Shown here piece by piece: positions 1-64,000 of a stretch of 64,000 bases of DNA. A program made the position numbers and the translations under genes. The notes below the pieces were generated by a model, which saw only the letters and a program-made list of their open reading frames with translations, did no database searches and was not told where the DNA came from. Within the stretch, counting starts at the first letter, position 1. Every line of letters starts with the position of its first letter. The stretch is from Tubulanus polymorphus (lineage: Eukaryota > Animalia > Nemertea), in contig NC_134026.1 of the NCBI RefSeq assembly GCF_964204645.1, forward strand, positions 18,138,150 through 18,202,149, in the 5' to 3' direction.

Positions 1-660
1 AAAGAAACTGTTGTACCCAGCACTTGTACAATCCATTCGGTTGAAACGACTACTCAAAGGACTAGCCACAACCAAAAATCCGCTATGTATTGGGCAGCAC
101 TCAACAGACCTGAAATCTATACTCGGTTCCCATTGAATATGGGCATGCATTTCTTAATCGTAAAACCCAACCATGACAACACTACACCGAAAACTATTAC
201 AAGCTTTCAGCATTGCGACTATTTGTATGTCGACGAATTTGTTCTTGAGTTGGCATATTTTACGGATAAACTTTTGGAGTATTGCATCGAGAATCAAAAT
301 GATCTTGAAAATGTTAACATTGTGACAGTGGACAATATTGTTGACATGATTGTGGATAGTTTTGAACAAGAGAAGGACAATTTACCCGCCACTGTAATCA
401 ACGAAAATGATAGCGCCAAGATACAGACAATTTTAGATAAAATCAACGAACAGATCAAATCTAAACTCTTGTGTCAATGTAGAGAATTCAATATCCGAGG
501 AGCACGATTTATAAATCACATATATCTAAAAAAAATCAACCCAATACACTCTTCGGGGCAGCTGAACAGAAAATCATGCACATCATTCCGTGTTCGTTCA
601 GCACCGTTGAGCAATTGTTTCAAGGCGAGATTACGGTTCCCGTTGCCGAATCTCTGCTAG
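1..660 (+). CDS. Hypothetical viral protein, 5' partial
   Basis: Frame is open from base 1; possible frameshift at the A-run near 527-535; AATAAA near 765 and 793. Confidence 0.5.
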   Translation, partial: KETVVPSTCTIHSVETTTQRTSHNQKSAMYWAALNRPEIYTRFPLNMGMHFLIVKPNHDNTTPKTITSFQHCDYLYVDEFVLELAYFTDKLLEYCIENQNDLENVNIVTVDNIVDMIVDSFEQEKDNLPATVINENDSAKIQTILDKINEQIKSKLLCQCREFNIRGARFINHIYLKKINPIHSSGQLNRKSCTSFRVRSAPLSNCFKARLRFPLPNLC

Positions 661-982
661 AAAAACAACGCTGGTGTGGTCATAATATACCAAAGTCCTT
701 GAACAATCTCAGACTTTGTGAATATATAATAAATGTATATGTAAAATCTAAAAACCATTATATAAATAAAAAGATACCATTTATATAAATGAAATAAAAT
801 GTTTATTAGTTCATTTTCGCCATACACGTACAATAGCAATTAAGTTATTATTGAGCCAATCATTTGCACATAAACTTTTGAAACAAATCTGAGTACCCAA
901 ACCTTTTACTGGATGAGGTTTCCACCCAGGTTTCATCATTTCTGTTCGAGGTCCGTCTTGGCCCATTTGGCCTATAACCTCA

Positions 983-1984
983 TCAGCTCCATCTAGGCAT
1001 TTTTTTCAATCTCAAAGACAATACCGGTGGTATTCTAATCTTTCGACTGAAAATAATTACATCTTCCCACTTTTTGAGTTTATCACGCAAATCCATGATT
1101 TTGAATATCGGACCATCACTGGTCACAGTTAGTTCTTTGGTAAAAGGGCTCTTATAGATTAACACCGTGGTAAATTCTTTAATGGGCGATTGAGCCTTTT
1201 TTGTCCAGTGCCCATTTTACAGCAGGTTGAAACAAAGTACCAACATAAAATCCTTTACCAAACTCCCTGTGTGGAGCACACAAGTCCAAATCAACACCAC
1301 TTTGACTTATTTTGTTACCAGCAGTCTGAAACAGAAAATTTCTCGATTTTAACAATTTGTCAAGTTCCTTGGGTATTTGATCATCACTCTTTTTCATATC
1401 GAAATATTTTCTAACTCTGGGTCTGGGTAATTGGAACTTTTCTTATTCAACATGCGCCAACTTTTTACTTCTGTTCATTCACCACCGGCAGTATCAGGCT
1501 CATTCGTAACGTTGTTGTCTGCATCTATCGATTCGAGATAGCACCGTATCCATTCACAAATCGACTGTCTATTGGGTAATTCGGATTCGCCGTTGATTAT
1601 ATAGTTGAATATACCAACAACAGCTTCTATGAACCGATCTGTGAATTTACACTCGTTCAAAAGTTGGTTCAATTTTGTATGGGTATTTTTGCTGTACTTC
1701 ATTTCAAAGTCTATAGCTGTAACGTGCTCAATATCGTCAAATTCTCGCAAAAGTACATTTTCCAGCATACATGATATTTGATGTGTAAAATAATCATAAT
1801 CAAAAATACTCATTTGACCGTCGATGTTCATGTAGTATTCCTTGGGTAGCCACAATGCTTCACAGAGTTCCAGTGATTCGGGGTATAGAACGGTAGACAC
1901 AGACATCCTTACAGTTTGGTTACAAAAGTCAAAGTGAATATTTTGTTTATAAAACTCATCACATGTAATATTTTCTAACCTCAC
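983..1984 (-). pseudogene. DUF3990-like (ART-like fold) protein, disrupted; paralog of 24994-25770
   Basis: Fragments LYPESLELCEALWLPKEYY, then VDLDLCAPHREFGKGFYVG..AVKWA, then WEDVI..GPIF. TGA at 1475-1477 aligns with TGG (W) in the paralog (GGE*TEVKS vs DGPWTEYKS). Confidence 0.6.
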
Positions 1985-2266
1985 ATTTTCTTCGTTTGAA
2001 TGTGTCCGGGGGATATATCATCGTCAGAAGATGATGATATACCACTGGCACAGTTTAAGATTAAACTGATAGAACGCGCGCATAAAACACGCCATCACAT
2101 TCAATATGTCGGATCATTCTTCTTCACAAAAGCACAGTTATTGTCTTTTATGATAATCTAAATTTATTACTCCTTTTTGTGTTTTTTATTCAGTACTAAT
2201 CGACACATTTCCAGAATCTTCTGACGATTCTGTCCTGATTCAACTTGGGTTTGTGCCACGTTCTTG

Positions 2267-2350
2267 TTCATTTCGGCCATGTTCTCACTTGTTTGTGGCA
2301 TGTTCTCGTTCATTTCGGCCATGTTCTCACTTGTTTGTGGCATGTTCTCG
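2267..2350. repeat. Two tandem copies of a 42-bp unit
   Basis: ttcatttcggccatgttctcacttgtttgtggcatgttctcg x2. Confidence 0.85.
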
Positions 2351-2415
2351 TTCTTATGTTTTTATGGATGGGTATAGTCGCTCCGGTCATTTGGTGTTGT
2401 TGATCATGGGTAGAT

Positions 2416-3152
2416 TCATTTCACCCCCCTCTTGAGTTTCCACCTCGAGTGTAATATTCGCATCGCGTTGGGTTTGTCTTCTATCCTCTCCTGGAATCTG
2501 TTCGCATCGCGTTGGGTTTGTGATCTTATATCCTCTCCTGGGATCAGAACATCCAACGGTATGGTACCATTACGTTGGAAATCTTCGATCATTTGTTTAA
2601 ATTTATACACATTTGTGAAGACCATTTATAGTCATCAAATGTACTTCAGCCCATCGACGCCATCCTTTGGCTTTTTCGTTATTTTCACACGCTTTTATGT
2701 GGTAACTAGCTGTGCCGCAGTTTACATTGATAGCCGATAATGTATCGCTTAAAGAGAAGAACAACTCGTTTTTAATTTTACAGTAGTGTACATTGACTTT
2801 GTTGTATGTAATGTAATGATACAATAAGGGTATGTCAGGTTGATGAACAATGTTGATGGGTATGTATATAAATTCAACCGTTGCAAGTCTTTTTCTTGAA
2901 TAAAGAAGCACTCTGCGACTTTTTGTATGTACTTGGTATAAACATGTTGGGGTATTTTCTTCTGTTTTAACAACCGTATCGTTGTTTGATAATAATTCAC
3001 TCCTTCTATTACAAAACCGGTATATTCTCTATCCTCCTCTCCTTCTATAACGGAACGTCGGGTAATAAGCCATTTTGTGAGCAGATATTTGACCACCAAA
3101 AATTCAAGACAGTTTTACAAGTCCGACAATATTTGACTTGGAATTTGTTCAT
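2416..3152 (-). pseudogene. Frameshifted gene, possibly Bro-N-like
   Basis: Three overlapping minus-strand ORF pieces; NELFFSLSDTLSAIN and HLMTINGL loosely resemble Bro-N motifs. Confidence 0.3.
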
Positions 3153-3180
3153 GCATATATACATATTATTTTACAAAAGT

Positions 3181-4773
3181 CTATTTTCGCAACACACTCA
3201 GTTCAATCTGTCCAAGACCATCACCGCGAGTGATCGACTGAACCCAGCCGTCTTCGTACTTGGAATCAAATTTCAAAGTCATTCTATCATTGATTGCCGG
3301 TACAAGTCCATCGTGGCTCATACACCAACAGCCACACAAATTTTTGATCTTTTTCACAAGTTTTGTGATTTCTTTGGGTCCTGACAGGACAATGTTCGGA
3401 AAAATAACAAACGCGACCATTGTAATAGGTGAACAAGTTAACTTCTCTGATGCATCATCTAATAGCGCCACAAATACTTTTTCGACCGAGTCTTCAGAGG
3501 GTAGAATTAAATGTTTTTTAATGTTCGTCTTGAGAGTGTTTAGGATCTCAATCAACTCGAAATCCTCAACCGAAGCGTGAAATCCTATCATAAAGTTCAA
3601 CTTCGTTTCGATGTTGGGGAATATCAATTGATTTTTCGGCTTTTTCAGCATAATGAGTTTACTTTCTATATCTCTGGGTATATCCTGGTGAACGAGTTGT
3701 GTGTAGAAGTGTACATCCATTTGGTCTTTGTCTAGTTTTTGAATTGCTCTGACTCGATATGGTGCGGAATGGAAATCCTTACGACTCTTTTCGATGAATT
3801 TACAAAGTTCCTTTCTGTTGGAGTGTGTCACTTTTCGCACTCCACGACCCCATGTAGCGCACATAGCTATGTGGTCGTTTTGGGTGGTGGTGTCTTTATG
3901 TTGGTTAGCATGGGTAAACATTCGTACACCGTTGTAGATCATATCCCTGAGCACTTGTTTTTCGTTCGGCTTCAATAGGCCGCTTTCATCGTTCAGAACT
4001 TTATATGCGTATTCAGTCATCTTCAGTTCGACAGCCGATGGTGTGTATTGCTCCGTAAAATAATGAATGTCGTGGTACGGAGTGTTGAGGGTATATTTGG
4101 TGACCGTAGAGAAGTCAACTTCAATGATGATCATCCGGTTAAAGTCCCAAGTTGGCTGATTTATAGCTTCATCGACGCTGTTCATGGGTACGTGTTCGTA
4201 ATTTCCGATAAATTTCCCATCTGCATATCGCCAATGCATGGTTTCGTATTGTTCTGATTTGGTTACACTGTTTGTGAGCACCTTGACACTGCTACGAGTC
4301 CATTGGTAGTTTTCAAACATGCTGAGAATCTCCGGCGTCATTTGCTTGTATTCGTTATCGTGCCGATTTCTAACCAACCTCGATAACAATTCCATAGTCA
4401 AGTCCACACACAGATTTTCAATTTGCCACATGTCGGAAATCTGCAAGTATCTGGACATGTCGTCTAGGGATAAACTCTTCAACAGATCGAACTTTGCAAA
4501 TCCATTGGCTTGTGTGGTAGCGATGGATAGATATTCATTTAGAAAGTTAATATCATCGACGTAGAGATCCGGAGCTTGTATGATGTTGTCGGGTATTTCA
4601 AAGTAGGATGTTCTGATGCGATCGATAAAGTCAATGTTTGATGCTAGGATGTGTATGTTGATGGGTACTTTTCCGTCTACGCATTGAATATGATAGTCCG
4701 TGTTATCGAAATGCGCCACCAACGGTGAAACACTGTCTTTGGACCACGGGTACTGTATCTTAGGTTTTCCCAT
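3181..4773 (-). CDS. Hypothetical 530-aa protein with possible N-terminal BTB-like domain
   Basis: Long intact ORF; TDYHIQCVDGKVPINIHILASNIDFI resembles the start of a BTB/POZ domain (domain call weak). Confidence 0.7.
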   Translation of the reverse strand: MGKPKIQYPWSKDSVSPLVAHFDNTDYHIQCVDGKVPINIHILASNIDFIDRIRTSYFEIPDNIIQAPDLYVDDINFLNEYLSIATTQANGFAKFDLLKSLSLDDMSRYLQISDMWQIENLCVDLTMELLSRLVRNRHDNEYKQMTPEILSMFENYQWTRSSVKVLTNSVTKSEQYETMHWRYADGKFIGNYEHVPMNSVDEAINQPTWDFNRMIIIEVDFSTVTKYTLNTPYHDIHYFTEQYTPSAVELKMTEYAYKVLNDESGLLKPNEKQVLRDMIYNGVRMFTHANQHKDTTTQNDHIAMCATWGRGVRKVTHSNRKELCKFIEKSRKDFHSAPYRVRAIQKLDKDQMDVHFYTQLVHQDIPRDIESKLIMLKKPKNQLIFPNIETKLNFMIGFHASVEDFELIEILNTLKTNIKKHLILPSEDSVEKVFVALLDDASEKLTCSPITMVAFVIFPNIVLSGPKEITKLVKKIKNLCGCWCMSHDGLVPAINDRMTLKFDSKYEDGWVQSITRGDGLGQIELSVLRK

Positions 4774-4944
4774 GCTGGATGGTAAATGAGATGTGCGTCA
4801 TGTGTGTTGAACTATAAATTCTTTGGTGTCTTGTGGCCAAATGTCCGTTTCTGGTCACACACCTCATTTTAGTACTTTTTCGGGTGAGAAAAATATTTTC
4901 GAACTTATAAAAATGTTACTTTTTGTGTTTGTTTTGTTCCGGAC

Positions 4945-5132
4945 TTTGCTTATTTCTCCTCTTGTAACCTTATTTCTCCTCTCGTAACCTTATTTCTCCT
5001 CTTGTAACCCGCACGATGTTCTTTTTCTATGGTCCACAAATACAATTGCAGAGAGTTTGGAATCCAATAATTCCGTTAAATCTTCATCCTTGACACAATA
5101 TTGATATCCAATATAATGGAGAAATAAGCAAA
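4945..5132. repeat. Hairpin element copy 1 (20-bp unit CTTATTTCTCCTCTYGTAAC)
   Basis: Three tandem units at 4949-5008; inverted GGAGAAATAAGCAAA at 5118-5132. Confidence 0.85.
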
Positions 5133-5176
5133 CTCAACCGAACACAACCAAACACCAACTTCAAAGTTTGAATTGA

Positions 5177-5800
5177 TTACAAACAATTTATTGCAGGTCT
5201 ACAGAATGTATAATCAATTGGATTTTCAATACGTATATGATTTTCAATGTCTTTTCTGTTTTCTAGGTTGCCAGGGGTAAGTTGGACGAATTCTCCATCA
5301 ACGTTTTTGTTCAATACCATTGTCCAAGAACGCATAAACTTTTTCGTGTTGGCATCAGCGTGAAAAAACACACCATTGTCCAAAACAATCTGTTTCAATT
5401 CATCATACACTTCTTGAAACAAGTCGTCGTAATATCCATCCATCTCTGTTGTTTTTGCACTGTATACAGAAACAACCAGTTCATGTGTATCAGTAGAGTA
5501 ATGTATCACTATTGGTGAATTCTGGGTATCGTCGTTAGCACGTTTGGCAAATTTCAATGTCGTAAGGAAATCAAACCAAGTCAATCTATCGGTATCATCG
5601 CCGTAAGGTTTTAAGACTAAAATCGTCAACTCCCTTTCATTTACTCGATGTTCGTATATGCGATAAATTCGTTTATTATTTTCATTCCTTAGCGTGTTGA
5701 GATTTTCATTGAGATTCGTATCAAACATTGCATCGGTCATTGGTATGATGACCATTTTACTTTTAATGGGTGTTGGTGTCGCAGGTGCTGCTGCTTCCAT
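5177..5800 (-). CDS. Hypothetical protein (about 207 aa)
   Basis: ATG at 5800 (MEAAAP...) immediately downstream of the polymerase gene. Confidence 0.7.
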   Translation of the reverse strand: MEAAAPATPTPIKSKMVIIPMTDAMFDTNLNENLNTLRNENNKRIYRIYEHRVNERELTILVLKPYGDDTDRLTWFDFLTTLKFAKRANDDTQNSPIVIHYSTDTHELVVSVYSAKTTEMDGYYDDLFQEVYDELKQIVLDNGVFFHADANTKKFMRSWTMVLNKNVDGEFVQLTPGNLENRKDIENHIRIENPIDYTFCRPAINCL

Positions 5801-5820
5801 GATTCTGCAATGTGGAATGA

Positions 5821-8800
5821 TTACAATTTTGGTACGAAACACAATTTTGTTTGTACCAGGTTACTATTTCTTGTAACGTTTTTTGTCTCTATGTATATCA
5901 CATCATCATCGTCCAGAAAGTCCGAATCTGTACATTGTACCGTGGTTGAAGTTGAGGCTTGAGGCAGTAATGTGGTTGGTGTCGGTGCTGTGACTGTCTG
6001 AGCGGTACCAAACGACATTTTTTCACGAGGGGTATGCAACTTTCCGAATATCTCACTATCTACTGCTCGGTCTTTGACATGGGTAATTGGAATAGTACAG
6101 GGAGTCATGGTTGTCCCTCCATATCTATTTTTTGGAACACATGATATTTCCAACTCCATCAAATCCTGAAAAAACACCATTTTCAGACAGTTGTCAGGGT
6201 TTTTCAGTGATCTGCTCAACTTTTGCTCTAGTAACGGGATTAATTCGTCAATGTACACACATAAACCAGGTTGTCTGCGGACCCAGTGACTTTGTTGTCT
6301 TTCATCGTCTCTTACGATTTCACATGGAATTACAATGTCTTGGAGCGGCTTTTTAAAGTGTAATCGCGACCTTTTAGTTTTCTTGTGATCAAATGTGGTC
6401 GTGTTGACACTGAATGTGGCTGAGTTGAGAATCGGGGTAAATTGTACAACTCTATAGACATTTTTGCCTATATCCACGATATCACGCATTTTTTGAAGTG
6501 CGGATAACAAGAGATCACCATTACATTTGTAGGCGAACGTGTTTTGACGATTTAGACAAAACGAATCGTTGTTGACTAATTCAGAATAGCCATTAACGTT
6601 GTCTGTGATAAACGGCGTGGTCATTGTTTGAATCGTGTACGGGTACATATCAACTATGCAGTAGTCGGGTATGATTGGAGATTTTTTCTTCTGAGTTAAC
6701 ATCACGCGTTCGTTCAACCAAGTGTTGTAGTCTGGTCCGATCGATACACATTTCGGCTCAGATGTGACTTTGTTGATGAAATCTTTTCCGGATTTATGTA
6801 TCGTGTATAAGGTAGAGTGTTGAATTGATATCACGAACCATCTAAAGTCCATCAATTCTCGACCTCGATTTGTGTAGAGTGCCCACAGATCGACGGTCTT
6901 GTGTGTTTCATCTGTTGTGGACAGATTCAACTTGTGCGTGGATAGTATCGGTGAAGAGTTGCCATCCACGCACTCTTCTGCCCACTTGGTAATCAATTGA
7001 TCTGTGGTGGTGGGTTCACCGATAGCCGCAAAATCATCAAAAGTTGAAATTGCGTAGTTACCAGACATCATAACTCGCAAACACATCCGATCCATAGGGT
7101 ATGAGTCCAAATTGTTCATATAGTTGAGTGCCCTTTCACTGAGATTACCAACTAAGTTGTTTCTGAGTTGTTTTCGTTTTATTTCACCATCTGTCATGGA
7201 CTTGGTCTGTTGAATGGTTGAGAATATTTTGCTATGTTTATTGGCAATAGCACCGTGTTTCATACTGCTGCCTATGGACGATGTTTTTTTGTCTTCTATG
7301 GTGAGTATGAGATGTTTGGCTTCTTCTTTGAGTTTGTTCACTGTCATTATGGATGTATTCAACATCAAAGTGTCTCGCATGTCGGTCATTTCTTTCATAG
7401 CCGATCTGAAAGTTCTGGTTTTTCGGTATTGGTCCGGGGTATACTTGAACCCGTATCTTTCTGAATCGGCTACCATCGTCTTGTCAAATTTTGTCAAATC
7501 AGCTGAAGTCAACTTTTTCATTTTCTGACTCTCTTCTTTGCGTTTTATTTCCTCCTTTTCTATCGGGCAGTTGACCAGAATTGTGTCCAACAATTTCTTC
7601 TGAGTACCGCTAATCTGTGCTTGGCACGATCTGGTGAGCGTTACATACATCGGTGCCTTGTCTAGGGGTAAATTTTTCTTTTTACATTCCTTGGCGGCTG
7701 CTTTCGTTGCGACAGTTTTCATTTTTTCCATATCACCGACTTTTTCTTTGCTCTGGACTTTGCTCGGGTCTAACAGTTTTAGACCACAGCAGAGTTGTTG
7801 GCGCAGGTCGTCTTTTTCCTCGGTAGATAATATTTGGTTTAACTTTGTCTCTATTTCATCTATGACTTCTTCGATGAGAATTGTTCTGTAGGCCATATGA
7901 TAGACTTCTTCGCCGTAGGTAAGTGAACCGATAGGATCTCTGTCCAGCAACAGGTACATGCTGCCGTACTGCATTTGAGTTTTTAGCTTGGTTGCAGTAT
8001 TTTTCATTCCGACTAGCCCGGCAACGTGAAACGATACAACATATTCTCCTCCACCACCCTTTTCCACCTTGGGTCCGCAGTAATTTTTCTGTCCCTGGCA
8101 GACTGTTCCACGATGAAAGTATTTTTCGAAGAGGAATTTACTTGGCGCCTGATCTCTGTTGGCAAATTCCAAGTACTCGTCAACGATTGTCAAAGAGTGG
8201 GTAATTATGGTCTTTGTGCCGCTTTTCTCAGGGAGGCCAAGTTTTTTGGCAAAAGTCGACAAGTCGCTAAATTCTAACTCTGAACCGAAGAGTAGAAAGT
8301 CAGAATCTGTATCGGCATTGGCAATTTTTTCCGCATACCATTTTTGAGTTATTTTTGCAATATAGTCTGAATACCACGTTTGCCATATATGTGCCATTCT
8401 AAGAGTTTGATTTCGTCCGTACTTGGTAACAAGTGCCGATATGAGGGCCAACATGACACCACAAAATCCATAGACTATATTCAGCAAAAGTTTTAAAGCC
8501 TTTTGATTTTGATCGTAGTTGGCCTTTTTGAAGGGATCTTTTTCGGTCGCCATGAGTCGTTTAAAGTGTAGTCTGTTGCCCAACATATCGTCACAGGTGA
8601 AACTTTCGATGGTTTTGTATTGATCAGCTTTTATTTTTGCCACCACCAAGTTGACGATATTCCCATCTAAATCGACCGTAGTTAACATCTCCATGTCGTA
8701 GTGAACTCCCCGTTTCAAATTATTTCGCTTGATGTACTCCATCGTGACCATACCGGTCATGCCAACATTTTCCTTCATGATTGCCCTTGGGTACATGTTG

Positions 8801-11800
8801 GTGGCATCGACACAAGCGCAAGGTGTGCCTATAAACTCGGGTACTGCTCCTCGAATGCCGCCAGGTTGTTTCAACTGTTCAAAGTGTTTTATGGCGTCGT
8901 ATTTGAAGCCCGGTTTCTTCATGTCTTCTTCGGTAATTTTCTTGGATGTGCCAGGCATGACGGTTTTATCGAACCAAGTCCCATTGTTGGCTAGGACTCC
9001 ACTGACCATGCACATTGGCGCGTCTTCGTAAATCGTCCGCGGTGGTTGCACCGTTTTCATACAGACTGTTGTGGTGAAAGCCAAAGATTCCTTTTGGATG
9101 TACATGATGGCGGGTAGTAACACATCGATCAAGTTGTACTCTAGGATGATGTCGGTTTCACCGTTCCGATAAGTATCCAATAGATTCGTGTACTTTACTT
9201 TTTCGTGTTCCAATTTCTTTATGCCCAGTTGACGAAACGTGGCTGTGGATAAATCAATCATCTTGGCGGCATTCTGTGCCACCAACGGCATCATGTCCAC
9301 ATAGGTGCTGTTGTTGACGGCAATGTACTTGATTCTTTTGAAAATATCGTTTACGCCTTGCACACCTTCTATGGCAGCCATCTGTTGGGTTTTTTCATCT
9401 TCAGACAGGTATCCTTCGTCCTCAGGATCATTGGCAAATTCCTCGAAAGCAACATCAACACAATGATTGTCCATGTCATCGAAAAATACGCTATCATCGT
9501 CGCTATTGTCAGTTGTAGTATCGCCCTTGCGCCGTCTTTTACTCGTCGTTGTACTGCAGCTTGTAGTGCTATCGACCGATTCGTAGCCACTGATCGTGTT
9601 GTTATTTAAGCCACTCATCGAGGTTGAAGCACCGTTTTGAAGAAGTCGTTTTTTACCCGACGGATTGTTGCTGCTAGTGGATGAAGGTGCTCGTTTACGC
9701 TTGCCTGTGGATTTTTTGACAGCACCGGAACTTTTTTTCGATCTGGTACTTTTCCACCACTCGTATGAGACCTCTCTGGGTATATCGGGTGGTAGAACGA
9801 AATATTTGACGAAATCAGCCGCTTCCTTGTCAACTTCCGAATTCATGATTTCCGTCAGTTTCGTGGACGTGCCACCAGCTATGCGTCGATTACCTCTGAT
9901 CATTTCCCAGTCGCGTTTTCTCTTGTCTATAACTTTTGCTTGTTCTTCACCGTTGACTTTGAAGACCAATTTTGCCTTGGTATCCATTCGATGTGATAGA
10001 CAGAGGTGGAATGCATTGTTGAACATGCTCTTAGGTTTTGTGATTTTGTTGGCAGTTTTATTGTTGCGTTTTTGCTTCAATTCTAGCACGTATTCCTTAG
10101 GTTCAATTTTGCCGCTAACACAGGGAACCGTAGCCCGCATTCTATTTTCGAAAACACTCCAATCGAAACAAGTACTGTTGTAACCGATCAGTATGGGACA
10201 GTCTCTTAGATAGAGCGTCATTTTTACAATCAACTCTGCTTCCGTGTCGCATTCTTCAATAAAAACCGTTTCGTTGGGTATCATGTTCAAGTCGACTTTT
10301 TTAAGAAACGCATTAAGTTTCTCTTGCACCTCTTCATCGTCTGGATCACCTTTTATGTGGAGTTTTACATCTTCGATGATTTTTTCCAAGTCCCCACTAC
10401 CTTCCGTTTTTTGTTTTGGTGGAGGCTTGCCGGTTTTTGGATCATTCGGCGGCTTGACTAGGAATAAAACATGTTCTTGAAATGTATAGTTGCCTTGTGG
10501 CGTTTTCTCGTGATTGAACTTGGATGCTACCGCAGATATGATTGGATCACATTGTGATGTGGGTATGGCATTTTTTTCAAAGCCTGTTTCCAAATCGATC
10601 GACACGCACTCTAAATTGGTTACTATCGTCTTGGCAATTTCTTCTCGTGTTTCGTTGCGTTGTTTTGAGACATTTTTGTCTTCTAACGCGACTATCTCTG
10701 TTCTCCAAAACGTAGTGGCCACATTTCGTAGAGCTGATGTAATTTCTACAAGTCTCAGCCGGACTTGGTCGATAATATCAGAGGTGACAATGCATTCTGC
10801 GTTCAACACACCACTTCTGCTAGCCATACTGCTCATTTCAAACACAAAATGGGAGAAGACATCGTCAGATTGGTACAAGTTGACATTTTTCGTAAGTGGG
10901 TGCAACACTTTACGTTTCAAGTCCTTGTCCCATGATATTATGAGAGGTTCTGCAGCATCGTTTAGTTCATCTCTCATTTCTTTCAACAATTCGGCTAATT
11001 GGTGGACTTGTCTTTTCATTATATAGCCGGAAAGCTTTCTCGTATAATCCCATTCTTTTCGTTTGTAGTTGATAGAGTAGTCAACATCATCTTCGGTGAA
11101 ATCTGCCCCAGCGTCTTCAAAACGCTCGGTTACGTTGATTCGTTCGGTCTCAGCCTTGCGCCGAATTTCTTCTCTGTAAACTTTAGTGATTTCTTCGTTC
11201 ATTTTCTCAGCATCCATATGATACCAATGTTCGGGTATAATTTGGGTATCGTCGTCATAGTAGACTTCATCAGCGCCGAGTGGATCTTTGACATCGTTTT
11301 CACAGCACAGATCTATAGTCTCGGCCAGCTTTCTCGCTAATTTCGTCAATAATTTGCCCTTGTACGTGTTCGGTTCAAGTTGACGAAAATCTAATGAACC
11401 CAACAGCTCATTTTCTTCCTCATCGATGTCCATGCACTCGGAGTCGTCATTTGGCAGCGGTTCTACAATCTCAATCTCCCTATCGCTGTAGGGAAACGTG
11501 ATGTCTTTGTAGTAGACATGACTTTGAAAATATTTAATTTCATCGTCTTTTTCACGTCGAGATTTAATGTGGGGTAAAGTCGCATCAAACGAAGACATTG
11601 CCTCTTCGTTATAAAAGCCGTGGGTTTGGGTATTGTTGGCAGATGTGTTTTGATTATTGTCTCCATTACAAAGTGTCTCGTAGTCCCAAGTTTTATGTTG
11701 GTCAATTTCAATTTCAGAAGAGCATTGTTGTTGTCTGGCAGTATCTCTGCGCATAACACCTATCGGTTTGGTACTTTTCGAAACCATGTGACGGGTATAG

Positions 11801-12480
11801 CCAGTGATGGCCGTATCGTGAATCTCGTGGGTAAAATCTTCGGAGTAGGGTCCGTTTTCCAACGCGGCCAATAACTTGTAAGGACTTGGGCCGCTGCCGG
11901 TACATATTAGTTTGATGGCATGTTTTGGTCCGCACACTGCCTGTTTGAATGTCCTGATCACAGTTAGTTTTGCATCGACAATCGATTTCAGCCAACCACC
12001 GTACGGTCCTCGTAAATAGTTTAGAAACTTCGTTATCGTTCTTGTGTTGGCATAGCTTAATGCACGACTTTGCGATTTGAATCGTATAAAGATTGCATTT
12101 CTTGGTCCATGATAGTACAAGTACAGGGCACGATGACCGTTTATGATTGTTGAATTGGACGTCAGACGCCTGCAATCGAAAACCATCGGTTTTACAAAGA
12201 GACTGGCATCTGTGTATATACCGTCGATGGTTAATCGGTCGATGTGTTGTTTTTCTTCGATACATCGTTTCAATACTTGTTGGGGTACACCGTCTTTGTC
12301 TAATTTTTGCCTGGGGTCTGAATAGACCAAATGTTCTTCTTGACAAACGTTAGAGTAGTGGATATTGAGATCGGTGGTTGTTGAAGAATCATTGTGATTT
12401 AGTTTTCTGTTCCAAAACTCTTTTTCTTCATTCACACTTTGTCTACTTGTAACAGCACCCCCGCTTTGTAAATTTTTCAT
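5821..12480 (-). CDS. Family B DNA polymerase, viral type, 2219 aa
   Basis: ExoI SIDLETG, ExoII IGYNSTCFDW, ExoIII YNLIDV, motif A VDATNMYP, motif B QKALKLLLNIVYG, motif C NADTDS, in the correct order; intronless. Confidence 0.95.
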   Translation of the reverse strand: MKNLQSGGAVTSRQSVNEEKEFWNRKLNHNDSSTTTDLNIHYSNVCQEEHLVYSDPRQKLDKDGVPQQVLKRCIEEKQHIDRLTIDGIYTDASLFVKPMVFDCRRLTSNSTIINGHRALYLYYHGPRNAIFIRFKSQSRALSYANTRTITKFLNYLRGPYGGWLKSIVDAKLTVIRTFKQAVCGPKHAIKLICTGSGPSPYKLLAALENGPYSEDFTHEIHDTAITGYTRHMVSKSTKPIGVMRRDTARQQQCSSEIEIDQHKTWDYETLCNGDNNQNTSANNTQTHGFYNEEAMSSFDATLPHIKSRREKDDEIKYFQSHVYYKDITFPYSDREIEIVEPLPNDDSECMDIDEEENELLGSLDFRQLEPNTYKGKLLTKLARKLAETIDLCCENDVKDPLGADEVYYDDDTQIIPEHWYHMDAEKMNEEITKVYREEIRRKAETERINVTERFEDAGADFTEDDVDYSINYKRKEWDYTRKLSGYIMKRQVHQLAELLKEMRDELNDAAEPLIISWDKDLKRKVLHPLTKNVNLYQSDDVFSHFVFEMSSMASRSGVLNAECIVTSDIIDQVRLRLVEITSALRNVATTFWRTEIVALEDKNVSKQRNETREEIAKTIVTNLECVSIDLETGFEKNAIPTSQCDPIISAVASKFNHEKTPQGNYTFQEHVLFLVKPPNDPKTGKPPPKQKTEGSGDLEKIIEDVKLHIKGDPDDEEVQEKLNAFLKKVDLNMIPNETVFIEECDTEAELIVKMTLYLRDCPILIGYNSTCFDWSVFENRMRATVPCVSGKIEPKEYVLELKQKRNNKTANKITKPKSMFNNAFHLCLSHRMDTKAKLVFKVNGEEQAKVIDKRKRDWEMIRGNRRIAGGTSTKLTEIMNSEVDKEAADFVKYFVLPPDIPREVSYEWWKSTRSKKSSGAVKKSTGKRKRAPSSTSSNNPSGKKRLLQNGASTSMSGLNNNTISGYESVDSTTSCSTTTSKRRRKGDTTTDNSDDDSVFFDDMDNHCVDVAFEEFANDPEDEGYLSEDEKTQQMAAIEGVQGVNDIFKRIKYIAVNNSTYVDMMPLVAQNAAKMIDLSTATFRQLGIKKLEHEKVKYTNLLDTYRNGETDIILEYNLIDVLLPAIMYIQKESLAFTTTVCMKTVQPPRTIYEDAPMCMVSGVLANNGTWFDKTVMPGTSKKITEEDMKKPGFKYDAIKHFEQLKQPGGIRGAVPEFIGTPCACVDATNMYPRAIMKENVGMTGMVTMEYIKRNNLKRGVHYDMEMLTTVDLDGNIVNLVVAKIKADQYKTIESFTCDDMLGNRLHFKRLMATEKDPFKKANYDQNQKALKLLLNIVYGFCGVMLALISALVTKYGRNQTLRMAHIWQTWYSDYIAKITQKWYAEKIANADTDSDFLLFGSELEFSDLSTFAKKLGLPEKSGTKTIITHSLTIVDEYLEFANRDQAPSKFLFEKYFHRGTVCQGQKNYCGPKVEKGGGGEYVVSFHVAGLVGMKNTATKLKTQMQYGSMYLLLDRDPIGSLTYGEEVYHMAYRTILIEEVIDEIETKLNQILSTEEKDDLRQQLCCGLKLLDPSKVQSKEKVGDMEKMKTVATKAAAKECKKKNLPLDKAPMYVTLTRSCQAQISGTQKKLLDTILVNCPIEKEEIKRKEESQKMKKLTSADLTKFDKTMVADSERYGFKYTPDQYRKTRTFRSAMKEMTDMRDTLMLNTSIMTVNKLKEEAKHLILTIEDKKTSSIGSSMKHGAIANKHSKIFSTIQQTKSMTDGEIKRKQLRNNLVGNLSERALNYMNNLDSYPMDRMCLRVMMSGNYAISTFDDFAAIGEPTTTDQLITKWAEECVDGNSSPILSTHKLNLSTTDETHKTVDLWALYTNRGRELMDFRWFVISIQHSTLYTIHKSGKDFINKVTSEPKCVSIGPDYNTWLNERVMLTQKKKSPIIPDYCIVDMYPYTIQTMTTPFITDNVNGYSELVNNDSFCLNRQNTFAYKCNGDLLLSALQKMRDIVDIGKNVYRVVQFTPILNSATFSVNTTTFDHKKTKRSRLHFKKPLQDIVIPCEIVRDDERQQSHWVRRQPGLCVYIDELIPLLEQKLSRSLKNPDNCLKMVFFQDLMELEISCVPKNRYGGTTMTPCTIPITHVKDRAVDSEIFGKLHTPREKMSFGTAQTVTAPTPTTLLPQASTSTTVQCTDSDFLDDDDVIYIETKNVTRNSNLVQTKLCFVPKL

Positions 12481-12760
12481 TGTAGCACACCTCGGCGGGT
12501 TGGTTGTCCACTAATGCCCTAATGGTTAAAATTTCAGACATTATATAAAATCGGACTTGTTATTTTTTTAACTTTTATAACATTTTTGTATCTCAAAAAA
12601 TGTAACTTCTTGGTACACACATGGAGAGGATACTTTATTAGGAATTACCCAAAAAGTCACATAAATTCCATCAACCCATGCGAACCTATAACATTTCTAC
12701 CTTTACTGCCAAGCTGTTAGCACACGCTTTTAGCCACTCCTGAGTGAATAAGAAACAAAA

Positions 12761-13483
12761 ATGGGATTTTTACCAAATCGCAAATGGTTGATTGAGGTAG
12801 ATGAATTGCAAAAGGAGCATTTTCATCGCCCACCACCAGCACCACCACAGATACTGGATGATGACGATAACGATGCCGATGACGAAGATGCCGAGTACGA
12901 TTTACAAGAAATGCAGGCCGCCAACTCTGTGTGCAATTACTTGAACAGACTTCGCTTTATGGCAAACATTGAATCTCTAACTGTAAAGCATGTAAAAGAC
13001 AATATAATGCAGTATAACTCGGCAATCACATCGCCGATAACGCAAAGGGATAGGACAATGTCCAATTCAGCATCGTCGCTTACCAATCCAACGACACCGA
13101 TTAACACTATCAAAACGGCAACTATCCCAAAATCGGCTGTACGTACTATCGAAGAATTTGACTCGGCGTTTACCCACATCGTAAAGAACGTTTACAATTT
13201 GGAAAATATATCGGATATCTTTGTTCGTGGCAGCAGAGACATGGACAGTAATCTTCAATTATTGTACGAGATTTTATGTGATTTCTCTGCTTGGATAGAC
13301 TCGTCGTGTTACTCTGAATGCAAAGACTTTGAGACACTGCTACACCGCAGTAAAATTAACTTTTTCTCGCAAAATGCCCGTATTTTAGGATCACTGCTAT
13401 TGGGTATGGTGATGGACTGTGATCACGAATCTGTAATGCCAGAATGCAAAGAACTGTATGGACAGGCTATCGAAACAATGTAA
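12761..13483 (+). CDS. Hypothetical protein (240 aa), divergent from the polymerase
   Basis: Intact ORF, AAAATGG start context, AATAAA near 13521. Confidence 0.75.
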   Translation: MGFLPNRKWLIEVDELQKEHFHRPPPAPPQILDDDDNDADDEDAEYDLQEMQAANSVCNYLNRLRFMANIESLTVKHVKDNIMQYNSAITSPITQRDRTMSNSASSLTNPTTPINTIKTATIPKSAVRTIEEFDSAFTHIVKNVYNLENISDIFVRGSRDMDSNLQLLYEILCDFSAWIDSSCYSECKDFETLLHRSKINFFSQNARILGSLLLGMVMDCDHESVMPECKELYGQAIETM

Positions 13484-13642
13484 TAACATTCACACAATTA
13501 ATTTTTCTCAAAAGTAGATAAATAAAAAAACGTCAAATCTCTGTGTTATATGTTGTGATAATAAAATTTATTGTTAATTTATGTTACAAAAAATCAGCTT
13601 TTTATTTCATTTAACATTTTGTACAGGTCATTTTGTCATCAT

Positions 13643-15343
13643 TTACAATCCCCCACCCCCAGTAGCAATACATGTTTCAGTCTGTTTGATCCCCGAGCCG
13701 ATACTTTGATTGCCCTCGGCCAGCACAATACCCACACCAACGATAATGTTGAATAAAATGACAAGTCCACCACAACAACAATTGAAAATATAAGCAGAAG
13801 TGCACACCGGGTCCACAATCACGATTTCGTTCTGATTCGAGGAAAATGTGGCCACATTGGCTGCCATACCTATCCATATAAACCCAGTCACAACATGCAT
13901 AACGGGAAAAACCATTGCCCACTTTTTGTAGGTGGTCAATCGTTTTTGTATCATGTACTTAACGGATCTATTCCGTTTCTTGAACTTTTTCTCGTGAGAT
14001 AGGGGATATTCGCTGGGTAAAGAGTCTAATCCCAACATTGTTTTATTGGGGATGTTTGACGACACGGTTCTAAGTGACTTTTCCATGTTCAAGTCCTCGA
14101 TTACACTTTTAGCCGTGGCTGCGTGCTCCTGTGCCGGGTGATCGGCGGTGGTTGATGTGGGTACCGCTGATGTTTGTGATTGTGTGGTATTGCGACGACG
14201 AAGAATCGTCTTGTAAAAATTATCGTACTTACGGACTCTGCTGCCCACATGGGTTGTGGCCTTGTGCAAGGGCTCATAGAGTACAGAATCTCCGATAATT
14301 TTATCAATTTTATTCATTCTGTCCAATCTTTTGCGTTGTTGAAGCGCAGAGTTCTTGCCATTGACTATCATACCTGGTGGCCTGATGGTCAATTGTTGAC
14401 TATCTTCATCTACCGCTTCATCTTCGGATGATGATATGAGCATCTTGTGTAGCAAATTTTTAGCTTTTTCGGGTCCGTGAGATGATTTTGATTTTACTAA
14501 ACGTTGTCGTTCATCGACATTGCTATCGGAATCACTTGAGTCAGAGTCCTCTGAAAATTCAACTCGTTTTTTAGATTTTTTGGCGACAGCTCGATTTGGT
14601 GGTGGTTCAGTAGTAGAGTCCAAGTCATCTACGCCTGGTGGTTTTATACCATAACGTAGCTCTCGGACTCTATCTTTCACCGAGTGTATTAAATGTTTGT
14701 GGTATGAACCCTTACCAAATCGTTTGCGATATTTTCTATTCCATTCGTCCTGATCCTTGGCTATCGTGCGCACATACTTGCATAGAACTCTTATTTTAGT
14801 AAAGAGTATTTTGCTATACATAAATATAAGTACACCAAAAACCACCATGGAAAATTGGCAAAGTTCGACAAGTGAATCTAGACACTTGATCGGGGGTATG
14901 TCCTTAATGGCCGAGTAATAGTATACCAGTCTGAAGAAAAACATAAACATTACCAATATTATGAGCACAAATAGCACACATGCCTTTTTCTGTACATAAA
15001 CCTCTTTCTCAACAAGCCCTATACTCTCAACTTGTATGTTGCAGTAAGGGTTGTGAACCAGAAACAGATCGGATTGTGGGTCTGGGTAACTGGTGGTGGT
15101 GTCTGTTGGGTATTCACCGTCACCAATGGACGCAAAATCATCTCCATAGTCTGAGGATTGGTCGCTGACGCTACCACCATCTCCATCTGCTTCTATGTCT
15201 ATAGTTTCCAACTGTTGTTCGTCCACAACAACTGTGTTACTATCCCCTAAAGTCTGTTCTCTGTCGTCCGCATTTGATGAGGGGTCGATCAACAACATTG
15301 TTAGAGACGAAAATATATTTTCAAATTCCATTGACAAGTCCAA
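13643..15343 (-). CDS. Multi-pass membrane protein
   Basis: Two hydrophobic segments near the N-terminus (ACVLFVLIILVMFMFFF; FSMVVFGVLIFMY) and two near the C-terminus; true ATG may be MEFEN. Confidence 0.75.
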   Translation of the reverse strand: MDLSMEFENIFSSLTMLLIDPSSNADDREQTLGDSNTVVVDEQQLETIDIEADGDGGSVSDQSSDYGDDFASIGDGEYPTDTTTSYPDPQSDLFLVHNPYCNIQVESIGLVEKEVYVQKKACVLFVLIILVMFMFFFRLVYYYSAIKDIPPIKCLDSLVELCQFSMVVFGVLIFMYSKILFTKIRVLCKYVRTIAKDQDEWNRKYRKRFGKGSYHKHLIHSVKDRVRELRYGIKPPGVDDLDSTTEPPPNRAVAKKSKKRVEFSEDSDSSDSDSNVDERQRLVKSKSSHGPEKAKNLLHKMLISSSEDEAVDEDSQQLTIRPPGMIVNGKNSALQQRKRLDRMNKIDKIIGDSVLYEPLHKATTHVGSRVRKYDNFYKTILRRRNTTQSQTSAVPTSTTADHPAQEHAATAKSVIEDLNMEKSLRTVSSNIPNKTMLGLDSLPSEYPLSHEKKFKKRNRSVKYMIQKRLTTYKKWAMVFPVMHVVTGFIWIGMAANVATFSSNQNEIVIVDPVCTSAYIFNCCCGGLVILFNIIVGVGIVLAEGNQSIGSGIKQTETCIATGGGGL

Positions 15344-15390
15344 ATAGGAAATATTTGGTAGGGTTGTTCGCTCGCTAATGTTCGCCCAAA

Positions 15391-15497
15391 TTTGCTTATT
15401 TCTCCTCTTGTAACGTGTGAGATAAAATTCTCGAACAATGACTCACTGACTTCCAGGTTACAAGAGGAGAAATAAGGTTACGAGAGGAGAAATAAGC
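15391..15497. repeat. Hairpin element copy 2
   Basis: One forward 20-bp unit at 15395-15414 and two inverted units at 15457-15496. Confidence 0.85.
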
Positions 15498-15643
15498 TAC
15501 AAAGTCCCGACATAGAAAGGCAAAGCATAGACACACTATAATATAATTTTCATTTTTACACATTTATTATTGAAATATAAAAGTATAAAAGTATGTACAA
15601 GATTATTTTTACACATTTTACAATTCATGTTCACAATTTACAA

Positions 15644-17665
15644 TTACGCATTATTATTACCAACATAGTACATGGTGATCATTTCAACACTGTTGCCAAC
15701 AAACTTTTTATAATGTTCGGTTTTCATTAAAAGTGCCTTCAAGCCGATGTACGACTTGGTGATATATCCAACATTGTATCTTTGCACGATTCCAGTACGA
15801 GCACGATTAGCGGACACCCGCATGTGTTCTTCGGCTAGGCGAAGAGCAGAGAGTTTTTCCTCTTTCACTTGGGTACGCGTAAATTCATGGCGGTCATTAT
15901 ACCACTCTGGTTTAAGTCCACCATCTCGGTTAATATATCCATACTTTTCGGGCATTTGCACAAGTTCGATTGCATAGTCTAGTTTGTCCAGTGAATTTTG
16001 GATATTTGCCGCCACTGTGGTTGCCGCGTATAGTTGTTTTTCTCTATCGGTGAGAAACGACGCAACTCTTGTGAATTCCCGCCTTTCACGCACAAGTGCA
16101 TCGTATACAGCTGCTGCCTCCTCGTCGTCGCTGGCCTGGCTCTCGTTATCATCGTCAAAGACAGAATTTGTAACCTCGTCTGTCAATAACGATTGATAAA
16201 ACAGACTTTTGGATACCATACTAAGTCCAACAATGTTTATTTCACATTCGCGACGCATTAGGTCGACTTCTTCCAACAATTCAATGAGACCGTCCTCGTA
16301 GTCAATTGGATTTTTCACAACTGCCCTGTATAGCTTGATCAGTTTGTACGCGAGTAGATTGAGACAAGCACGGGTACGTTGTAGATTACGACTTGTATAT
16401 TTGCCCGGCATATGTTTAGCGGTGCTGTGTTCAAATAGTCCATTGGCTGCTGCCGTGTCATTTTGTTGTGCTGCGGGAAACGTGTGAGTGTTCTCAAACA
16501 GCAAGTACTCGCAAAGCATACGAGCCGTGGAAATCGCGTAAACTTGGAAAATTGGCACCGCTAAATCCAAGATGAGAGTTTTGAATTTTAATGGTCCCTC
16601 TGTGTTAATGTACTTGAAGATTGCTCCGTGTGTTTGCTCTACCACTTCCAATTCGTCGGTTGCTGTGAACATATACTTCACATAATCGAAGAACGTGTTG
16701 TGGAATCGTTGTGGCTCTTTTTTCAACATGAGAGCTTTAAACTTGGCGAACTCGGGCACTTGTTTAAACAATTCCAAGCGATCGACAAGTTTTAGTTCTT
16801 TCTGTTGTTCTTCTGACTCTCGGATAAACTCCTCGTCGCCCAGAGACCACGTCGTAGGCGTAATTTGTCCATTCATTAGGTTGTGTAACTTATCGGTATC
16901 AGAGTTGGTGTTATTGTATAAGAATTCGATCGCCTCAGGTATAGTAAACGTGGTCATTTTGTTGTCGGTGCTAGAACTCGCCAACCGATTCTTGAAACTT
17001 TTATTCACAAGTTTAGAATCGTAGATATTTGCATTGATATAGTCCGACACCGTTGATTGCTCAGATGTATCATCTGCTACAACTTTAGTTGAGGTTTTTT
17101 TAACCATGTCCATAAGTTTATCCAACCACATGCGATCGTCGGGTAAGTTAGCTTGTTGAGCTGGTTTGGGTACTCTATCGATATCTTGCGATTCGTCCAT
17201 GGTAGGTGTATCATTACCACCACCATCACAATTTTGTGAATCTTTGCTTGTGCAGAGTGAAGTTCGAATGCGCTTTTCTTCTTGTTGAATTCTCAATGCA
17301 GTGATCGGTGTTGGTCGATATTCATGCTGGTCGACTGATGATCTGGGTCTTTTGTTGTTGACTCTGGTGGGTACATAACTCGCTAAACCGGATAATCCTG
17401 ACAACTGCATAATTGTTGATACTGATGATGCAGGAGCTGCTGTTTGTTGTTGTTGTGAACTGTACTGGGTATATTGCTGTTCTTGTTGCTGCGGCGTCGA
17501 TTGTGATGGTCTCAATACTTGCTGAGTACTACCTACTGTAACGAGATCCGTATAACCATTGTGCTGTATCGGGGTAACTGGTTGTTGCTGAAGCTGGAGC
17601 TGCTGATCGTATTGTAAACTGTCACCAAAGCTGTAAATATTACAATCCAGTCCGGGGTACGACAT
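15644..17665 (-). CDS. Hypothetical protein (673 aa) with Q-rich N-terminus
   Basis: Long intact ORF; polyA signal (tttatt) downstream. Confidence 0.8.
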   Translation of the reverse strand: MSYPGLDCNIYSFGDSLQYDQQLQLQQQPVTPIQHNGYTDLVTVGSTQQVLRPSQSTPQQQEQQYTQYSSQQQQTAAPASSVSTIMQLSGLSGLASYVPTRVNNKRPRSSVDQHEYRPTPITALRIQQEEKRIRTSLCTSKDSQNCDGGGNDTPTMDESQDIDRVPKPAQQANLPDDRMWLDKLMDMVKKTSTKVVADDTSEQSTVSDYINANIYDSKLVNKSFKNRLASSSTDNKMTTFTIPEAIEFLYNNTNSDTDKLHNLMNGQITPTTWSLGDEEFIRESEEQQKELKLVDRLELFKQVPEFAKFKALMLKKEPQRFHNTFFDYVKYMFTATDELEVVEQTHGAIFKYINTEGPLKFKTLILDLAVPIFQVYAISTARMLCEYLLFENTHTFPAAQQNDTAAANGLFEHSTAKHMPGKYTSRNLQRTRACLNLLAYKLIKLYRAVVKNPIDYEDGLIELLEEVDLMRRECEINIVGLSMVSKSLFYQSLLTDEVTNSVFDDDNESQASDDEEAAAVYDALVRERREFTRVASFLTDREKQLYAATTVAANIQNSLDKLDYAIELVQMPEKYGYINRDGGLKPEWYNDRHEFTRTQVKEEKLSALRLAEEHMRVSANRARTGIVQRYNVGYITKSYIGLKALLMKTEHYKKFVGNSVEMITMYYVGNNNA

Positions 17666-18020
17666 TTCGTAACTTCTGGAACTTGAGAATAATTAAAAAA
17701 TTGCGTGAGATGTTGTCTGTCCGAGTAGATGAATTGAAAGTGAGAATGGTGCAATTCGTTTCATTAAAACCAAGTCCGTAAGTTAGAAAAATATTTTCTC
17801 ACCCACAGACATTCTCTGTTAACTTTACTTGTGTTACGAAAAAAGGTACCTCACCGTACATGTAATGTTAGATTGTTACATTTGGGTTACAAAAGTTTAT
17901 ACCTCACCAAACCATGTATTTAATCAGTTCGTTTTTCTCACCAGCCATCATTCCATTGGAATACTCTCATCTGAACACACACGTCCACAACCCAGCAGTT
18001 ACCCTGGCCAAGCTACAATA

Positions 18021-20723
18021 ATGGGAAAGACTACTAGAAGTTCAAGTCGCGGAAAAAAGACCGAGTCTGCATCGCAGTCAAAAGAGCAAGATGTCGTTAA
18101 TGACAGCGGGACCAGTGGTGGTAGCCGAAAGAGAAAACGTTCTCCGTCTCCTACACATCCAACCAAGAAACACTCAAGTAGCAGCAGTAAATCAACAAGC
18201 AAAAGTTCGAAACACGAAGAGTCGTCACAATCGTCAACCCACCATCGACACAGAGATGAAAAACGTGTCCACGCTTCATCATCCAGTCAAAAAGCAGTGG
18301 ATAGTAAACCACCACCAGCAACAGAGCAGCGATTGTCTTCCGGATCTCGCGGTAAAACATCAAAGTCGAGCAGCAGTAAACGAAACGAACCTGTACCCGA
18401 GCCTGAACCTGAAACATCATCGTCAAGATCGTCCAAGTCAAAAAGTCGCAAAGTACCATATCCCGAGCCTGAATCGTCAGAGTCCGAGTCTGAGCAAGAA
18501 GCCGAGGAAGCCGACGATTCTGAAGATGAGGAGGAGGAGGATGGTGAGGGTGAATATGAACAACTACAACTTATTGAAGATCCCCAAGTGGAACTAGAAG
18601 AAGAGGCAGAAGGAGAGGAAAATGAGGCAGAAGAATCTGGTGAGGATGACGACTCTGATTCCGAAGATGATGGTGAAGAAAGCAGTGAAGGTGAACAAAG
18701 TGACCATGGAGAAGACAAAGATAAAGATGAACCACAGGCTCAAAGATACGAAGATATGGAAACCCAGGCGCCAACAGAAGAGCAGCAAAACGATACCCAG
18801 GATAATGGTGTTGACAATTTATCCAACTGTGCTGGTGCTGAAGTTGGTGATAATAACAATCAAACCACCACTGTCGTAGTTGAAGCTGTCGTGCATAGAT
18901 CGACTACACCAGAGAAAGATAGACCGGAGCGGCCAAACGAAGAGACAGTGTCCAAACCTTCCTATCGACAGAAACCGCAAAAACAAAAACCTAGCAACGA
19001 TACTATCCCGAAAGCGCCACACAATTCACCAGTCAACCAACTACCTGAAATGTCGAAAAATAAAGCACCTTCGTCTATAACGAGTACAAATATCATAGAA
19101 AATGTTTCGTTCATAAGCGCTGTTGGTGAAGCAACAACAACAACAACTCCAGTATCGTCATCTAGAAGACATTCAACACAACCCAAAGAAGAACGACCAG
19201 CTGCACCATTGGCGACAGAAACAACGGGGGCAGATCGTGATATTTTATTACAATTCGAAGAATTGCGCAAACGATGGGAGTGCATTGTCGGGTTACACGT
19301 TTCTAATCGTGATACATCGATAAAATATCAACAGGAACGAATGTTGAAGATGTTTAGTGCCCGTTTCGAATTTCTTCAACTTGCGTTTAGACATTTTAAA
19401 TTGAAACACGCAGAGGACTTGAAAAACGGTCTGTGTGGCGAAAATCCACTTACCCAAACAATCGACTTGGATTCCATACTCAACTGGTCGCATTTCTCGT
19501 CGTCAGGCTTTGGTGATACCTATCACGGCAGAGTGATACAAAATTACGAGAATCCGAAAGAAACCTATAAGGATCGTATTATCAAAATGAACAATATGTT
19601 GTCTAGCGAGGCGGCTGCTGCAAATGCTAAAAAAACATTCGAACCTGTAGTGCTAGCTAACGTGAGCAATATGTTGGACTTGGTCAATGTTCAACACTCT
19701 TACACGGATAATAAAGAAACTCGGATGAAAAAACGCCGTGACAACGACGCCTCTGCTGATATGATCACAACTCTGGCTGTTACGATGGCCACGGAGTTTA
19801 ACAAACGCAATGTGCAAAAGAAAGAAGAATCGAACGAATTGGATTTTTTAGACGGCCTGTGTCCCATGTACGGCTCCATGGGCATATTACCCACCAACTA
19901 CCCGAGTCTGATTTTCGATCGAGACACCGCCGACAAATACATCAGCCACGCTTTGTTGACTTGTCCCATCACCCCAGGCATGCACAACGGAGCCATGATG
20001 TGTTTGATTCTCGAATCGATACTGCTACACTTGAACATTTTGTTCCCAATTGAAAACGATCAAATTTGGGAGCATATCACCGGAACAACTCTAACCGAAC
20101 ATCAAACGGCTATGGCCAAGGACGATAACGATATTCATGCTGTTTTTCTTCAAATCAGTGCCATGGAGACTGCTGATCACACAATAGTCGTTATTCAACG
20201 CTGCCTGGAAGCGCTACTCAAAAACACTGGTGTAAAGTACAACACCAAGGACATTTTTGGATTTATTATGCAGAGCATCACATGCAATCGCAATCTGACT
20301 CTGATAACGGATAAATATGCCAGGTACAACAAGACGGATTATCAAATGAACTTGGATAGACTTTTGGTGTCTTTTGATTTGGTGAAAAATCATAAAGTCA
20401 GTGAATCGCTACGCGTACAAGTTGACGACAACGGCAAAATCGTTAGCATAGGTGGTAAGAATAACGCCGCCAGTAGTGATAATGCTAGCGATGGTTCTTG
20501 TGCCGTGGTTGGTGGCTGTTCGCTCGAAGCTGCCAAAATTATCGAAACCGTTCAAAAAAGATGGATGCTACCCAGCAAGAAACGATTAAAATCAGCTAGA
20601 CATAAACTGAACTTGCAACAATTGCCAGTGTTACGCACCGAAACTTGTGAATTTGTTCGCATTGAACTACCCACATACATTCAGAACTCTTATAAGCAAA
20701 TCTCTATCATGAGTGGAGTTTAA
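18021..20723 (+). CDS. Hypothetical protein (about 900 aa) with Ser/basic and acidic disordered N-half
   Basis: ATG at 18021 (MGKTTRS); NLS-like RKRKR; AATAAA near 20778. Confidence 0.8.
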   Translation: MGKTTRSSSRGKKTESASQSKEQDVVNDSGTSGGSRKRKRSPSPTHPTKKHSSSSSKSTSKSSKHEESSQSSTHHRHRDEKRVHASSSSQKAVDSKPPPATEQRLSSGSRGKTSKSSSSKRNEPVPEPEPETSSSRSSKSKSRKVPYPEPESSESESEQEAEEADDSEDEEEEDGEGEYEQLQLIEDPQVELEEEAEGEENEAEESGEDDDSDSEDDGEESSEGEQSDHGEDKDKDEPQAQRYEDMETQAPTEEQQNDTQDNGVDNLSNCAGAEVGDNNNQTTTVVVEAVVHRSTTPEKDRPERPNEETVSKPSYRQKPQKQKPSNDTIPKAPHNSPVNQLPEMSKNKAPSSITSTNIIENVSFISAVGEATTTTTPVSSSRRHSTQPKEERPAAPLATETTGADRDILLQFEELRKRWECIVGLHVSNRDTSIKYQQERMLKMFSARFEFLQLAFRHFKLKHAEDLKNGLCGENPLTQTIDLDSILNWSHFSSSGFGDTYHGRVIQNYENPKETYKDRIIKMNNMLSSEAAAANAKKTFEPVVLANVSNMLDLVNVQHSYTDNKETRMKKRRDNDASADMITTLAVTMATEFNKRNVQKKEESNELDFLDGLCPMYGSMGILPTNYPSLIFDRDTADKYISHALLTCPITPGMHNGAMMCLILESILLHLNILFPIENDQIWEHITGTTLTEHQTAMAKDDNDIHAVFLQISAMETADHTIVVIQRCLEALLKNTGVKYNTKDIFGFIMQSITCNRNLTLITDKYARYNKTDYQMNLDRLLVSFDLVKNHKVSESLRVQVDDNGKIVSIGGKNNAASSDNASDGSCAVVGGCSLEAAKIIETVQKRWMLPSKKRLKSARHKLNLQQLPVLRTETCEFVRIELPTYIQNSYKQISIMSGV

Positions 20724-21559
20724 ATTTTGTAAATGAATGTACATATATTTATGCGTGTGATTTGAATAGTTTGATGTAATAAAATCATGTAATTGTAAAT
20801 TTATTGTAATTTTTTACGTGTTGTGATTTGGTAACAATTGTCAGGAGTGAGGATTTTTTTGTATCTCAGATTTTGTATCTCGCTTTTGTAACTCAAACAA
20901 CTATATTAGACCATGACCGAACTTTAGTGATTTGTTCGCACATTCTAATCATGGAACAAGCCAGAGAACACTACCGATCATTCGTACACGAAGTCATATT
21001 GGGTGGCTCACCAGGGGCAGGTAAAACAAGCATGATTCAAAAACTGATGCCACTGCTTGACAAAACTCTTCGTGACACTCATGTAGTATTTCTCAACGGC
21101 AAGCCGTGGTCATATACTTATTAAATTTCTTCATCAAGAAGGGTAAAAACATTGGTTGGTTCAGAAAAATATGGACTTCTAATATTTAACTGAATTTTTA
21201 GAAAACAAGAATATATATAAAATTTTACATCAAAAATGTACTCCAAAAACGTACTAACTACTCTACTATATAATGTCGAGGGGCCCATATTTACATTTTT
21301 GTACTCTCGTTTTATTTTTTGCTCACATGTGTGTTTAGTGTGTTTATGCTATTGTAATGTCTCTCTGCTAGTAATATCTAATGATTTGTTGGCGTTTTTG
21401 CTTACATCCTCGCAGTATTTTGCTAGCGCAGCGGTTCCCCGGCACATATCGCGCTATTCGCGCTCTCAGCCCGCTTCGCCAAAGAAAAAAAGATGGACAA
21501 TGTTTTTGCGCGGAGTCATGCATTATTAGAGTTACCAGAATTTTTACAAGTCCAAATGG

Positions 21560-21625
21560 GCTTATTTCTCCTCTTGTATCTTTAGTTCTCCTCTTGTAAC
21601 CCGGGTGAGAAATGGAGAAATAAGC
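21560..21625. repeat. Hairpin element copy 3
   Basis: gcttatttctcctcttgta...ctcctcttgtaac...ggagaaataagc. Confidence 0.8.
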
Positions 21626-21752
21626 GTGTTTGGTAACAAATTCAAGAGAGATTTTTACGAACGCATGTTGTCTCGTGGTCAAGCCGATGAGCTTAAAAGG
21701 ATTTGAACGAGAATACATGCATTATTTGCATCGGGCCAACATGGTTCACTAT

Positions 21753-23294
21753 AGCCCCATCTACACTAGCGTTCGAAAATGCCGGTATTCTCTGGATCGC
21801 TATTTATAGTAACGGTATTTTCACGAGCGCGCGTCTACATTAAAGAATTTCAGTTCGATATTTTAATTATTGGTTCGGTTCGCTATTTCCATGGTCCGAC
21901 GCTCCCAATGAGACCAAAGTATTAACATCTACCCTGTTATAACGAATTATCGTTTATAACCAACTTATTTTGGGGTCCCCATTACTTCATTATAACGAGG
22001 TTCCACTGTACTTGGACAATACATAATTTGCTTCAAGTCAAATTTTCACTGTTCTCAAGCAAAAATTAGTTGTAACCCTAGTTTAACCATTGCTAGACAA
22101 TTTCATCATATACAGTAAAACCGCATCATAATTTTTGTGCTCGGAAAAAATGCTGATAAAGAGAAGAGAAATGCGGTATAAAAAAGGACGTTATATCGAG
22201 GTTCGACAGTAATCTTCTTGATGTATAGATGGCCTACTGTCATAACAATAAGAATTCCCCTTAATAAGCATCTGAGCTTGAAGTAAGATCTGAGAGAGAT
22301 TTGTCATACAGGTAAGACGACGTGAAATCTAGACTAAGGGTTAGGGTTATGAAATGACATGACAGAGACATATATCCCGAATCCACACCCTCTACTGGAT
22401 TTGTAGGCCAATGGGATTATTGTGATGGACACGTACAAAACATGATTCTCATCAACAAAGTTGGACTGTAATGTATTTCTTTACGAGGTTTAAACTTCTT
22501 TAATTGGAAAGGGCAAGGGCAGATTCATTCTAAACTCAACGACACATACAGTGGAACTTCGATCTAACCAACCCTTTTATCATGAATTATCTGATATCAA
22601 ATATTTTGTCCCAAACGATAATATTCGGATATCTATCGGTTATAACAAATTTTAAATCTTTAGTCCCTTGTGTTCGATAGATCGAGGGTCCACTTAGTAT
22701 AATATTATACTCTTAGTTTTGTCCCATTTTAAAAATCTGATATCTACTGTCCAAAACCAGATATGAAGGCCGAATATAACTAAGTCAGATATCTGACTAG
22801 GGTCCACTGCATTTAGGTTGCTATAAATTGATTGACCGTTCCTCTTCATTGAATAAAGGGTATGTTAGATCAAGGTTCCACTATGATTATATCAGAGTTC
22901 ATTTTATGACAGATTTATGTCATGGGTCCCCATGACTTCGTTGTAACGAGGTTCCACTGTACTGTTCCATACATATATTGGACAACATAAACAATTCTGG
23001 AAGCTAATAAAATCTAAAACTAAATTCTATTTTATTCAATAGACTGACAAACGAGAACTGTGCGCTGAAACACGTGCGAATAAACACAAACGACGACGTA
23101 AAAATAGCGTTCCGCTCGAGACGACGCGTCTACACAGGCAAAATACCGCCATTCAGAATAGCGGGATTATTCGGATCGGCAAATTTGGGGGTCCAAACGG
23201 TACCGGTATTTTTGGAACCGGTAATCAAAATCCCGGGATTTTGGCTTAGTATAGACGCAACAATGCCGGTATTTTCTCTAGTGTAGATGGGGTT
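21753..23294. mobile_element. Non-autonomous DNA transposon, PIF/Harbinger-like, carrying nested pogo/Tigger-like MITE remnants
   Basis: TIR AGCCCCATCTACACTAG / CTAGTGTAGATGGGGTT; 3-bp TSD TAT; internal TACAGTGGAAC / GTTCCACTGTA ends. Confidence 0.8.
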
Positions 23295-23560
23295 TATGGT
23301 TCTGACATGGACATGTTTAAAAAGTTAGGAGGCCGTGTGTTGCGATTCGAAGATTTGTACGAGGCGGGGCATGATGTATGCATTCGTATCGATGGCGTAC
23401 AAAAAGTTGAGAAATTAACTCCTGAATTAGCACAAGATTGATGATTTTGTAGCATTTAGATCTGCAGTGAATGGTGGACACCACCAACAATGTGACAATT
23501 TCATTGATTTATCATTTAGAATTGCAGTGAATGGTGGGCAAGTGCGGGTACTTGTTTTAT

Positions 23561-23645
23561 TGGCTTATTTCTCACCATTTCGATTGCGATGCAGTGCATG
23601 GGTTACGAGAGGAGAAGTAAGGTTACGAGAGGAGAAATAAGCCAA
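23561..23645. repeat. Hairpin element copy 4
   Basis: tggcttatttctc...ggttacgagaggagaagtaa ggttacgagaggagaaataagcca. Confidence 0.8.
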
Positions 23646-23730
23646 GTTCGAACTTTTTCCAAGAGGTTAGATAACACATACTTATCTCACTCAATCACTC
23701 AGTCCAAAAAGAGTTCGTTCCGTAATCGAA

Positions 23731-24665
23731 CAACCAACCAACCAACCACTCTACCCTGTATAGGGGAAGCGGATGATGGGCGACACGGCGGTATTGTGTC
23801 CCGCGGTTGTCGGACAAGAACCGAGACTCGACATACGATGCAGCTGCAAGCACACGCAGGCACATCTCTGAGCTGAACACAAGTCGAGTGTGTGTATCGA
23901 TCGTAAGCCACCAATTTATAATTAATGTCTAAAATGCACAAGTCCAACCAACCAACCAACCAACCAACCAACCCCAAACCCTGTATAGGGAAGCGGGCGA
24001 TGGGCGACACGGCGGTAATGTGTCCCGCGGCTGTCGAACAAGAACCGAGACGAAGCATGCTGTGGCCGCTGCAAGCACATGCAGTAGCAAGAGATTTGTG
24101 CCAAGACACGGAGCTAAGGCAATGATGCAGCAGCAGCACAGTGAGCCGTATGAGTCTGACATGGCATAAAGTCAAGAATAAACATCATATATTATGGTGA
24201 ATGGAAAATGAAAAATTTTCGAACTTGGCCAAATTTTCAACATTTTCCAAAAAGTCCCCCAGAAAATCAAAAACAGTGACACTATACTATAGCTGGGGTA
24301 CCGGGGTTCTGGGGTATCTGGGGTACTTGGGGTACCAGAAATTAGTACTAATTTAAGTTCCAAAAATTCTGTTAAAATGGAACAGTCACCTGTTTTTTCT
24401 GGTACCCCAAGTACCCCAGATACCCCAGAACCCCGGTACCCCAGCTATAGTATAGTGTCACTGTTTTTGATTTTCTGGGGGACTTTTTTGAAATTTCCAA
24501 CTTCACAATTTTTCACTTTGTCCAACACTTCACCGATTCTCCGACACATTTCACCATCATCCTGACACGGCTTGCAGCTGCTATCGTGTATCTCGTCTCG
24601 GTTCTTGTCCGACAGCCGCAGGACACAATACCGCCGTGTCGCTATCTCCGCGCTTCCCTATAACA
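23731..24665. repeat. Nested repeat/palindrome block
   Basis: Perfect 93-bp inverted arms 24249-24341 and 24396-24488 with a 54-bp AT-rich spacer; GC-rich unit repeated directly (about 23731-23860 and 23945-24085) and inverted (about 24570-24665). Confidence 0.9.
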
Positions 24666-24993
24666 TGGTTAAGGGTGGTCTAGATACACAGGCACACGCA
24701 GTGGTTCTCTATGTTCGGCTGAATGACGCAGATGAAAATTTTTCATATGGGGGGGTGACCCTACCCCTGTACACCCCTTAATCGCCTCGCCATCTACACA
24801 TTCCCAAACTCCGATGAGCCTGAAACTTTGCAAAAGACATGCAGCCAACTACCTTAGTCCATTTCAATCGAGACAACGGCGTTTTTCCGCGCAGAGGGAT
24901 TTTTTCATATAGGGGTTATATATACTATACCATATACTATACCATATACTATACCAAATGTTAATAATCATTTAGACATACACACATTTCAAG

Positions 24994-25770
24994 ATGCCTG
25001 GTGCCGCGAAACAGCGAAAAACGTCTACTGTCCAGAATATTCGATCTACCCAGTCCCCCTTGTACCCACGTGAGTTAAAATTATGTGAAGCGTTATGGCT
25101 ACCCAGTGAATATTATAAATCTTATGAAAAAAGCTACGAAGAAGGTCGTGTAGATAGTTGTTTCATAGATCATGCGTATGATTACACATGGTTTATAGAG
25201 CGTGCTTTAATAATAGCTGAATGTACATTGCTGCAGGACTTTGATTACGATTTGAAACAATTTGCAACAGTGATCGATTTTCGTGATCTATACGGTAAAG
25301 ATTATGTCATGGTTGAAATGAGACGTCTTTTGGTACAATGTAACTTTACGGAACAATTCATAGACGCTATGTTGGATATTTTTAAATATATTCTAACCGA
25401 ATCACAGACGCCAAATCACATGACAGTGTTAGACTGGGTTCGGTGGTATTTGGAGGCTAGATATGAATTGTATTATCAAGAATTGGATGCGGACAACGTT
25501 GACACCACCTGTGACGATAAAGATGGACCATGGACAGAATACAAGAGCAGAACTACCCGGAGACGCGAACATCGTCAATCTCACGATACCCATAAACCCA
25601 ATGTTTGTGGAAGTTTATAAACAGAAGCTAACAAGAAAACAAATTGTCTGTATTTTGAAATGAATTTGGGTACCCCACCACCAAAAGATTTGGCTACAAT
25701 GTTAAAGTCGGGAAATTACCTGTTTCATGACACTCGTGAATCCTCAGCAATTTATACGGCACCAAATTGA
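24994..25770 (+). pseudogene. Truncated paralog of the DUF3990-like gene
   Basis: LYPRELKLCEALWLPSEYY; after frameshifts, PKDLATMLKSGNYLFH matches PKELDKLLKSRNFLFQ of the 1.3-kb copy. Confidence 0.65.
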
Positions 25771-25854
25771 TATCTCTTTTTTGAATCCAAATTTAGGTGT
25801 GGTTTTTAATGCTACCAAAGACACAATTACATCTGTTGTCCTGGATCAAATGAA

Positions 25855-26592
25855 GTGACTCATATTCCATTCGAGAAAAAATCCATAAACACTGCTTGCT
25901 GTGGAGGTGAACCATACGAAATGGACAAACAACTATGCTGCGACGGAGTCATTTTCCCAAAAGATGAAAAAAGCGTGAAAGGTGCCCAATTGTGTTGTGG
26001 GAAGAAAATGTACTACTACAAAGAACATTTCTGTTGCTCTTCTAGAAATCAACACATTCTCACAAAGGTGTACACCTCTCCTAGATTTTCTCAGTGTTGC
26101 GCAAACATGGAACATGGCATTGGCGAAATCACCAGCTCTATACCCTACGACATTCGTACCCAGAAGTGTTGCGGCAACAACTTAATCGAGTTAACTGACA
26201 ATGTTAATAAATGTTGTTACGGTGTTACGAAATACAATCCCGATACCCAAATTTGCTGCCTACATAGCTTTGGTATAGTACTCGACAAAAGACACAAGGA
26301 CCACGACACTTGTTGTCACAACCCAGTGGGGAACATTTTTGAGAAAACCTATAGAGCCAAGACTCATGTTTGTAGCGCCGGTAAAATCAAACGCAAGGAT
26401 AAAGTCCAGTACACCATGGAATACTGTGCCGATACCAAGAGATACTATCGTTTTGAAAAGAAAATCTGTTGTGGTGGACGTGTGCTCAGGCGACTTCGTA
26501 ATCCTAGCGCAACCAAATGTTGCAATGGACAGATTTATAATTTTGAAAAGTATGCTTGTTCAAATGGAATGATCTATCGTAGAAAATATTAA
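25855..26592 (+). CDS. Galaxin-like dicysteine-repeat protein, 5' end apparently missing
   Basis: Regularly spaced CC motifs (CCGGEPYEMDKQLCCDG, YDIRTQKCCGN, YNPDTQICC); GTG start and no signal peptide visible. Confidence 0.75.
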   Translation: MTHIPFEKKSINTACCGGEPYEMDKQLCCDGVIFPKDEKSVKGAQLCCGKKMYYYKEHFCCSSRNQHILTKVYTSPRFSQCCANMEHGIGEITSSIPYDIRTQKCCGNNLIELTDNVNKCCYGVTKYNPDTQICCLHSFGIVLDKRHKDHDTCCHNPVGNIFEKTYRAKTHVCSAGKIKRKDKVQYTMEYCADTKRYYRFEKKICCGGRVLRRLRNPSATKCCNGQIYNFEKYACSNGMIYRRKY

Positions 26593-27885
26593 AATGTTAA
26601 TGTTTGAATAATAAACAACATGTATTCATATAAAATGTAAAATCTTTTTATTTTTTTCAATTTAAAAATTGCAAAAATCACAAGTCCGGTCACAATACTA
26701 AAACCGATAAATAATTCAACATAGACCATGGCACTATCGTGCTTTAAATTATTACCTTTACCTCTTGTCTCCATTGAATTGTTTGGTGGTAAATGTTGTG
26801 ACACGAGTCGTGGTTGTTAGTTCAGATGTAGTAGTTGGAACTTGGGTCGTAGTGGTAGGCACAGGAGTTGTTGGAATTTCGGTGGTGGTGGTCGTTGGAG
26901 CTGCTGTAGTGGTTGTTGTGTGGCTCAGGGTAGTTGGTGCCGAGCTAGGGACAACACCGGGTACTGTTAATCTTAGGTTACTGTCCGGTGCTGACCTAAC
27001 ACCTATTGTTGAACACAAGAGGTTTATTTTCCTGATTGAACCAAATTCCGACTTCAGTGGCCGTGTCGATACAATTTTGACCACAAGTCTCCTCTGGTGT
27101 CCAAGCTACCAAATCTTTCTGTCTCCCACTATCATAATGTACCAAAGTCTAGATCTGTCTCTTCTAATGTTAGGCAGAGTACATTTTACTTTAACACCAT
27201 CGTCATTTGGGATGCTGATAAATTCAATGGCTACCGGGTATTCAATGGCAGTCACGGTTATACTCCGAGTGTGCGGTAAATATCTGTTGGTCATAGTCGT
27301 ACACGTATATTCTCTAGATTGAGATTCTATCATGGAAAATTGTGATCGCGCTTCTACACGAAAAATTTGAATGTCCCTAACGTGACCGATAGACTCAGAA
27401 GTTATCTTGGGGTATATACACCCGACTTTGTATAAACTAGCGATTTGTGATTTATGCACCGTCTGTTTGTTGGCGACGCGATTAACGATGCTATCGTTGT
27501 ACCCCCTTGACCGGCCACCATTCGAGACAAATCTATTCGATCTAGTCCCTTGTCAAGTTCAAACAATACCTCGCAACTGATTGTTAGATATTGTAACATT
27601 CGTACACGACTACCCGGATCGGCGACTATACGCACAAAGATCGGTTAGAGTGGTGGAGGAGTAGTCGTAGTAGTGGTGGTTGTGGTTGTAGTTGTTTGCT
27701 GAGCAAGAGCAGCTGCTGCGGCCCATTCAGCTTCGAGTTTTTGTTGTCTGGCTAGGGCGTCGAGTCTGGCTTTTTCTGCCATTTTTTGGCGCATGATACT
27801 AGCAGTACCGTATCCTGGTTGTGATAACCACATAATTTACAACACCAAGTACCACAAAAAAGAAAAGACAAATACGACGAAACAT
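26589..27885 (-). pseudogene. Frameshifted type I membrane/mucin-like glycoprotein
   Basis: Signal-like MFRRICLFFFVVLGVV at 27885, two Thr-rich stretches and a C-terminal TM (ELFIGFSIVTGLVIFAIF), split over five ORF pieces. Confidence 0.6.
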
Positions 27886-28553
27886 TGTGATGGGTGGGGG
27901 GTTAGGGTTACAAGTGTGAGTTAGTTTAGTCCTAAATACAACAATTTCTGTGTGAGATAAATTTTGTTACATTTTTGGTCCCTTGTTCAATTCTCCTTTT
28001 CTCCCTTTTTTGCAACAATAGCCAAAATATCAGTGCTGTTAATTTGAGATGAAATGAATAATCTCTTCAGAATTGTAGGTTTTTTCTTTCATTAAAATGA
28101 AACCGGATAATGTCAATAAAATCTTTATTTCACCAATGTTCTCATGTTTAAAATTTTAAATCTAGAACTGAATCGCGTCATCGGGCATGCAACAATTATG
28201 GTCTGAGAAAAATGATATCAGATCTTTAAGATTTATTTAGACAACGATAGCAAGAAACCACAGGTTGTATTTACAAAGAAATACACCAACTTGATCGAAT
28301 ACATGAAATCTGTGGGCATAAACGAACTGTTGTTGGATCGTGTTTCAAAACTGATCGGAAGAGAACAGACTGGCGATGATTGAGCTAGCCACATACCCAG
28401 TGTCTCAAATTGTAAAACAAAGAAACAAATAGAGAGACAATTTTATGTGTAGATACTTGTATATTTTATTTTCAAGTCGAATAAAGTCATATAAAAACAG
28501 TACAAAATGTATGAATTTATTTTTACCACCGCGATAAAATCGGCAGAACCAGA

Positions 28554-29000
28554 TTGCTACAAATAGCTCCTGGATACATGACTCTACCGATTTTCTTCAA
28601 TGGTGATCAACGAGATGATAAACCCCGCGACGTGGTAACGGTGATGTGCCCACGGTTCGATAAAACCTGCAATTACAGTTACAGACCGAGATACGACCCG
28701 GACGAATATGTGAAAGGTAGTTGGTGTAAAATTTACATCACAAGCAAACATTACAACAGACACCGGCAATCCAGATGCGTCAAGAAACCAAACGGTCCAC
28801 AATCCTATAGAAAATCGGAGTGTCCCTACGAACCTGGTGTCATGATCCAAAATAAAAATACGACAGAACACATGTTTTCCAAGTGTCCGTACAGACCTTG
28901 TGGGTACTGTGTCAAAGATCCAAAAGTCAACAGTTGGATTTATCGTTATCACTCGGATTCGTTGACGTACTCAGGAAAAATTCAAACAAAACATACATAA
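28554..29000 (+). CDS. Small Cys-rich hypothetical protein or gene fragment
   Basis: 148-aa ORF with several CP/CxxC motifs; start uncertain. Confidence 0.4.
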   Translation: MLQIAPGYMTLPIFFNGDQRDDKPRDVVTVMCPRFDKTCNYSYRPRYDPDEYVKGSWCKIYITSKHYNRHRQSRCVKKPNGPQSYRKSECPYEPGVMIQNKNTTEHMFSKCPYRPCGYCVKDPKVNSWIYRYHSDSLTYSGKIQTKHT

Positions 29001-29039
29001 ACAACCCGATCCGTATCATGGCAAGACGCATGTTTATCG

Positions 29040-29460
29040 TTAGCTGCATTCTATTAGCCTTTTGTACGGGCTGGGTTTGACTCCGTGCTGGACGTTTTGT
29101 CCAACTTTCATGAAATTCGGTTCGATAACAGCGTTATCTGGTTCGTCATCTCTGTTTTGGCACGGTGTGTTGCCCACTTCCAGGTTTAGTACTAGAGGGC
29201 AGGTAGGAAATGCTCGTTTGTGCTTTGCTGTGATTTTGAATTTTCTAACGTTTTTGGGTACCGATAAGACTCCGCCGCAGAAAGCACATTTGATGTCCTT
29301 GTTTTTTTTCGTTGTAGAAAAATCCGTTCTTGGGAATTTTTTGAACGAATCTATGCGATTCCGCTCGATCCTTAGTCTATCGGGTACGCCTGATTTAGTA
29401 GCGATGGTAGCTTTGGGATCTACGATGTGCGGCTTGCATACGGGATGTCCATCTTGCATG
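29040..29460 (-). CDS. BIR-domain (IAP-like) protein, degenerate
   Basis: RNRIDSFKKFP...DIKCAFCGGVL...KHKRAFPTCPLV follows the BIR C-C-H-C pattern; start uncertain because the ORF extends to 29621. Confidence 0.7.
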
Positions 29461-29571
29461 TATGTTAACGCATAATAAATAATCTTTGTGGGTGGAGGAG
29501 TACCGACATTAGGATGGGACGACACTCGTGTAGAGTCTGCTGCTGCGCCTTCTAGTTGGTCGTCTTGCGCG

Positions 29572-31224
29572 TCAGTGTCGGTGCTGGTGCTGATGTTGGT
29601 GCTGGTGCTGTAACTCTTCAATAGAAACTTGTCCCTCGGTCATAAATTTCCATACAATATTAGACATTCTGGCCATGTTACGATCAGAACACCGTACATC
29701 GTATGTTCTTTTCTGCATCGCGTCAGAGTGTTTCATCAAATTAGCCAAATCACGTTCGTTACTGGCACCGAGATCTGATCCTAGCATTGTTGACACCACA
29801 GATTTTCTGAGCACCGTACAACTCGTTCGACTTGCTTTGTTCGAGGACGCAGAAAGTTCACTGGAAATAATGTTGGAGACTTGACTCTGGTTCAAAGTCC
29901 GACCACTCCACGACAAGAAGACATTGAATGTTGGGTGACTGTGTCTCGTTTCTTCAAAACTTGGAATCAGAGGACGAATGTGATCGATGAATGCCTTCAG
30001 AAGTTTGAAATGATAACAATTTAACGATAGTTGGGCAGCACCGTAGAGCGACATTGTTTTATGCTGTACAACATTGACCACATGTCTGTCAAGGTAAACG
30101 TTATCCAGAGCTGCATCTACTTCACCAACTTTCAGGTTTATTATAGGTCCAGAACGTGTCGCGTTGTTGAGACTCAATAACATAATCAGATAGTTCCGGG
30201 CTCGGATGAAACAATGTCGATTTTTATGTCGATGACGTTCATCGGTATCCTTCTTGTATCTTTTTTTGTCGTTAGGACAATCGCGTAAAATCTTGTTACC
30301 AATGACTGCCCGTTTGCCTTTCAAATATAGCTTGATATGATTCGTTGTTAAAAGTGCTTGTCGATGTTTGACCTTCATTACAGCCGCCCGTTCCATGATT
30401 TTCTTCTGCAACGAGCAATTCCAAATTTGGATTTGTTTAACGATCCGTTCAACTGTTTTTGATGTAATCCAGTCTTTATCGAGAAGTTTTCCGTACTCCA
30501 CAAACTTTTTGAAATCAAGTAAGTAGTTTTTAACCGTACTGGCTGTTTTTGTTTTGAGAGATGGAGAAATGAATTTGTTTTCGATCTCTTGTAATTTTAC
30601 AGTGACGAGGTTAGCACTGAAATCATGACCGTAGATATCAATAATTTTTTGAACATGTTTTACGGCCTGCAAGGCCTGACGTTCGTTTTTCTCACCGCCC
30701 CCAAACGTCTGTAGCCATCGTCCAAAAGTTGTAATCTCGTTGGCAAATTGATGATTATTAACGCTATCAGATTGTACGCTCGCACTTGCGCATGCATCAG
30801 ATGAACCACTATCTACGCTGCTTTTAACGTTGGTTATCTGTGATTTGCAGTGCTGCTGAGTAGATTGCTTACTACACAACGACGATGATCCAAAGGCAGA
30901 TTTTTCGCATTTAGCCAAGTTCATGTAGTGACGGTAAATTGGATCTGATCGCTTGAATTTATGTTTGTTGCCGAGATGCTTATCAATACGTTTAACAGCG
31001 CTGAAACAATCTTCAACCGGACACTGGTGTAGAGTTTGATTACTATTGATTTTTCGTTGGTTTTGTGCTTTTTGTTGCTGCGTAAACTTGAGTGATGCGC
31101 GGCGATCGAACTTATGAAATTCTCTCAAATGACGTGGTAGATTTGTGGTATTCTTTTCACACAATGAACATGGATATCGATAGACCACCCGATGCTTATT
31201 TTCTGTGTGTTCGGAGGTTTCCAT
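29572..31224 (-). CDS. Tyrosine recombinase with two N-terminal C2H2-type zinc fingers (YR1, intronless)
   Basis: CSLC..LPRHLREFH and CPVEDC..IDKHLGNKH; catalytic-type NATRSG, HKT, CTVLRKS, LMKHS, RTYD. Confidence 0.9.
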   Translation of the reverse strand: METSEHTENKHRVVYRYPCSLCEKNTTNLPRHLREFHKFDRRASLKFTQQQKAQNQRKINSNQTLHQCPVEDCFSAVKRIDKHLGNKHKFKRSDPIYRHYMNLAKCEKSAFGSSSLCSKQSTQQHCKSQITNVKSSVDSGSSDACASASVQSDSVNNHQFANEITTFGRWLQTFGGGEKNERQALQAVKHVQKIIDIYGHDFSANLVTVKLQEIENKFISPSLKTKTASTVKNYLLDFKKFVEYGKLLDKDWITSKTVERIVKQIQIWNCSLQKKIMERAAVMKVKHRQALLTTNHIKLYLKGKRAVIGNKILRDCPNDKKRYKKDTDERHRHKNRHCFIRARNYLIMLLSLNNATRSGPIINLKVGEVDAALDNVYLDRHVVNVVQHKTMSLYGAAQLSLNCYHFKLLKAFIDHIRPLIPSFEETRHSHPTFNVFLSWSGRTLNQSQVSNIISSELSASSNKASRTSCTVLRKSVVSTMLGSDLGASNERDLANLMKHSDAMQKRTYDVRCSDRNMARMSNIVWKFMTEGQVSIEELQHQHQHQHQHRH

Positions 31225-31528
31225 TATTATACTAGCTTTTTGCCTGGATAATATTTATTCTCAGTCGCTCAGTCGTTCGTATCGTAATCGCATAATATGG
31301 CTTCCCTTTACAGCAGCCAAATATTATAAAAATACAGAAGTTCGTTCGTTTGTTCGTTTGTCTATCAGTGGGGTATGGCTGCAGCCAGCAGTGCCGCCGC
31401 ACAAATCACAGCTGTTAGCAAAGACATGTTGCTTTGTATCGTGTATACAGTAAAAGGGGTAATAACTCCTGTATATATGGTAGAAGTATAATTTCGACCT
31501 GTCTAATGAGATTTTATATCTCCTGGTT

Positions 31529-32018
31529 CTATTGTCGGCTGTGTCTGTACTGCCTAAGTCCAAAAAACACTAAAGTCGTTGTGACGATCAGAGTAAATAT
31601 TCCACCAAACACGGAACCTAAAATAATAGCTACTCGCCTCTTGTCAGTCTTCAATGATTGTAGTTGTCTTTCTTGGTCGGCGTGGTGTTTAATGGTATTT
31701 TTTAACACCCTCTGCAGCTCGACTAGATTTCTATGCACACTAATAATTTCCAACGAATTGTACAAGTGTAAATTTATCTTGTACAACTTTCCGTCTATCC
31801 GGTGTCGATTGTTTTGTAAAAAGGGGTAATGTAACACTGGCATAGATATCGGTGCCTAACAACATTTTATAGTCTCCTGTAGCTACATCGACACGCGATA
31901 CACCGCCAATGGTACCCCATGTGTTTGACGATTTCTGTCCGAATATCTTCAACAGTTCTTGTTCATTGTCCCTGTTTTTCCGCATTTTTGGAATAGGTAG
32001 ATGGGTATAAAAACGATC
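31529..32018 (-). pseudogene. Terminal exon of a membrane protein, frameshifted
   Basis: Minus-strand acceptor TTCTTTGCAG near 32019; one frameshift; TM segment VAIILGSVFGGIFTLIVTTTLVFFGL. Confidence 0.5.
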
Positions 32019-32142
32019 CTGCAAAGAAGATTGTCAAAAACAGATACATTTTCACATAGATTCTTGTGTGTGTGTGTGTGTGTATGTGTCCGAATTTTGT
32101 ACCAATCGATTTATGAACTTAATGTTTTTTTCTATTTTGCAG

Positions 32143-32241
32143 GCTGGTCGTGGAGATTCGGCGACAAAGTTCATGTGGGACGAAGCTTCTTTCGTGTCAA
32201 ACACAGATGAACACACGGCTGTCATATTGGGATTCCTGCAA
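32143..32241 (+). CDS. Terminase ATPase subunit exon (Walker B region), herpesvirus-like; rest of gene not visible
   Basis: Acceptor TTTTTTCTATTTTGCAG then AGRGDSATKFMWDEASFVSNTDEHTAVILGFLQ, resembling the UL15-type RG..DEAxF..ILGFL pattern. Confidence 0.65.
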
Positions 32242-32293
32242 GTGAAGTTATGGCGACTTTTTATATATTAGACAAATGAATCAGTTCATCGTA

Positions 32294-32571
32294 GACCAAC
32301 AGGCTACGATGGTTTGGTCATGTAGAACGAAGTACTGGCTGGACGTCGAGGGTGCGACAAGTAGAGGTGATTCCAGCAAAGAAGAAACCTGACAGACCCA
32401 AGAAAACATGGGAGCAGGGGGTTAGGTAAGACAGGATGTCACTCGGATTGACACCAAACGACCCACACGACCGCTCTAAATGGAGAGGACGACTTCGCTC
32501 AGTCAGACAGGCCCCACCCTCTGGAGAGGATTAATCCAGGCCTGTATAAAATAAACCAGGATGATGATGAT
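32294..32571 (+). mobile_element. 3' fragment of an RTE-clade LINE
   Basis: Encodes RLRWFGHVER...RPKKTW...DRSKWR and ends in a (GAT)n tail. Confidence 0.8.
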
Positions 32572-33120
32572 CGCTCATTATGATATCCGGTCCAGTCCAT
32601 CGCAGCCATCATTGCACACGATCACATAACTCTGTAACCTTTTGTCATATCGTCTTGATTATTATTCCAATCGATTTCTGAGGAAATTTTCCTACTAGAC
32701 ACCATTTTCATTTACATCTATACAATATAATCGCCCAAAAAAGTTAGACAACAAGCTACTCCAGGCACGGCAACCAAAACCAACAAACTGGTTGCCGTGC
32801 CTGGAGTAAAATCGTAACAAAAATGGCCGCCATCTAAAGGAAAATGCATTGGACTCTTCTTCTTCTCTTCTTTCTTCTTTACCTATCGTGTGGCAACCTC
32901 GTAGACGAGGAATATCCCACATGGGGTGTAAGATGCATGAACAAGAAAAAGCTGCATGAGCTAGAAAAATATTGAATAAATAATATATTTACATTTATAA
33001 ATTAAAAATGCGTTGTTTTGTCTGACATTGGCACCATCGTACACATCGTACGCATGGAACCGCCATCGTACACTTTGTACGCATGGTTTGTGGGACTGTT
33101 GTTTCTTAGGGTTCATATCG

Positions 33121-33256
33121 ATTAAGGGCAGATTTGAAGCCCTCTATCGAATCTTGTTGGATGACCCAGTCAGGAAGGGTGTTCCAAATGCGGACTGCTT
33201 GGGGAAGGAATGAATATTTGAGGGTGTCTGTCCTGCAGTATGGAACCATGTACCTG
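33121..33256 (-). mobile_element. 3' fragment of a CR1/L2-like LINE
   Basis: Minus strand encodes PYCRTDTLKYSFLPQAVRIWNTLP..SIEGFKSAL. Confidence 0.75.
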
Positions 33257-33908
33257 GACTTTGTGACATTGCCTATGTATCTAGATATATTAATATATAT
33301 ATGTTTTTCATGGGCGAGTGATTTGATGCGTTATTCGCGTGTAAGGGATTACGATTTCAGACCTGATTGATTTGATCCGTAAATGATTTGAGGTATGGGT
33401 GAGACGTGAATGCTTCAATGCTTGAAAAGCATATAGACCATGAATTGTAGACACAAGCGATTATTTGAGACATAAAATATTTCATCCGCGATGTGCGTGT
33501 AGAATATGAATTGGAGAAGCAACTATGATTTTAGGCGTGAGTGATTGTAGGTGTGATTGACATGTAGACTATGGATTGAAGAAGCGACTATGATTTGGGA
33601 CGTGAGCGATTTCAGACGTGAATGACATGTTATAACTTCTTGGCTCCGGCAAGCGGATTTATCAAAAATTCTGTGTTTGTGGGGATTTCCCAAATCATGT
33701 TGGTGGTAACACGAGTACAAATTTCAGCATAAAATAGATTGTCCTGGTTTCTGAAATTTCAGTATTTACTAGATATTGATATTCACTAGTGTTACTATAC
33801 ACGTTTACATCAAATCTACAAGAAATGAACGACAATAAGTATATCAACAGCACACACAGAAAACATGCCTAAAAGGTCGTAGACTATGGATTGAAGATGC
33901 GACTATGA

Positions 33909-36794
33909 TTATTCGTCTAAATCTTGTTCGGTCAAATCTTGACCTGACATAATTTTAAAAACGAGTCCACTCATCTTAGCCATCGTGTTGTCGGCAACGC
34001 GAATGTCGTACGTACGTTTTTGCATGGTTTGCGAATGTTTCATCAGTGTCGCCAGGTCTTGCTCAGTGCGTGCTCCCAAGTTCATTTGCAACAAAATTGA
34101 AACAATTGATTTTCGCATCACTGTACAACTTGCACGAACATTACGTCCACCGACCTTAATAAATTCTCTCGTTATAACGTTGGCAATTTCTGATTGAGAC
34201 ATTTGCCTTCCAGACCATGTGATGAAGACGGCATCCTTATCCTTGAATTGAGCTGGCACATTTGGACGAATATGTTGTAAGTATGCTCGTAGTAATTGAT
34301 ACTCATTCGTTGAGAGCGAAATTTGTGCCTTACCATACTTTTGTTCCGTTTTATGTACGAGCACTGTCATTACACAACGATTTTTATGTACATTATCCTG
34401 GGCATTCAAAACGTCACTGATTTTCAAATTGATTACAGGTCCTGCCCTGGTGGCATTGGCCAGTACTAATAGCATAATCAGGTGATTCCGGGCATTTGTA
34501 TGATCTTGTTGTGAAATTGTCGCAGCCTCATGACACGTACGTAGAATGGTGCCTGCTCTGGTAGCACGATCACTATTCAAATACGATAGTACTTGTTTGA
34601 CAGTAACAATTGCACGTTTGTGAATTTCTTTCTTTTCATGCGCACGCGTAGAAATCATTTTATTCAAGCTTGTATTCCACAATTTTACGTGCTCGTTGAT
34701 GATCTCGTGACAATCTTTCAAAACCCAGTGCTTTTGTTTTATTATACCCCATTTTATAAACTTTTGAAAAGAAAGTAAATAGTTTTTCACCGTACTAGCC
34801 TGTTTTGTTTTCAGCATGTTTGGAATAAAGTTCTGTTCAATCTGATTTAAATTGTCAATTAATGACGATTTTGTGAATGTTTTATTGCCGAAATTTTTAA
34901 ACACAATATTCGCCATTTTCGCGGTTTGAGAAGAGACGGCGTTACTTTTCATACCGCCACCAAATGTCGACAGCCACCGCTGGAATTCTCGATTTTCGGC
35001 CTGAAATTCTGCTGGTATGCCCACATCAACGTTATTATAATCATCATCATCGTCATCATCATCATCATCACTTGACGGAAAATATTCCATGTCATCATCG
35101 CTTTCGTCATCAACCACCACCATTGGACTTCCATTTTCTTCAGCAGCATCATTTTCAGTATCATCATCTTCATCAACATCATCATCATCATCATCATCAT
35201 TATCGCCATTCCTGTCCGACGCTGTAACGTTTTTTGTTGACGTTTGTTTGTGAGTCATCGCCATATATCGATGATAGTTTTCATCACCGGGAACAAAGCC
35301 ATGTTTTTTCGTGCGCAGATGTTTGTCCAGACGATCAAATGTTGCTAAACATCCTTCAACAGGACACGTTGCTTTGGTATCTGCTGCATCTGAAAAACAA
35401 AACATGAATGATTTGAGACGTGAGTGATTGGAGGTGTGATTGATGGTTTCAGTTTTAGTTTATTCGGTATCCATAATCTCACAAACAGCAAGTTTTTCAA
35501 TGGAGAAAACATAACAATTAACAAATATATGATAAAGCAACAATATAGGGAGTGAAAAATGAAAGTTCAATACAATTTGTAGTTTCAGCATAATTTTGAT
35601 TTGACAGAATTTTTTATTTCATGGCGTAATTGTCTCTTAAAACTTTTATGTATGAGCCATTTGAGGCATGTATGATTTGAGACGTAAGTGATTAGAAGCG
35701 TGATTGGCATGTAGATTGTAATTAAGGCGTGAGTGATTTAAGACGTGAATGATTTGAGGCGTGATTGTTGTGTAGAATGTGAGTTGTAAACAGATACAAC
35801 TATGATTTGAGGATGAATGATTTGAGGCGTCAGTGATTAGAGGGGTGATTGGTGTGCAGACTAAATTGCAGACATAAACGAATAAGATTTGAGGCATGAA
35901 TGATTTGAGGAGTGAGTGATTTGAGGTGTGAATGATTGGAGGCATTAATGATTTGAGGCGTGCATGATTGGTGGCGTGAATGATTTGAAAGTTCAATGAT
36001 TGGTGTGTAGACTGAATTGCAGATATAAACGAATATGATTTGAGGCATGAATGATTGGAGGCGTGAATGATTGGAGGTGTTAATGATTTGAGGCATGAAT
36101 AATTTGAGGAGTGAGTGATTTGAGGCGTGAATGATTGGAGGAGTTAATGATTTGAGGCGTGAATGATTGGAGGCGTTAATGATTTTTTAGGTGTGCATGA
36201 TTGGAGGCGTGAATGATTTGAGGCGTGAATGATTTGAAAGTTCAATGATTGGTGTGTAGACTGAATTGCAGATATAAACGAATATGATTTGAGGCATGAA
36301 TGATTGGAGGGGTGAATGATTGGAGGCGTTAATGATTTTTTAGGTGTGCATGATTGGAGACGTGAATGATTTGAAAGTTCAATGATTGGTGTGTAGACTG
36401 AATTGCAGATATAAACGAATATGATTTGAGGCATGAATGATTGGAGGGGTGATTGGTGTGTAGACTGAAAGGCAGACATAAACGAATAAGATTTGAGGCA
36501 TGAATGATTTGAGGCGTGAGTGATTGGATGAGTGATTTGCATGTGATTATAGTGATTGGCAATAATAGTGAAAACGATTGACATTCGTCTGTCAATTAGA
36601 AAAAAATAGGAAGAGAACGTCAATGACATTGAACAATGATGAAATATAAGATATTTACCTTTAGAGTATTTAGTAGCAGCTTCAGACGAGAAACGGTGAT
36701 ATTTACGCAGATGATTTTTATACGAGCATTCAAAATCACAATCACAAAAAAGACACTTTCTCTGTGTCAATTTTGACTTCTTCACTGGTGGCAT
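33909..36794 (-). CDS. Spliced zinc-finger tyrosine recombinase (YR2): exons 36794-36659 and 35389-33909
   Basis: Phase-1 GT..AG intron (AAAG|GTAAAT, TTTTTCAG|AT) joins in frame; finger 1 in exon 1, finger 2 and NATRAG/HKT/CTVMRKS/LMKHS/RTYD in exon 2. Confidence 0.85.
35405..36560. repeat. TGATTTGAGRCGTGA motif array inside the YR2 intron
   Basis: Dozens of degenerate copies of (A)TGATT(T/G)GAGGC(G/A)TGA, with longer duplicated blocks. Confidence 0.9.
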
Positions 36795-37179
36795 GATACA
36801 ATGTCGCAAAAATACTCCTGTGAAAATACAACCACAAAATGATGTTTGAATGACGCTAAAATGAGGAGGGTTGGATATTTTATTGTGTGGTTGAGTTGAC
36901 TTGACACTTGAGTCGACTTGTCACGATCTGTGAGCTAATTGAAAGAGAAATCGATACCATGCCTCTTGTCGCTATACTGTGCGGTTCAGCTATCGTTGAA
37001 CAAACTTTTACATGACACTAATACTAAAAATTAGTCCTGTGCAAATGGACCGTTCAATGTTTTTATTTTCAATCCTTCCATGGCAAATATCGTAGAACAA
37101 AGATTCAAGTCGATTTATATATCTTCATCCTCTCGTGAAAATATCGCAACATATACCTAGGACGACTCTGGGGAAGGGG

Positions 37180-38710
37180 TGAGGCGTGAGTGATTGGAGG
37201 CGTGATTGGCATGTATACTGCGAGTTGCAGACAGAGATGACTATCATTTGAGGCATGAATGATTTGAGACTTGAATGATTTGAGACGAGATCTGAATTTT
37301 GACTGTGAACTGTAAGAAGCCAATGTGATTTGAGACGTGAATGATTTCAGGCTTGAATGATTTGAGACGAGATCTGAATTTCGACTATGAACTGTAAAAA
37401 GCAACTGTGATTTGAGACGCGAATGATTCGAGGCGTGATTTGACTTTGATCAGAGTGTGATTTGAGACACGAATCATATGAGACGCAAATTATTTGAGAC
37501 GCTGATGATTTGAGACGTGATTCGACATTGATGGGAAAAAGCATTATGAGTTGAAACGTCAATGATTTGAGGCGTGATTTGATTTGAGGCGTGATTCGAA
37601 TTTGACCAAAGAGACAATGAGACGAGATCTGAATTTCGACTATGAACTGTAAAAAGCAACTGTGATTTGAGACGCGAATGATTCGAGGCGTGATTTGACT
37701 TTGATCGGAGTGTGATTTGAGACACGAATGATATGAGATGCAAATTATTTGAGACGCTGGTGATTTGAGACGTGATTCGACATTGATCGGAAAAAGCATT
37801 ATGAGTTGAGATGCGAATGATTCGAATTTGACCAAAGAGACAATGAGACGAGATCTGAATTTCGACTATGAACTGTAAAAAGCAACTGTGATTTGAGACG
37901 CGAATGATTCGAGGCGTGATTTGACTTTGATCGGAGTGTGATTTGAGACACGAATGATATGAGATGCAAATTATTTGAGACGCTGGTGATTTGAGACGTG
38001 ATTCGACATTGATCGGAAAAAGCATTATGAGTTGAGATGCGAATGATTCGAATTTGACCAAAGAGACAATGAGACGAGATCTGAATTTGAGACGCTGATG
38101 ATTTGAGACGTGATTCGACATTGATCGGAAAAAGCATTATGAGTTGAGACGCGAATGATTCGAGGCGTGATTTGACTTTAATCGGAGTGTGATTTGAGAC
38201 ACGAATCATATGAGACGCAAATTATTTGAGACGCTGATGATTTGAGACGTGATTCGACATTGATCGGAAAAAGCTTATGAGTTGAGACGTGAATGATTTG
38301 AGGCGTGATTTGATTTGAGGCGTGATTTGATTTGAGGCGTGATTCGAATTTGACCAAAGAGACAATGAAACGAGATCTGAATTTCGACTATGAACTGTAA
38401 AAAGCAACTGTGATTTGAGACGCGAATGATTCGAGGCGTGATTTGACTTTGATCGGAGTGTGATTTGAGACACGAATCATATGAGACGCAAATTATTTGA
38501 GACGCTGATGATTTGAGACGTGATTCGACATTGATCGGAGTTGAGACGTGAATGATTTGAGACGCGAATCGAGTAGGCGACTGTGAATTGAGACGTGAAT
38601 GATTTGAGATATGATTTGTTTTTTAACGTTCAACAACTAGCCGACGGTGAGTTTAGACACGAGTGATTTGACGTTGATGGGAAAGAGCATTATGACTTGA
38701 GACGTGAAAG
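37180..38710. repeat. Higher-order modular tandem array of the same motif, upstream of YR2
   Basis: TGATTTGAGACG cores alternate with a small set of reused linker modules. Confidence 0.9.
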
Positions 38711-39303
38711 AATGGGGCTCTTGCAGAACTAATATCACTAGGGGCGTTACTGTGCTATGGGTCATGGCTACATTAAAAATAGTATAGAAAATGTCACTGT
38801 TTGCCTTATAACTTTCTTATTAGTTGAAATCACTGCCAACATGCTGTGAAAAAGTTGTTCAAAATTTGATTCTGAACATTTTGATATAAATTTAAGTACG
38901 TTTGGTGCTACAGTAAAAGCTGTGCTCATTTGAAATATCGTTAAAATTTTGAATGATTTTTTACGCTAAGTCCCAAAAAATGTTAATTTCTCAAGAGAGT
39001 GCAGGTTATACAGATAATACAAGAGTACTAAAAATAATATAACTACATGCGTTAGATAATAACAAATAAATTTCCCACAGCATGTTGGCTGATTTGGTCA
39101 ACCGTTTTTGAAATATTAGCAAATAACCGGTTAGTTTTGGGCTGTTTCAGTGTAAAATTGGACCCATGCACAACAATGCCATCTGTTGGGTGTGCTGGTG
39201 TACAACAACCTCATTAAGTCAGAAAATCGATTTTAATCACGCGATGGAAGTTTATTATCTTCGGCATATTCATCGATGCGACTTTACAAAATTGTGACAA
39301 AAG

Positions 39304-40659
39304 TCACTTTGTTCTATACATCCCTCGAACAATATCATAACATCTTTTTTCTATGATATTCTTATCGTGTCCGTACAAAGTTATGAATTGTTGAAGTACC
39401 GAATTGTTCATTTTTGTACGCACGTCCTGAATTCTAATATTTTTCTTCTTTATTTCATTCTTGAACAAAGCGGCAAGTTCTTCTTTCAAATTGTCAGGTA
39501 CTTTATGCTTTTTGTGTGACTTTGATGTCGTTTTTCTGTGTGACTGTCCTGCTCCTGCATTTTTGTAATCGTTTGAATCATTCTTAACCTCACCATCATC
39601 GACATAATCTTCGTCATCATTATCATTGTCTGTTCCATAATCATCGTCCATTATTTTAGCTTTCTTTTTGTGTGCAATTTTTTGTGGTGTTTTTTCATGT
39701 GATCGTCTAGCTATCGCGTGTTCGTTGATGTAATCATCATCACTCTCCATCATTGTATCGTCCATAACACCATCTACTTCTACATCATTCTCTTCATTAT
39801 CCACTAATTCATCGTTATCAATTTCGTTACCTACATCGTCCTCGTCATTTGCGCCACGTTCTTCTTCACGATGTTCTTCGTTCACTTCTTTTTTGATTTT
39901 ATATTCTGCTTTTTTCCCTTCACACATTAGTTCTTTGTACTTGGCGTCTGTTTGCTTCAGATTGTGGCAACTGCTTTGTAGGTGGGGACCCAATTGTTTC
40001 ACAAGCTTGGGGCAGTCCGCCACCGGACACTTTGTAAATACCGTTGATCTGTTGACCAACGGAATCTTTTCCATTTCGTCCTTGTGTTTTCCCATATTCT
40101 GAAACAAAAGACAAAATCACTTTAGTCTATACGGTGTGAGTTTAAATCTCAATTATTTTAGACGTGATGCGAGATGAAATAATGAAATCCATGTGATTTT
40201 AACCGCGAATGATATTAGACGTGATCAGGATTTGATTTACATCGATTACGATTATCAAGTTTGATTCAAAACGTGAATGATTTCAGACGTGATTTGAAGT
40301 TGGACTTTAACCACTCCACGTCGGGAACCGCATATAAGCGTACTCTTTACATTTTACTGGTCTAACGCCAGACGATTTTACTTGTAATGGGGGGAGGTCT
40401 CGCAAAAATTATCTCCCCGTTAAATATATAGTATGAGTGTGAACCGATAATTATTTTAGACATGATTTGAGGTGAAGTAATGAAATCCATGTAAAGTTTG
40501 ATTCAAAAACGTGAATGATTTCAGACGTGATTTTCTACCTACCTTGAAGTCTTTTCCGAATAATGTTATAGTTCTTTCCGTAATGCGATGAAAGCTTTTC
40601 AGGTGGCGTGGAAAACTCGAAGCTATGTCTTTCTCACAAAGAACACAATATTGCTTCAT
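39304..40659 (-). CDS. Spliced double zinc-finger protein lacking the recombinase domain: exons 40659-40543 and 40098-39304
   Basis: Phase-0 intron (AAG|GTAGGT, TTTGTTTCAG|AAT) joins in frame; CVLC..FPRHLKSFH and CPVADC..LGPHLQSSCH match the YR1/YR2 fingers; acidic linker follows. Confidence 0.8.
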
Positions 40660-40859
40660 ATTGGAAATTTGCCAAAGATAATTTATATATCGATGTGTTG
40701 CGTTTTGGTACTGAAAATGGAGTGGATAGAATCAACGTGATTGAACATTAGAACACAAAGCGGTATAAGAACGTGAATACTGCCAAACCTACTTCTAAAA
40801 CCCTGAGCAATTTTGGGATCGCTATTCATACCGAACAGATCAACAGGGATTAACTATAA

Positions 40860-42548
40860 GTTTTTTCAAAAATTTTATTTTTGAGAAAAACTGAAATATT
40901 ATTTCACCATCGTGTCTATCGGTCAAAAATAAGCACGCATGCACAGTTTGAGGCAAATCGCAGTAGGGGAACATGGTATTCTAGCAAATAACCAAATGAC
41001 AAATTCACAACTTTCCTGAAATTGAACATAAAAAATCGTCTCAAAGTCAACATTTGTAGAAAACTGAAATGTCTACTCACCAATAGTTTTCTAATGGTAA
41101 TCCGAACTGTGGGAACTGGTGTAGAATAATCCAAATGATAGCACAGAATTCGGGTAGATCCGTACGGTCTGAAAGACAGAATGGAAATGAATTGAGAACG
41201 TGGTGGACACAAGATGGCCAACTTTGCGCATGCGCAGTATGGTAAAACGAAAGCTTTGATGAAAAACTGTAATTTTTCTGGTGGAATGGGCTAGATACGT
41301 TATAGAGATGATGTGTGCAAAGTTTCAATTCGATCCCAGTGTGGGAACCATGTTTTCTATGGTGGGGGGATCTGGGGCGCAAGTGAGCCAAAAAAACACC
41401 CAAAATGAAAAATTATAAAATATTTAGAAAAAACTGAAATTTCTCTCTTGGCATAGCCAGAGAACCTGAAAACAAGCAGTTATACAAAGTTCCATCGATA
41501 TCCAAGTGTGTGTGATTTTTGTATAAGTTGGGTTATTAGACACAGGAGGTCACCCTTGCCCATGCGCAGTAGTGGAAAAGACAAACTCCCGATGAAAAAC
41601 TGCAATCTTTTGATTGGAATCGTCTATGTTCTATGGTTAGATGTCATTTGTTGAGTTTTTGAGAAAATCAAACTGTGGGAAGGCAGAGATATGTATTGGG
41701 GTTTAAGGGGTCAGGGCCCCTTTCACGTAAAATCTAAACCTCGGAGAAAAACTGCATCTTCTCTTTGGAATCGATGATAGAACATCATAAAAGACTCAAA
41801 TACGAAGTTTAAAGCAAATCCGAGTGTAGGAAGATGCTCTTTGAAATTTTGTTCAGCTAGGGTCAAGGGTTGTCAAAGGCATCCCTCGAAAAATCAAAAC
41901 CTCATAGAAAAACTGAATTTTCTCGGCGAATGCGTTCATAGCATGTTAAAACAAGTTAAAATACAAAGTTATAGCGAAATCCAACTGTGGGAAGCCTGCA
42001 AACCATAGTACATGCAACTCTGACAATATTACAAGAAAAATCGCATAAAATGGTCTACAAAGTCAAGATTTTAGGAAAAACTGAAATTTTAACTCACCAA
42101 AATGTGTATCGACACTAGATAGATGCTATATCCAAGAATCACAATAATCCTGGTGTGGAAAGAGGTAAAAATAATTCGATTTGTCGGCCGGAGAAAATCT
42201 CGATACGTCCTTTCAGTAGAAAGTCAGCGCAGTGAATGAAGCTAGAACATGGCGGACAAAACATGGTGGTTCTCGCGCATGCGCAGTATGCTACATCGAG
42301 AACTTGTATGAAAAACTGTAATTTTACTTTGGAATATTGACTGGTTGTCCGTATGTGAAGTTTAAAACGAATCTCTATGTGGGAAGGGGGTGTAGCAGGG
42401 AAGGGTTCACTTAACGCATGCGCAATAAGCTAACATTAGAACTTGGATGAAAAACTACAATTTTATTTTGGAATAATATTAATCAATCGACAGACAGAAG
42501 CATGTTTGTAAAGTTTAAAAGAAATTCCAGTGTGGGAAAGGGGGTACC
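40860..42548. repeat. Degenerate tandem array of about 10 units of roughly 170 bp
   Basis: Recurring GAAAAACTG(A/T)AAT..AAAGTTT..AATCC..GTGGGAA and GCGCATGCGCAGTA; no credible ORF. Confidence 0.7.
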
Positions 42549-42889
42549 TGGTTAGTAATCTGTCTATTCCTGGTCTTGTTGTTCAGACCGGCTGGATAAT
42601 TCTTCCTTCTTCATCCACGATTCTGTAGGTTGATGGTTCACCAAAAAGATTGGTTTGGATAGCACTGAATTTTGCAAAGTTTAATCGTTGGTTGGTGGTC
42701 CCTCACACTAAAAGACGTTTGTAAATCCGCCCGCATTGTGCAACCAATTCCGTTGAATCCTGACTTCTTCGAGCTTTCCTTACTAGGTGGTTGTCACCTG
42801 ACGGTTTCTGACCAAGGCCGTTTCAGAGATAGAGATTTTCAGCTAGGATGAGATAATCTTCATCCCGGATGGCTTTAATAGTTTGAGTT

Positions 42890-42976
42890 ACTTGTTGTCC
42901 AGGCATTTTGAAATGATACACATAGTTTTTATAAAAACATGGTGAGGAAACTATTTGTACCCAGAAAATCTAACCA
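42890..42976. repeat. Inverted repeat partner of 49908-50006 (promoter-like sequence plus ATGCCTGGACAACAAGT)
   Basis: Reverse-complement match with a few mismatches and one indel. Confidence 0.85.
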
Positions 42977-43121
42977 CGTACCAAAGATATTTAGAAAAAC
43001 TGACGTTTTACTGCACAGGCTGCATTTGGGTAACAAAATGAATGTCTATGGAAAGTCTCTACCGATTCGACATGTGGGATCAGAGAAAATTACAAGTCCA
43101 AAAAATCCCGCGCCGTCAACC

Positions 43122-43315
43122 ACTGTTTCTTGTTTTAGGAAGCGTGGATGCGACACTAGAGCTAGGCCACAACGGCCCTGAGTATGACAAGACATAATGT
43201 CCCAGCCCGGCAGGGCCAAATCGTGTAAGTCTTGTCGAATTACCAATGTTATAGTGGCTTAGCAGCGGCAGAGTTGTGTTTCCAAAGTTGAAAAATGAAT
43301 AGTTCCAAAAATGAC
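43122..43315. repeat. About 195-bp direct repeat, copy 1 (copy 2 at 50049-50242); 5' part also inverted at 43496-43552
   Basis: actgtttcttgttttaggaagcgtggatgcgac...aatagttccaaaaatgac at both sites. Confidence 0.9.
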
Positions 43316-43619
43316 CAATAGTCGATAAAGTGGCGCTGAGGCATAAAAATATGGGGGTCTCTCTGGCTACTATACCTTAAGGTACACAGTGCGGTGCACG
43401 GTGCGAAGATTTTTCCTACTCTTTTACCATAAACCTTAAAAGATTTTAAAGAAAATAGTCCATGTTTTTTTCTTGTACCGTGTACCGTGTACCGATGTGG
43501 CCTAGCGCTAGCGTCGCCTACTCGCTTCCCAAAAAAACAAGAATCAGTGGTTAGGTAGCGAGCAAAAAACTTCAACACAAATATTTAGAATTATATTTAC
43601 ATTTATTTTTTTAAAACAT

Positions 43620-44990
43620 GCATGTGCACATATCAAACATTTGGTCGAGGAACCACCTTGTTCTCCTCATACCATTTCATGAAAGGTGCAATATTTTTTA
43701 AAAACTCGTCCGCTGGAACGAAATGTCCAGCATCACTTTGTTTTTCAAACAAGTCCAAATCTCGTCCATTTATTGCAAAATGTTATTTTGTACCCAAGAA
43801 AAAACGTGATTCCTCACTAACCTTTCAGACCAATGTTCCAAGTCGTTGTAGAACAAGCGTAACCAAAATAAGCGTAGAGTGATTGTTTTGTGGTAAACGA
43901 CACAAATGCCAAGTCCAAATACATGCCGGTGTTGTAGTCGACCGTAGACTTTCCTTGTCGGATAGATTGAAGTTCTCTGTTCGATCAGAAATTGAGCACG
44001 TTGTACAACGCATTCGTATTCAACTGCGGAGCCGTAATCCACAGACGATGTTCCGATTCGTGATAATAGAGTAAATGACAGGGTAATTCACCGTTGTCGT
44101 GATTTGCCGATGAAGAAGATACAACCCTAGAGCTTTCACCTTCGCCGTCTTCTACTCTCCTTTTAAAAAAGCCGAGTGGTGGTTGCCTAGGAACGATATT
44201 GGTCTCAATTGGTCCCTCGTGAAATATAACACCGCATCCGGAAAGATATCCTCGCACGAAATTGTGTAGAGGAGGAGTTTGCAGATTTACTTTTAGTTTG
44301 TGATTTCTCATGAATTCTATGGTATACATTGGTTTTTGGTGGTCCAATAAGTTGAATTTAGTCTTGATGTTGAACGTTTCCACTGCCAGACCAACGTACT
44401 GTAATATTTTATGTTGGGGTAACTTTTTCGGCACACACGTGATTTCGAGATATTTGCGTAATTGTCGAATATCAATTTGAAAGCCGGGAGGAGAGTCACA
44501 GTCAGCAGGGGTAGTAGCGCCGGCAACGTCGGTGGTTGGTGGAGAAGTTGGTGCCTGTTGATGTGCGTTGGGATTACTTGGTGGTTCTCTTCTATGTTTG
44601 TGGTATCGGTATTCGAGTTATCCACCAGTGTATCTGCGTCTGCGTTCTCTGTATTTGAGTTATCCGCGTGTGTATCTACGTCTACGTTCTCGATTTGTGT
44701 CTGAGACATTGTTGTCGAGTCTTGAAGATCCGAGGTTTTAAGTTCTGGCACTGGTATATTTTCTTCCTGCTCTATTTGACAAGTAAGAATAGCATCAACA
44801 CACTGGGTTAGATAGTTATCCAAAGTTGCGGAATCCTTCTGCGTAGAACTAACGTACTTTGGGGGTAACAAAGACTGTGTTGCTGACTGGTTTAGTTGAG
44901 TTGGTTGAGTTGGTAGTGGTTGGTGTTGCTATTTGGGTAAAGATGGTAAAAACACCTCGTCGTCGTACTCGAGAATCTTCGTCACGAACA
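43620..44990 (-). pseudogene. Frameshifted hypothetical gene
   Basis: Successive overlapping minus ORFs 44317-44871, 43985-44434 and 43770-44042. Confidence 0.45.
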
Positions 44991-45620
44991 AAGTCAGTTA
45001 TCCTGTAACCAGCAAATTTTTTCCACGTCTAACCTTTATTTTTTATTTTCGAACTTGTGTCCAAGACTCGTGTCGAGAGAGTACTATGGAACTTTGCTCA
45101 GTGATCACATTTAAATACAAAATTCGAGTGAGAATCTTATTAAAACCTAACCAAGTTTTTTCACCACAGATATTTTCTCACTACTCAACTTTACATTTTT
45201 GGACACATTTTTTCAGCAGCTCGAAATAGAAATCCCTATCTATTTTCTTGACAATTTGCTCCCTTGCCGAACAGACCTTGGTGATCTACAACCATCTGAC
45301 CTCTGGGAAGACAGGAAGACGAAGCCTACTTGGAAGACGGGAAGACGAAGCCTGTTGAACTTGCAGAAGTTAGCTCTTGGTGAGATCGCTGAGAGGAGAG
45401 TGTCGAGTCGGATACCTCGAGATGGTAACTTTTTTGATAGGGAAAAAACTCGCCTAATTTTTATATAACATATGATATCATTCACCAGAAAATCACGCCG
45501 CGATCATATGACTCTGATAGAGTTTTGTACCCAACTTTTCTCACCGGAAACTCAATTCAGTCTAACGTGTTTTCAGACGTGTTTTCAGACTTGATTAAAG
45601 TTAGTACTTGAAATAGTTTT

Positions 45621-47525
45621 TCACTCCCACGACTTGATAATTTCCAAGTTTTTCCTCACCGTCGTGATAGCAGAAATTATCTTGTTTCCTTTGCCGCGAA
45701 CATGTCCGGCCATCACCGCAGCTGGGTTGTCGGTGCAGTGTTTGAATGGAAGTCCGGTGTTCACACCGCTGTAAGTGCGAACATTTGGCGGCGGACCTCT
45801 ATAACTATCACCGCTAATGCTCATTCTGCTCATGCTCGAGACTAGATCTTTGCTGGCATCTTTATGCTTGACGACGGGTACGCTGTCTAAAACTCTTTCC
45901 ATGAACTCTGTATGATTGCTAGCACCGTAGTGTGATTTGAAATTGGCCAACAAGTCACTTGCGGACATAGCCAAGTCTTGGATGTCAAACCCGATGCACA
46001 AACCGTACACAATTCCCAATCGGTTGAGACATCTAAACGAACTTGTGTCTTCTGTTGGTTTGTCGGCTCCCATTATGGAAAAGAAGAGGGATTTCATATG
46101 TGGCTGTTGGGCGTTATAGACAGCGGCCTGCTCGTGCATTTGTGTCATGAAGTCACAGTTGGGAGTAAGCTTGACGGGGATTTCATGTTCATTGTAAATG
46201 CCCGTAAATACGATCTCGTTTGCCGGCGAGTCTGCGTTGAACACCATGATCACGGCTTTGTGATGTCTAACAAAAGAACTACCTTCAGTAAAAACGCTGC
46301 CCAATTTTTTTGTTTTCTCGCCACGCTTCGATCATGAACTGCATGAAGGCATTTTTCGGATCAATCACAGAGAGCAATTCTGCTTGCTTCTGCGCGGTGA
46401 GTCTTGGTTTTGCAAAAGTTTTCATTTCAACCAGTGCTAAGGTATCTGGACAATCGTTGCTTGTGCTAGACATTAGTGGACTTAGCGCGCCTGTATCCTT
46501 AGTGCATCTAACCAGTTGTGTATCGGCAATATTGCAAACTTTTTCTCGATATTCTCTTTCTCTGCTGATCGTGGTCACGACACCATCCTGTGTGCTAGCC
46601 ATCATAAACAGACCTTTGTTCGACATTCTACCGCCCAGGTACAGATAAAGGGGTTCGTTGCAGAAATCGCGCATCAACAACTCGACCATGTTGGGTAGTA
46701 GCAGATCAAAAGCAATCTTGTGAAGATACGTTCCCATTGTCATCGCTTGATTGGTCGTCATGTGTTTTAGTGATATTTTATGCAAGATTGCCTTGCTGCA
46801 TTCAGCTTGACATTCAGACATCTTGTCGTCTATGATTTTCTTGACTTGATCAAAAGTCAGCTTGTTGGCTTGGGGTAAGGCAACTTTGAGCCAGGGGATA
46901 TTTTTAACCTGTGCTTCCAATTAACTGCTGCCCTTTTTCTTGATTGACCTCGATGCAACGTAGAGAAAAATCTTTGTCCAGTTTGCAAAACCTTGTTATA
47001 ATGTAATACGCCTCTAGATTCCTGTTTTGAGCGCATAGTTTACGAATCTGATCTTTGTTTACGCCACTGTTGTAAAAACCAGAACCACCGTTTACGAATG
47101 CAAGATTACACGCACGCAGCGAGTAAAAATACAATTCGTATAAGCTCTCATAACCACCAGTGGAGTCTAAAGCATTGACAACTGCCGTTGTAGCAACAGA
47201 AGCCTGGGTAACTTTGGGTTTTGCTCCGCCGTGCGAAGGGGTAATTTTAGATGCCGGTGAAGCGACTACATCTACGGGAACATTCCTTTTTTGGGCAGCG
47301 GGGGTAGTAGTCATCAATTTTGGGGTATTTGGTGTTACCTTGGGTGGCACATAACCTCTAGGCAGACCGGCAACAGCTGGGGTAACGGTAGCAGTAGCTG
47401 GAGTCCGACCACCTCTTTTATTGCTGCCTGATTTATTTTTCCTCTCTTCTATCTTCTTGACCATTTCCTCGTAGGACACAACCCCCTGAGGCATGCCACT
47501 CTTCCATGATTCCTTGTCAGCCATG
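45621..47525 (-). pseudogene. Probable single gene of about 630 aa split by two frameshifts
   Basis: Three minus ORFs overlap by 17-20 nt; the second and third begin at TTG; one shift is in an A7 run near 46305-46311. Confidence 0.6.
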
Positions 47526-47877
47526 ATATGAACACCCACAACAAAAACAAGTAAAGTCAATACTTTATTGTAATAATTTCTCTAGGGTACAAAATACAAA
47601 TTTTTACCTCACCATGATATCACTATAAACACATGGACACAATTTTTTCTAACATAAAAAATCCTAACACTTCATTTATACCCAAAAAAGCGTACCTGAT
47701 ATACAAGTTCAGAATTGTTAGGATTTTTCCTCACTAGAGTCCGAAAATTTAAAGTTAGGTATAAAAGTGGTTTTAGAGCTAAAAGTCACTCGCCAGTACC
47801 TAACCAAATCATTCAACTGTTACCCCTTGACCTGTCAAAGTCAAGCTAAATCAGAATAAACTGAAAAAAAACACAAA

Positions 47878-49689
47878 ATGGATCTTATCTCTCAACTGCC
47901 CGAAGAGGCCAAGAACAGCAGATTTGATGCCGCTGCTACTATCATCCTCTACGAAAACATTGCTCCCAATGTGGATAGTCACTTGAACTTTTTGTTTTTA
48001 ACACACTGCAACCTAAACTTGCAAATGACTTCTAATCTTACGGATATTATTTCTGCTATGGTTCGTAAAGGAACGTATACATACAGCAAAGTGGTTGAAA
48101 TATGTCAGGATATGGCAAATAACGTGGCACAACTGCTAGTGAAACAAGCAAAAGCCAAATGTGGCAACTACAAAGAAGACATAATGTCAAATTCTTCGTT
48201 CATTGAGTTTACCGAATCGATAACCGCACCAGACTATCTACACCCGATGTCAACCATTTATCTGGACTATGAAAACGAATCTGCCGACGTGGATACGAAA
48301 TGGACAGAAAACTATTACAATAAACTGTCTGCGATTGCTGAACGCATATCACGCATATCGACAAAGAAGGAAGTTCAACTTGCATTTGCGCTTTGCTGTG
48401 GATTCTATGATGATTTTGTGAAAAATACCAGTAGTCAGGCACAAACATTTAAACACGTGATTCGAAAAATGGTAACTTGCGACAAAGCGCGTGAACGACA
48501 TCGCTTGAATACCCAACTGATCCATTCTCGCTACTGCAACGTGAACTTTATGAAAAAGGTAATCTTGGCTATCCAAAATCACATTAATGATAGAAAAATG
48601 AAAACTTTGGTTACGCAAATGTTGAACTTTACCGAAGTTGAAATTAACGAGAATCGCATTAATCGCATTAGACGTCAAGCGCAATCACTTGCCGAGAGGA
48701 GACACCGCGAAGAATGCGAAAGGAGAGATCGTGAAAGGATAGAGCGCGAGGAACTTGAGATAAGAGATCAGGAGGAACGTGAAAGGAACAGATACCATGT
48801 GTCAGAGAGCGATTCTGAATCGGAGAGCGATTCTGAATCGGAGAGAGATTCTGAGGCGGACATATACATCAACTTGACGCAATCCGGCATCGAAGAAGAA
48901 GGAGAGGATAACTCGTTGGTTAGTTCTGACCACTCGATTGATCCATTCAGTGATGAGTTACCCGACCTGATACCACCGAGACGCCGCCGACGTGTTACTC
49001 CACGGAGAACAGCTACACTAACTACCAAAGCTGCTGGTACCACAAACCCATCATCTTCAGTGTCGACATCTAGAGACAATAATAGTAGTAATAATATACC
49101 CATGACTTCTAGTGGTTCCACGAGCGCACGTACTCTGGTAAACGTAACTGCTACTTTGCCAGGCGCAGACACGTTGTTGAACGCTATGAACAGTTATGGA
49201 TTTACATCTCCTGCTACATCTTCCTCTGGATTTACGTTCGTACCCTCAACAACATCATCAGACGTCTCAACGTCTCAACGCACTGTTACTCCTAGACGAC
49301 CCATCTCTGCTGCTAGTGGTGTAGCTACTCGCTCAAGAACAAACACTATTACCCAACCAACTACTGGTAGCAGCAGCAGCAGCAATGCGACTAACTCTGA
49401 AGAAGCGCGAAAGAGAAAGCATTATCACGAAGAATTTGGTAAGCAAAAGATGCACAAGGCCAATATGAATACTAAGATTTCTCCCAAAGACATTAGCTCT
49501 GATTTGGGAAAGTTATCCAAAGAACAATTGGAATCTAGACTTTTGTGTGTGTGTTGCACAATGGCCGCTAGAAACATTGTCAACTCGTGCGGTCACGTAA
49601 CTTCGTGTGACCAGTGTATTCTCAAGTTGGACAAATGTCCTGTTTGTAAGCAAGAAATTGTATCTAGAGTCAAGTTTTATGATTTGTAA
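47878..49689 (+). CDS. RING-HC finger protein, putative E3 ligase, 603 aa
   Basis: C-terminal CVCC..NSCGHVTSCDQC..CPVC of IAP-type RING spacing; TATAAAA near 47760. Confidence 0.85.
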   Translation: MDLISQLPEEAKNSRFDAAATIILYENIAPNVDSHLNFLFLTHCNLNLQMTSNLTDIISAMVRKGTYTYSKVVEICQDMANNVAQLLVKQAKAKCGNYKEDIMSNSSFIEFTESITAPDYLHPMSTIYLDYENESADVDTKWTENYYNKLSAIAERISRISTKKEVQLAFALCCGFYDDFVKNTSSQAQTFKHVIRKMVTCDKARERHRLNTQLIHSRYCNVNFMKKVILAIQNHINDRKMKTLVTQMLNFTEVEINENRINRIRRQAQSLAERRHREECERRDRERIEREELEIRDQEERERNRYHVSESDSESESDSESERDSEADIYINLTQSGIEEEGEDNSLVSSDHSIDPFSDELPDLIPPRRRRRVTPRRTATLTTKAAGTTNPSSSVSTSRDNNSSNNIPMTSSGSTSARTLVNVTATLPGADTLLNAMNSYGFTSPATSSSGFTFVPSTTSSDVSTSQRTVTPRRPISAASGVATRSRTNTITQPTTGSSSSSNATNSEEARKRKHYHEEFGKQKMHKANMNTKISPKDISSDLGKLSKEQLESRLLCVCCTMAARNIVNSCGHVTSCDQCILKLDKCPVCKQEIVSRVKFYDL

Positions 49690-50048
49690 AATGTAACAAA
49701 TGTATGATTTCAAAATTGATCCATGTGAAAGCTATGTAATATGAGATTGTATTCAATTATTAAATTATATATGCATTCTACAACAAAACATGGCTTGTAT
49801 TTTTGTTCTTTTGTGTTTCATTGTATACAATGAGTTTTTCGGGTACGCAGACAAAATTTATGGTTAGACAGACAGAAGTTAGTTGTATTGTGCTGCATTG
49901 TACAACTTGGTTAGATTTTCTGGGTACAAAAAGTTTCCTCACCATGTTTTTATAAAAGGTATGTATATCATTTCAAATCACGACACAAAATGCCTGGACA
50001 ACAAGTGATGGATTCTGGTCAGTGTGTACCAACATGATCCACCAGTAA

Positions 50049-50242
50049 ACTGTTTCTTGTTTTAGGAAGCGTGGATGCGACGCTAGCGCTAGGCCACAAC
50101 GGCCCTGAGATTGTCAAGACATAGTGGTCCAGCCCGGCAGGGCCAAATCGTGTAAAGTCTTGTCAAATCACCAATGTTACAGTGGCTTAGCAGCAGCAGA
50201 ATTGTGTTTCCAAGTTGAAAAATGAATAGTTCCAAAAATGAC
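50049..50242. repeat. About 195-bp direct repeat, copy 2
   Basis: Matches 43122-43315. Confidence 0.9.
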
Positions 50243-50634
50243 TCGAACTTTGAATCACGTACCAGATCATTCACGTCCTGAATCATCATCTCAAATCATC
50301 ATCCCAAATCATAGACTCGTGTGAATCAAGTCCATGATTCGAATTCAGATCACGTCTGAAATCACAGATATTTCACCAGTTCATGATTCGAATTCAGATC
50401 ACTTCTGAAATGACAGTCACGTCTCCAATCACAGTATGTTTGTCAGAATAAATTCGGTTCAAAATGTGGGCCCAGCGATCGGCGCCAAATACCCTGGCTC
50501 ATTTCTTTATCTATTAGATAGCAATATGATTCTGTTCGAGAAGTCGTCGCCTCTACATCTAACCCGAACACTATGCCAATGATGTCAGACAGTCAAGCCA
50601 AGTGGCATCCAAACCAAAAAAAGTTTCAAATACT

Positions 50635-50890
50635 CACAAAAAGTGCTGTCCGGTTAGGTACTGCTTCAACGTATTCGAACGATTAGACAAACACTTACAG
50701 GCCAAACCTCAAATTCGCTATTTCCGGGAGATCCCAAATATCATTACTATATGAAAATAGGAAAATATGCCGGGAAAGTCAGTTCTCCTTCGACCAAAAG
50801 TAAACAGGGGCTAAGATGAGCGACATGGTCTTCAAAATCATCTCCGGACAAGAAATGACCGAAAGAGATATTGAGGATGACGTCGAGTGA
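50635..50890 (+). pseudogene. Internally deleted zinc-finger YR remnant (YR3), inverted relative to YR1/YR2
   Basis: CCPVRYCFNVFERLDKHL..FPGDPKYHYYM followed closely by AKMSDMVFKIISGQEMTERDIEDDVE*, matching the YR2 finger and C-terminus; flanked by AATCACGTC motif clusters (50250-50435, 50995-51146). Confidence 0.8.
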
Positions 50891-51338
50891 GGTCAATTGT
50901 CATAACAAAACCGCCCGTTAATTACAAATAATAACTTGTGAATAGACTCATCGGAACACCATGTTCGAATACTTTCGAATGAATGAAAGAATGATCAAAT
51001 AAATGATCACGGTAATTATCACTAGTCACATTGCTAATCACATATGAATCACGTCGATAATCACATGAATCACGTCGATAATCACATATGAATCACGTCG
51101 ATAATCACTCAATCACGTCTCATATCACAATCACGTCGGAAATCACTTTTGGGACAAAAAATGACATGTTTTTTAAAAAAAACAAAAGACTCAGAAAAAA
51201 TCAATTCTCGCGCAAAAAAATGCGTTTACCCATTAGAAAAAACCCGAAACTCTATTTTAAGATAAAATTTGCGCAGAAAACCGTTGGCTAGAGCGCTCAA
51301 CACGTCACGTAGAAAAATACCAAAAATACCAAATGACC

Positions 51339-53075
51339 AGGGTTAGGGGGTTAGGGTTTAGTGTTTAGAGGGTTAGGGTTTAGTGTTAAGAGGGTTAGTG
51401 TTCAGAGGGTTAGTGTTTAGAGGGTTAGGGTTTAGTGTTTAGAGGTTTAGGTTTTAGAGGGTTAGGGTTTAGGGGGCTAGGGTTTAGTGTTTAGAGGTTT
51501 AGGTTTTAGAGGGTTAGGGTTTAGGGGGCTAGGGTTTAGTGTTTAGAGGGTTAGGGTTTAGTGTTTAGAGGGTTAGGGTTTAGTGTTTATAGGGTTAGGT
51601 TTTAGAGGGTTTGGGTTTAGGGTTTACGGGGTTAGGTTTTAGAGGGTTAGGGTTTAGGGGGCTAGGGTTAGGGGTCTAGGGTTTAGTGTTCAGGGATTAG
51701 AAAGTTAGATTTTAGCGGGTTTTAGTGTTCAGAGGGTTAGGGTTTAGGGGGTTAAGGTTTAGTGTTTAGCGGGTTAGGTTTCAATGGGGGTTTAGGGATA
51801 AGGTTTTAGAGAGAATTTAGAGGGTTTAGTGTTTAGAGAGTTAGGGTTTAGTGTTTATAGGGTTAGGTTTTAGAGGGTTTACGGTTTACGGGGTTAGGTT
51901 TTAGAGGGTTAGGGTTTAGGGTTTACGGGGTTAGGGGTTTAGGTTTTAGAGGGTTAGGGTTTAGGGGGCTAAGGTTTAGGGGACTAGGGTTTAGTGTTAA
52001 GAGGGTTAGGGTTTAGTGTTTGGAGGTTTAGGTTTTAGAGGGTTAGGGTTTAGGGGGCTAGGGTTTAGTGTTTAGAGGGTTAGGGTTTAGTGTTTAGAGG
52101 GTTAGGGTTTAGTGTTTTTACGGGGTTAGGTTTTAGAGGGTTAGGGTTTAGGGTTTACGGGGTTAGGGGGTTAGGGTTAGGGTTTAGTGATTAGAGGGTT
52201 AGGGTTTAGGGGGCTAGGGCTTAGGGGGCTAGGGTTTAGTGTTCAGGGATTAGAGAGTTAGATTTTAGCGGGTTTTAGTGTTCAGATGGTTAGGGTTTAG
52301 AGGGTTAGGGTTTAGTGTTTAGCGGGTTAGGTTTCAATGGGGGTTTAGGGATAAGGTTTTAGAGAGAATTTAGAGGGTTTAGTGTTTAGAGGGTTAGGGT
52401 TTAGTGTTTATAGGGTTAGGTTTTAGAGGGTTTAGGGTTTACAGGGTTAGGTTTTAGAGGGTTAGGGTTTACGGGGTTAGGGGTTTAGGTTTTAGAGGGT
52501 TAGGTTTTAGGGGGCTAGGGTTTAGTGTTTAGAGGGTTAGGGTTTAGTGATTAGAGGGTTAGGGTTTAGTGTTTAGAGGTTTAGGTTTTAGAGGGTTAGG
52601 GTTTAGAGGCTAGGGTTTAGTGTTTTGAGGGTTAGGGTTTAGTGATAAGAGGGTTAGGGTTTAGGGGTTTAGGTTTTAGATGGTTAGGGTTTAGTGTTTA
52701 GCGGGTTAGGTTTCAATGGGGGTTTAGGGATAAGGTTTTAGAGAGAATTTAGAGGGTTTAGTGTTAGAGGGTTAGGGTTTAGTGTTTATAGGGTTAGGTT
52801 TTAGAGGGTTTAGGGTTTCCGGGGTTAGGTTTTAGAGGGTTAGGGTTTACGGGGTTAGGGGTTTAGGTTTTAGAGGGTTAGGGTTTAGGGGCCTAAGGTT
52901 TAGGGGACTAGGGTTTAGTGTTAAGAGGGTTAGGGTTTAGTGTTTAGAGGTTTAGGTTTTAGAGGGTTAGGGTTTAGGGGGCTAGGGTTTAGTGTTTAGA
53001 GGGTTAGGGTTGAGTGATTAGAGGGTTAAGGTTTAGGGGTTAGTGTGTAGGGGGTTAGTGTTTAGTGTTTAGAGG
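51339..53075 (+). repeat. Degenerate telomere-like array (TTAGGG/TTTAGGG/TTTAGTG/TTTAGAG variants)
   Basis: About 1.7 kb G-rich strand with higher-order repeats such as GGGTTAGGGTTTAGTGTTTAGA. Confidence 0.95.
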
Positions 53076-53086
53076 GTAAGACTCAC

Positions 53087-54013
53087 CGGCCACGCTTGTT
53101 TGCAAATTGCATCTAAATCGATGTGTCCATTCTTTAAGTATTTGAAATTTGATATTGGCGTCTTCAGGTTTGGGTAGTTCAGTTTTGATTCCCTAGTTAT
53201 TCTGTACAAAAACCACGCTTCTTCGAGTCTGAGTTCATTCAGGTACCAATTTATCGAATCATCTTGACCATCACTTGTAGGAGTACGCGAAAAGACCGAT
53301 GAACAGTGCAGTCTTGTTTTGTTCGCATTTTCGTGTTCTTCGTTGTAGGCGTCCGCGAGCGCTTTGAAAGAGGCCCCGAAATGATTTATCGAGACGGAAA
53401 CATGTTCAAGATAATCAATTGAAAACGCGGTTTGAGATGTTGATAGAAAATAGGTTTCGTTTGGATTTTCATAATAATAACGCTCGTCCTTCATTCCATT
53501 CATTGTGAAATATTGCGGGTGATATAAAAGCTTCTTGTTCACACAATGCCTACATTCTCCAGAAAACGAAGCCGCTATGTGAACTCCGGTTTTCGTAAAT
53601 ACATGTGGAAAAGACGGTTCATTTCTCAAAGTTATTTTTCGATCGCAAAACAAACACATCTGTAACGGCGGCATTAGCACGATTGGTTTAAATCCATCTC
53701 TTCTGGATGACACAGTCCCATAAATTATATCTTTGTGAATAGTCTCCATCCTAAGTATATCCGGATATTGTTGACTAATGACCCCATAAAGATCACGGCA
53801 GCACATTTCATTTTTTTCGAATGTCCTAACAGATGAAAAGCGACTACTGTTTCCTACCATTATATACGTACTATTCGTCTCATCGTTTGAAATGTCCTCA
53901 GAAGCTCCAAGATATGTACAAAAATGCTTCCATCGATTTGGCATACATTTAGGGAAAAGCTCTGATGCTTTCAAAAAAGAACACAGTTCTCCGAGACGTA
54001 AATAAAATGCCAT
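53087..54013 (-). CDS. CxC5-like cysteine-cluster protein (KDZ transposase-associated), first exon
   Basis: CLFC..VFTKTG..ECRHC..YHPQYF..RYYY..YFLSTSQTAF; ends at donor CCG|GTGAGT next to the telomere-like array; later exons not visible. Confidence 0.65.
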
Positions 54014-54070
54014 TTTATCAATTTATATTCACACAAAACGGTAAAACTTTGTTATGGTATCCAGGTGACC

Positions 54071-54815
54071 ATTTATTCTGGAACGATCCGGAAATTTCTG
54101 GAAAAGCAATTCTAATTTATTCTGGAACGATCCGGAAATTTCTGGAAAAATAATTCTGATTTTTCCGGAATTCCGCGGTACCCCCCCCCCCCCCCTCCGT
54201 GCCGATCAGCTTTCTGGATAGATCCGGAAATTTCTGGAAAAGCAATTCTAATTTATTCTGGAACGATCCGGAAATTTCTGGAAAAATAATTCTGATTTTT
54301 CCGGAATTCCGCGGTACCCCCCCTCCCTCCGTGCCGGTCAGCTTTCTGGATAGATCCGGAAATTTCTGGAAAAGCAATTCTAATTTATTCTGGAACGATC
54401 CGGAAATTTCTGGAAAAATAATTCTGATTTTTCCGGAATTCCGCGGTACCCCCCCCCCCCCCTCCGTGCCGGTCAGCTTTCTGGATAGATCCGGAAATTT
54501 CTGGAAAAGCAATTCTAATTTATTCTGGAACGATCCGGAAATTTCTGGAAAAATAATTCTGATTTTTCCGGAATTCCGCGGTACCCCCCCCCCCCTCCGT
54601 GCCGTTCAGCTTTCTGGGAAGATCCGGAAATTTCTGGAAAAGCAATTCTAATTTATTCTGGAACGATCCGGAAATTTCTGGAAAAATAATTCCGATTTTC
54701 CGGAATTCCGCGGCATCCCCCCCCCCCCTCCGTGCCGTTACGAGATCAGCTTTCTGGATAGATCCGGAAATTTCTGGAAAAGCAATTCTAATTTATTCTG
54801 GAACGATCCGGAAAT
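54071..54815. repeat. Tandem repeat, about 134-bp unit, about 5.5 copies
   Basis: Rich in TCCGGA/GGAATTCC palindromes and poly-C; AATTCCGCGG recurs roughly every 134 bp. Confidence 0.95.
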
Positions 54816-56169
54816 AGTCAGAAAAACGATAGTAAAGTATGAAAAATGTCAGAAACCGCACCAATGTGGCCATTTGTCTATTGTTTATGTTAGCAAAAGA
54901 TTGCATTTGATATAGAAGGCTTTAAAATGTTTTGATGTATGGTTGAGATTTTCAAAATAAATGTTATGCTTACATGAGATAATTGGAACTAGATGTTTTA
55001 TTTCATTTTTATCAAGTATCGATGGATGAGAAGTCTTTCGACGATGTGCAGTTAGGCCATTAGAGTTTGCCTTAAAATACTTTACTCTCAGTCTAAGCTG
55101 AATTTAATTCATACCGCCGTTACAGTACCATAAAATTCACACAAAATCTTTAGCGTCATTGGAATAGGACGTCCCCTGTTTCACATCCGGCAGGTGTGTT
55201 GACGGAGTTTAATAAGGTACACCAAATCTATTAAAACGATCGCTATTTCAAAATCAAATCATCCCGAAGAAATTGGGGATTCGAACCTATCGGATATATA
55301 CTGGTACTCGGCGTCTTTCCACTTAACAAAACATCGTCAATAACATTAGTTCTTATTATTGCTAAGTAGCGGCGCCACAGTACTGTCGATCGGACATTAG
55401 AAACTTTCTACCTTTTGCCAGCTGACGCCGAAAATCGTGTGAAACGGAGGTATTTACAGACGCCATTTTATGGCATACAGCCCCGTCTAGCGACCCTCAG
55501 TACAGACCTCACGTGACCACAATTGACCAATCGCAGCAGCGTATGCTCCAATTCAATTCAATACAAATTAGGCCTATTACGCATTCGAATTTTAAAATCC
55601 CTAGCGTACGGACCTACATTTTTCGAGCTTGCATAGATTTATCAGTTAACAGATTTACGGACTGCTCAGTTACTCTACTCGTCCGTCTTATTTCGTTTAA
55701 ATTCGTCTCACTACTGCCACTGGACTAGACTATCAAAAGTTGGTGAACTTATTACTACGAAGAGGGCCTTACTTATTCTTAAAGTAAACTTTTTAGTTTA
55801 AGGTTTCGTTGGTCAGTACTTCGGATCGCAAGCGGCCGGCAAAAAAGGTGAGCTACATTTCTCCGATCCAGTTCCACGGGCACAAGTCACTGAGTCAGTT
55901 GTAAATTTTTTTTTGTCTGAAATTGATCTTTTTGGGACATTTCTTTTAAAAATCTTCTGAACACTCGCACCTCAATTTGGTCTTAGTCTTAGGCGATTGT
56001 GATAGGCCTACGACCAGTGAAACTTGTGCCATCATCGCATCGTTTTTAATTTTATCCATTTAAAAAACACTATGTATTGAAGGATTGCTAAAACTGATTG
56101 CTAAAAAGTCTTCTTTAAATCATTTCAATCGGAGGTAAGAGACTTAAATAACTGATCTTTTCTCATTCC

Positions 56170-56760
56170 AACATGAGAAAATTAAGACCAAATTCGAGGC
56201 ATGCGTTCAAAACATTTAGCGAAATATCCCAAAAACATTGATAGATTCAGTCAAATCCTAACTAACAACTGTGGAACTTGGTCCTGATGGCTATGTTATG
56301 ATTAATTGCCCTTGTGCAGTTGTCTTACTCTTTATCAAGGTGGCAATCCTTCAATCAATCTTGGCCTCAATCGCGATCTACCTAGGATTCATGTCCCACT
56401 ACAGTTTTAATTTCGTTTGTTATTCATTGTATCTCGACTTATCTCGGACTTCCATTTCTTGTTATTCGTTGCTCTTAGATACCATCTGTTTATTTTACTT
56501 TGATACAGTTTCATTTTGATTTAGACCTATTTCTCTTTGATTTGTTTTAGTTTGTTGTTCCTTAATTAATTAATTATCTACTCACTCACTTAGTTATTAA
56601 TTATCATTTCACTCATCATTTATTTGTAATAACTCTTCTCACTCAGTTCTCTGTAATTGGTGTCAGTCTACCTATAAATACTGTTGTTTTTCCATTGACT
56701 ATACTCATTCACCTGATGAAGCTTTTATTTATTAGAATCGAAAGCTTGTGCGTCAAATAA
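56170..56760 (+). mobile_element. Possible Penelope-like 3' remnant
   Basis: CCTGATGAAG...CGAAAGC followed by AATAAA at 56712-56761; decayed coding traces upstream. Confidence 0.35.
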
Positions 56761-57720
56761 ATAGTTAACCTATACAGTACTACTCGTCTCATTATTCTTT
56801 ATCCAGTGTAATAATTTGAATGCATTTCTTTAGAATTTATCCTAAATTTATTTCATATTCTAACATTTTTTCCTTGTGATACTCTATATGGACATGATTT
56901 GTATTTTGCAGATGTCTGAACCATGGATGTTAAAGAATGTTATTAGAATGTTATTAGAATGGGTAACAGATAATCCCACCCGGTGAAAGTACCCAAAACT
57001 TGATTTCACAGCAAATTTAAATAAAATTCGTCAATATTCTTGTTGAAAAACTTAAATATATATGTAGTTTTCAAAAATTTCAAATTTTCCGTGGTGTTTT
57101 TCTTTGACAATGTGTGACTTTAACCAAGCTATGGTCATGAAATGACATTACTCTGTGACTTTAAGCAAGTAACATGCATGAAAATAATATTGTTAGTAGT
57201 TTTTGTTAAAATTTCTGTTAAAAAATTAGGTCCGAAAGTTATAGTAAAATATCTATGTACATAATAATTATCTATTTTCATTTGGGCTTTATACAGAGAA
57301 CTGAGGGATTTTTACCAGGAGTTGATATTTACCTACTTTCATTAGTCTTTGTTTCAAAACCAGTAGTGATTTATTATAGGGCTTTTCTCTGTTCATTTAT
57401 TGAAGTTAACATTTTTGTGCAAATTCAACTTATATATAATTTGTAATTGTAAATAAATTATGATCATAATGTCTTTGATACACAATTTCTTTAATTATTT
57501 TTATGAGTGTCTCTCGAAACTGGTCTACCATTCCAAAATCTGTTTCTCTGATTTCCTTAGTGTTTATTTAAAGAACAATTAAATGGGGACTTGTAAGTAG
57601 TCATTGGTAGACAAATATGGTAATTAAATACCCCCCTAAGTAATGCAGCTGTGATAGGACTATCACATTAGTCAAGAAGAAACACAACATCCATAGTGTA
57701 CAATAAATGAACAAAAGAAA

Positions 57721-57845
57721 TCCCACCAAAATAATTCAGCCAAAAAGAATTCTTGAATAGAACAGTATATAATAGACACATTGATTAAATATATACACTG
57801 TTCTATTAAAAAATTCTCTTTTTGGCTGAATTATTTTGGTGGGAG
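57721..57845. repeat. Foldback or MITE-like inverted repeat
   Basis: tcccaccaaaataattcagccaaaaaga...tctttttggctgaattattttggtggga. Confidence 0.8.
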
Positions 57846-57890
57846 TTCTCACGTTTAGGAATATTAGATGAATACAATATTAGGCTCCTG

Positions 57891-58023
57891 GGGCCGGTTG
57901 CATAGTCATGACTTAGATTTAAGACCAGTTTAAGACCAACTGAGTTCTATAGCCAATCTAACAACTTAAGTCTTAAGATTTAAGACCACTTTTGGACTTA
58001 AGTCACGACTGTGCAACTGGCCC
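57891..58023. mobile_element. Harbinger-like MITE
   Basis: TIR GGGCCGGTTGCATAGTCATGACTTA / TAAGTCACGACTGTGCAACTGGCCC; 3-bp TSD CTG. Confidence 0.8.
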
Positions 58024-58307
58024 CTGATCTTGGTTGCAAAATAAGGCAGGCCCTGTTCACCAAAGCTCAATGGCTCCCACTACCAACAACTGTTCCAAAA
58101 CAGCTCATCATCTTTCTAAATGGTTAGCCTGTAATCTTAATCTTGTGAATAATTAGCTTGAAATTTAGCATTCAGAACTTGTATTTTTTTTTAAGTAGGG
58201 AAAATATAAAAATTAAACAAATGATCAACTCAAAATTTAAATATATCTCTCTTTATTACAGATTTCATCATAATTTTGATACATTTGTATTATTCTTGTC
58301 CATACAA

Positions 58308-58678
58308 AGTAATTACATTGTACAATTCTACTTCATTCTGTCAAGTGGTCTGACTTATAATGTCAAATTAATGGTGACACTTTACAAAATAAGCAGCTTA
58401 AACGGGTAGAAATAATTAATTAACAACTGCTTCCTAGCCAGTAATTTAATTCTATCAATAACTAGCAGCCACCTGAATTAAACCTTATAAATGCCAAAGT
58501 AATTACAATGTACAATTCTACTTCATTCTGTCAAGTGGTCTGACTTATAATATCAAATTAATGGTGACGCTTTACAAAATAAGCAGCTGAAACAGGTAGA
58601 AATAATTAATTAACAACTGCTTCCTAGCCAGTAATTAAATTCCATCAGTAACTAGCAGCCACCTGAATTAAACCTTAT
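58308..58678. repeat. Tandem duplication of about 190 bp
   Basis: agtaattaca.tgtacaattctacttcattctgtc...gaattaaaccttat occurs twice. Confidence 0.9.
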
Positions 58679-61279
58679 CATAAATGCCATGCCATGTTTT
58701 TGAGAGCGTTAATTAGTATCCTTTCACGGGTATTTTCGGAGGCTCTGCATATAAATATACTTCTGGGTGCTGAGGATCATAACCCGCTTATTATTAGATC
58801 AACCAACCTGGAAGAGATAAATATACATATAGGAATTGACAAAACAAAGTACACGATGTCTGATGAACAATCATTCACGAATACGGTAAGTGACAGAACA
58901 TTTTTTTGAAGCAGTGACATCCGTCATTTTCAAAATCAAGGGCATCCATACGTATTTTCAGATTTTCATGTAGGCTATTCTAAAAATAGGATTTGCACTA
59001 AAATACATTTTGGGAATCATCGAATGATCCATTTTGGTCAGCAATTATTTAAATATATTTCTCCAATTCGTGTTTTTTTAACTTTTAATTCTCAGAATTA
59101 AATAAATTGTTAAATTGATGGAATTAATGAACTTATGTAATATTTCAAAATTCAAAATTGAAATATTTTGATAGAACGATAACCACACTCAAATGTGGTG
59201 AACGTATAATAAGATAAAAACCCACTACTTACAGATTAAAAGAATTTAAAAACAAGAATTTATTTATTCAATCTAAAATATATAGAATACACAACGTTTC
59301 GATCTCAACCTAGAGATCATCGTCAGGTGTTTTTTTAAACAGTTGTGTAATCTATTTAGCTAGTGTAATCTATTTAAACTGTGTGATGAATTTTCTTCAA
59401 CTCGTGATAAATTTGAGCTGTGCGGTAACTTTAAGTATTAACTTAGTATTAATGAACTATTGATTTGCAGTACCTTTTCATTCAAATGGTACAATAATCA
59501 TCTCAAAATCTTCAAAGTAGGTAAAAATCTTGGCAATTTTTTACTTGTAGTATTTTTAACTGTGCGATGCGATGAATTATTAGAATTAATTTTTAAATAT
59601 TTTGAAATCAAGCTAGCATAATAAATTATTGATCATATTATGGATTTTTACAATTTCGATTTCCAGAGTTGTGGCTCCCCATTAAGTAAAGCTGTTAATA
59701 TTTACTTAGTTCAACTTCATTATCTTAATTGTAAGGAATCCAGCCAATACTTAAATAATTAGTGGGACCACAACTGCATGGCAATTGTTCATGTTAACAA
59801 CAGGACAATAGGATTGCAAGGCCAGGTGAAGCTCATGGTCTGTATTGTCATAGAAGTTTGCTTACACACTTTTATGATATCATGGATATTAAGACAGCTA
59901 GAATCATTTCTATGGGTGTTTGTTAATTCTTAGTTAATGAAAAATGACAAATACTTCTAAAACACAGTCCTTGAAAAAAGATTTTTGAGTTTGAAAAAAT
60001 GATCCAGTCTAGCCTTGCTAACTTGGTAATGTAGGTAATTTCACATAATTACATAATACTTTCACATAATACTTGCATTGCTTTGGACAATCCCTAGAAC
60101 TTGTGTTGGCAATATCTATTGCCACCAAATTTTGCAACATAGGAAAAAATGTCACTTTTTGTATAGTAGGAAAAAGAACTCAGTTGTTATAAACATATAT
60201 ATTCGAGTTGACTGCATTAATTATCAGTCATTTTATCAATGATCTCTTTCTATTGAATTTCAAACCTGCTATTGTATTTGGCGCTGTATTTTAGTACCCC
60301 TAAGTTTCTCCACTTAAAATTTCTTTAGTTTGTGGCATACTATGAACATTACTTAAATCAAAAATTAAAAGTTAATCAAAAATTATTACTCTATTGTTAG
60401 TTAAAATCAAATTAGTAAGCAGTAATTATATTCTGAATGTCTATGGCATTTTTTTCCTACTGTCATTTTCACTGGTGGTATTTTTTCCTACAATCGCCTC
60501 ACAGGTAAGTCAGGTAAAAAAAAGTTCACATAGCATAACCCTTTATCTTGCAGGAAACTGAAAAATTAGTTTCAGTGTTAATCGCACAGTTCTAATTATT
60601 TATTTAAGAATCTATCGAAAGAGTTTATTGCACTGTTTGGATATATTGCAGTTTTATTGCAAGCTAATAGAATTGGAGAATCATCTTTTTTTTGATATGT
60701 GATTGAAAATACCAAGTAGAGATTTTTACCTGCTTCAAAGGATTTCAACCCAGGGGTTTTATCTACTACCCCTTATCTTATACCAGTAGTTAAATATGTT
60801 TTTGATAAATTTGTAACGGTCATGCATTATTCTCATCTTCAGACTGTTAAACGCAAGCTGACCTCTCTACAGAAGTTGAGGTGTAATGAAAGAAAAAGAT
60901 TTGCAAGAATAACTAAAAAGGTGAAAACAAAATTACTTTTATAAGAACAGATCATACAAGAATCATGTTTTCATAATATATTCAAAAGTAAATGAAAGGG
61001 CCTACGAGATTTTCATATGATTATAACATTTTTCAGATAAAATCAGAAAAGAACTTGCCAGCAATGGTTTTACTACAATATAACAAGGGGTCTGTAGATA
61101 TTGTTTCAAGCAAGTACCAAACATGTTTATTGTTTCAAATACTTGTTTAACGAATATATATGATTCTCATATCTGACAATTCACAGGATAATTTTTCTTG
61201 ATAAATACATGTATGGAACCACATGACTTGGTGACAATCAAGTGATCATAATTCAGCAAATATTTTTTTTCTTTTTAGA

Positions 61280-62729
61280 CATCCCTGCACTTCAGACGGC
61301 AACACAAAATTCCGTACTTAAGTCGGAGTTCTTAAAAGTGGTAGTAGCGTCCCTAAAAAAATCTACGGATGAAAATTCAGATGGAGAAGTGTTATGGAGT
61401 AAAGTTTCATTGAAGGACCATGCATATGAAGAAATTGACGCCCAAGGGAATCATACTCTAAGAGCTTTGGTCTCAAAAATTATCGTCGGAGCTGGTGAGT
61501 TAACACTAAGGCCTTTTTTATTAGTCGGAGTTCAGAATTTTTCACGAAATAGTGGGAGGGCTAAGGGAATATTTGATAATATGTGCTTTAAACTGGAAGA
61601 AAACAGGGAAAAAATTTTTAAAAAAAAGTTTTTTAGAATTATTTTGAGTATTTCCTACATTAAACCTTAGAAGGACTGCAGAAAAAAATAAAAAAGGAGT
61701 GAAAATTGTGATGAATATGATTCAAATAATGGGAGAAATGAAAAAACTTTTTTTGAAAATTACAAGATTGAACATTGAGATGAACATAAATGTTTACAAG
61801 TTGCTAGATTGCAAACCAAGACGTACATGACAAAAAAATTTATTACTTTTGAAAAATTGTGATGAAAACAGGGAGGACTTTTTCTTTAATTAGATGATTT
61901 TGGCAGAATTCTGGGAGGCCGATCCAAGTAAGGTTAAATCATACATTCTATTACAAATTCTTATGTTATTTCCAGAAGGAAAAAAAGTCGATCAATATGG
62001 GGCGATGACACGAATAGACCTACATGGTGGCCTGATTAAATCAACAATCCGGAGGGATATTTTGCTGAATTTTGACCGAAACAAATGGAAAATCAGGACA
62101 ATTCCACATACTAAGCAGCAGGATAGCACGTCATGTGGACTTCTATGCCTTGCTGTGAGTAGCAAAAAAAAATTCAATAACTCCTTCAAATTATCACTGA
62201 TAGTTTCTTTAATTTATAGGTCTTCGCATTACCTGAAATTCTCTTCTTTCAGTTCGCTGAAGGTCTAATATGCGAAACCTCGCTAGAGGATTTTGAATCA
62301 GCTAGTTCTGGAATCGAATCTATGCAAGAACAAGTGCTGGAAATTCTCCATGGTGTATGCGGTAGGTACTCTTCTATCAGTAGATCAAAGCGCAACTTGT
62401 TGGTGGTCAAGATACATCTGAAATAAATGAAATGAACAATATATATATTTCTATAGATACAGAAATACTAAAAATGGTATGCCGGTTGTGTGGCCAAAAG
62501 GAACCAGCTGATGACAAACACAAAAGAATTCTCTGGGTAAGAGTTACAAAAAAGCTGTTAATAATCACTTATATTATTATTACCATACTCTGATCAGATT
62601 ATTGGATTATCTCTTTTTAAGGAAGGATGTGAGAGGTGTGAATTCTTTTGGCTGCACAGGCAGTGTATCAAGAGGGGTAAAGGAAGTTGCCGATTGAGAA
62701 GAGGTGTTTGTCCAATTTGTGCACTGTAA
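61280..62729 (+). pseudogene. Spliced Ulp1/SENP-like protease C-terminus plus PHD-like finger, probably transposon-borne and incomplete
   Basis: Exons ..62154, 62253-62361, 62457-62536 and 62622-62729 join in frame: QQDSTSCGLLCL/FAE..CRLC..W/EGCERC..WLHRQC..CPIC. Catalytic His region not found; upstream frame has stops. Confidence 0.65.
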
Positions 62730-62994
62730 TAATGTTTTGTATTTTGTGAATAGACAATTCGAAATATATTTTATACTGTAATCGTTTTTCTCTTACATTG
62801 GATTGTAAAACATTACCAACTCATTCAGACTTGCACTTATTAACTATGTTCAAGTTGGTCGGTCAAGGTTTACTGTATTTTTTGGTGAAAGGAGATATTT
62901 TCTATGTTTTTATGGATATACAACAAAATGTTTGTAGGACTCGTGGTGCAATTTGAATCGAAAGTTGATGGATGGACGAATGGTTAGAGGATGT

Positions 62995-64000
62995 CAGCTA
63001 TCCCCAGGGATGTTAATATGCCAGATAATGTCCAGTTAAGGTCCCCAGGGTTGTTAATGCAGATATCAACTTCAGGGATGTAAATATGCCAGATAATGTT
63101 CATTTAAGGTCCCCAGGGTTGTTAATATAAATATCAACTTCAGGGATGTAAATATGCCAGATAATGTCCATTTAAGGTCCCAGGGTTGTTAATGTAAATA
63201 TCAACCCCCAGGGATGTAAATATACCAGATAATGTCCAGGTAAGGTCCCCAGGGTTGTTAATGTAAATATCAACTTCAGGGATGTTAATATGCCAGATAA
63301 TGTCCAGTTAAGGTCCCCAGGGTTGTTAATGTAAATATCAACCCCCAGGGATGTAAATATACCAGATAATGTCCAGGTAAGGTCCCAGGGTTGTTAATGT
63401 AAATATCAACCCCCAGGGATGTAAATATACCAGATAATGTCCAGGTAAGGTCCCCAGGGTTGTTAATGTAAATATCAACTTCAGGGATGTTAATATGCCA
63501 GATAATGTCCAGTTAAGGTCCCCAGGGTTGTTAATGCAGATATCAACCCCAGGGATGTTAATATGCCAGATAATGTCCAGTTAAGGTCCCCAGGGTTGTT
63601 AATGCAGATATCAACCCCAGGGATGTTAATATGCCAGATAATGTCCAGTTAAGGTCCCCAGAATGGTTAATGTAAATATCAACCCCCAGGGATGTAAATA
63701 TGCCAGATAATGTCCAGTTAAGGTCCCCAGGGTTGTTAATGCAGATATCAACCCCAGGGATGTTAATATGCCAGATAATGTCCAGTTAAGGTCCCCAGAA
63801 TTGTTAATGTAAATATCAACTTCAGGGATGTTAATATGCCAGATAATGTCCAGTTAAGGTCCCCAGGGTTGTTAATGCAGATATCAACCCCAGGGATGTT
63901 AATATGCCAGATAATGTCCAGTTAAGGTCCCCAGAATTGTTAATGTAAATATCAACTTCAGGGATGTTAATATGCCAGATAATGTCCAGTTAAGGTCCCC
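62995..64000. repeat. Tandem satellite, 68-bp unit, about 14.5 copies, running off the window
   Basis: cagggatgttaatatgccagataatgtccagttaaggtccccagggttgttaatg..atatcaac repeated. Confidence 0.97.

Follow-up and report, generated by a model that had tools for sequence, protein, structure and literature searches.

The window, by which we mean the whole stretch of 64,000 nucleotides that was analysed, is best read as containing, within an animal assembly, the right-hand 51 kb of a large genome like those of invertebrate herpesviruses, with a degenerate TTAGGG tract joined to it. Of the element's two ends only the right one is included, at about 51339-51348, where the element abuts the tract. Two complete tyrosine recombinase (YR) genes, in an element that ends at a telomere-like repeat, make self-insertion by site-specific recombination likely. 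A herpes-like provirus that integrates by means of a YR and targets the telomere motif is our best reading, and one that we hold to be somewhat probable; integration by the YR itself we infer from the anatomy of the junction. The broader proposal, of an invertebrate herpesvirus lineage with a prophage-like life cycle, whose own YR integrates and excises at a TTAGGG-centred crossover and which has recently amplified into near-identical copies in at least two host species, is put forward more tentatively, as falling a little short of an even call.

The herpes-like identity comes from the polymerase. An intact ORF of 2,219 aa (5821..12480, minus strand) encodes a family B DNA polymerase with DNA_pol_B (Pfam E 1e-15) and exonuclease (E 7e-8) domains, and it groups with invertebrate herpes-like polymerases, in agreement with the earlier note, which had called it viral-type. 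A 43-row group with support 100 unites the window with Malaco herpesvirus 2, the Malaco herpesvirus 4 cluster and a Capitella herpes-like polymerase, and the nearest named relatives (3 named among 23 group members looked up) are herpes-like. In the phylogeny that had been proposed as a check, the group holding the window and the Malaco herpesvirus 4 cluster are sisters (99/98 support), but the AU test does not reject a basal position, with all other herpes-like rows together forming its sister group (p 0.186), so that the grouping with malacoherpesvirus polymerases is found while the exact sister position is not secured. The same test rejects nesting with either generic PolB set (p-AU ~1e-52 and ~1e-55). 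A host-polymerase origin was considered and rejected, pol delta scoring only E 1e-10. Nor is the polymerase closest to WSSV wsv514, as would be expected within Nimaviridae; this comparison is indirect because the trees contain no identifiable nimavirus row (and no identifiable alloherpesvirus or mirusvirus row). The Malacoherpesviridae-like genomes (MalacoHV1-4, the Capitella teleta and Branchiostoma herpes-like elements, BelcheriHV-1) share a polymerase group with the window, but identity to Malaco herpesvirus 4 and related genomes is only 29% over the polymerase core, and no polymerase-related locus was found in the viral contigs or metagenomes scanned.

The other genes support this identity unevenly. 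No HK97-fold capsid, portal, maturation protease or helicase was found among the ORFs of the right-hand 51 kb scanned with Pfam and PHROGs, so the herpes-like assignment is upheld by the polymerase trees but not by any morphogenesis gene in that part; nimaviral core genes and PIFs likewise had no Pfam match in the window. The ORF at 1..660 (plus strand), open at the window edge and previously described as a terminase-like exon, does contain a Walker-B-like string (YLYVDEF, aa 74-80), yet it had no terminase match in Pfam or PHROGs, no Atlas match, 0 PDB matches at E<=10 and 0 of 592 longer-protein candidates, and its structure model (pLDDT 32) is unusable; after six failed tests we regard the terminase identity as unsupported. 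The supposed dNK gene reduces to a P-loop NTPase/kinase-like 5' part (20951..21121, plus strand), interrupted downstream, with generic P-loop matches but no dNK among the matches listed (25 of 29 families). The BIR gene is retained only as an ORF with a partial domain, packed behind YR1 (29040..29459, minus strand; 20.4 bits versus a Pfam cut-off of 22.9), whereas the RING gene is confirmed, as a C-terminal C3HC4 RING in a 603-aa ORF (47878..49689, plus strand; Pfam E 2e-6). OsHV-1 has BIR and RING genes, as this element does.

Coding density is 83% over 1-20723. On the minus strand, this region also includes a DUF3990-like gene broken over three frames (814..1442; Pfam E 2e-4, below cut-off), an ORF of unknown function (1475..1906) that is a paralog of 24994-25620 (37% identity, E 7e-30), and two intronless ORFs of unknown function, of 530 and 207 aa (3181..5800; ORF list and Pfam scan). 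A transposase identity for the 530-aa ORF was not accepted, the PHROG matches being weak (E 0.002). The ORF list adds four intronless ORFs of unknown function (240, 562, 673 and 952 aa; 12761..20723) and a right-end block of such ORFs (43985..47524, minus strand), and a galaxin-like cysteine-repeat ORF lies at 25921..26592 (plus strand; Pfam E 7e-20).

Of the two full-length YRs reported in the earlier note, both stand, and both retain the catalytic set R-K-R-H-Y. YR1 (29572..31224, minus strand) is intronless and encodes 550 aa with two C2H2-like fingers, core-binding and catalytic domains, and the residues R357, K389, R474, H499 and Y508. YR2 (33909..36794, minus strand) has, judging from splice signals, two predicted exons separated by a predicted intron with 16-bp repeats; its main exon (33909-35405) matches Pfam Phage_integrase (E 1.3e-7), and the predicted upstream exon ends near 36660. 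The usual first catalytic His of YRs sits in HxxR; YR1 has T-V-L-R at this position, which counts against our best reading. In a fold search the YR1 model resembles XerA, Cre and lambda integrase (E 4e-5 to 4e-4), and in BFVD no close viral YR was found, the top ten being distant integrases of 10-14% identity. YR-related loci were absent from the viral contigs and prokaryote genomes scanned; one 1.84-kb metagenome contig carries a gene resembling YR2 (67% identity), which has no neighbours and starts like a splice acceptor. Sequence comparison also brought to light two truncated copies absent from the earlier note: YR3 (39304..40650, minus strand), with YR-family N- and C-terminal parts, no catalytic domain and two predicted exons, and the relic YR4 (50563..50890, plus strand), an inverted remnant that keeps pieces of the zinc-finger and C-terminal regions of a YR2-like gene, bordered by the same 16-bp repeats as in the predicted YR2 intron.

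YR1 had been taken for a resident viral gene, intronless and packed against the BIR ORF. The packing is as described (the YR1 stop codon lies 112 bp from the BIR ATG, on the same strand), and contigs bridge the BIR-YR1 junction in X1 and X2, both from species A, and in X4, from organism B. Residency itself holds better in one species than in the other. In X10 (another sample and study, with the same species label as species A), depth is 49-50 on YR1 and 42-43 on YR2, equal to that of the virus-like ORFs at 15.7-21 kb (42-58); in X4, depth is 216 on the YR1 contig, 147 on the right-end-gene contig and 34 on the inner ORFs, YR1-bearing contigs being 6-7x deeper than the contig with inner ORFs, and a contig of depth 169 skips BIR. 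These contig depths are not copy numbers and give ratios within one run only; read set X5, consisting of short low-depth pieces only, was left out. An excess of YR over virus-like genes, as would be expected of a Crypton or CryptonV, is therefore absent from X10 and present in X4, so that the independent dispersal of YR1-like genes, which the earlier note had named as evidence against its idea, is partly seen in organism B.

Since both YR1 and the right-end genes are in excess in X4, the YR module may amplify alone. The element could then be a composite, in which a large YR transposon (~28-51 kb, its cargo including BIR and RING) was joined to a herpes-like genome, as piggyBac was in Teratorn, and is also mobile by itself, the YR being the integrating enzyme but not an old viral gene. 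We consider this unlikely, though it has several points on its side besides the X4 depths (YR1, YR2 and right-end genes 3-7x deeper than inner ORFs) and the deep contig that skips BIR: the predicted introns of YR2 and YR3, the 16-bp repeats common to four YR copies, nearest Atlas clusters that are eukaryotic (Chordata or Mollusca commonest), and the existence of microsatellite-specific CryptonV elements (PMC8869645). However, in X10 neither YR1 nor YR2 exceeds the other ORFs in depth, the right-end ORFs lack introns and have 75% coding density, YR1 matches the other ORFs in GC3 and CpG, five full-length single-ORF YR1 homologues occur in other assemblies, and internally deleted proviruses would produce an identical pattern in X4. 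Reads were mapped to parts of the element other than the polymerase region, so the linkage of polymerase and YR1 is taken from the window itself.

The right end (51296..51348, plus strand) is a candidate recombination half-site, ending in a hexamer (51333-51338), 4 bases and TTAGGG (51343-51348). An end at 51339-51348 was absent from the earlier note. The tract that follows (51339..53077, plus strand; 1.74 kb, 65 TTAGGG), a candidate target, lies within what is predicted to be an intron of a KDZ-transposase gene, whose CxC5/KDZ-transposase-associated exon (53087..54013, minus strand; Pfam E 2e-11) has a GTGAGT donor facing it. Twenty X10 reads depart from the reference at 51348 (agreement 0.74), mostly on one continuation, and their majority cell has the reverse complement of 51333-51338 four letters on. 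This continuation would yield a symmetric 6-4-6-4-6 site with TTAGGG centred between inverted hexamers, a candidate arrangement like a recombinase site; such an end-to-end reading comes from a single majority cell, 30 letters long and drawn from mixed reads, and was noticed after the fact. An X1 contig departs at 51350 on a different continuation. Another, diverged X1 contig rejoins the window at 51296, so that a related element has kept the final ~50 bases. The motif flanks the element at its right end, and is inferred at the left end from loose read ends only. A search of viral contigs with the terminal 30-mer of the window gave 0 matches.

A tract directly adjoining the element end could also be a viral terminal repeat, as in HHV-6, MDV or AciHV-3, integrated by host homologous recombination, with the YRs resolving concatemers or being passengers. 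Herpesviruses with TTAGGG arrays do integrate without a known integrase, according to PMC10175614 and PMC12031113, and all three have TTAGGG at their ends as the element does at its right end. But those arrays are perfect, and the perfect (TTAGGG)n arrays expected in viral termini are not found here: the degenerate tract contains a single perfect tandem pair of TTAGGG over 1,739 bp, and the element has YR genes. Furthermore, the tract is abundant elsewhere (last-bin depth 1283 versus ~90 in X1) and follows the KDZ-gene splice donor, and reads depart sharply after a single TTAGGG. This makes such a route, in our view, distinctly unlikely.

Another concern is that an episomal or infecting virus was joined to host DNA by the assembly, through a shared repeat. 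No single read or contig among those examined crosses the whole 1.74-kb tract, many of the X10 reads depart at the element end, and CpG in the element is not depleted; the change to AT-rich, CpG-poor DNA comes at 56 kb and not at 51.3 kb, which counts against our best reading. Other X10 reads, however, continue from the element end into the repeat, and the element carries an insertion of transposon type and dispersed short repeats. Among these are a DNA-transposon-like insertion of 1,542 bp (21753..23294) with 17-bp TIRs and a TAT duplication, skipped by some molecules in 4/4 read runs, and a nest of short repeats over-represented in reads (23731..24679), with a 250-bp palindrome at 24244-24493. 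The LINE/MITE insertions noted earlier are thus borne out by the TIR element, but less so by 33109..33330 (minus strand), which we take to be a likely LINE 3' fragment from a motif and raised depth and which had no Pfam match. Near-identical element sequence, including the 1,542-bp insertion, was found in three samples of species A. We accordingly find an episomal origin very unlikely.

Returning to a YR-integrating provirus, the viral genome would circularise or form head-to-tail units; YR1 or YR2 would bind the inverted hexamers on either side of TTAGGG and exchange strands there, recombining the short end-to-end junction with a matching telomere-like host repeat. Repeated events of this kind may have produced several near-identical copies (3033 of 3455 reads on 38.7-51.4 kb are >=99% alike), and the copy in the window would have inserted into a repeat within an intron of a young KDZ transposon. 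As has been suggested for nimaviruses, the YR itself probably came by capture from a family of YR transposons in animals.

CryptonV elements are small and YR-only; unlike them, the window's YRs sit among >20 virus-like ORFs. Compared by description, CryptonV (cited in PMC8869645) shares a YR enzyme and repeat-specific insertion in animals. Teratorn (PMC10175614) is likewise a herpesvirus genome that gained a mobile-element integration enzyme, but there a piggyBac DDE transposase, which Pfam did not find in 1-51338, serves an alloherpesvirus, and here a tyrosine recombinase accompanies a malacoherpes-like genome. Comparable in behaviour are the telomere-inserting nimaviruses (majani-, pemoni- and clopoviruses), endogenous forms of which have telomere-motif YRs with a C2H2 finger (PMC10871703); they share with our element a C2H2-bearing YR with core-binding and catalytic domains, telomere-motif insertion, apparent end-to-end reads, BIR genes and multiple copies, but they belong to another virus class and target (TAACC)n rather than TTAGGG, and the YRs are likened by domain make-up, not orthology. 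In AciHV-3, 2 contigs have 1 or 2 TTAGGG hexamers separating the genome ends, and one empty site has a single hexamer (PMC12031113); the main text of that paper mentions no recombinase.

YR-mediated integration is known from shrimp nimaviruses; we found no report of a herpesvirus case. Integrated herpes-like copies in invertebrates have been reported without a mechanism (PMC12373286, PMC5552708), chromosomal integration of BelcheriHV-1 among them (PMC12373286), and a 2026 preprint mentions unspecified mobility genes in deep-branching Herpesvirales. For the entry route of herpes-like genomes into invertebrate chromosomes, this locus offers a candidate for the enzyme and a short sequence as candidate crossover site, which makes the question of integration testable in a plasmid assay. 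If our reading is true, a dedicated site-specific recombinase would be described in a herpesvirus for the first time, and a third route of herpesvirus integration, convergent with that of nimaviruses, would stand beside telomeric repeats and piggyBac; the locus would also point to an enzyme that could form the AciHV-3 junctions with a single TTAGGG, and provide a natural eukaryotic recombinase directed at the telomere motif.

The left ~51.3 kb of the window is a real endogenous herpes-like element bearing tyrosine recombinase (YR) genes. The herpes-like identity claimed in the earlier note holds on the polymerase, because of its placement in the tree, and herpesvirus membership is a matter of one gene. 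Residues 560-1620 of this polymerase matched four proteins among 4,734 candidates, three of them at 41-47% identity, and a profile of the window polymerase and three close relatives retrieved 782 proteins at E<=0.001, 33 of them at E<=1e-30 (pol delta, the best solved structure, reached only 1e-10). In a tree of 73 rows (the window, the three close relatives, the 39 top matches and 30 of the 55 long generic matches), the window, its close relatives and the top matches, 43 rows in all, cluster together with support of 100. An organism could be assigned to three of the 23 members of this cluster that were checked: the polymerases of Malaco herpesvirus 4 (DBA11701.1, in a 90% cluster) and Malaco herpesvirus 2 (DBA11578.1), and Capitella teleta ELT95180.1; MalacoHV1-4 and a herpes-like Capitella scaffold are described in the accessible parts of PMC11092209 and PMC5552708, respectively. 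Two reduced trees make the Malaco herpesvirus 4 cluster the sister of the window's group (support 99 with 31 of the 73 rows; 99/98 with 17 rows under a mixture model). Nesting with either generic polymerase set was rejected by the topology test; a position outside all the other herpes-like rows, as their sister, was not (p 0.186). No nimavirus, alloherpesvirus or mirusvirus rows were identifiable in the polymerase trees. Two N-terminal modules (window aa 8-274 and 315-634) come in the reverse order in P0001 and P0002, its two closest homologues, and in the window's order in three others (P0003, P0013 and P0014).

Pfam bore out the viral-type family B polymerase (5821-12480; 2,219 aa) and the RING gene, and also matched a galaxin-like ORF, the integrase domain of YR2 and a CxC5 domain (53069-54013). 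The BIR domain called earlier was seen, but is partial and under the Pfam cut-off; the putative dNK has a P-loop and nothing beyond it to show a dNK, and ORF 1-660, read as a terminase-like exon, could not be demonstrated as such. Long intronless ORFs occupy 83% of the first 20.7 kb, 75% of 43.9-49.7 kb and 28% of the looser middle. G+C is ~36-47% up to 56 kb versus 28-36% in 56-63 kb, and CpG observed/expected (4-kb bins) is 0.9-1.25 up to 56 kb and 0.35-0.5 past it.

Several smaller features deserve mention. A DUF3990-like gene (814-1442) is split across three frames, and a 562-aa ORF (13643-15331), in which about four hydrophobic stretches are visible by eye and no Pfam domain passes the cut-off, is possibly a membrane protein. 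A 20-bp repeat family, mostly intergenic, occurs in either orientation at elevated read depth (4949-5128, 15395-15496, 21561-21640, 23601-23641) and possibly represents promoter- or origin-like repeats of the virus, and a near-perfect 250-bp palindrome with 98-bp arms (24244-24493) is either a MITE or an origin-like hairpin. Between the right-end genes the motif GGGTACAAA, flanked by A/T-rich sequence, is found repeatedly (42956, 43789, 45526, 47585, 49922). The flank of the truncated YR3 and the right end have in common a 195-bp direct repeat (92%; 43122-43315 and 50049-50242) and a 100-bp inverted repeat (42890-42979 and 49905-50006), both very deep in organism B, another species. The host flank (61227-62590 and 63002-64000) has a 68-bp satellite and fragmented ORFs, which we take to carry a cysteine-protease-like motif.

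The claim of two YRs was upheld. YR1 (29572-31224, minus strand) and YR2 (33909-36794, minus strand), 40% identical and both alignable with six homologues, keep the NATR, HKT, R-K-S, MKH and TYD motifs (in YR1, R357, K389, R474, H499 and Y508); the first His of the HxxR motif is replaced. Five of these homologues, at 42-66% identity, were found among 4,933 candidates, and the closest Atlas clusters consist of hypothetical proteins from eukaryotes. The predicted YR1 model (mean pLDDT 69, ~90 over the core-binding helices) matches XerA, Cre and lambda integrase, its viral matches being distant integrases only. YR2 and YR3 are each predicted to have two exons, YR3 lacking the catalytic domain; the relic YR4 lies inverted close to the right end, and a 16-bp repeat family is common to the YR2, YR3 and YR4 regions. 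One homologue, P0008, is a 797-aa single ORF on a contig of 208,141 bp, the size of a malacoherpesvirus genome.

Whether YR1 is a resident viral gene was approached through read depth, with reads or contigs from five of 15 listed runs aligned to the window outside the polymerase region. X10, represented by raw reads from 12% of its run, comes from a different sample and study under the same species label; X1 is possibly the source sample. Residence is favoured by X10, where depth is 42-58 over the ORFs of 15.7-21 kb, 49-50 over YR1 and 42-43 over YR2, with a diverged YR1 in few reads only, and by contigs bridging BIR to YR1 in X1, X2 and X4 (organism B; 7 differences in 509 bases, depth 25 versus 34 for the inner ORFs). 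Against it, X4 also has contigs at depth 216 (YR1), 116 (YR2) and 147 (right-end genes), a joint of depth 169 skips BIR there, and 25.0-27.6 kb is almost uncovered. The YR-bearing part is therefore in excess in organism B, whether it comes from proviruses with deletions, from related strains or from an independent element. Part of 42.8-51.3 kb is present in nine runs (7 studies), three with more than half the words. A composite YR transposon, to which the X4 excess would speak and the level X10 depth would not, we regard as unlikely.

The kinase-like region is broken up by a 1,542-bp element with TIRs and a TAT duplication; reads cover this insertion to depth 37-40 in X10, and a joint without it occurs in 4 of 4 runs (5 reads in X10). 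Internal short repeats lead into many differing sequences (agreement 0.46-0.48), as expected of dispersed host repeats; 3,033 of 3,455 reads are at least 99% alike, and variant sites lie near 40-55%. Together with the undepleted CpG, these observations point to several young chromosomal copies.

Past 51338 comes a degenerate tract of 1,739 bp, built of TTAGGG, TTAGAGGG and TTAGTG units and ending 9 bases from the GTGAGT donor of the CxC5 exon, so that the tract is predicted to be an intron of a transposon gene of KDZ type. As in the virus, CpG is undepleted in both the KDZ/CxC5 exon and a 132-bp tandem array (54076-54815) within 53087-56000, and the insertion target is therefore probably a young mobile element. 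At 51348, 20 X10 reads depart from the reference (agreement 0.74) and other reads go on into the repeat; an X1 contig departs at 51350 into yet another sequence, and a further X1 contig, diverged and of depth 31, follows 51068-51150, omits 145 bases and resumes at 51296. The tract repeat is abundant elsewhere (X1 last bin 1,283 versus ~90), and no molecule among the runs aligned spans the tract; a mere assembly join nevertheless seems to us very unlikely. Tyrosine recombinase sites have a 6-base core flanked by inverted arms. Four letters on, the majority cell for these 20 reads contains the reverse complement of window 51333-51338, which would make TTAGGG (51343-51348) the centre of a 6-4-6-4-6 arrangement; by arithmetic, a perfectly inverted hexamer would turn up by chance within ~15 plausible offsets ~0.4% of the time, for a pattern spotted post hoc in a mixed cell. 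We infer that the departing reads are an end-to-end junction, which fits site-specific insertion at the telomere motif. Homologous recombination by the host through telomeric repeats, as in HHV-6 and MDV, we consider quite unlikely. Integration by a resident YR is the reading to which we lean, if only by a little.

The element would then work like a telomere-inserting nimavirus, yet by its polymerase it is not one; in the accessible text of PMC10871703, nimaviruses have C2H2-bearing YRs, insertion in (TAACC)n and reads from end to end. Of the other sources, as far as their accessible text goes, AciHV-3 has 1, 2 or 373 TTAGGG between genome ends, with no recombinase mentioned there (PMC12031113); HHV-6, tarsier herpesvirus and Teratorn are the only integrated herpesviruses listed in PMC10175614; BelcheriHV-1 is integrated, the mechanism not being given there (PMC12373286); deep-branching Herpesvirales have mobility genes at keyword level (bioRxiv 10.1101/2025.04.19.649669); and a microsatellite-specific CryptonV is cited (PMC8869645). 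Our literature search, with subscription journals and Rosani 2023 outside its scope, found no description of a YR-integrating herpesvirus. Some 40 herpes-like polymerases in the profile match list, which come from public assemblies, fall into a single well-supported group, and this implies that there are many undescribed herpes-like viruses of invertebrates.

Follow-up and report, generated by a model that had tools for sequence, protein, structure and literature searches.

In the 64,000 nucleotides of Tubulanus polymorphus DNA analysed here (the window), four paralogous zinc-finger genes cluster near what is likely the right end of a virus-like element, likely a herpes-related endogenous virus. 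The two intact members, YR1 and YR2, likely encode its integrase, which would insert at the telomere-like repeat beginning at position 51339. Our confidence in this reading as a whole is evenly balanced. The features on which it is based are listed in the table.

Features of the window, with positions counted from its first letter
Feature	Position	Strand	Basis
Family B DNA polymerase, intronless, 2219 aa; marks the virus-like element	5821..12480	-	Pfam
YR1, intact, single exon, 550 aa	29572..31224	-	ORF, motif and fold
Motif cluster 3' of YR2, 9 matches at <=3 mismatches	33319..33621	+	motif scan
YR2 exon 2 (predicted): finger 2, acidic linker, intact recombinase	33909..35389	-	Pfam Phage_integrase, E 1.3e-7
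YR2 predicted intron, phase 1, GT..AG	35390..36658	-	splice prediction
Array in YR2 predicted intron, 16-bp period, 34 motif matches	35409-36544	+	motif scan
YR2 exon 1 (predicted): start codon and diverged finger 1	36659..36794	-	tblastn, splice prediction
Largest array, 43 motif matches, flanked by YR2 and the third gene	37191..38707	+	motif scan
Third gene exon 2 (predicted): diverged finger 2, acidic linker, C-terminal helical domain	39304..40098	-	sequence search
Third gene predicted intron, phase 0	40099..40542	-	splice prediction
Motif matches in the third gene's predicted intron, 6	40.1-40.5 kb	+	motif scan
Third gene exon 1 (predicted): start codon and finger 1	40543..40659	-	tblastn
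Motif cluster 5' of the YR3 remnant, 5 matches	50271..50431	-	motif scan
YR3 remnant: frameshifted finger 2, then last ~28 codons of a YR2-type recombinase	50638..50890	+	tblastn
Subterminal motif cluster, 5 matches, ~190 bp short of the putative element end	51049..51145	-	motif scan
Telomere-like array, TTAGGG/TTTAGGG variants, putative insertion target	51339..53077	+	repeat analysis

Judged by sequence and predicted fold, YR1 and YR2 are intact tyrosine recombinases in which a finger pair precedes a complete core-binding and catalytic fold. The YR1 fingers occupy residues 19-37 and 68-88, and its core-binding and catalytic domains contain R357, K389, T470-x-x-R473, H499 and Y508; the catalytic residues of YR2 are the same. 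Across 30 diverse family sequences, R357, K389, R473 and H499 are invariant and Y508 is nearly so, with a threonine in place of the first histidine. The YR1 model (pLDDT 74.9) retrieved XerA and Cre in Foldseek at E values of about 1e-4, and its residues 153-504 aligned with XerH at a VIA-align Z of 14.1 (rmsd 4.7 over 280 residues). Thus, both the catalytic residues and the core-binding plus catalytic fold that define the tyrosine recombinase superfamily were found.

As the preliminary description had claimed, the four genes have finger types in common, which was confirmed by tblastn. Its term double-finger family applies within a single ORF to YR1 only. In YR2 and the third gene the pair is split over two predicted exons separated by phase-compatible GT..AG introns, which contain part of the arrays described below, and YR3 retains one finger, frameshifted between 50706 and 50721, with neither a first finger nor a catalytic core found. 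The third gene had been called zinc-finger-only. It indeed lacks the recombinase core, but it has the C-terminal helical domain of the family (E 6e-8 to the recombinase of the related locus L002 and 2e-5 to P0004), which accompanies the fingers in the relatives of YR1 and YR2.

In the window scan, the 16-bp motif TGATTTGAGRCGTGA was matched 55 times with at most one mismatch, against 0.03 matches expected, and 0 of 100 shuffles reached at least 55. With up to three mismatches the window contains 104 matches, and 102 of these fall in the predicted introns and flanks of three genes and none around YR1, the distribution reported earlier; the other two lie near 45.5 kb. No match at this threshold was found in bases 1-33299, which include YR1, or in the 12.6 kb of host-side sequence at 51339-64000. 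The modal spacing is 16 bp (41 intervals), and the largest array is built of higher-order units of about 82-255 bp. The arrays are non-coding and directional: all matches at 33-40.5 kb are on the plus strand, where the genes are on the minus strand, and all matches at 50-51 kb are on the minus strand, where the remnant is on the plus strand, so that the motif keeps one relative strand at three paralogues and the element end. The reported flip of orientation at YR3 is therefore correct as to strands; it is a single event, an inverted gene copy with its flanks, and is thus not independent evidence of coupling between motif and gene. The motif was inspected and has no dyad, and recombinase cores are described as 11-13-bp inverted repeats around 6-8 bp (PMC3212892). 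It is therefore not shaped like a crossover site, and the arrays were rejected as crossover cores. In IMG/VR, the tandem motif had no match, and the single motif occurred at 96 loci, none of them with a second match at up to two mismatches. The cluster at 50271..50431 adjoins an incomplete MITE-like copy, whose end is at 50242. The element also has a second, dispersed 20-bp motif family, with 11 matches at four sites remote from the recombinase genes.

The virus-like element is more than 50 kb long and low-copy, and its gene block combines polymerase B, BIR and RING genes with dense intronless ORFs at a GC content of ~40%, compared with ~31% at 56-62 kb. The best PDB matches of the polymerase are Pol delta, with herpes polymerases at E about 1e-4; its four homologues include none under a virus name, and no relatives of it were found in IMG/VR. 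Among the window ORFs scanned, which cover part of the element, neither capsid (HK97-type), terminase or portal genes nor nimavirus or naldaviral core genes were identified, and none of 88 ORFs had a Pfam match to a piggyBac transposase. Because the window yielded no capsid, terminase or portal gene and the polymerase model is poor (pLDDT 36.5), the herpes-related class of the virus is no more than likely. The preliminary description had overlooked this element and the telomere-like repeat at its end, a setting that accounts best for the recombinase.

At its right end, the element is joined to 1.7 kb of telomere-like repeats. Read on the minus strand, a GTGAGT splice donor closes the open frame of a KDZ-transposon (CxC5) gene and is followed by this array, which resembles an intron of the host transposon; the transposon gene has no continuation leftwards. 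A viral terminal repeat was also considered, and it is less likely because the array starts at the splice donor of a host transposon ORF. The window contains one element end, and the putative telomere-like junction is a single case outside read coverage, so target specificity rests on one site. Integration would proceed by recombination of a circular form, between a short core at the element end and the TTAGGG-like target, as has been proposed for the nimavirus telomere recombinases and for CryptonV. The 16-bp arrays would be element-internal repeats that spread with duplications of a YR2-type gene and were then expanded through slippage or unequal exchange.

A large family of animal tyrosine recombinases, with 2,422 clusters and coral members among them, normally begins with such a finger pair. 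Among 88 near-complete relatives, 84 have at least one finger and 55 at least two, and the idea that the pair is a local invention was rejected on these counts. In a tree of 57 of the 125 alignment rows, YR1 and YR2 fall into separate, fully supported clades, and both group with the L002 recombinase in one 24-row clade (support 97). L002 is the single relative with long DNA (17.9 kb). Its recombinase is ~43-46% identical, has introns and is surrounded by dense intronless ORFs and virus-like genes, which supports the main reading. The adjoining 1284-aa ORF matches Herpes_MCP at E 0.018 and 13 bits, below the cut-off of 25, and a PDB sequence search with this locus gave no match. The 17.9 kb contain no match to the motif at up to three mismatches and no over-represented short motif near the recombinase gene, and L001, a member of YR2's clade with little flank (1,840 bp), has no motif match either. 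No relatives of the recombinase were found in IMG/VR. The BFVD fold search gave distant integrases only, and the 50 matches listed include neither a herpes nor a nimavirus recombinase, an absence that carries no weight. A protein search with a broad alignment returned nothing beyond the same 11 proteins, none of them with a name. The proposed module of recombinase and arrays thus stands in part: YR1 and YR2 are intact, the arrays are directional, and runs of two other organism labels also show them linked to YR2. However, YR1 and the L002 relative, whose finger pairs follow the family consensus, are without arrays, and the array-flanked YR2, third gene and YR3 have no single finger code in common.

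Read evidence was taken from runs other than X6-X12, whose shares are small, and repeat copy number was judged by depth. The element has a flat, low depth, 0.73 times that of the host flank in X1 and 2.5 times in X13. Runs X4 and X5, the two with other organism labels, yielded pieces 97-99% identical to the window and no long host-flank piece. A block that occurs under other labels without the host flank seen here supports the main reading, but the content of X5 fits an independent element equally well. The 33.3-40.7 kb block (YR2, the core-less gene and the arrays) could accordingly be a Crypton-like transposon nested in the virus, with the arrays as its own binding repeats, 50.25-51.34 kb as its internally deleted inverted derivative, and YR1 as an older, separate viral resident; we regard this as unlikely, if worth serious attention. 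Coverage in X5 is confined to 33.3-40.45 kb and about 51.0-51.25 kb; at 31.3-32.6 and 42.0-49.9 kb its depth is zero, and its word share of 0.20 matches the absence of YR1 (0.19 expected, compared with 0.29 if YR1 were present). The long X5 contig departs from the window's sequence left of 33301, an X4 contig begins at 33274, and loose ends in X13 (37375/38378; 4 reads) and X1 (51068/51150) represent other motif-bearing loci with other flanks. The separate clades of YR1 and YR2 and the coral members of the family point the same way. Holes between contigs, however, do not prove absence, and the depth of the block is not above that of the viral genes in X1 and X13, which argues against a multi-copy transposon family at >=85% identity. 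Moreover, a search revealed no terminal repeat pair bounding the block, and the intron-bearing L002 relative sits amid virus-like genes.

It is rather doubtful that the recombinases are passengers or serve viral DNA processing, with the arrays as reiterated viral sequences (neutral minisatellites, or akin to origins or enhancers) unrelated to the fingers and the telomere-like neighbour incidental. The remote 20-bp family and the consensus-finger genes without arrays would fit, as would the array length variants of X4, where contigs carry simple deletions between repeats (36066 to 36456 and 37405 to 38459) and the largest array differs in length. In YR2 exon 2, 11 of 13 listed differences alter the coded residue (neutral expectation 0.78); in this small sample YR2 shows no sign of recent purifying selection. 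These neutral-looking differences would fit as well, and they count against the main reading. Against mere passengers stand the near-invariance of the catalytic residues over diverse members, the motif's constant relative strand at three paralogues and the element end, and a telomere-like junction that matches the nimavirus pattern (PMC10871703). The earlier proposal that the arrays themselves are the substrate, with finger-guided recombination between them driving excision, inversion or amplification, we consider very improbable. One X5 contig has 33301-33550 inverted with a break at the motif copy 33542-33556, X4 has its deletions inside arrays, and YR3 is an inverted copy between motif clusters. 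Yet the inversion rests on a single contig, the usual instability of repeats would be expected to give variants of this kind, the motif lacks the dyad of the cores in PMC3212892, and the joints listed for 4,977 X13 reads include no excision or inversion within the arrays (two joints at repeats were dropped). Hardly credible is a common host minisatellite, the outcome that the preliminary description had named as fatal to its proposal, or a misassembled region. The few other motif-bearing loci, the 4-read loose ends of X13, do carry the same species label, but in X13 the depth is 27 over the arrays, 44 over unique element genes and 18 over the host flank, so the arrays do not qualify as a host satellite of high copy number; the host-side sequence is also free of the motif, and X13, which comes from a different study, has all 30 bins covered, mostly at 99% identity.

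The arrays may serve the fingers as accessory sites of the arm type, an assignment by analogy that we put forward tentatively and as somewhat less probable than its opposite. A more elaborate version is quite unlikely. In it, a lineage of invertebrate herpes-like viruses would integrate with a captured zinc-finger tyrosine recombinase, which the present virus would have split into a two-part switch, an enzyme with fingers and recombinase and a core-less partner with fingers and C-terminal domain. Both would bind ~100 directional arm-type sites, located at the element end and within the introns of the two genes themselves, and would thereby set integration versus excision in a self-regulating manner, as an animal-virus counterpart of lambda Int and its arm sites. 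The element would provide a testable enzyme, a candidate end site and a candidate binding motif for an animal recombinase family whose more than 2,000 clusters are uncharacterised. Should the arrays prove not to be bound by the fingers, the integrase candidate would still be well marked, and the arrays would be an ordinary minisatellite specific to the element.

Lambda integrase carries an extra N-terminal DNA-binding domain before its core-binding and catalytic domains and uses arm-type sites; its structure (PDB 1z1b) is among the fold matches of the YR1 model. Both systems share the extra N-terminal domain and directional, non-palindromic repeats near the element end. In contrast to lambda, ~100 candidate sites are present here, the majority of which lie within introns at 11-18 kb from the end, and co-location with the motif fails for YR1 and L002. 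The finger-pair architecture is presumably that of CryptonV. CryptonV elements are target-specific Crypton DNA transposons of cnidarians that target microsatellites (PMC8869645). Recombinase-only mobility and simple-repeat insertion would be common to them and to the present element, with its one putative TTAGGG-like junction, but CryptonV elements are small multi-copy transposons and not a low-copy virus-like element of more than 50 kb. CryptonA, I, F and S have a DUF3504-type or GCR1_C-bearing recombinase, and their animal forms are without a C-terminal domain (PMC3212892). In contrast, Pfam found neither DUF3504 nor GCR1_C in YR1, YR2 or four relatives, and the relatives have the C-terminal helical domain.

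Among herpesviruses, HHV-6 integrates via its own telomeric repeats. The other described herpes-type route is a captured piggyBac transposase, as in Teratorn, the piggyBac-alloherpesvirus fusion of medaka (PMC10175614). There, as proposed here, a captured transposon enzyme made a herpes-type genome chromosomal; the Teratorn enzyme is a DDE transposase, whereas it would be a tyrosine recombinase here, where no piggyBac domain was found. If true, a zinc-finger tyrosine recombinase would be a third integration route for herpes-type viruses. Invertebrate chromosomes are also known to carry low-copy herpes-like elements with gene-sparse, repeat-rich blocks, as would be the case here: BelcheriHV-1 in a lancelet (PMC12373286) and regions of ribbon-worm and starfish genomes (bioRxiv 2025.04.19.649669). 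The herpes-related element embedded in a ribbon-worm genome in the latter work may be the present element or a relative. A term search of the BelcheriHV annotation table (PMC12373286) gave no recombinase or integrase, and where the preprint's main text treats the ribbon-worm region it mentions no recombinase module. The literature searched, largely outside subscription journals and Repbase Reports, described no herpes-like virus with a zinc-finger tyrosine recombinase and none of these arrays.

The closest parallel, in another virus group, would be the endogenous nimaviruses (majani-, pemoni- and some whispoviruses), which have telomere-specific, C2H2-bearing tyrosine recombinases (PMC10871703). 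They differ in being naldaviruses of crustaceans with the target (TAACC)n; here the target would be a TTAGGG variant, no nimavirus gene was identified among the window ORFs scanned, and the four paralogues and private arrays are features of the present element. As is likely here, nimaviruses are large endogenous dsDNA viruses. Like the present element they have BIR genes and some intron-bearing genes, telomere repeats flank them, and their recombinase joins a C2H2 zinc domain to a SAM-like domain and lacks part of the canonical residue set (PMC10871703). Thus, as far as its predicted model allows, the recombinase architecture (C2H2 plus SAM-like) matches that of the telomere-inserting nimaviruses.

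The feature is real: the DNA left of position 51339 is best read as an endogenous large DNA virus equipped with a recombinase, a kind of element already known, and its virus group is likely one in which the literature searched revealed no such enzyme. The left 51 kb of the window have about 40% GC and dense intronless ORFs, and the segment at 56-62 kb has about 31% GC and many host repeats. The element encodes a family B polymerase of 2,219 aa and carries BIR, RING and galaxin-repeat genes, the last of which is likely a captured animal extracellular matrix gene. Because no capsid gene was identified in the window and the polymerase is unclassed, we only infer that the element is herpes-related. 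L002, the sole recombinase relative with long DNA, contains two fingers of the YR type separated by a predicted intron and adjoins a 1,284-aa ORF with a weak match to a herpes capsid protein. The long palindromes (see table) may be origin-like, judged by their shape only.

Four related zinc-finger/recombinase genes, YR1, YR2, a third gene and YR3, lie within the element. In YR2, the first finger forms a predicted 136-bp exon and the remainder a second; the intron predicted from the sequence is GT..AG, phase-compatible and contains 34 motif matches. The layout of the third gene is the same, with a predicted phase-0 intron. This gene had been described as encoding zinc fingers only, and it does lack a recombinase core, but its C-terminus corresponds to the helical domain of longer family members, which is absent from YR1 and YR2. 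YR3 retains a single frameshifted finger and the final ~28 codons of a YR2-type gene. The catalytic R, K, R, H and Y are kept in YR1 and YR2, with the first His replaced by Thr, as in relatives. A structure model of YR1 (pLDDT 74.9) matched Xer, Cre and lambda integrases across residues 153-530, so the fingers form an extra domain before a complete recombinase. In YR2 exon 2, 11 of 13 listed differences, drawn from 40 of 428 difference rows, alter the coded residue; this is near the neutral expectation of 0.78 and tells against recent selection on YR2.

Features of the window and of the L002 locus
Feature	Position (strand)	Description
YR1	31224-29572	single exon; two C2H2-like fingers and recombinase
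20-bp motif sites	4949-5009, 15395-15497, 21561-21624, 23602-23641	between virus-like genes, recombinase genes far off
Galaxin-repeat protein	25855-26592 (+)	Pfam E 1.4e-24; within element
Paralogous orphan ORF pair	1475-1984 (-), 24994-25620 (+)	37% identity across 167 aa
Short P-loop NTPase or kinase-like remnant	20810-21121 (+)	AAA and Zeta-toxin-type P-loop matches weak, below cut-off
Palindrome	24244-24493	about 250 bp
Palindrome, L002	9634-9820 of L002	similar size; in second predicted intron of recombinase gene
Palindrome	32757-32808	perfect 20-bp arms, 12-bp loop
MITE-like unit	43118-43552	terminal inverted repeats
MITE-like unit, partial second copy	50049-50242	adjoins YR3 arrays
Inverted pair	42890-42979, 49905-50006	encloses gene block 43.9-49.7 kb
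TTAGGG-like array	51339-53077	1.7 kb; meets element at 51339
KDZ-transposon CxC5 ORF	54013-53069 (-)	E 2.4e-11
Host-side tandem repeat	54076-54815	about 134 bp
Host-side tandem repeat	63002-64000	about 68 bp

A profile search retrieved 2,422 family clusters at E <= 0.001. Of the relatives fetched, 88 have a near-complete core preceded by 120 residues or more; one finger or more is present in 84 of these, and two or more in 55. The finger pair is thus the usual front end of this recombinase family, which may be CryptonV of Repbase. Organism names were obtained for 2 of 10 relatives looked up, both octocorals, and Atlas look-alikes are for the most part eukaryotic, with chordates, arthropods and cnidarians commonest. 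A FastTree phylogeny built on 57 of the 125 eligible rows places YR1 and YR2 in separate support-100 clades, each with proteins of other data sets. Both clades nest within a larger one of 24 rows (support 97), to which the L002 protein also belongs; by this tree, YR1 and YR2 are old paralogues. Two relatives' proteins, P0071 and P0089, have 8-10 fingers as tandem pairs and a small or missing core; finger proteins devoid of a core are thus a recurrent feature of the family.

The 16-bp motif and its placing, as noted in the preliminary description, were confirmed. It matches the window 55 times at <=1 mismatch (0.03 expected by chance) and 104 times at <=3 mismatches, 102 of these in six clusters and two near 45.5 kb; at <=3 mismatches there is none in bases 1-33299 or beyond 51338. 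The unit repeats with a period of 16 bp and has no dyad, and no copy lies in a predicted exon. A second dispersed family of 20 bp (CTTATTTCTCCTCTTGTAAC), with 11 matches at <=4 mismatches on both strands, is possibly origin- or promoter-like.

Beyond the probable right end of the element, the KDZ-transposon ORF terminates in a GTGAGT splice donor immediately followed by the telomere-like array, which therefore resembles an intron minisatellite. No continuation of this gene was found left of the array in the window. On the simplest reading, which rests on one junction, the element would have inserted into a telomere-like intron repeat.

Raw reads from a different study under the same species label (X13) cover 30/30 bins of 31.3-51.25 kb, with >=99% identity in 4,478 of 4,977 reads, at depths of 27 for the arrays, 44 for unique element genes and 18 for the unique-looking host flank. 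In X1, the element reaches 0.73 times the depth of the host flank; the two depth comparisons used unequal likeness thresholds (85 and 90). The region is therefore no misassembly and the element is low-copy, which makes a host satellite or artefact scarcely credible; the common host minisatellite named earlier as an alternative is rejected in its high-copy form, array depth being below that of unique genes. Loose ends reveal at least one further motif-bearing locus in X13, and one in X1. Under other organism labels, X4 and X5 contain pieces 97-99% identical to the window, motif-bearing YR2 flanks included, and no long piece of host flank was found in either, which points to spread between hosts. 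Arrays are shorter in X4, where alone the MITE-like and inverted-pair stretches and 40.7-43.3 kb show higher depth; X5 covers only 33.3-40.45 kb and a terminal piece.

The most probable reading, at about even odds, is that the recombinase is the element's integrase. The data show intact enzyme genes, a low-copy element, a telomere-like neighbour and occurrence in other hosts where this flank is missing; the model further supposes that the element passes through a circular form, that crossing over takes place at its end, that TTAGGG-like sequences are preferred as targets, and that the arrays play an accessory part. An independent Crypton-like transposon nested inside the virus is rather unlikely, and recombinase genes as mere passengers among unrelated viral repeats are less likely still. 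Arrays as the crossover substrate appear very improbable. In a single X5 contig, the segment 33301-33550 is flipped and a breakpoint falls at a motif copy; among the joints listed for X13, two at repeats having been dropped, none lies within arrays.

Whether the fingers read the arrays is a separate matter, and binding is tentatively proposed at somewhat less than even chances. It is favored by the DNA-binding domain additional to the recombinase, the directional unit, a motif cluster lying some 190 bp short of the inferred element end and motif-gene linkage maintained across isolates. However, YR1 (NLPR/RIDK) and the L002 gene (ALPR/RIDR) have family-consensus fingers yet no arrays, and no common finger code unites the genes flanked by arrays, because the first finger of YR2 and the second of the third gene have each diverged. 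The motif always reads on the sense strand of its neighboring gene. The reported flip at YR3 is a single duplication, and the element carries another dispersed motif unrelated to recombinase genes. Coupling is possible; co-location does not establish it.

No published account of a zinc-finger recombinase and array module was found in the literature searched. In the accessible portions of the sources, CryptonV targets microsatellites (PMC8869645) and is listed by name only in PMC5753468 and PMC4455052, Crypton features are described (PMC3212892), and integrated herpesviruses are reported from lancelet (PMC12373286) and a herpes-related region from a ribbon-worm genome (bioRxiv 2025.04.19.649669). 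As far as the available text of each goes, the present element resembles Teratorn in concept (PMC10175614), and the telomere-inserting nimaviruses are closest to it in mode of working (PMC10871703).
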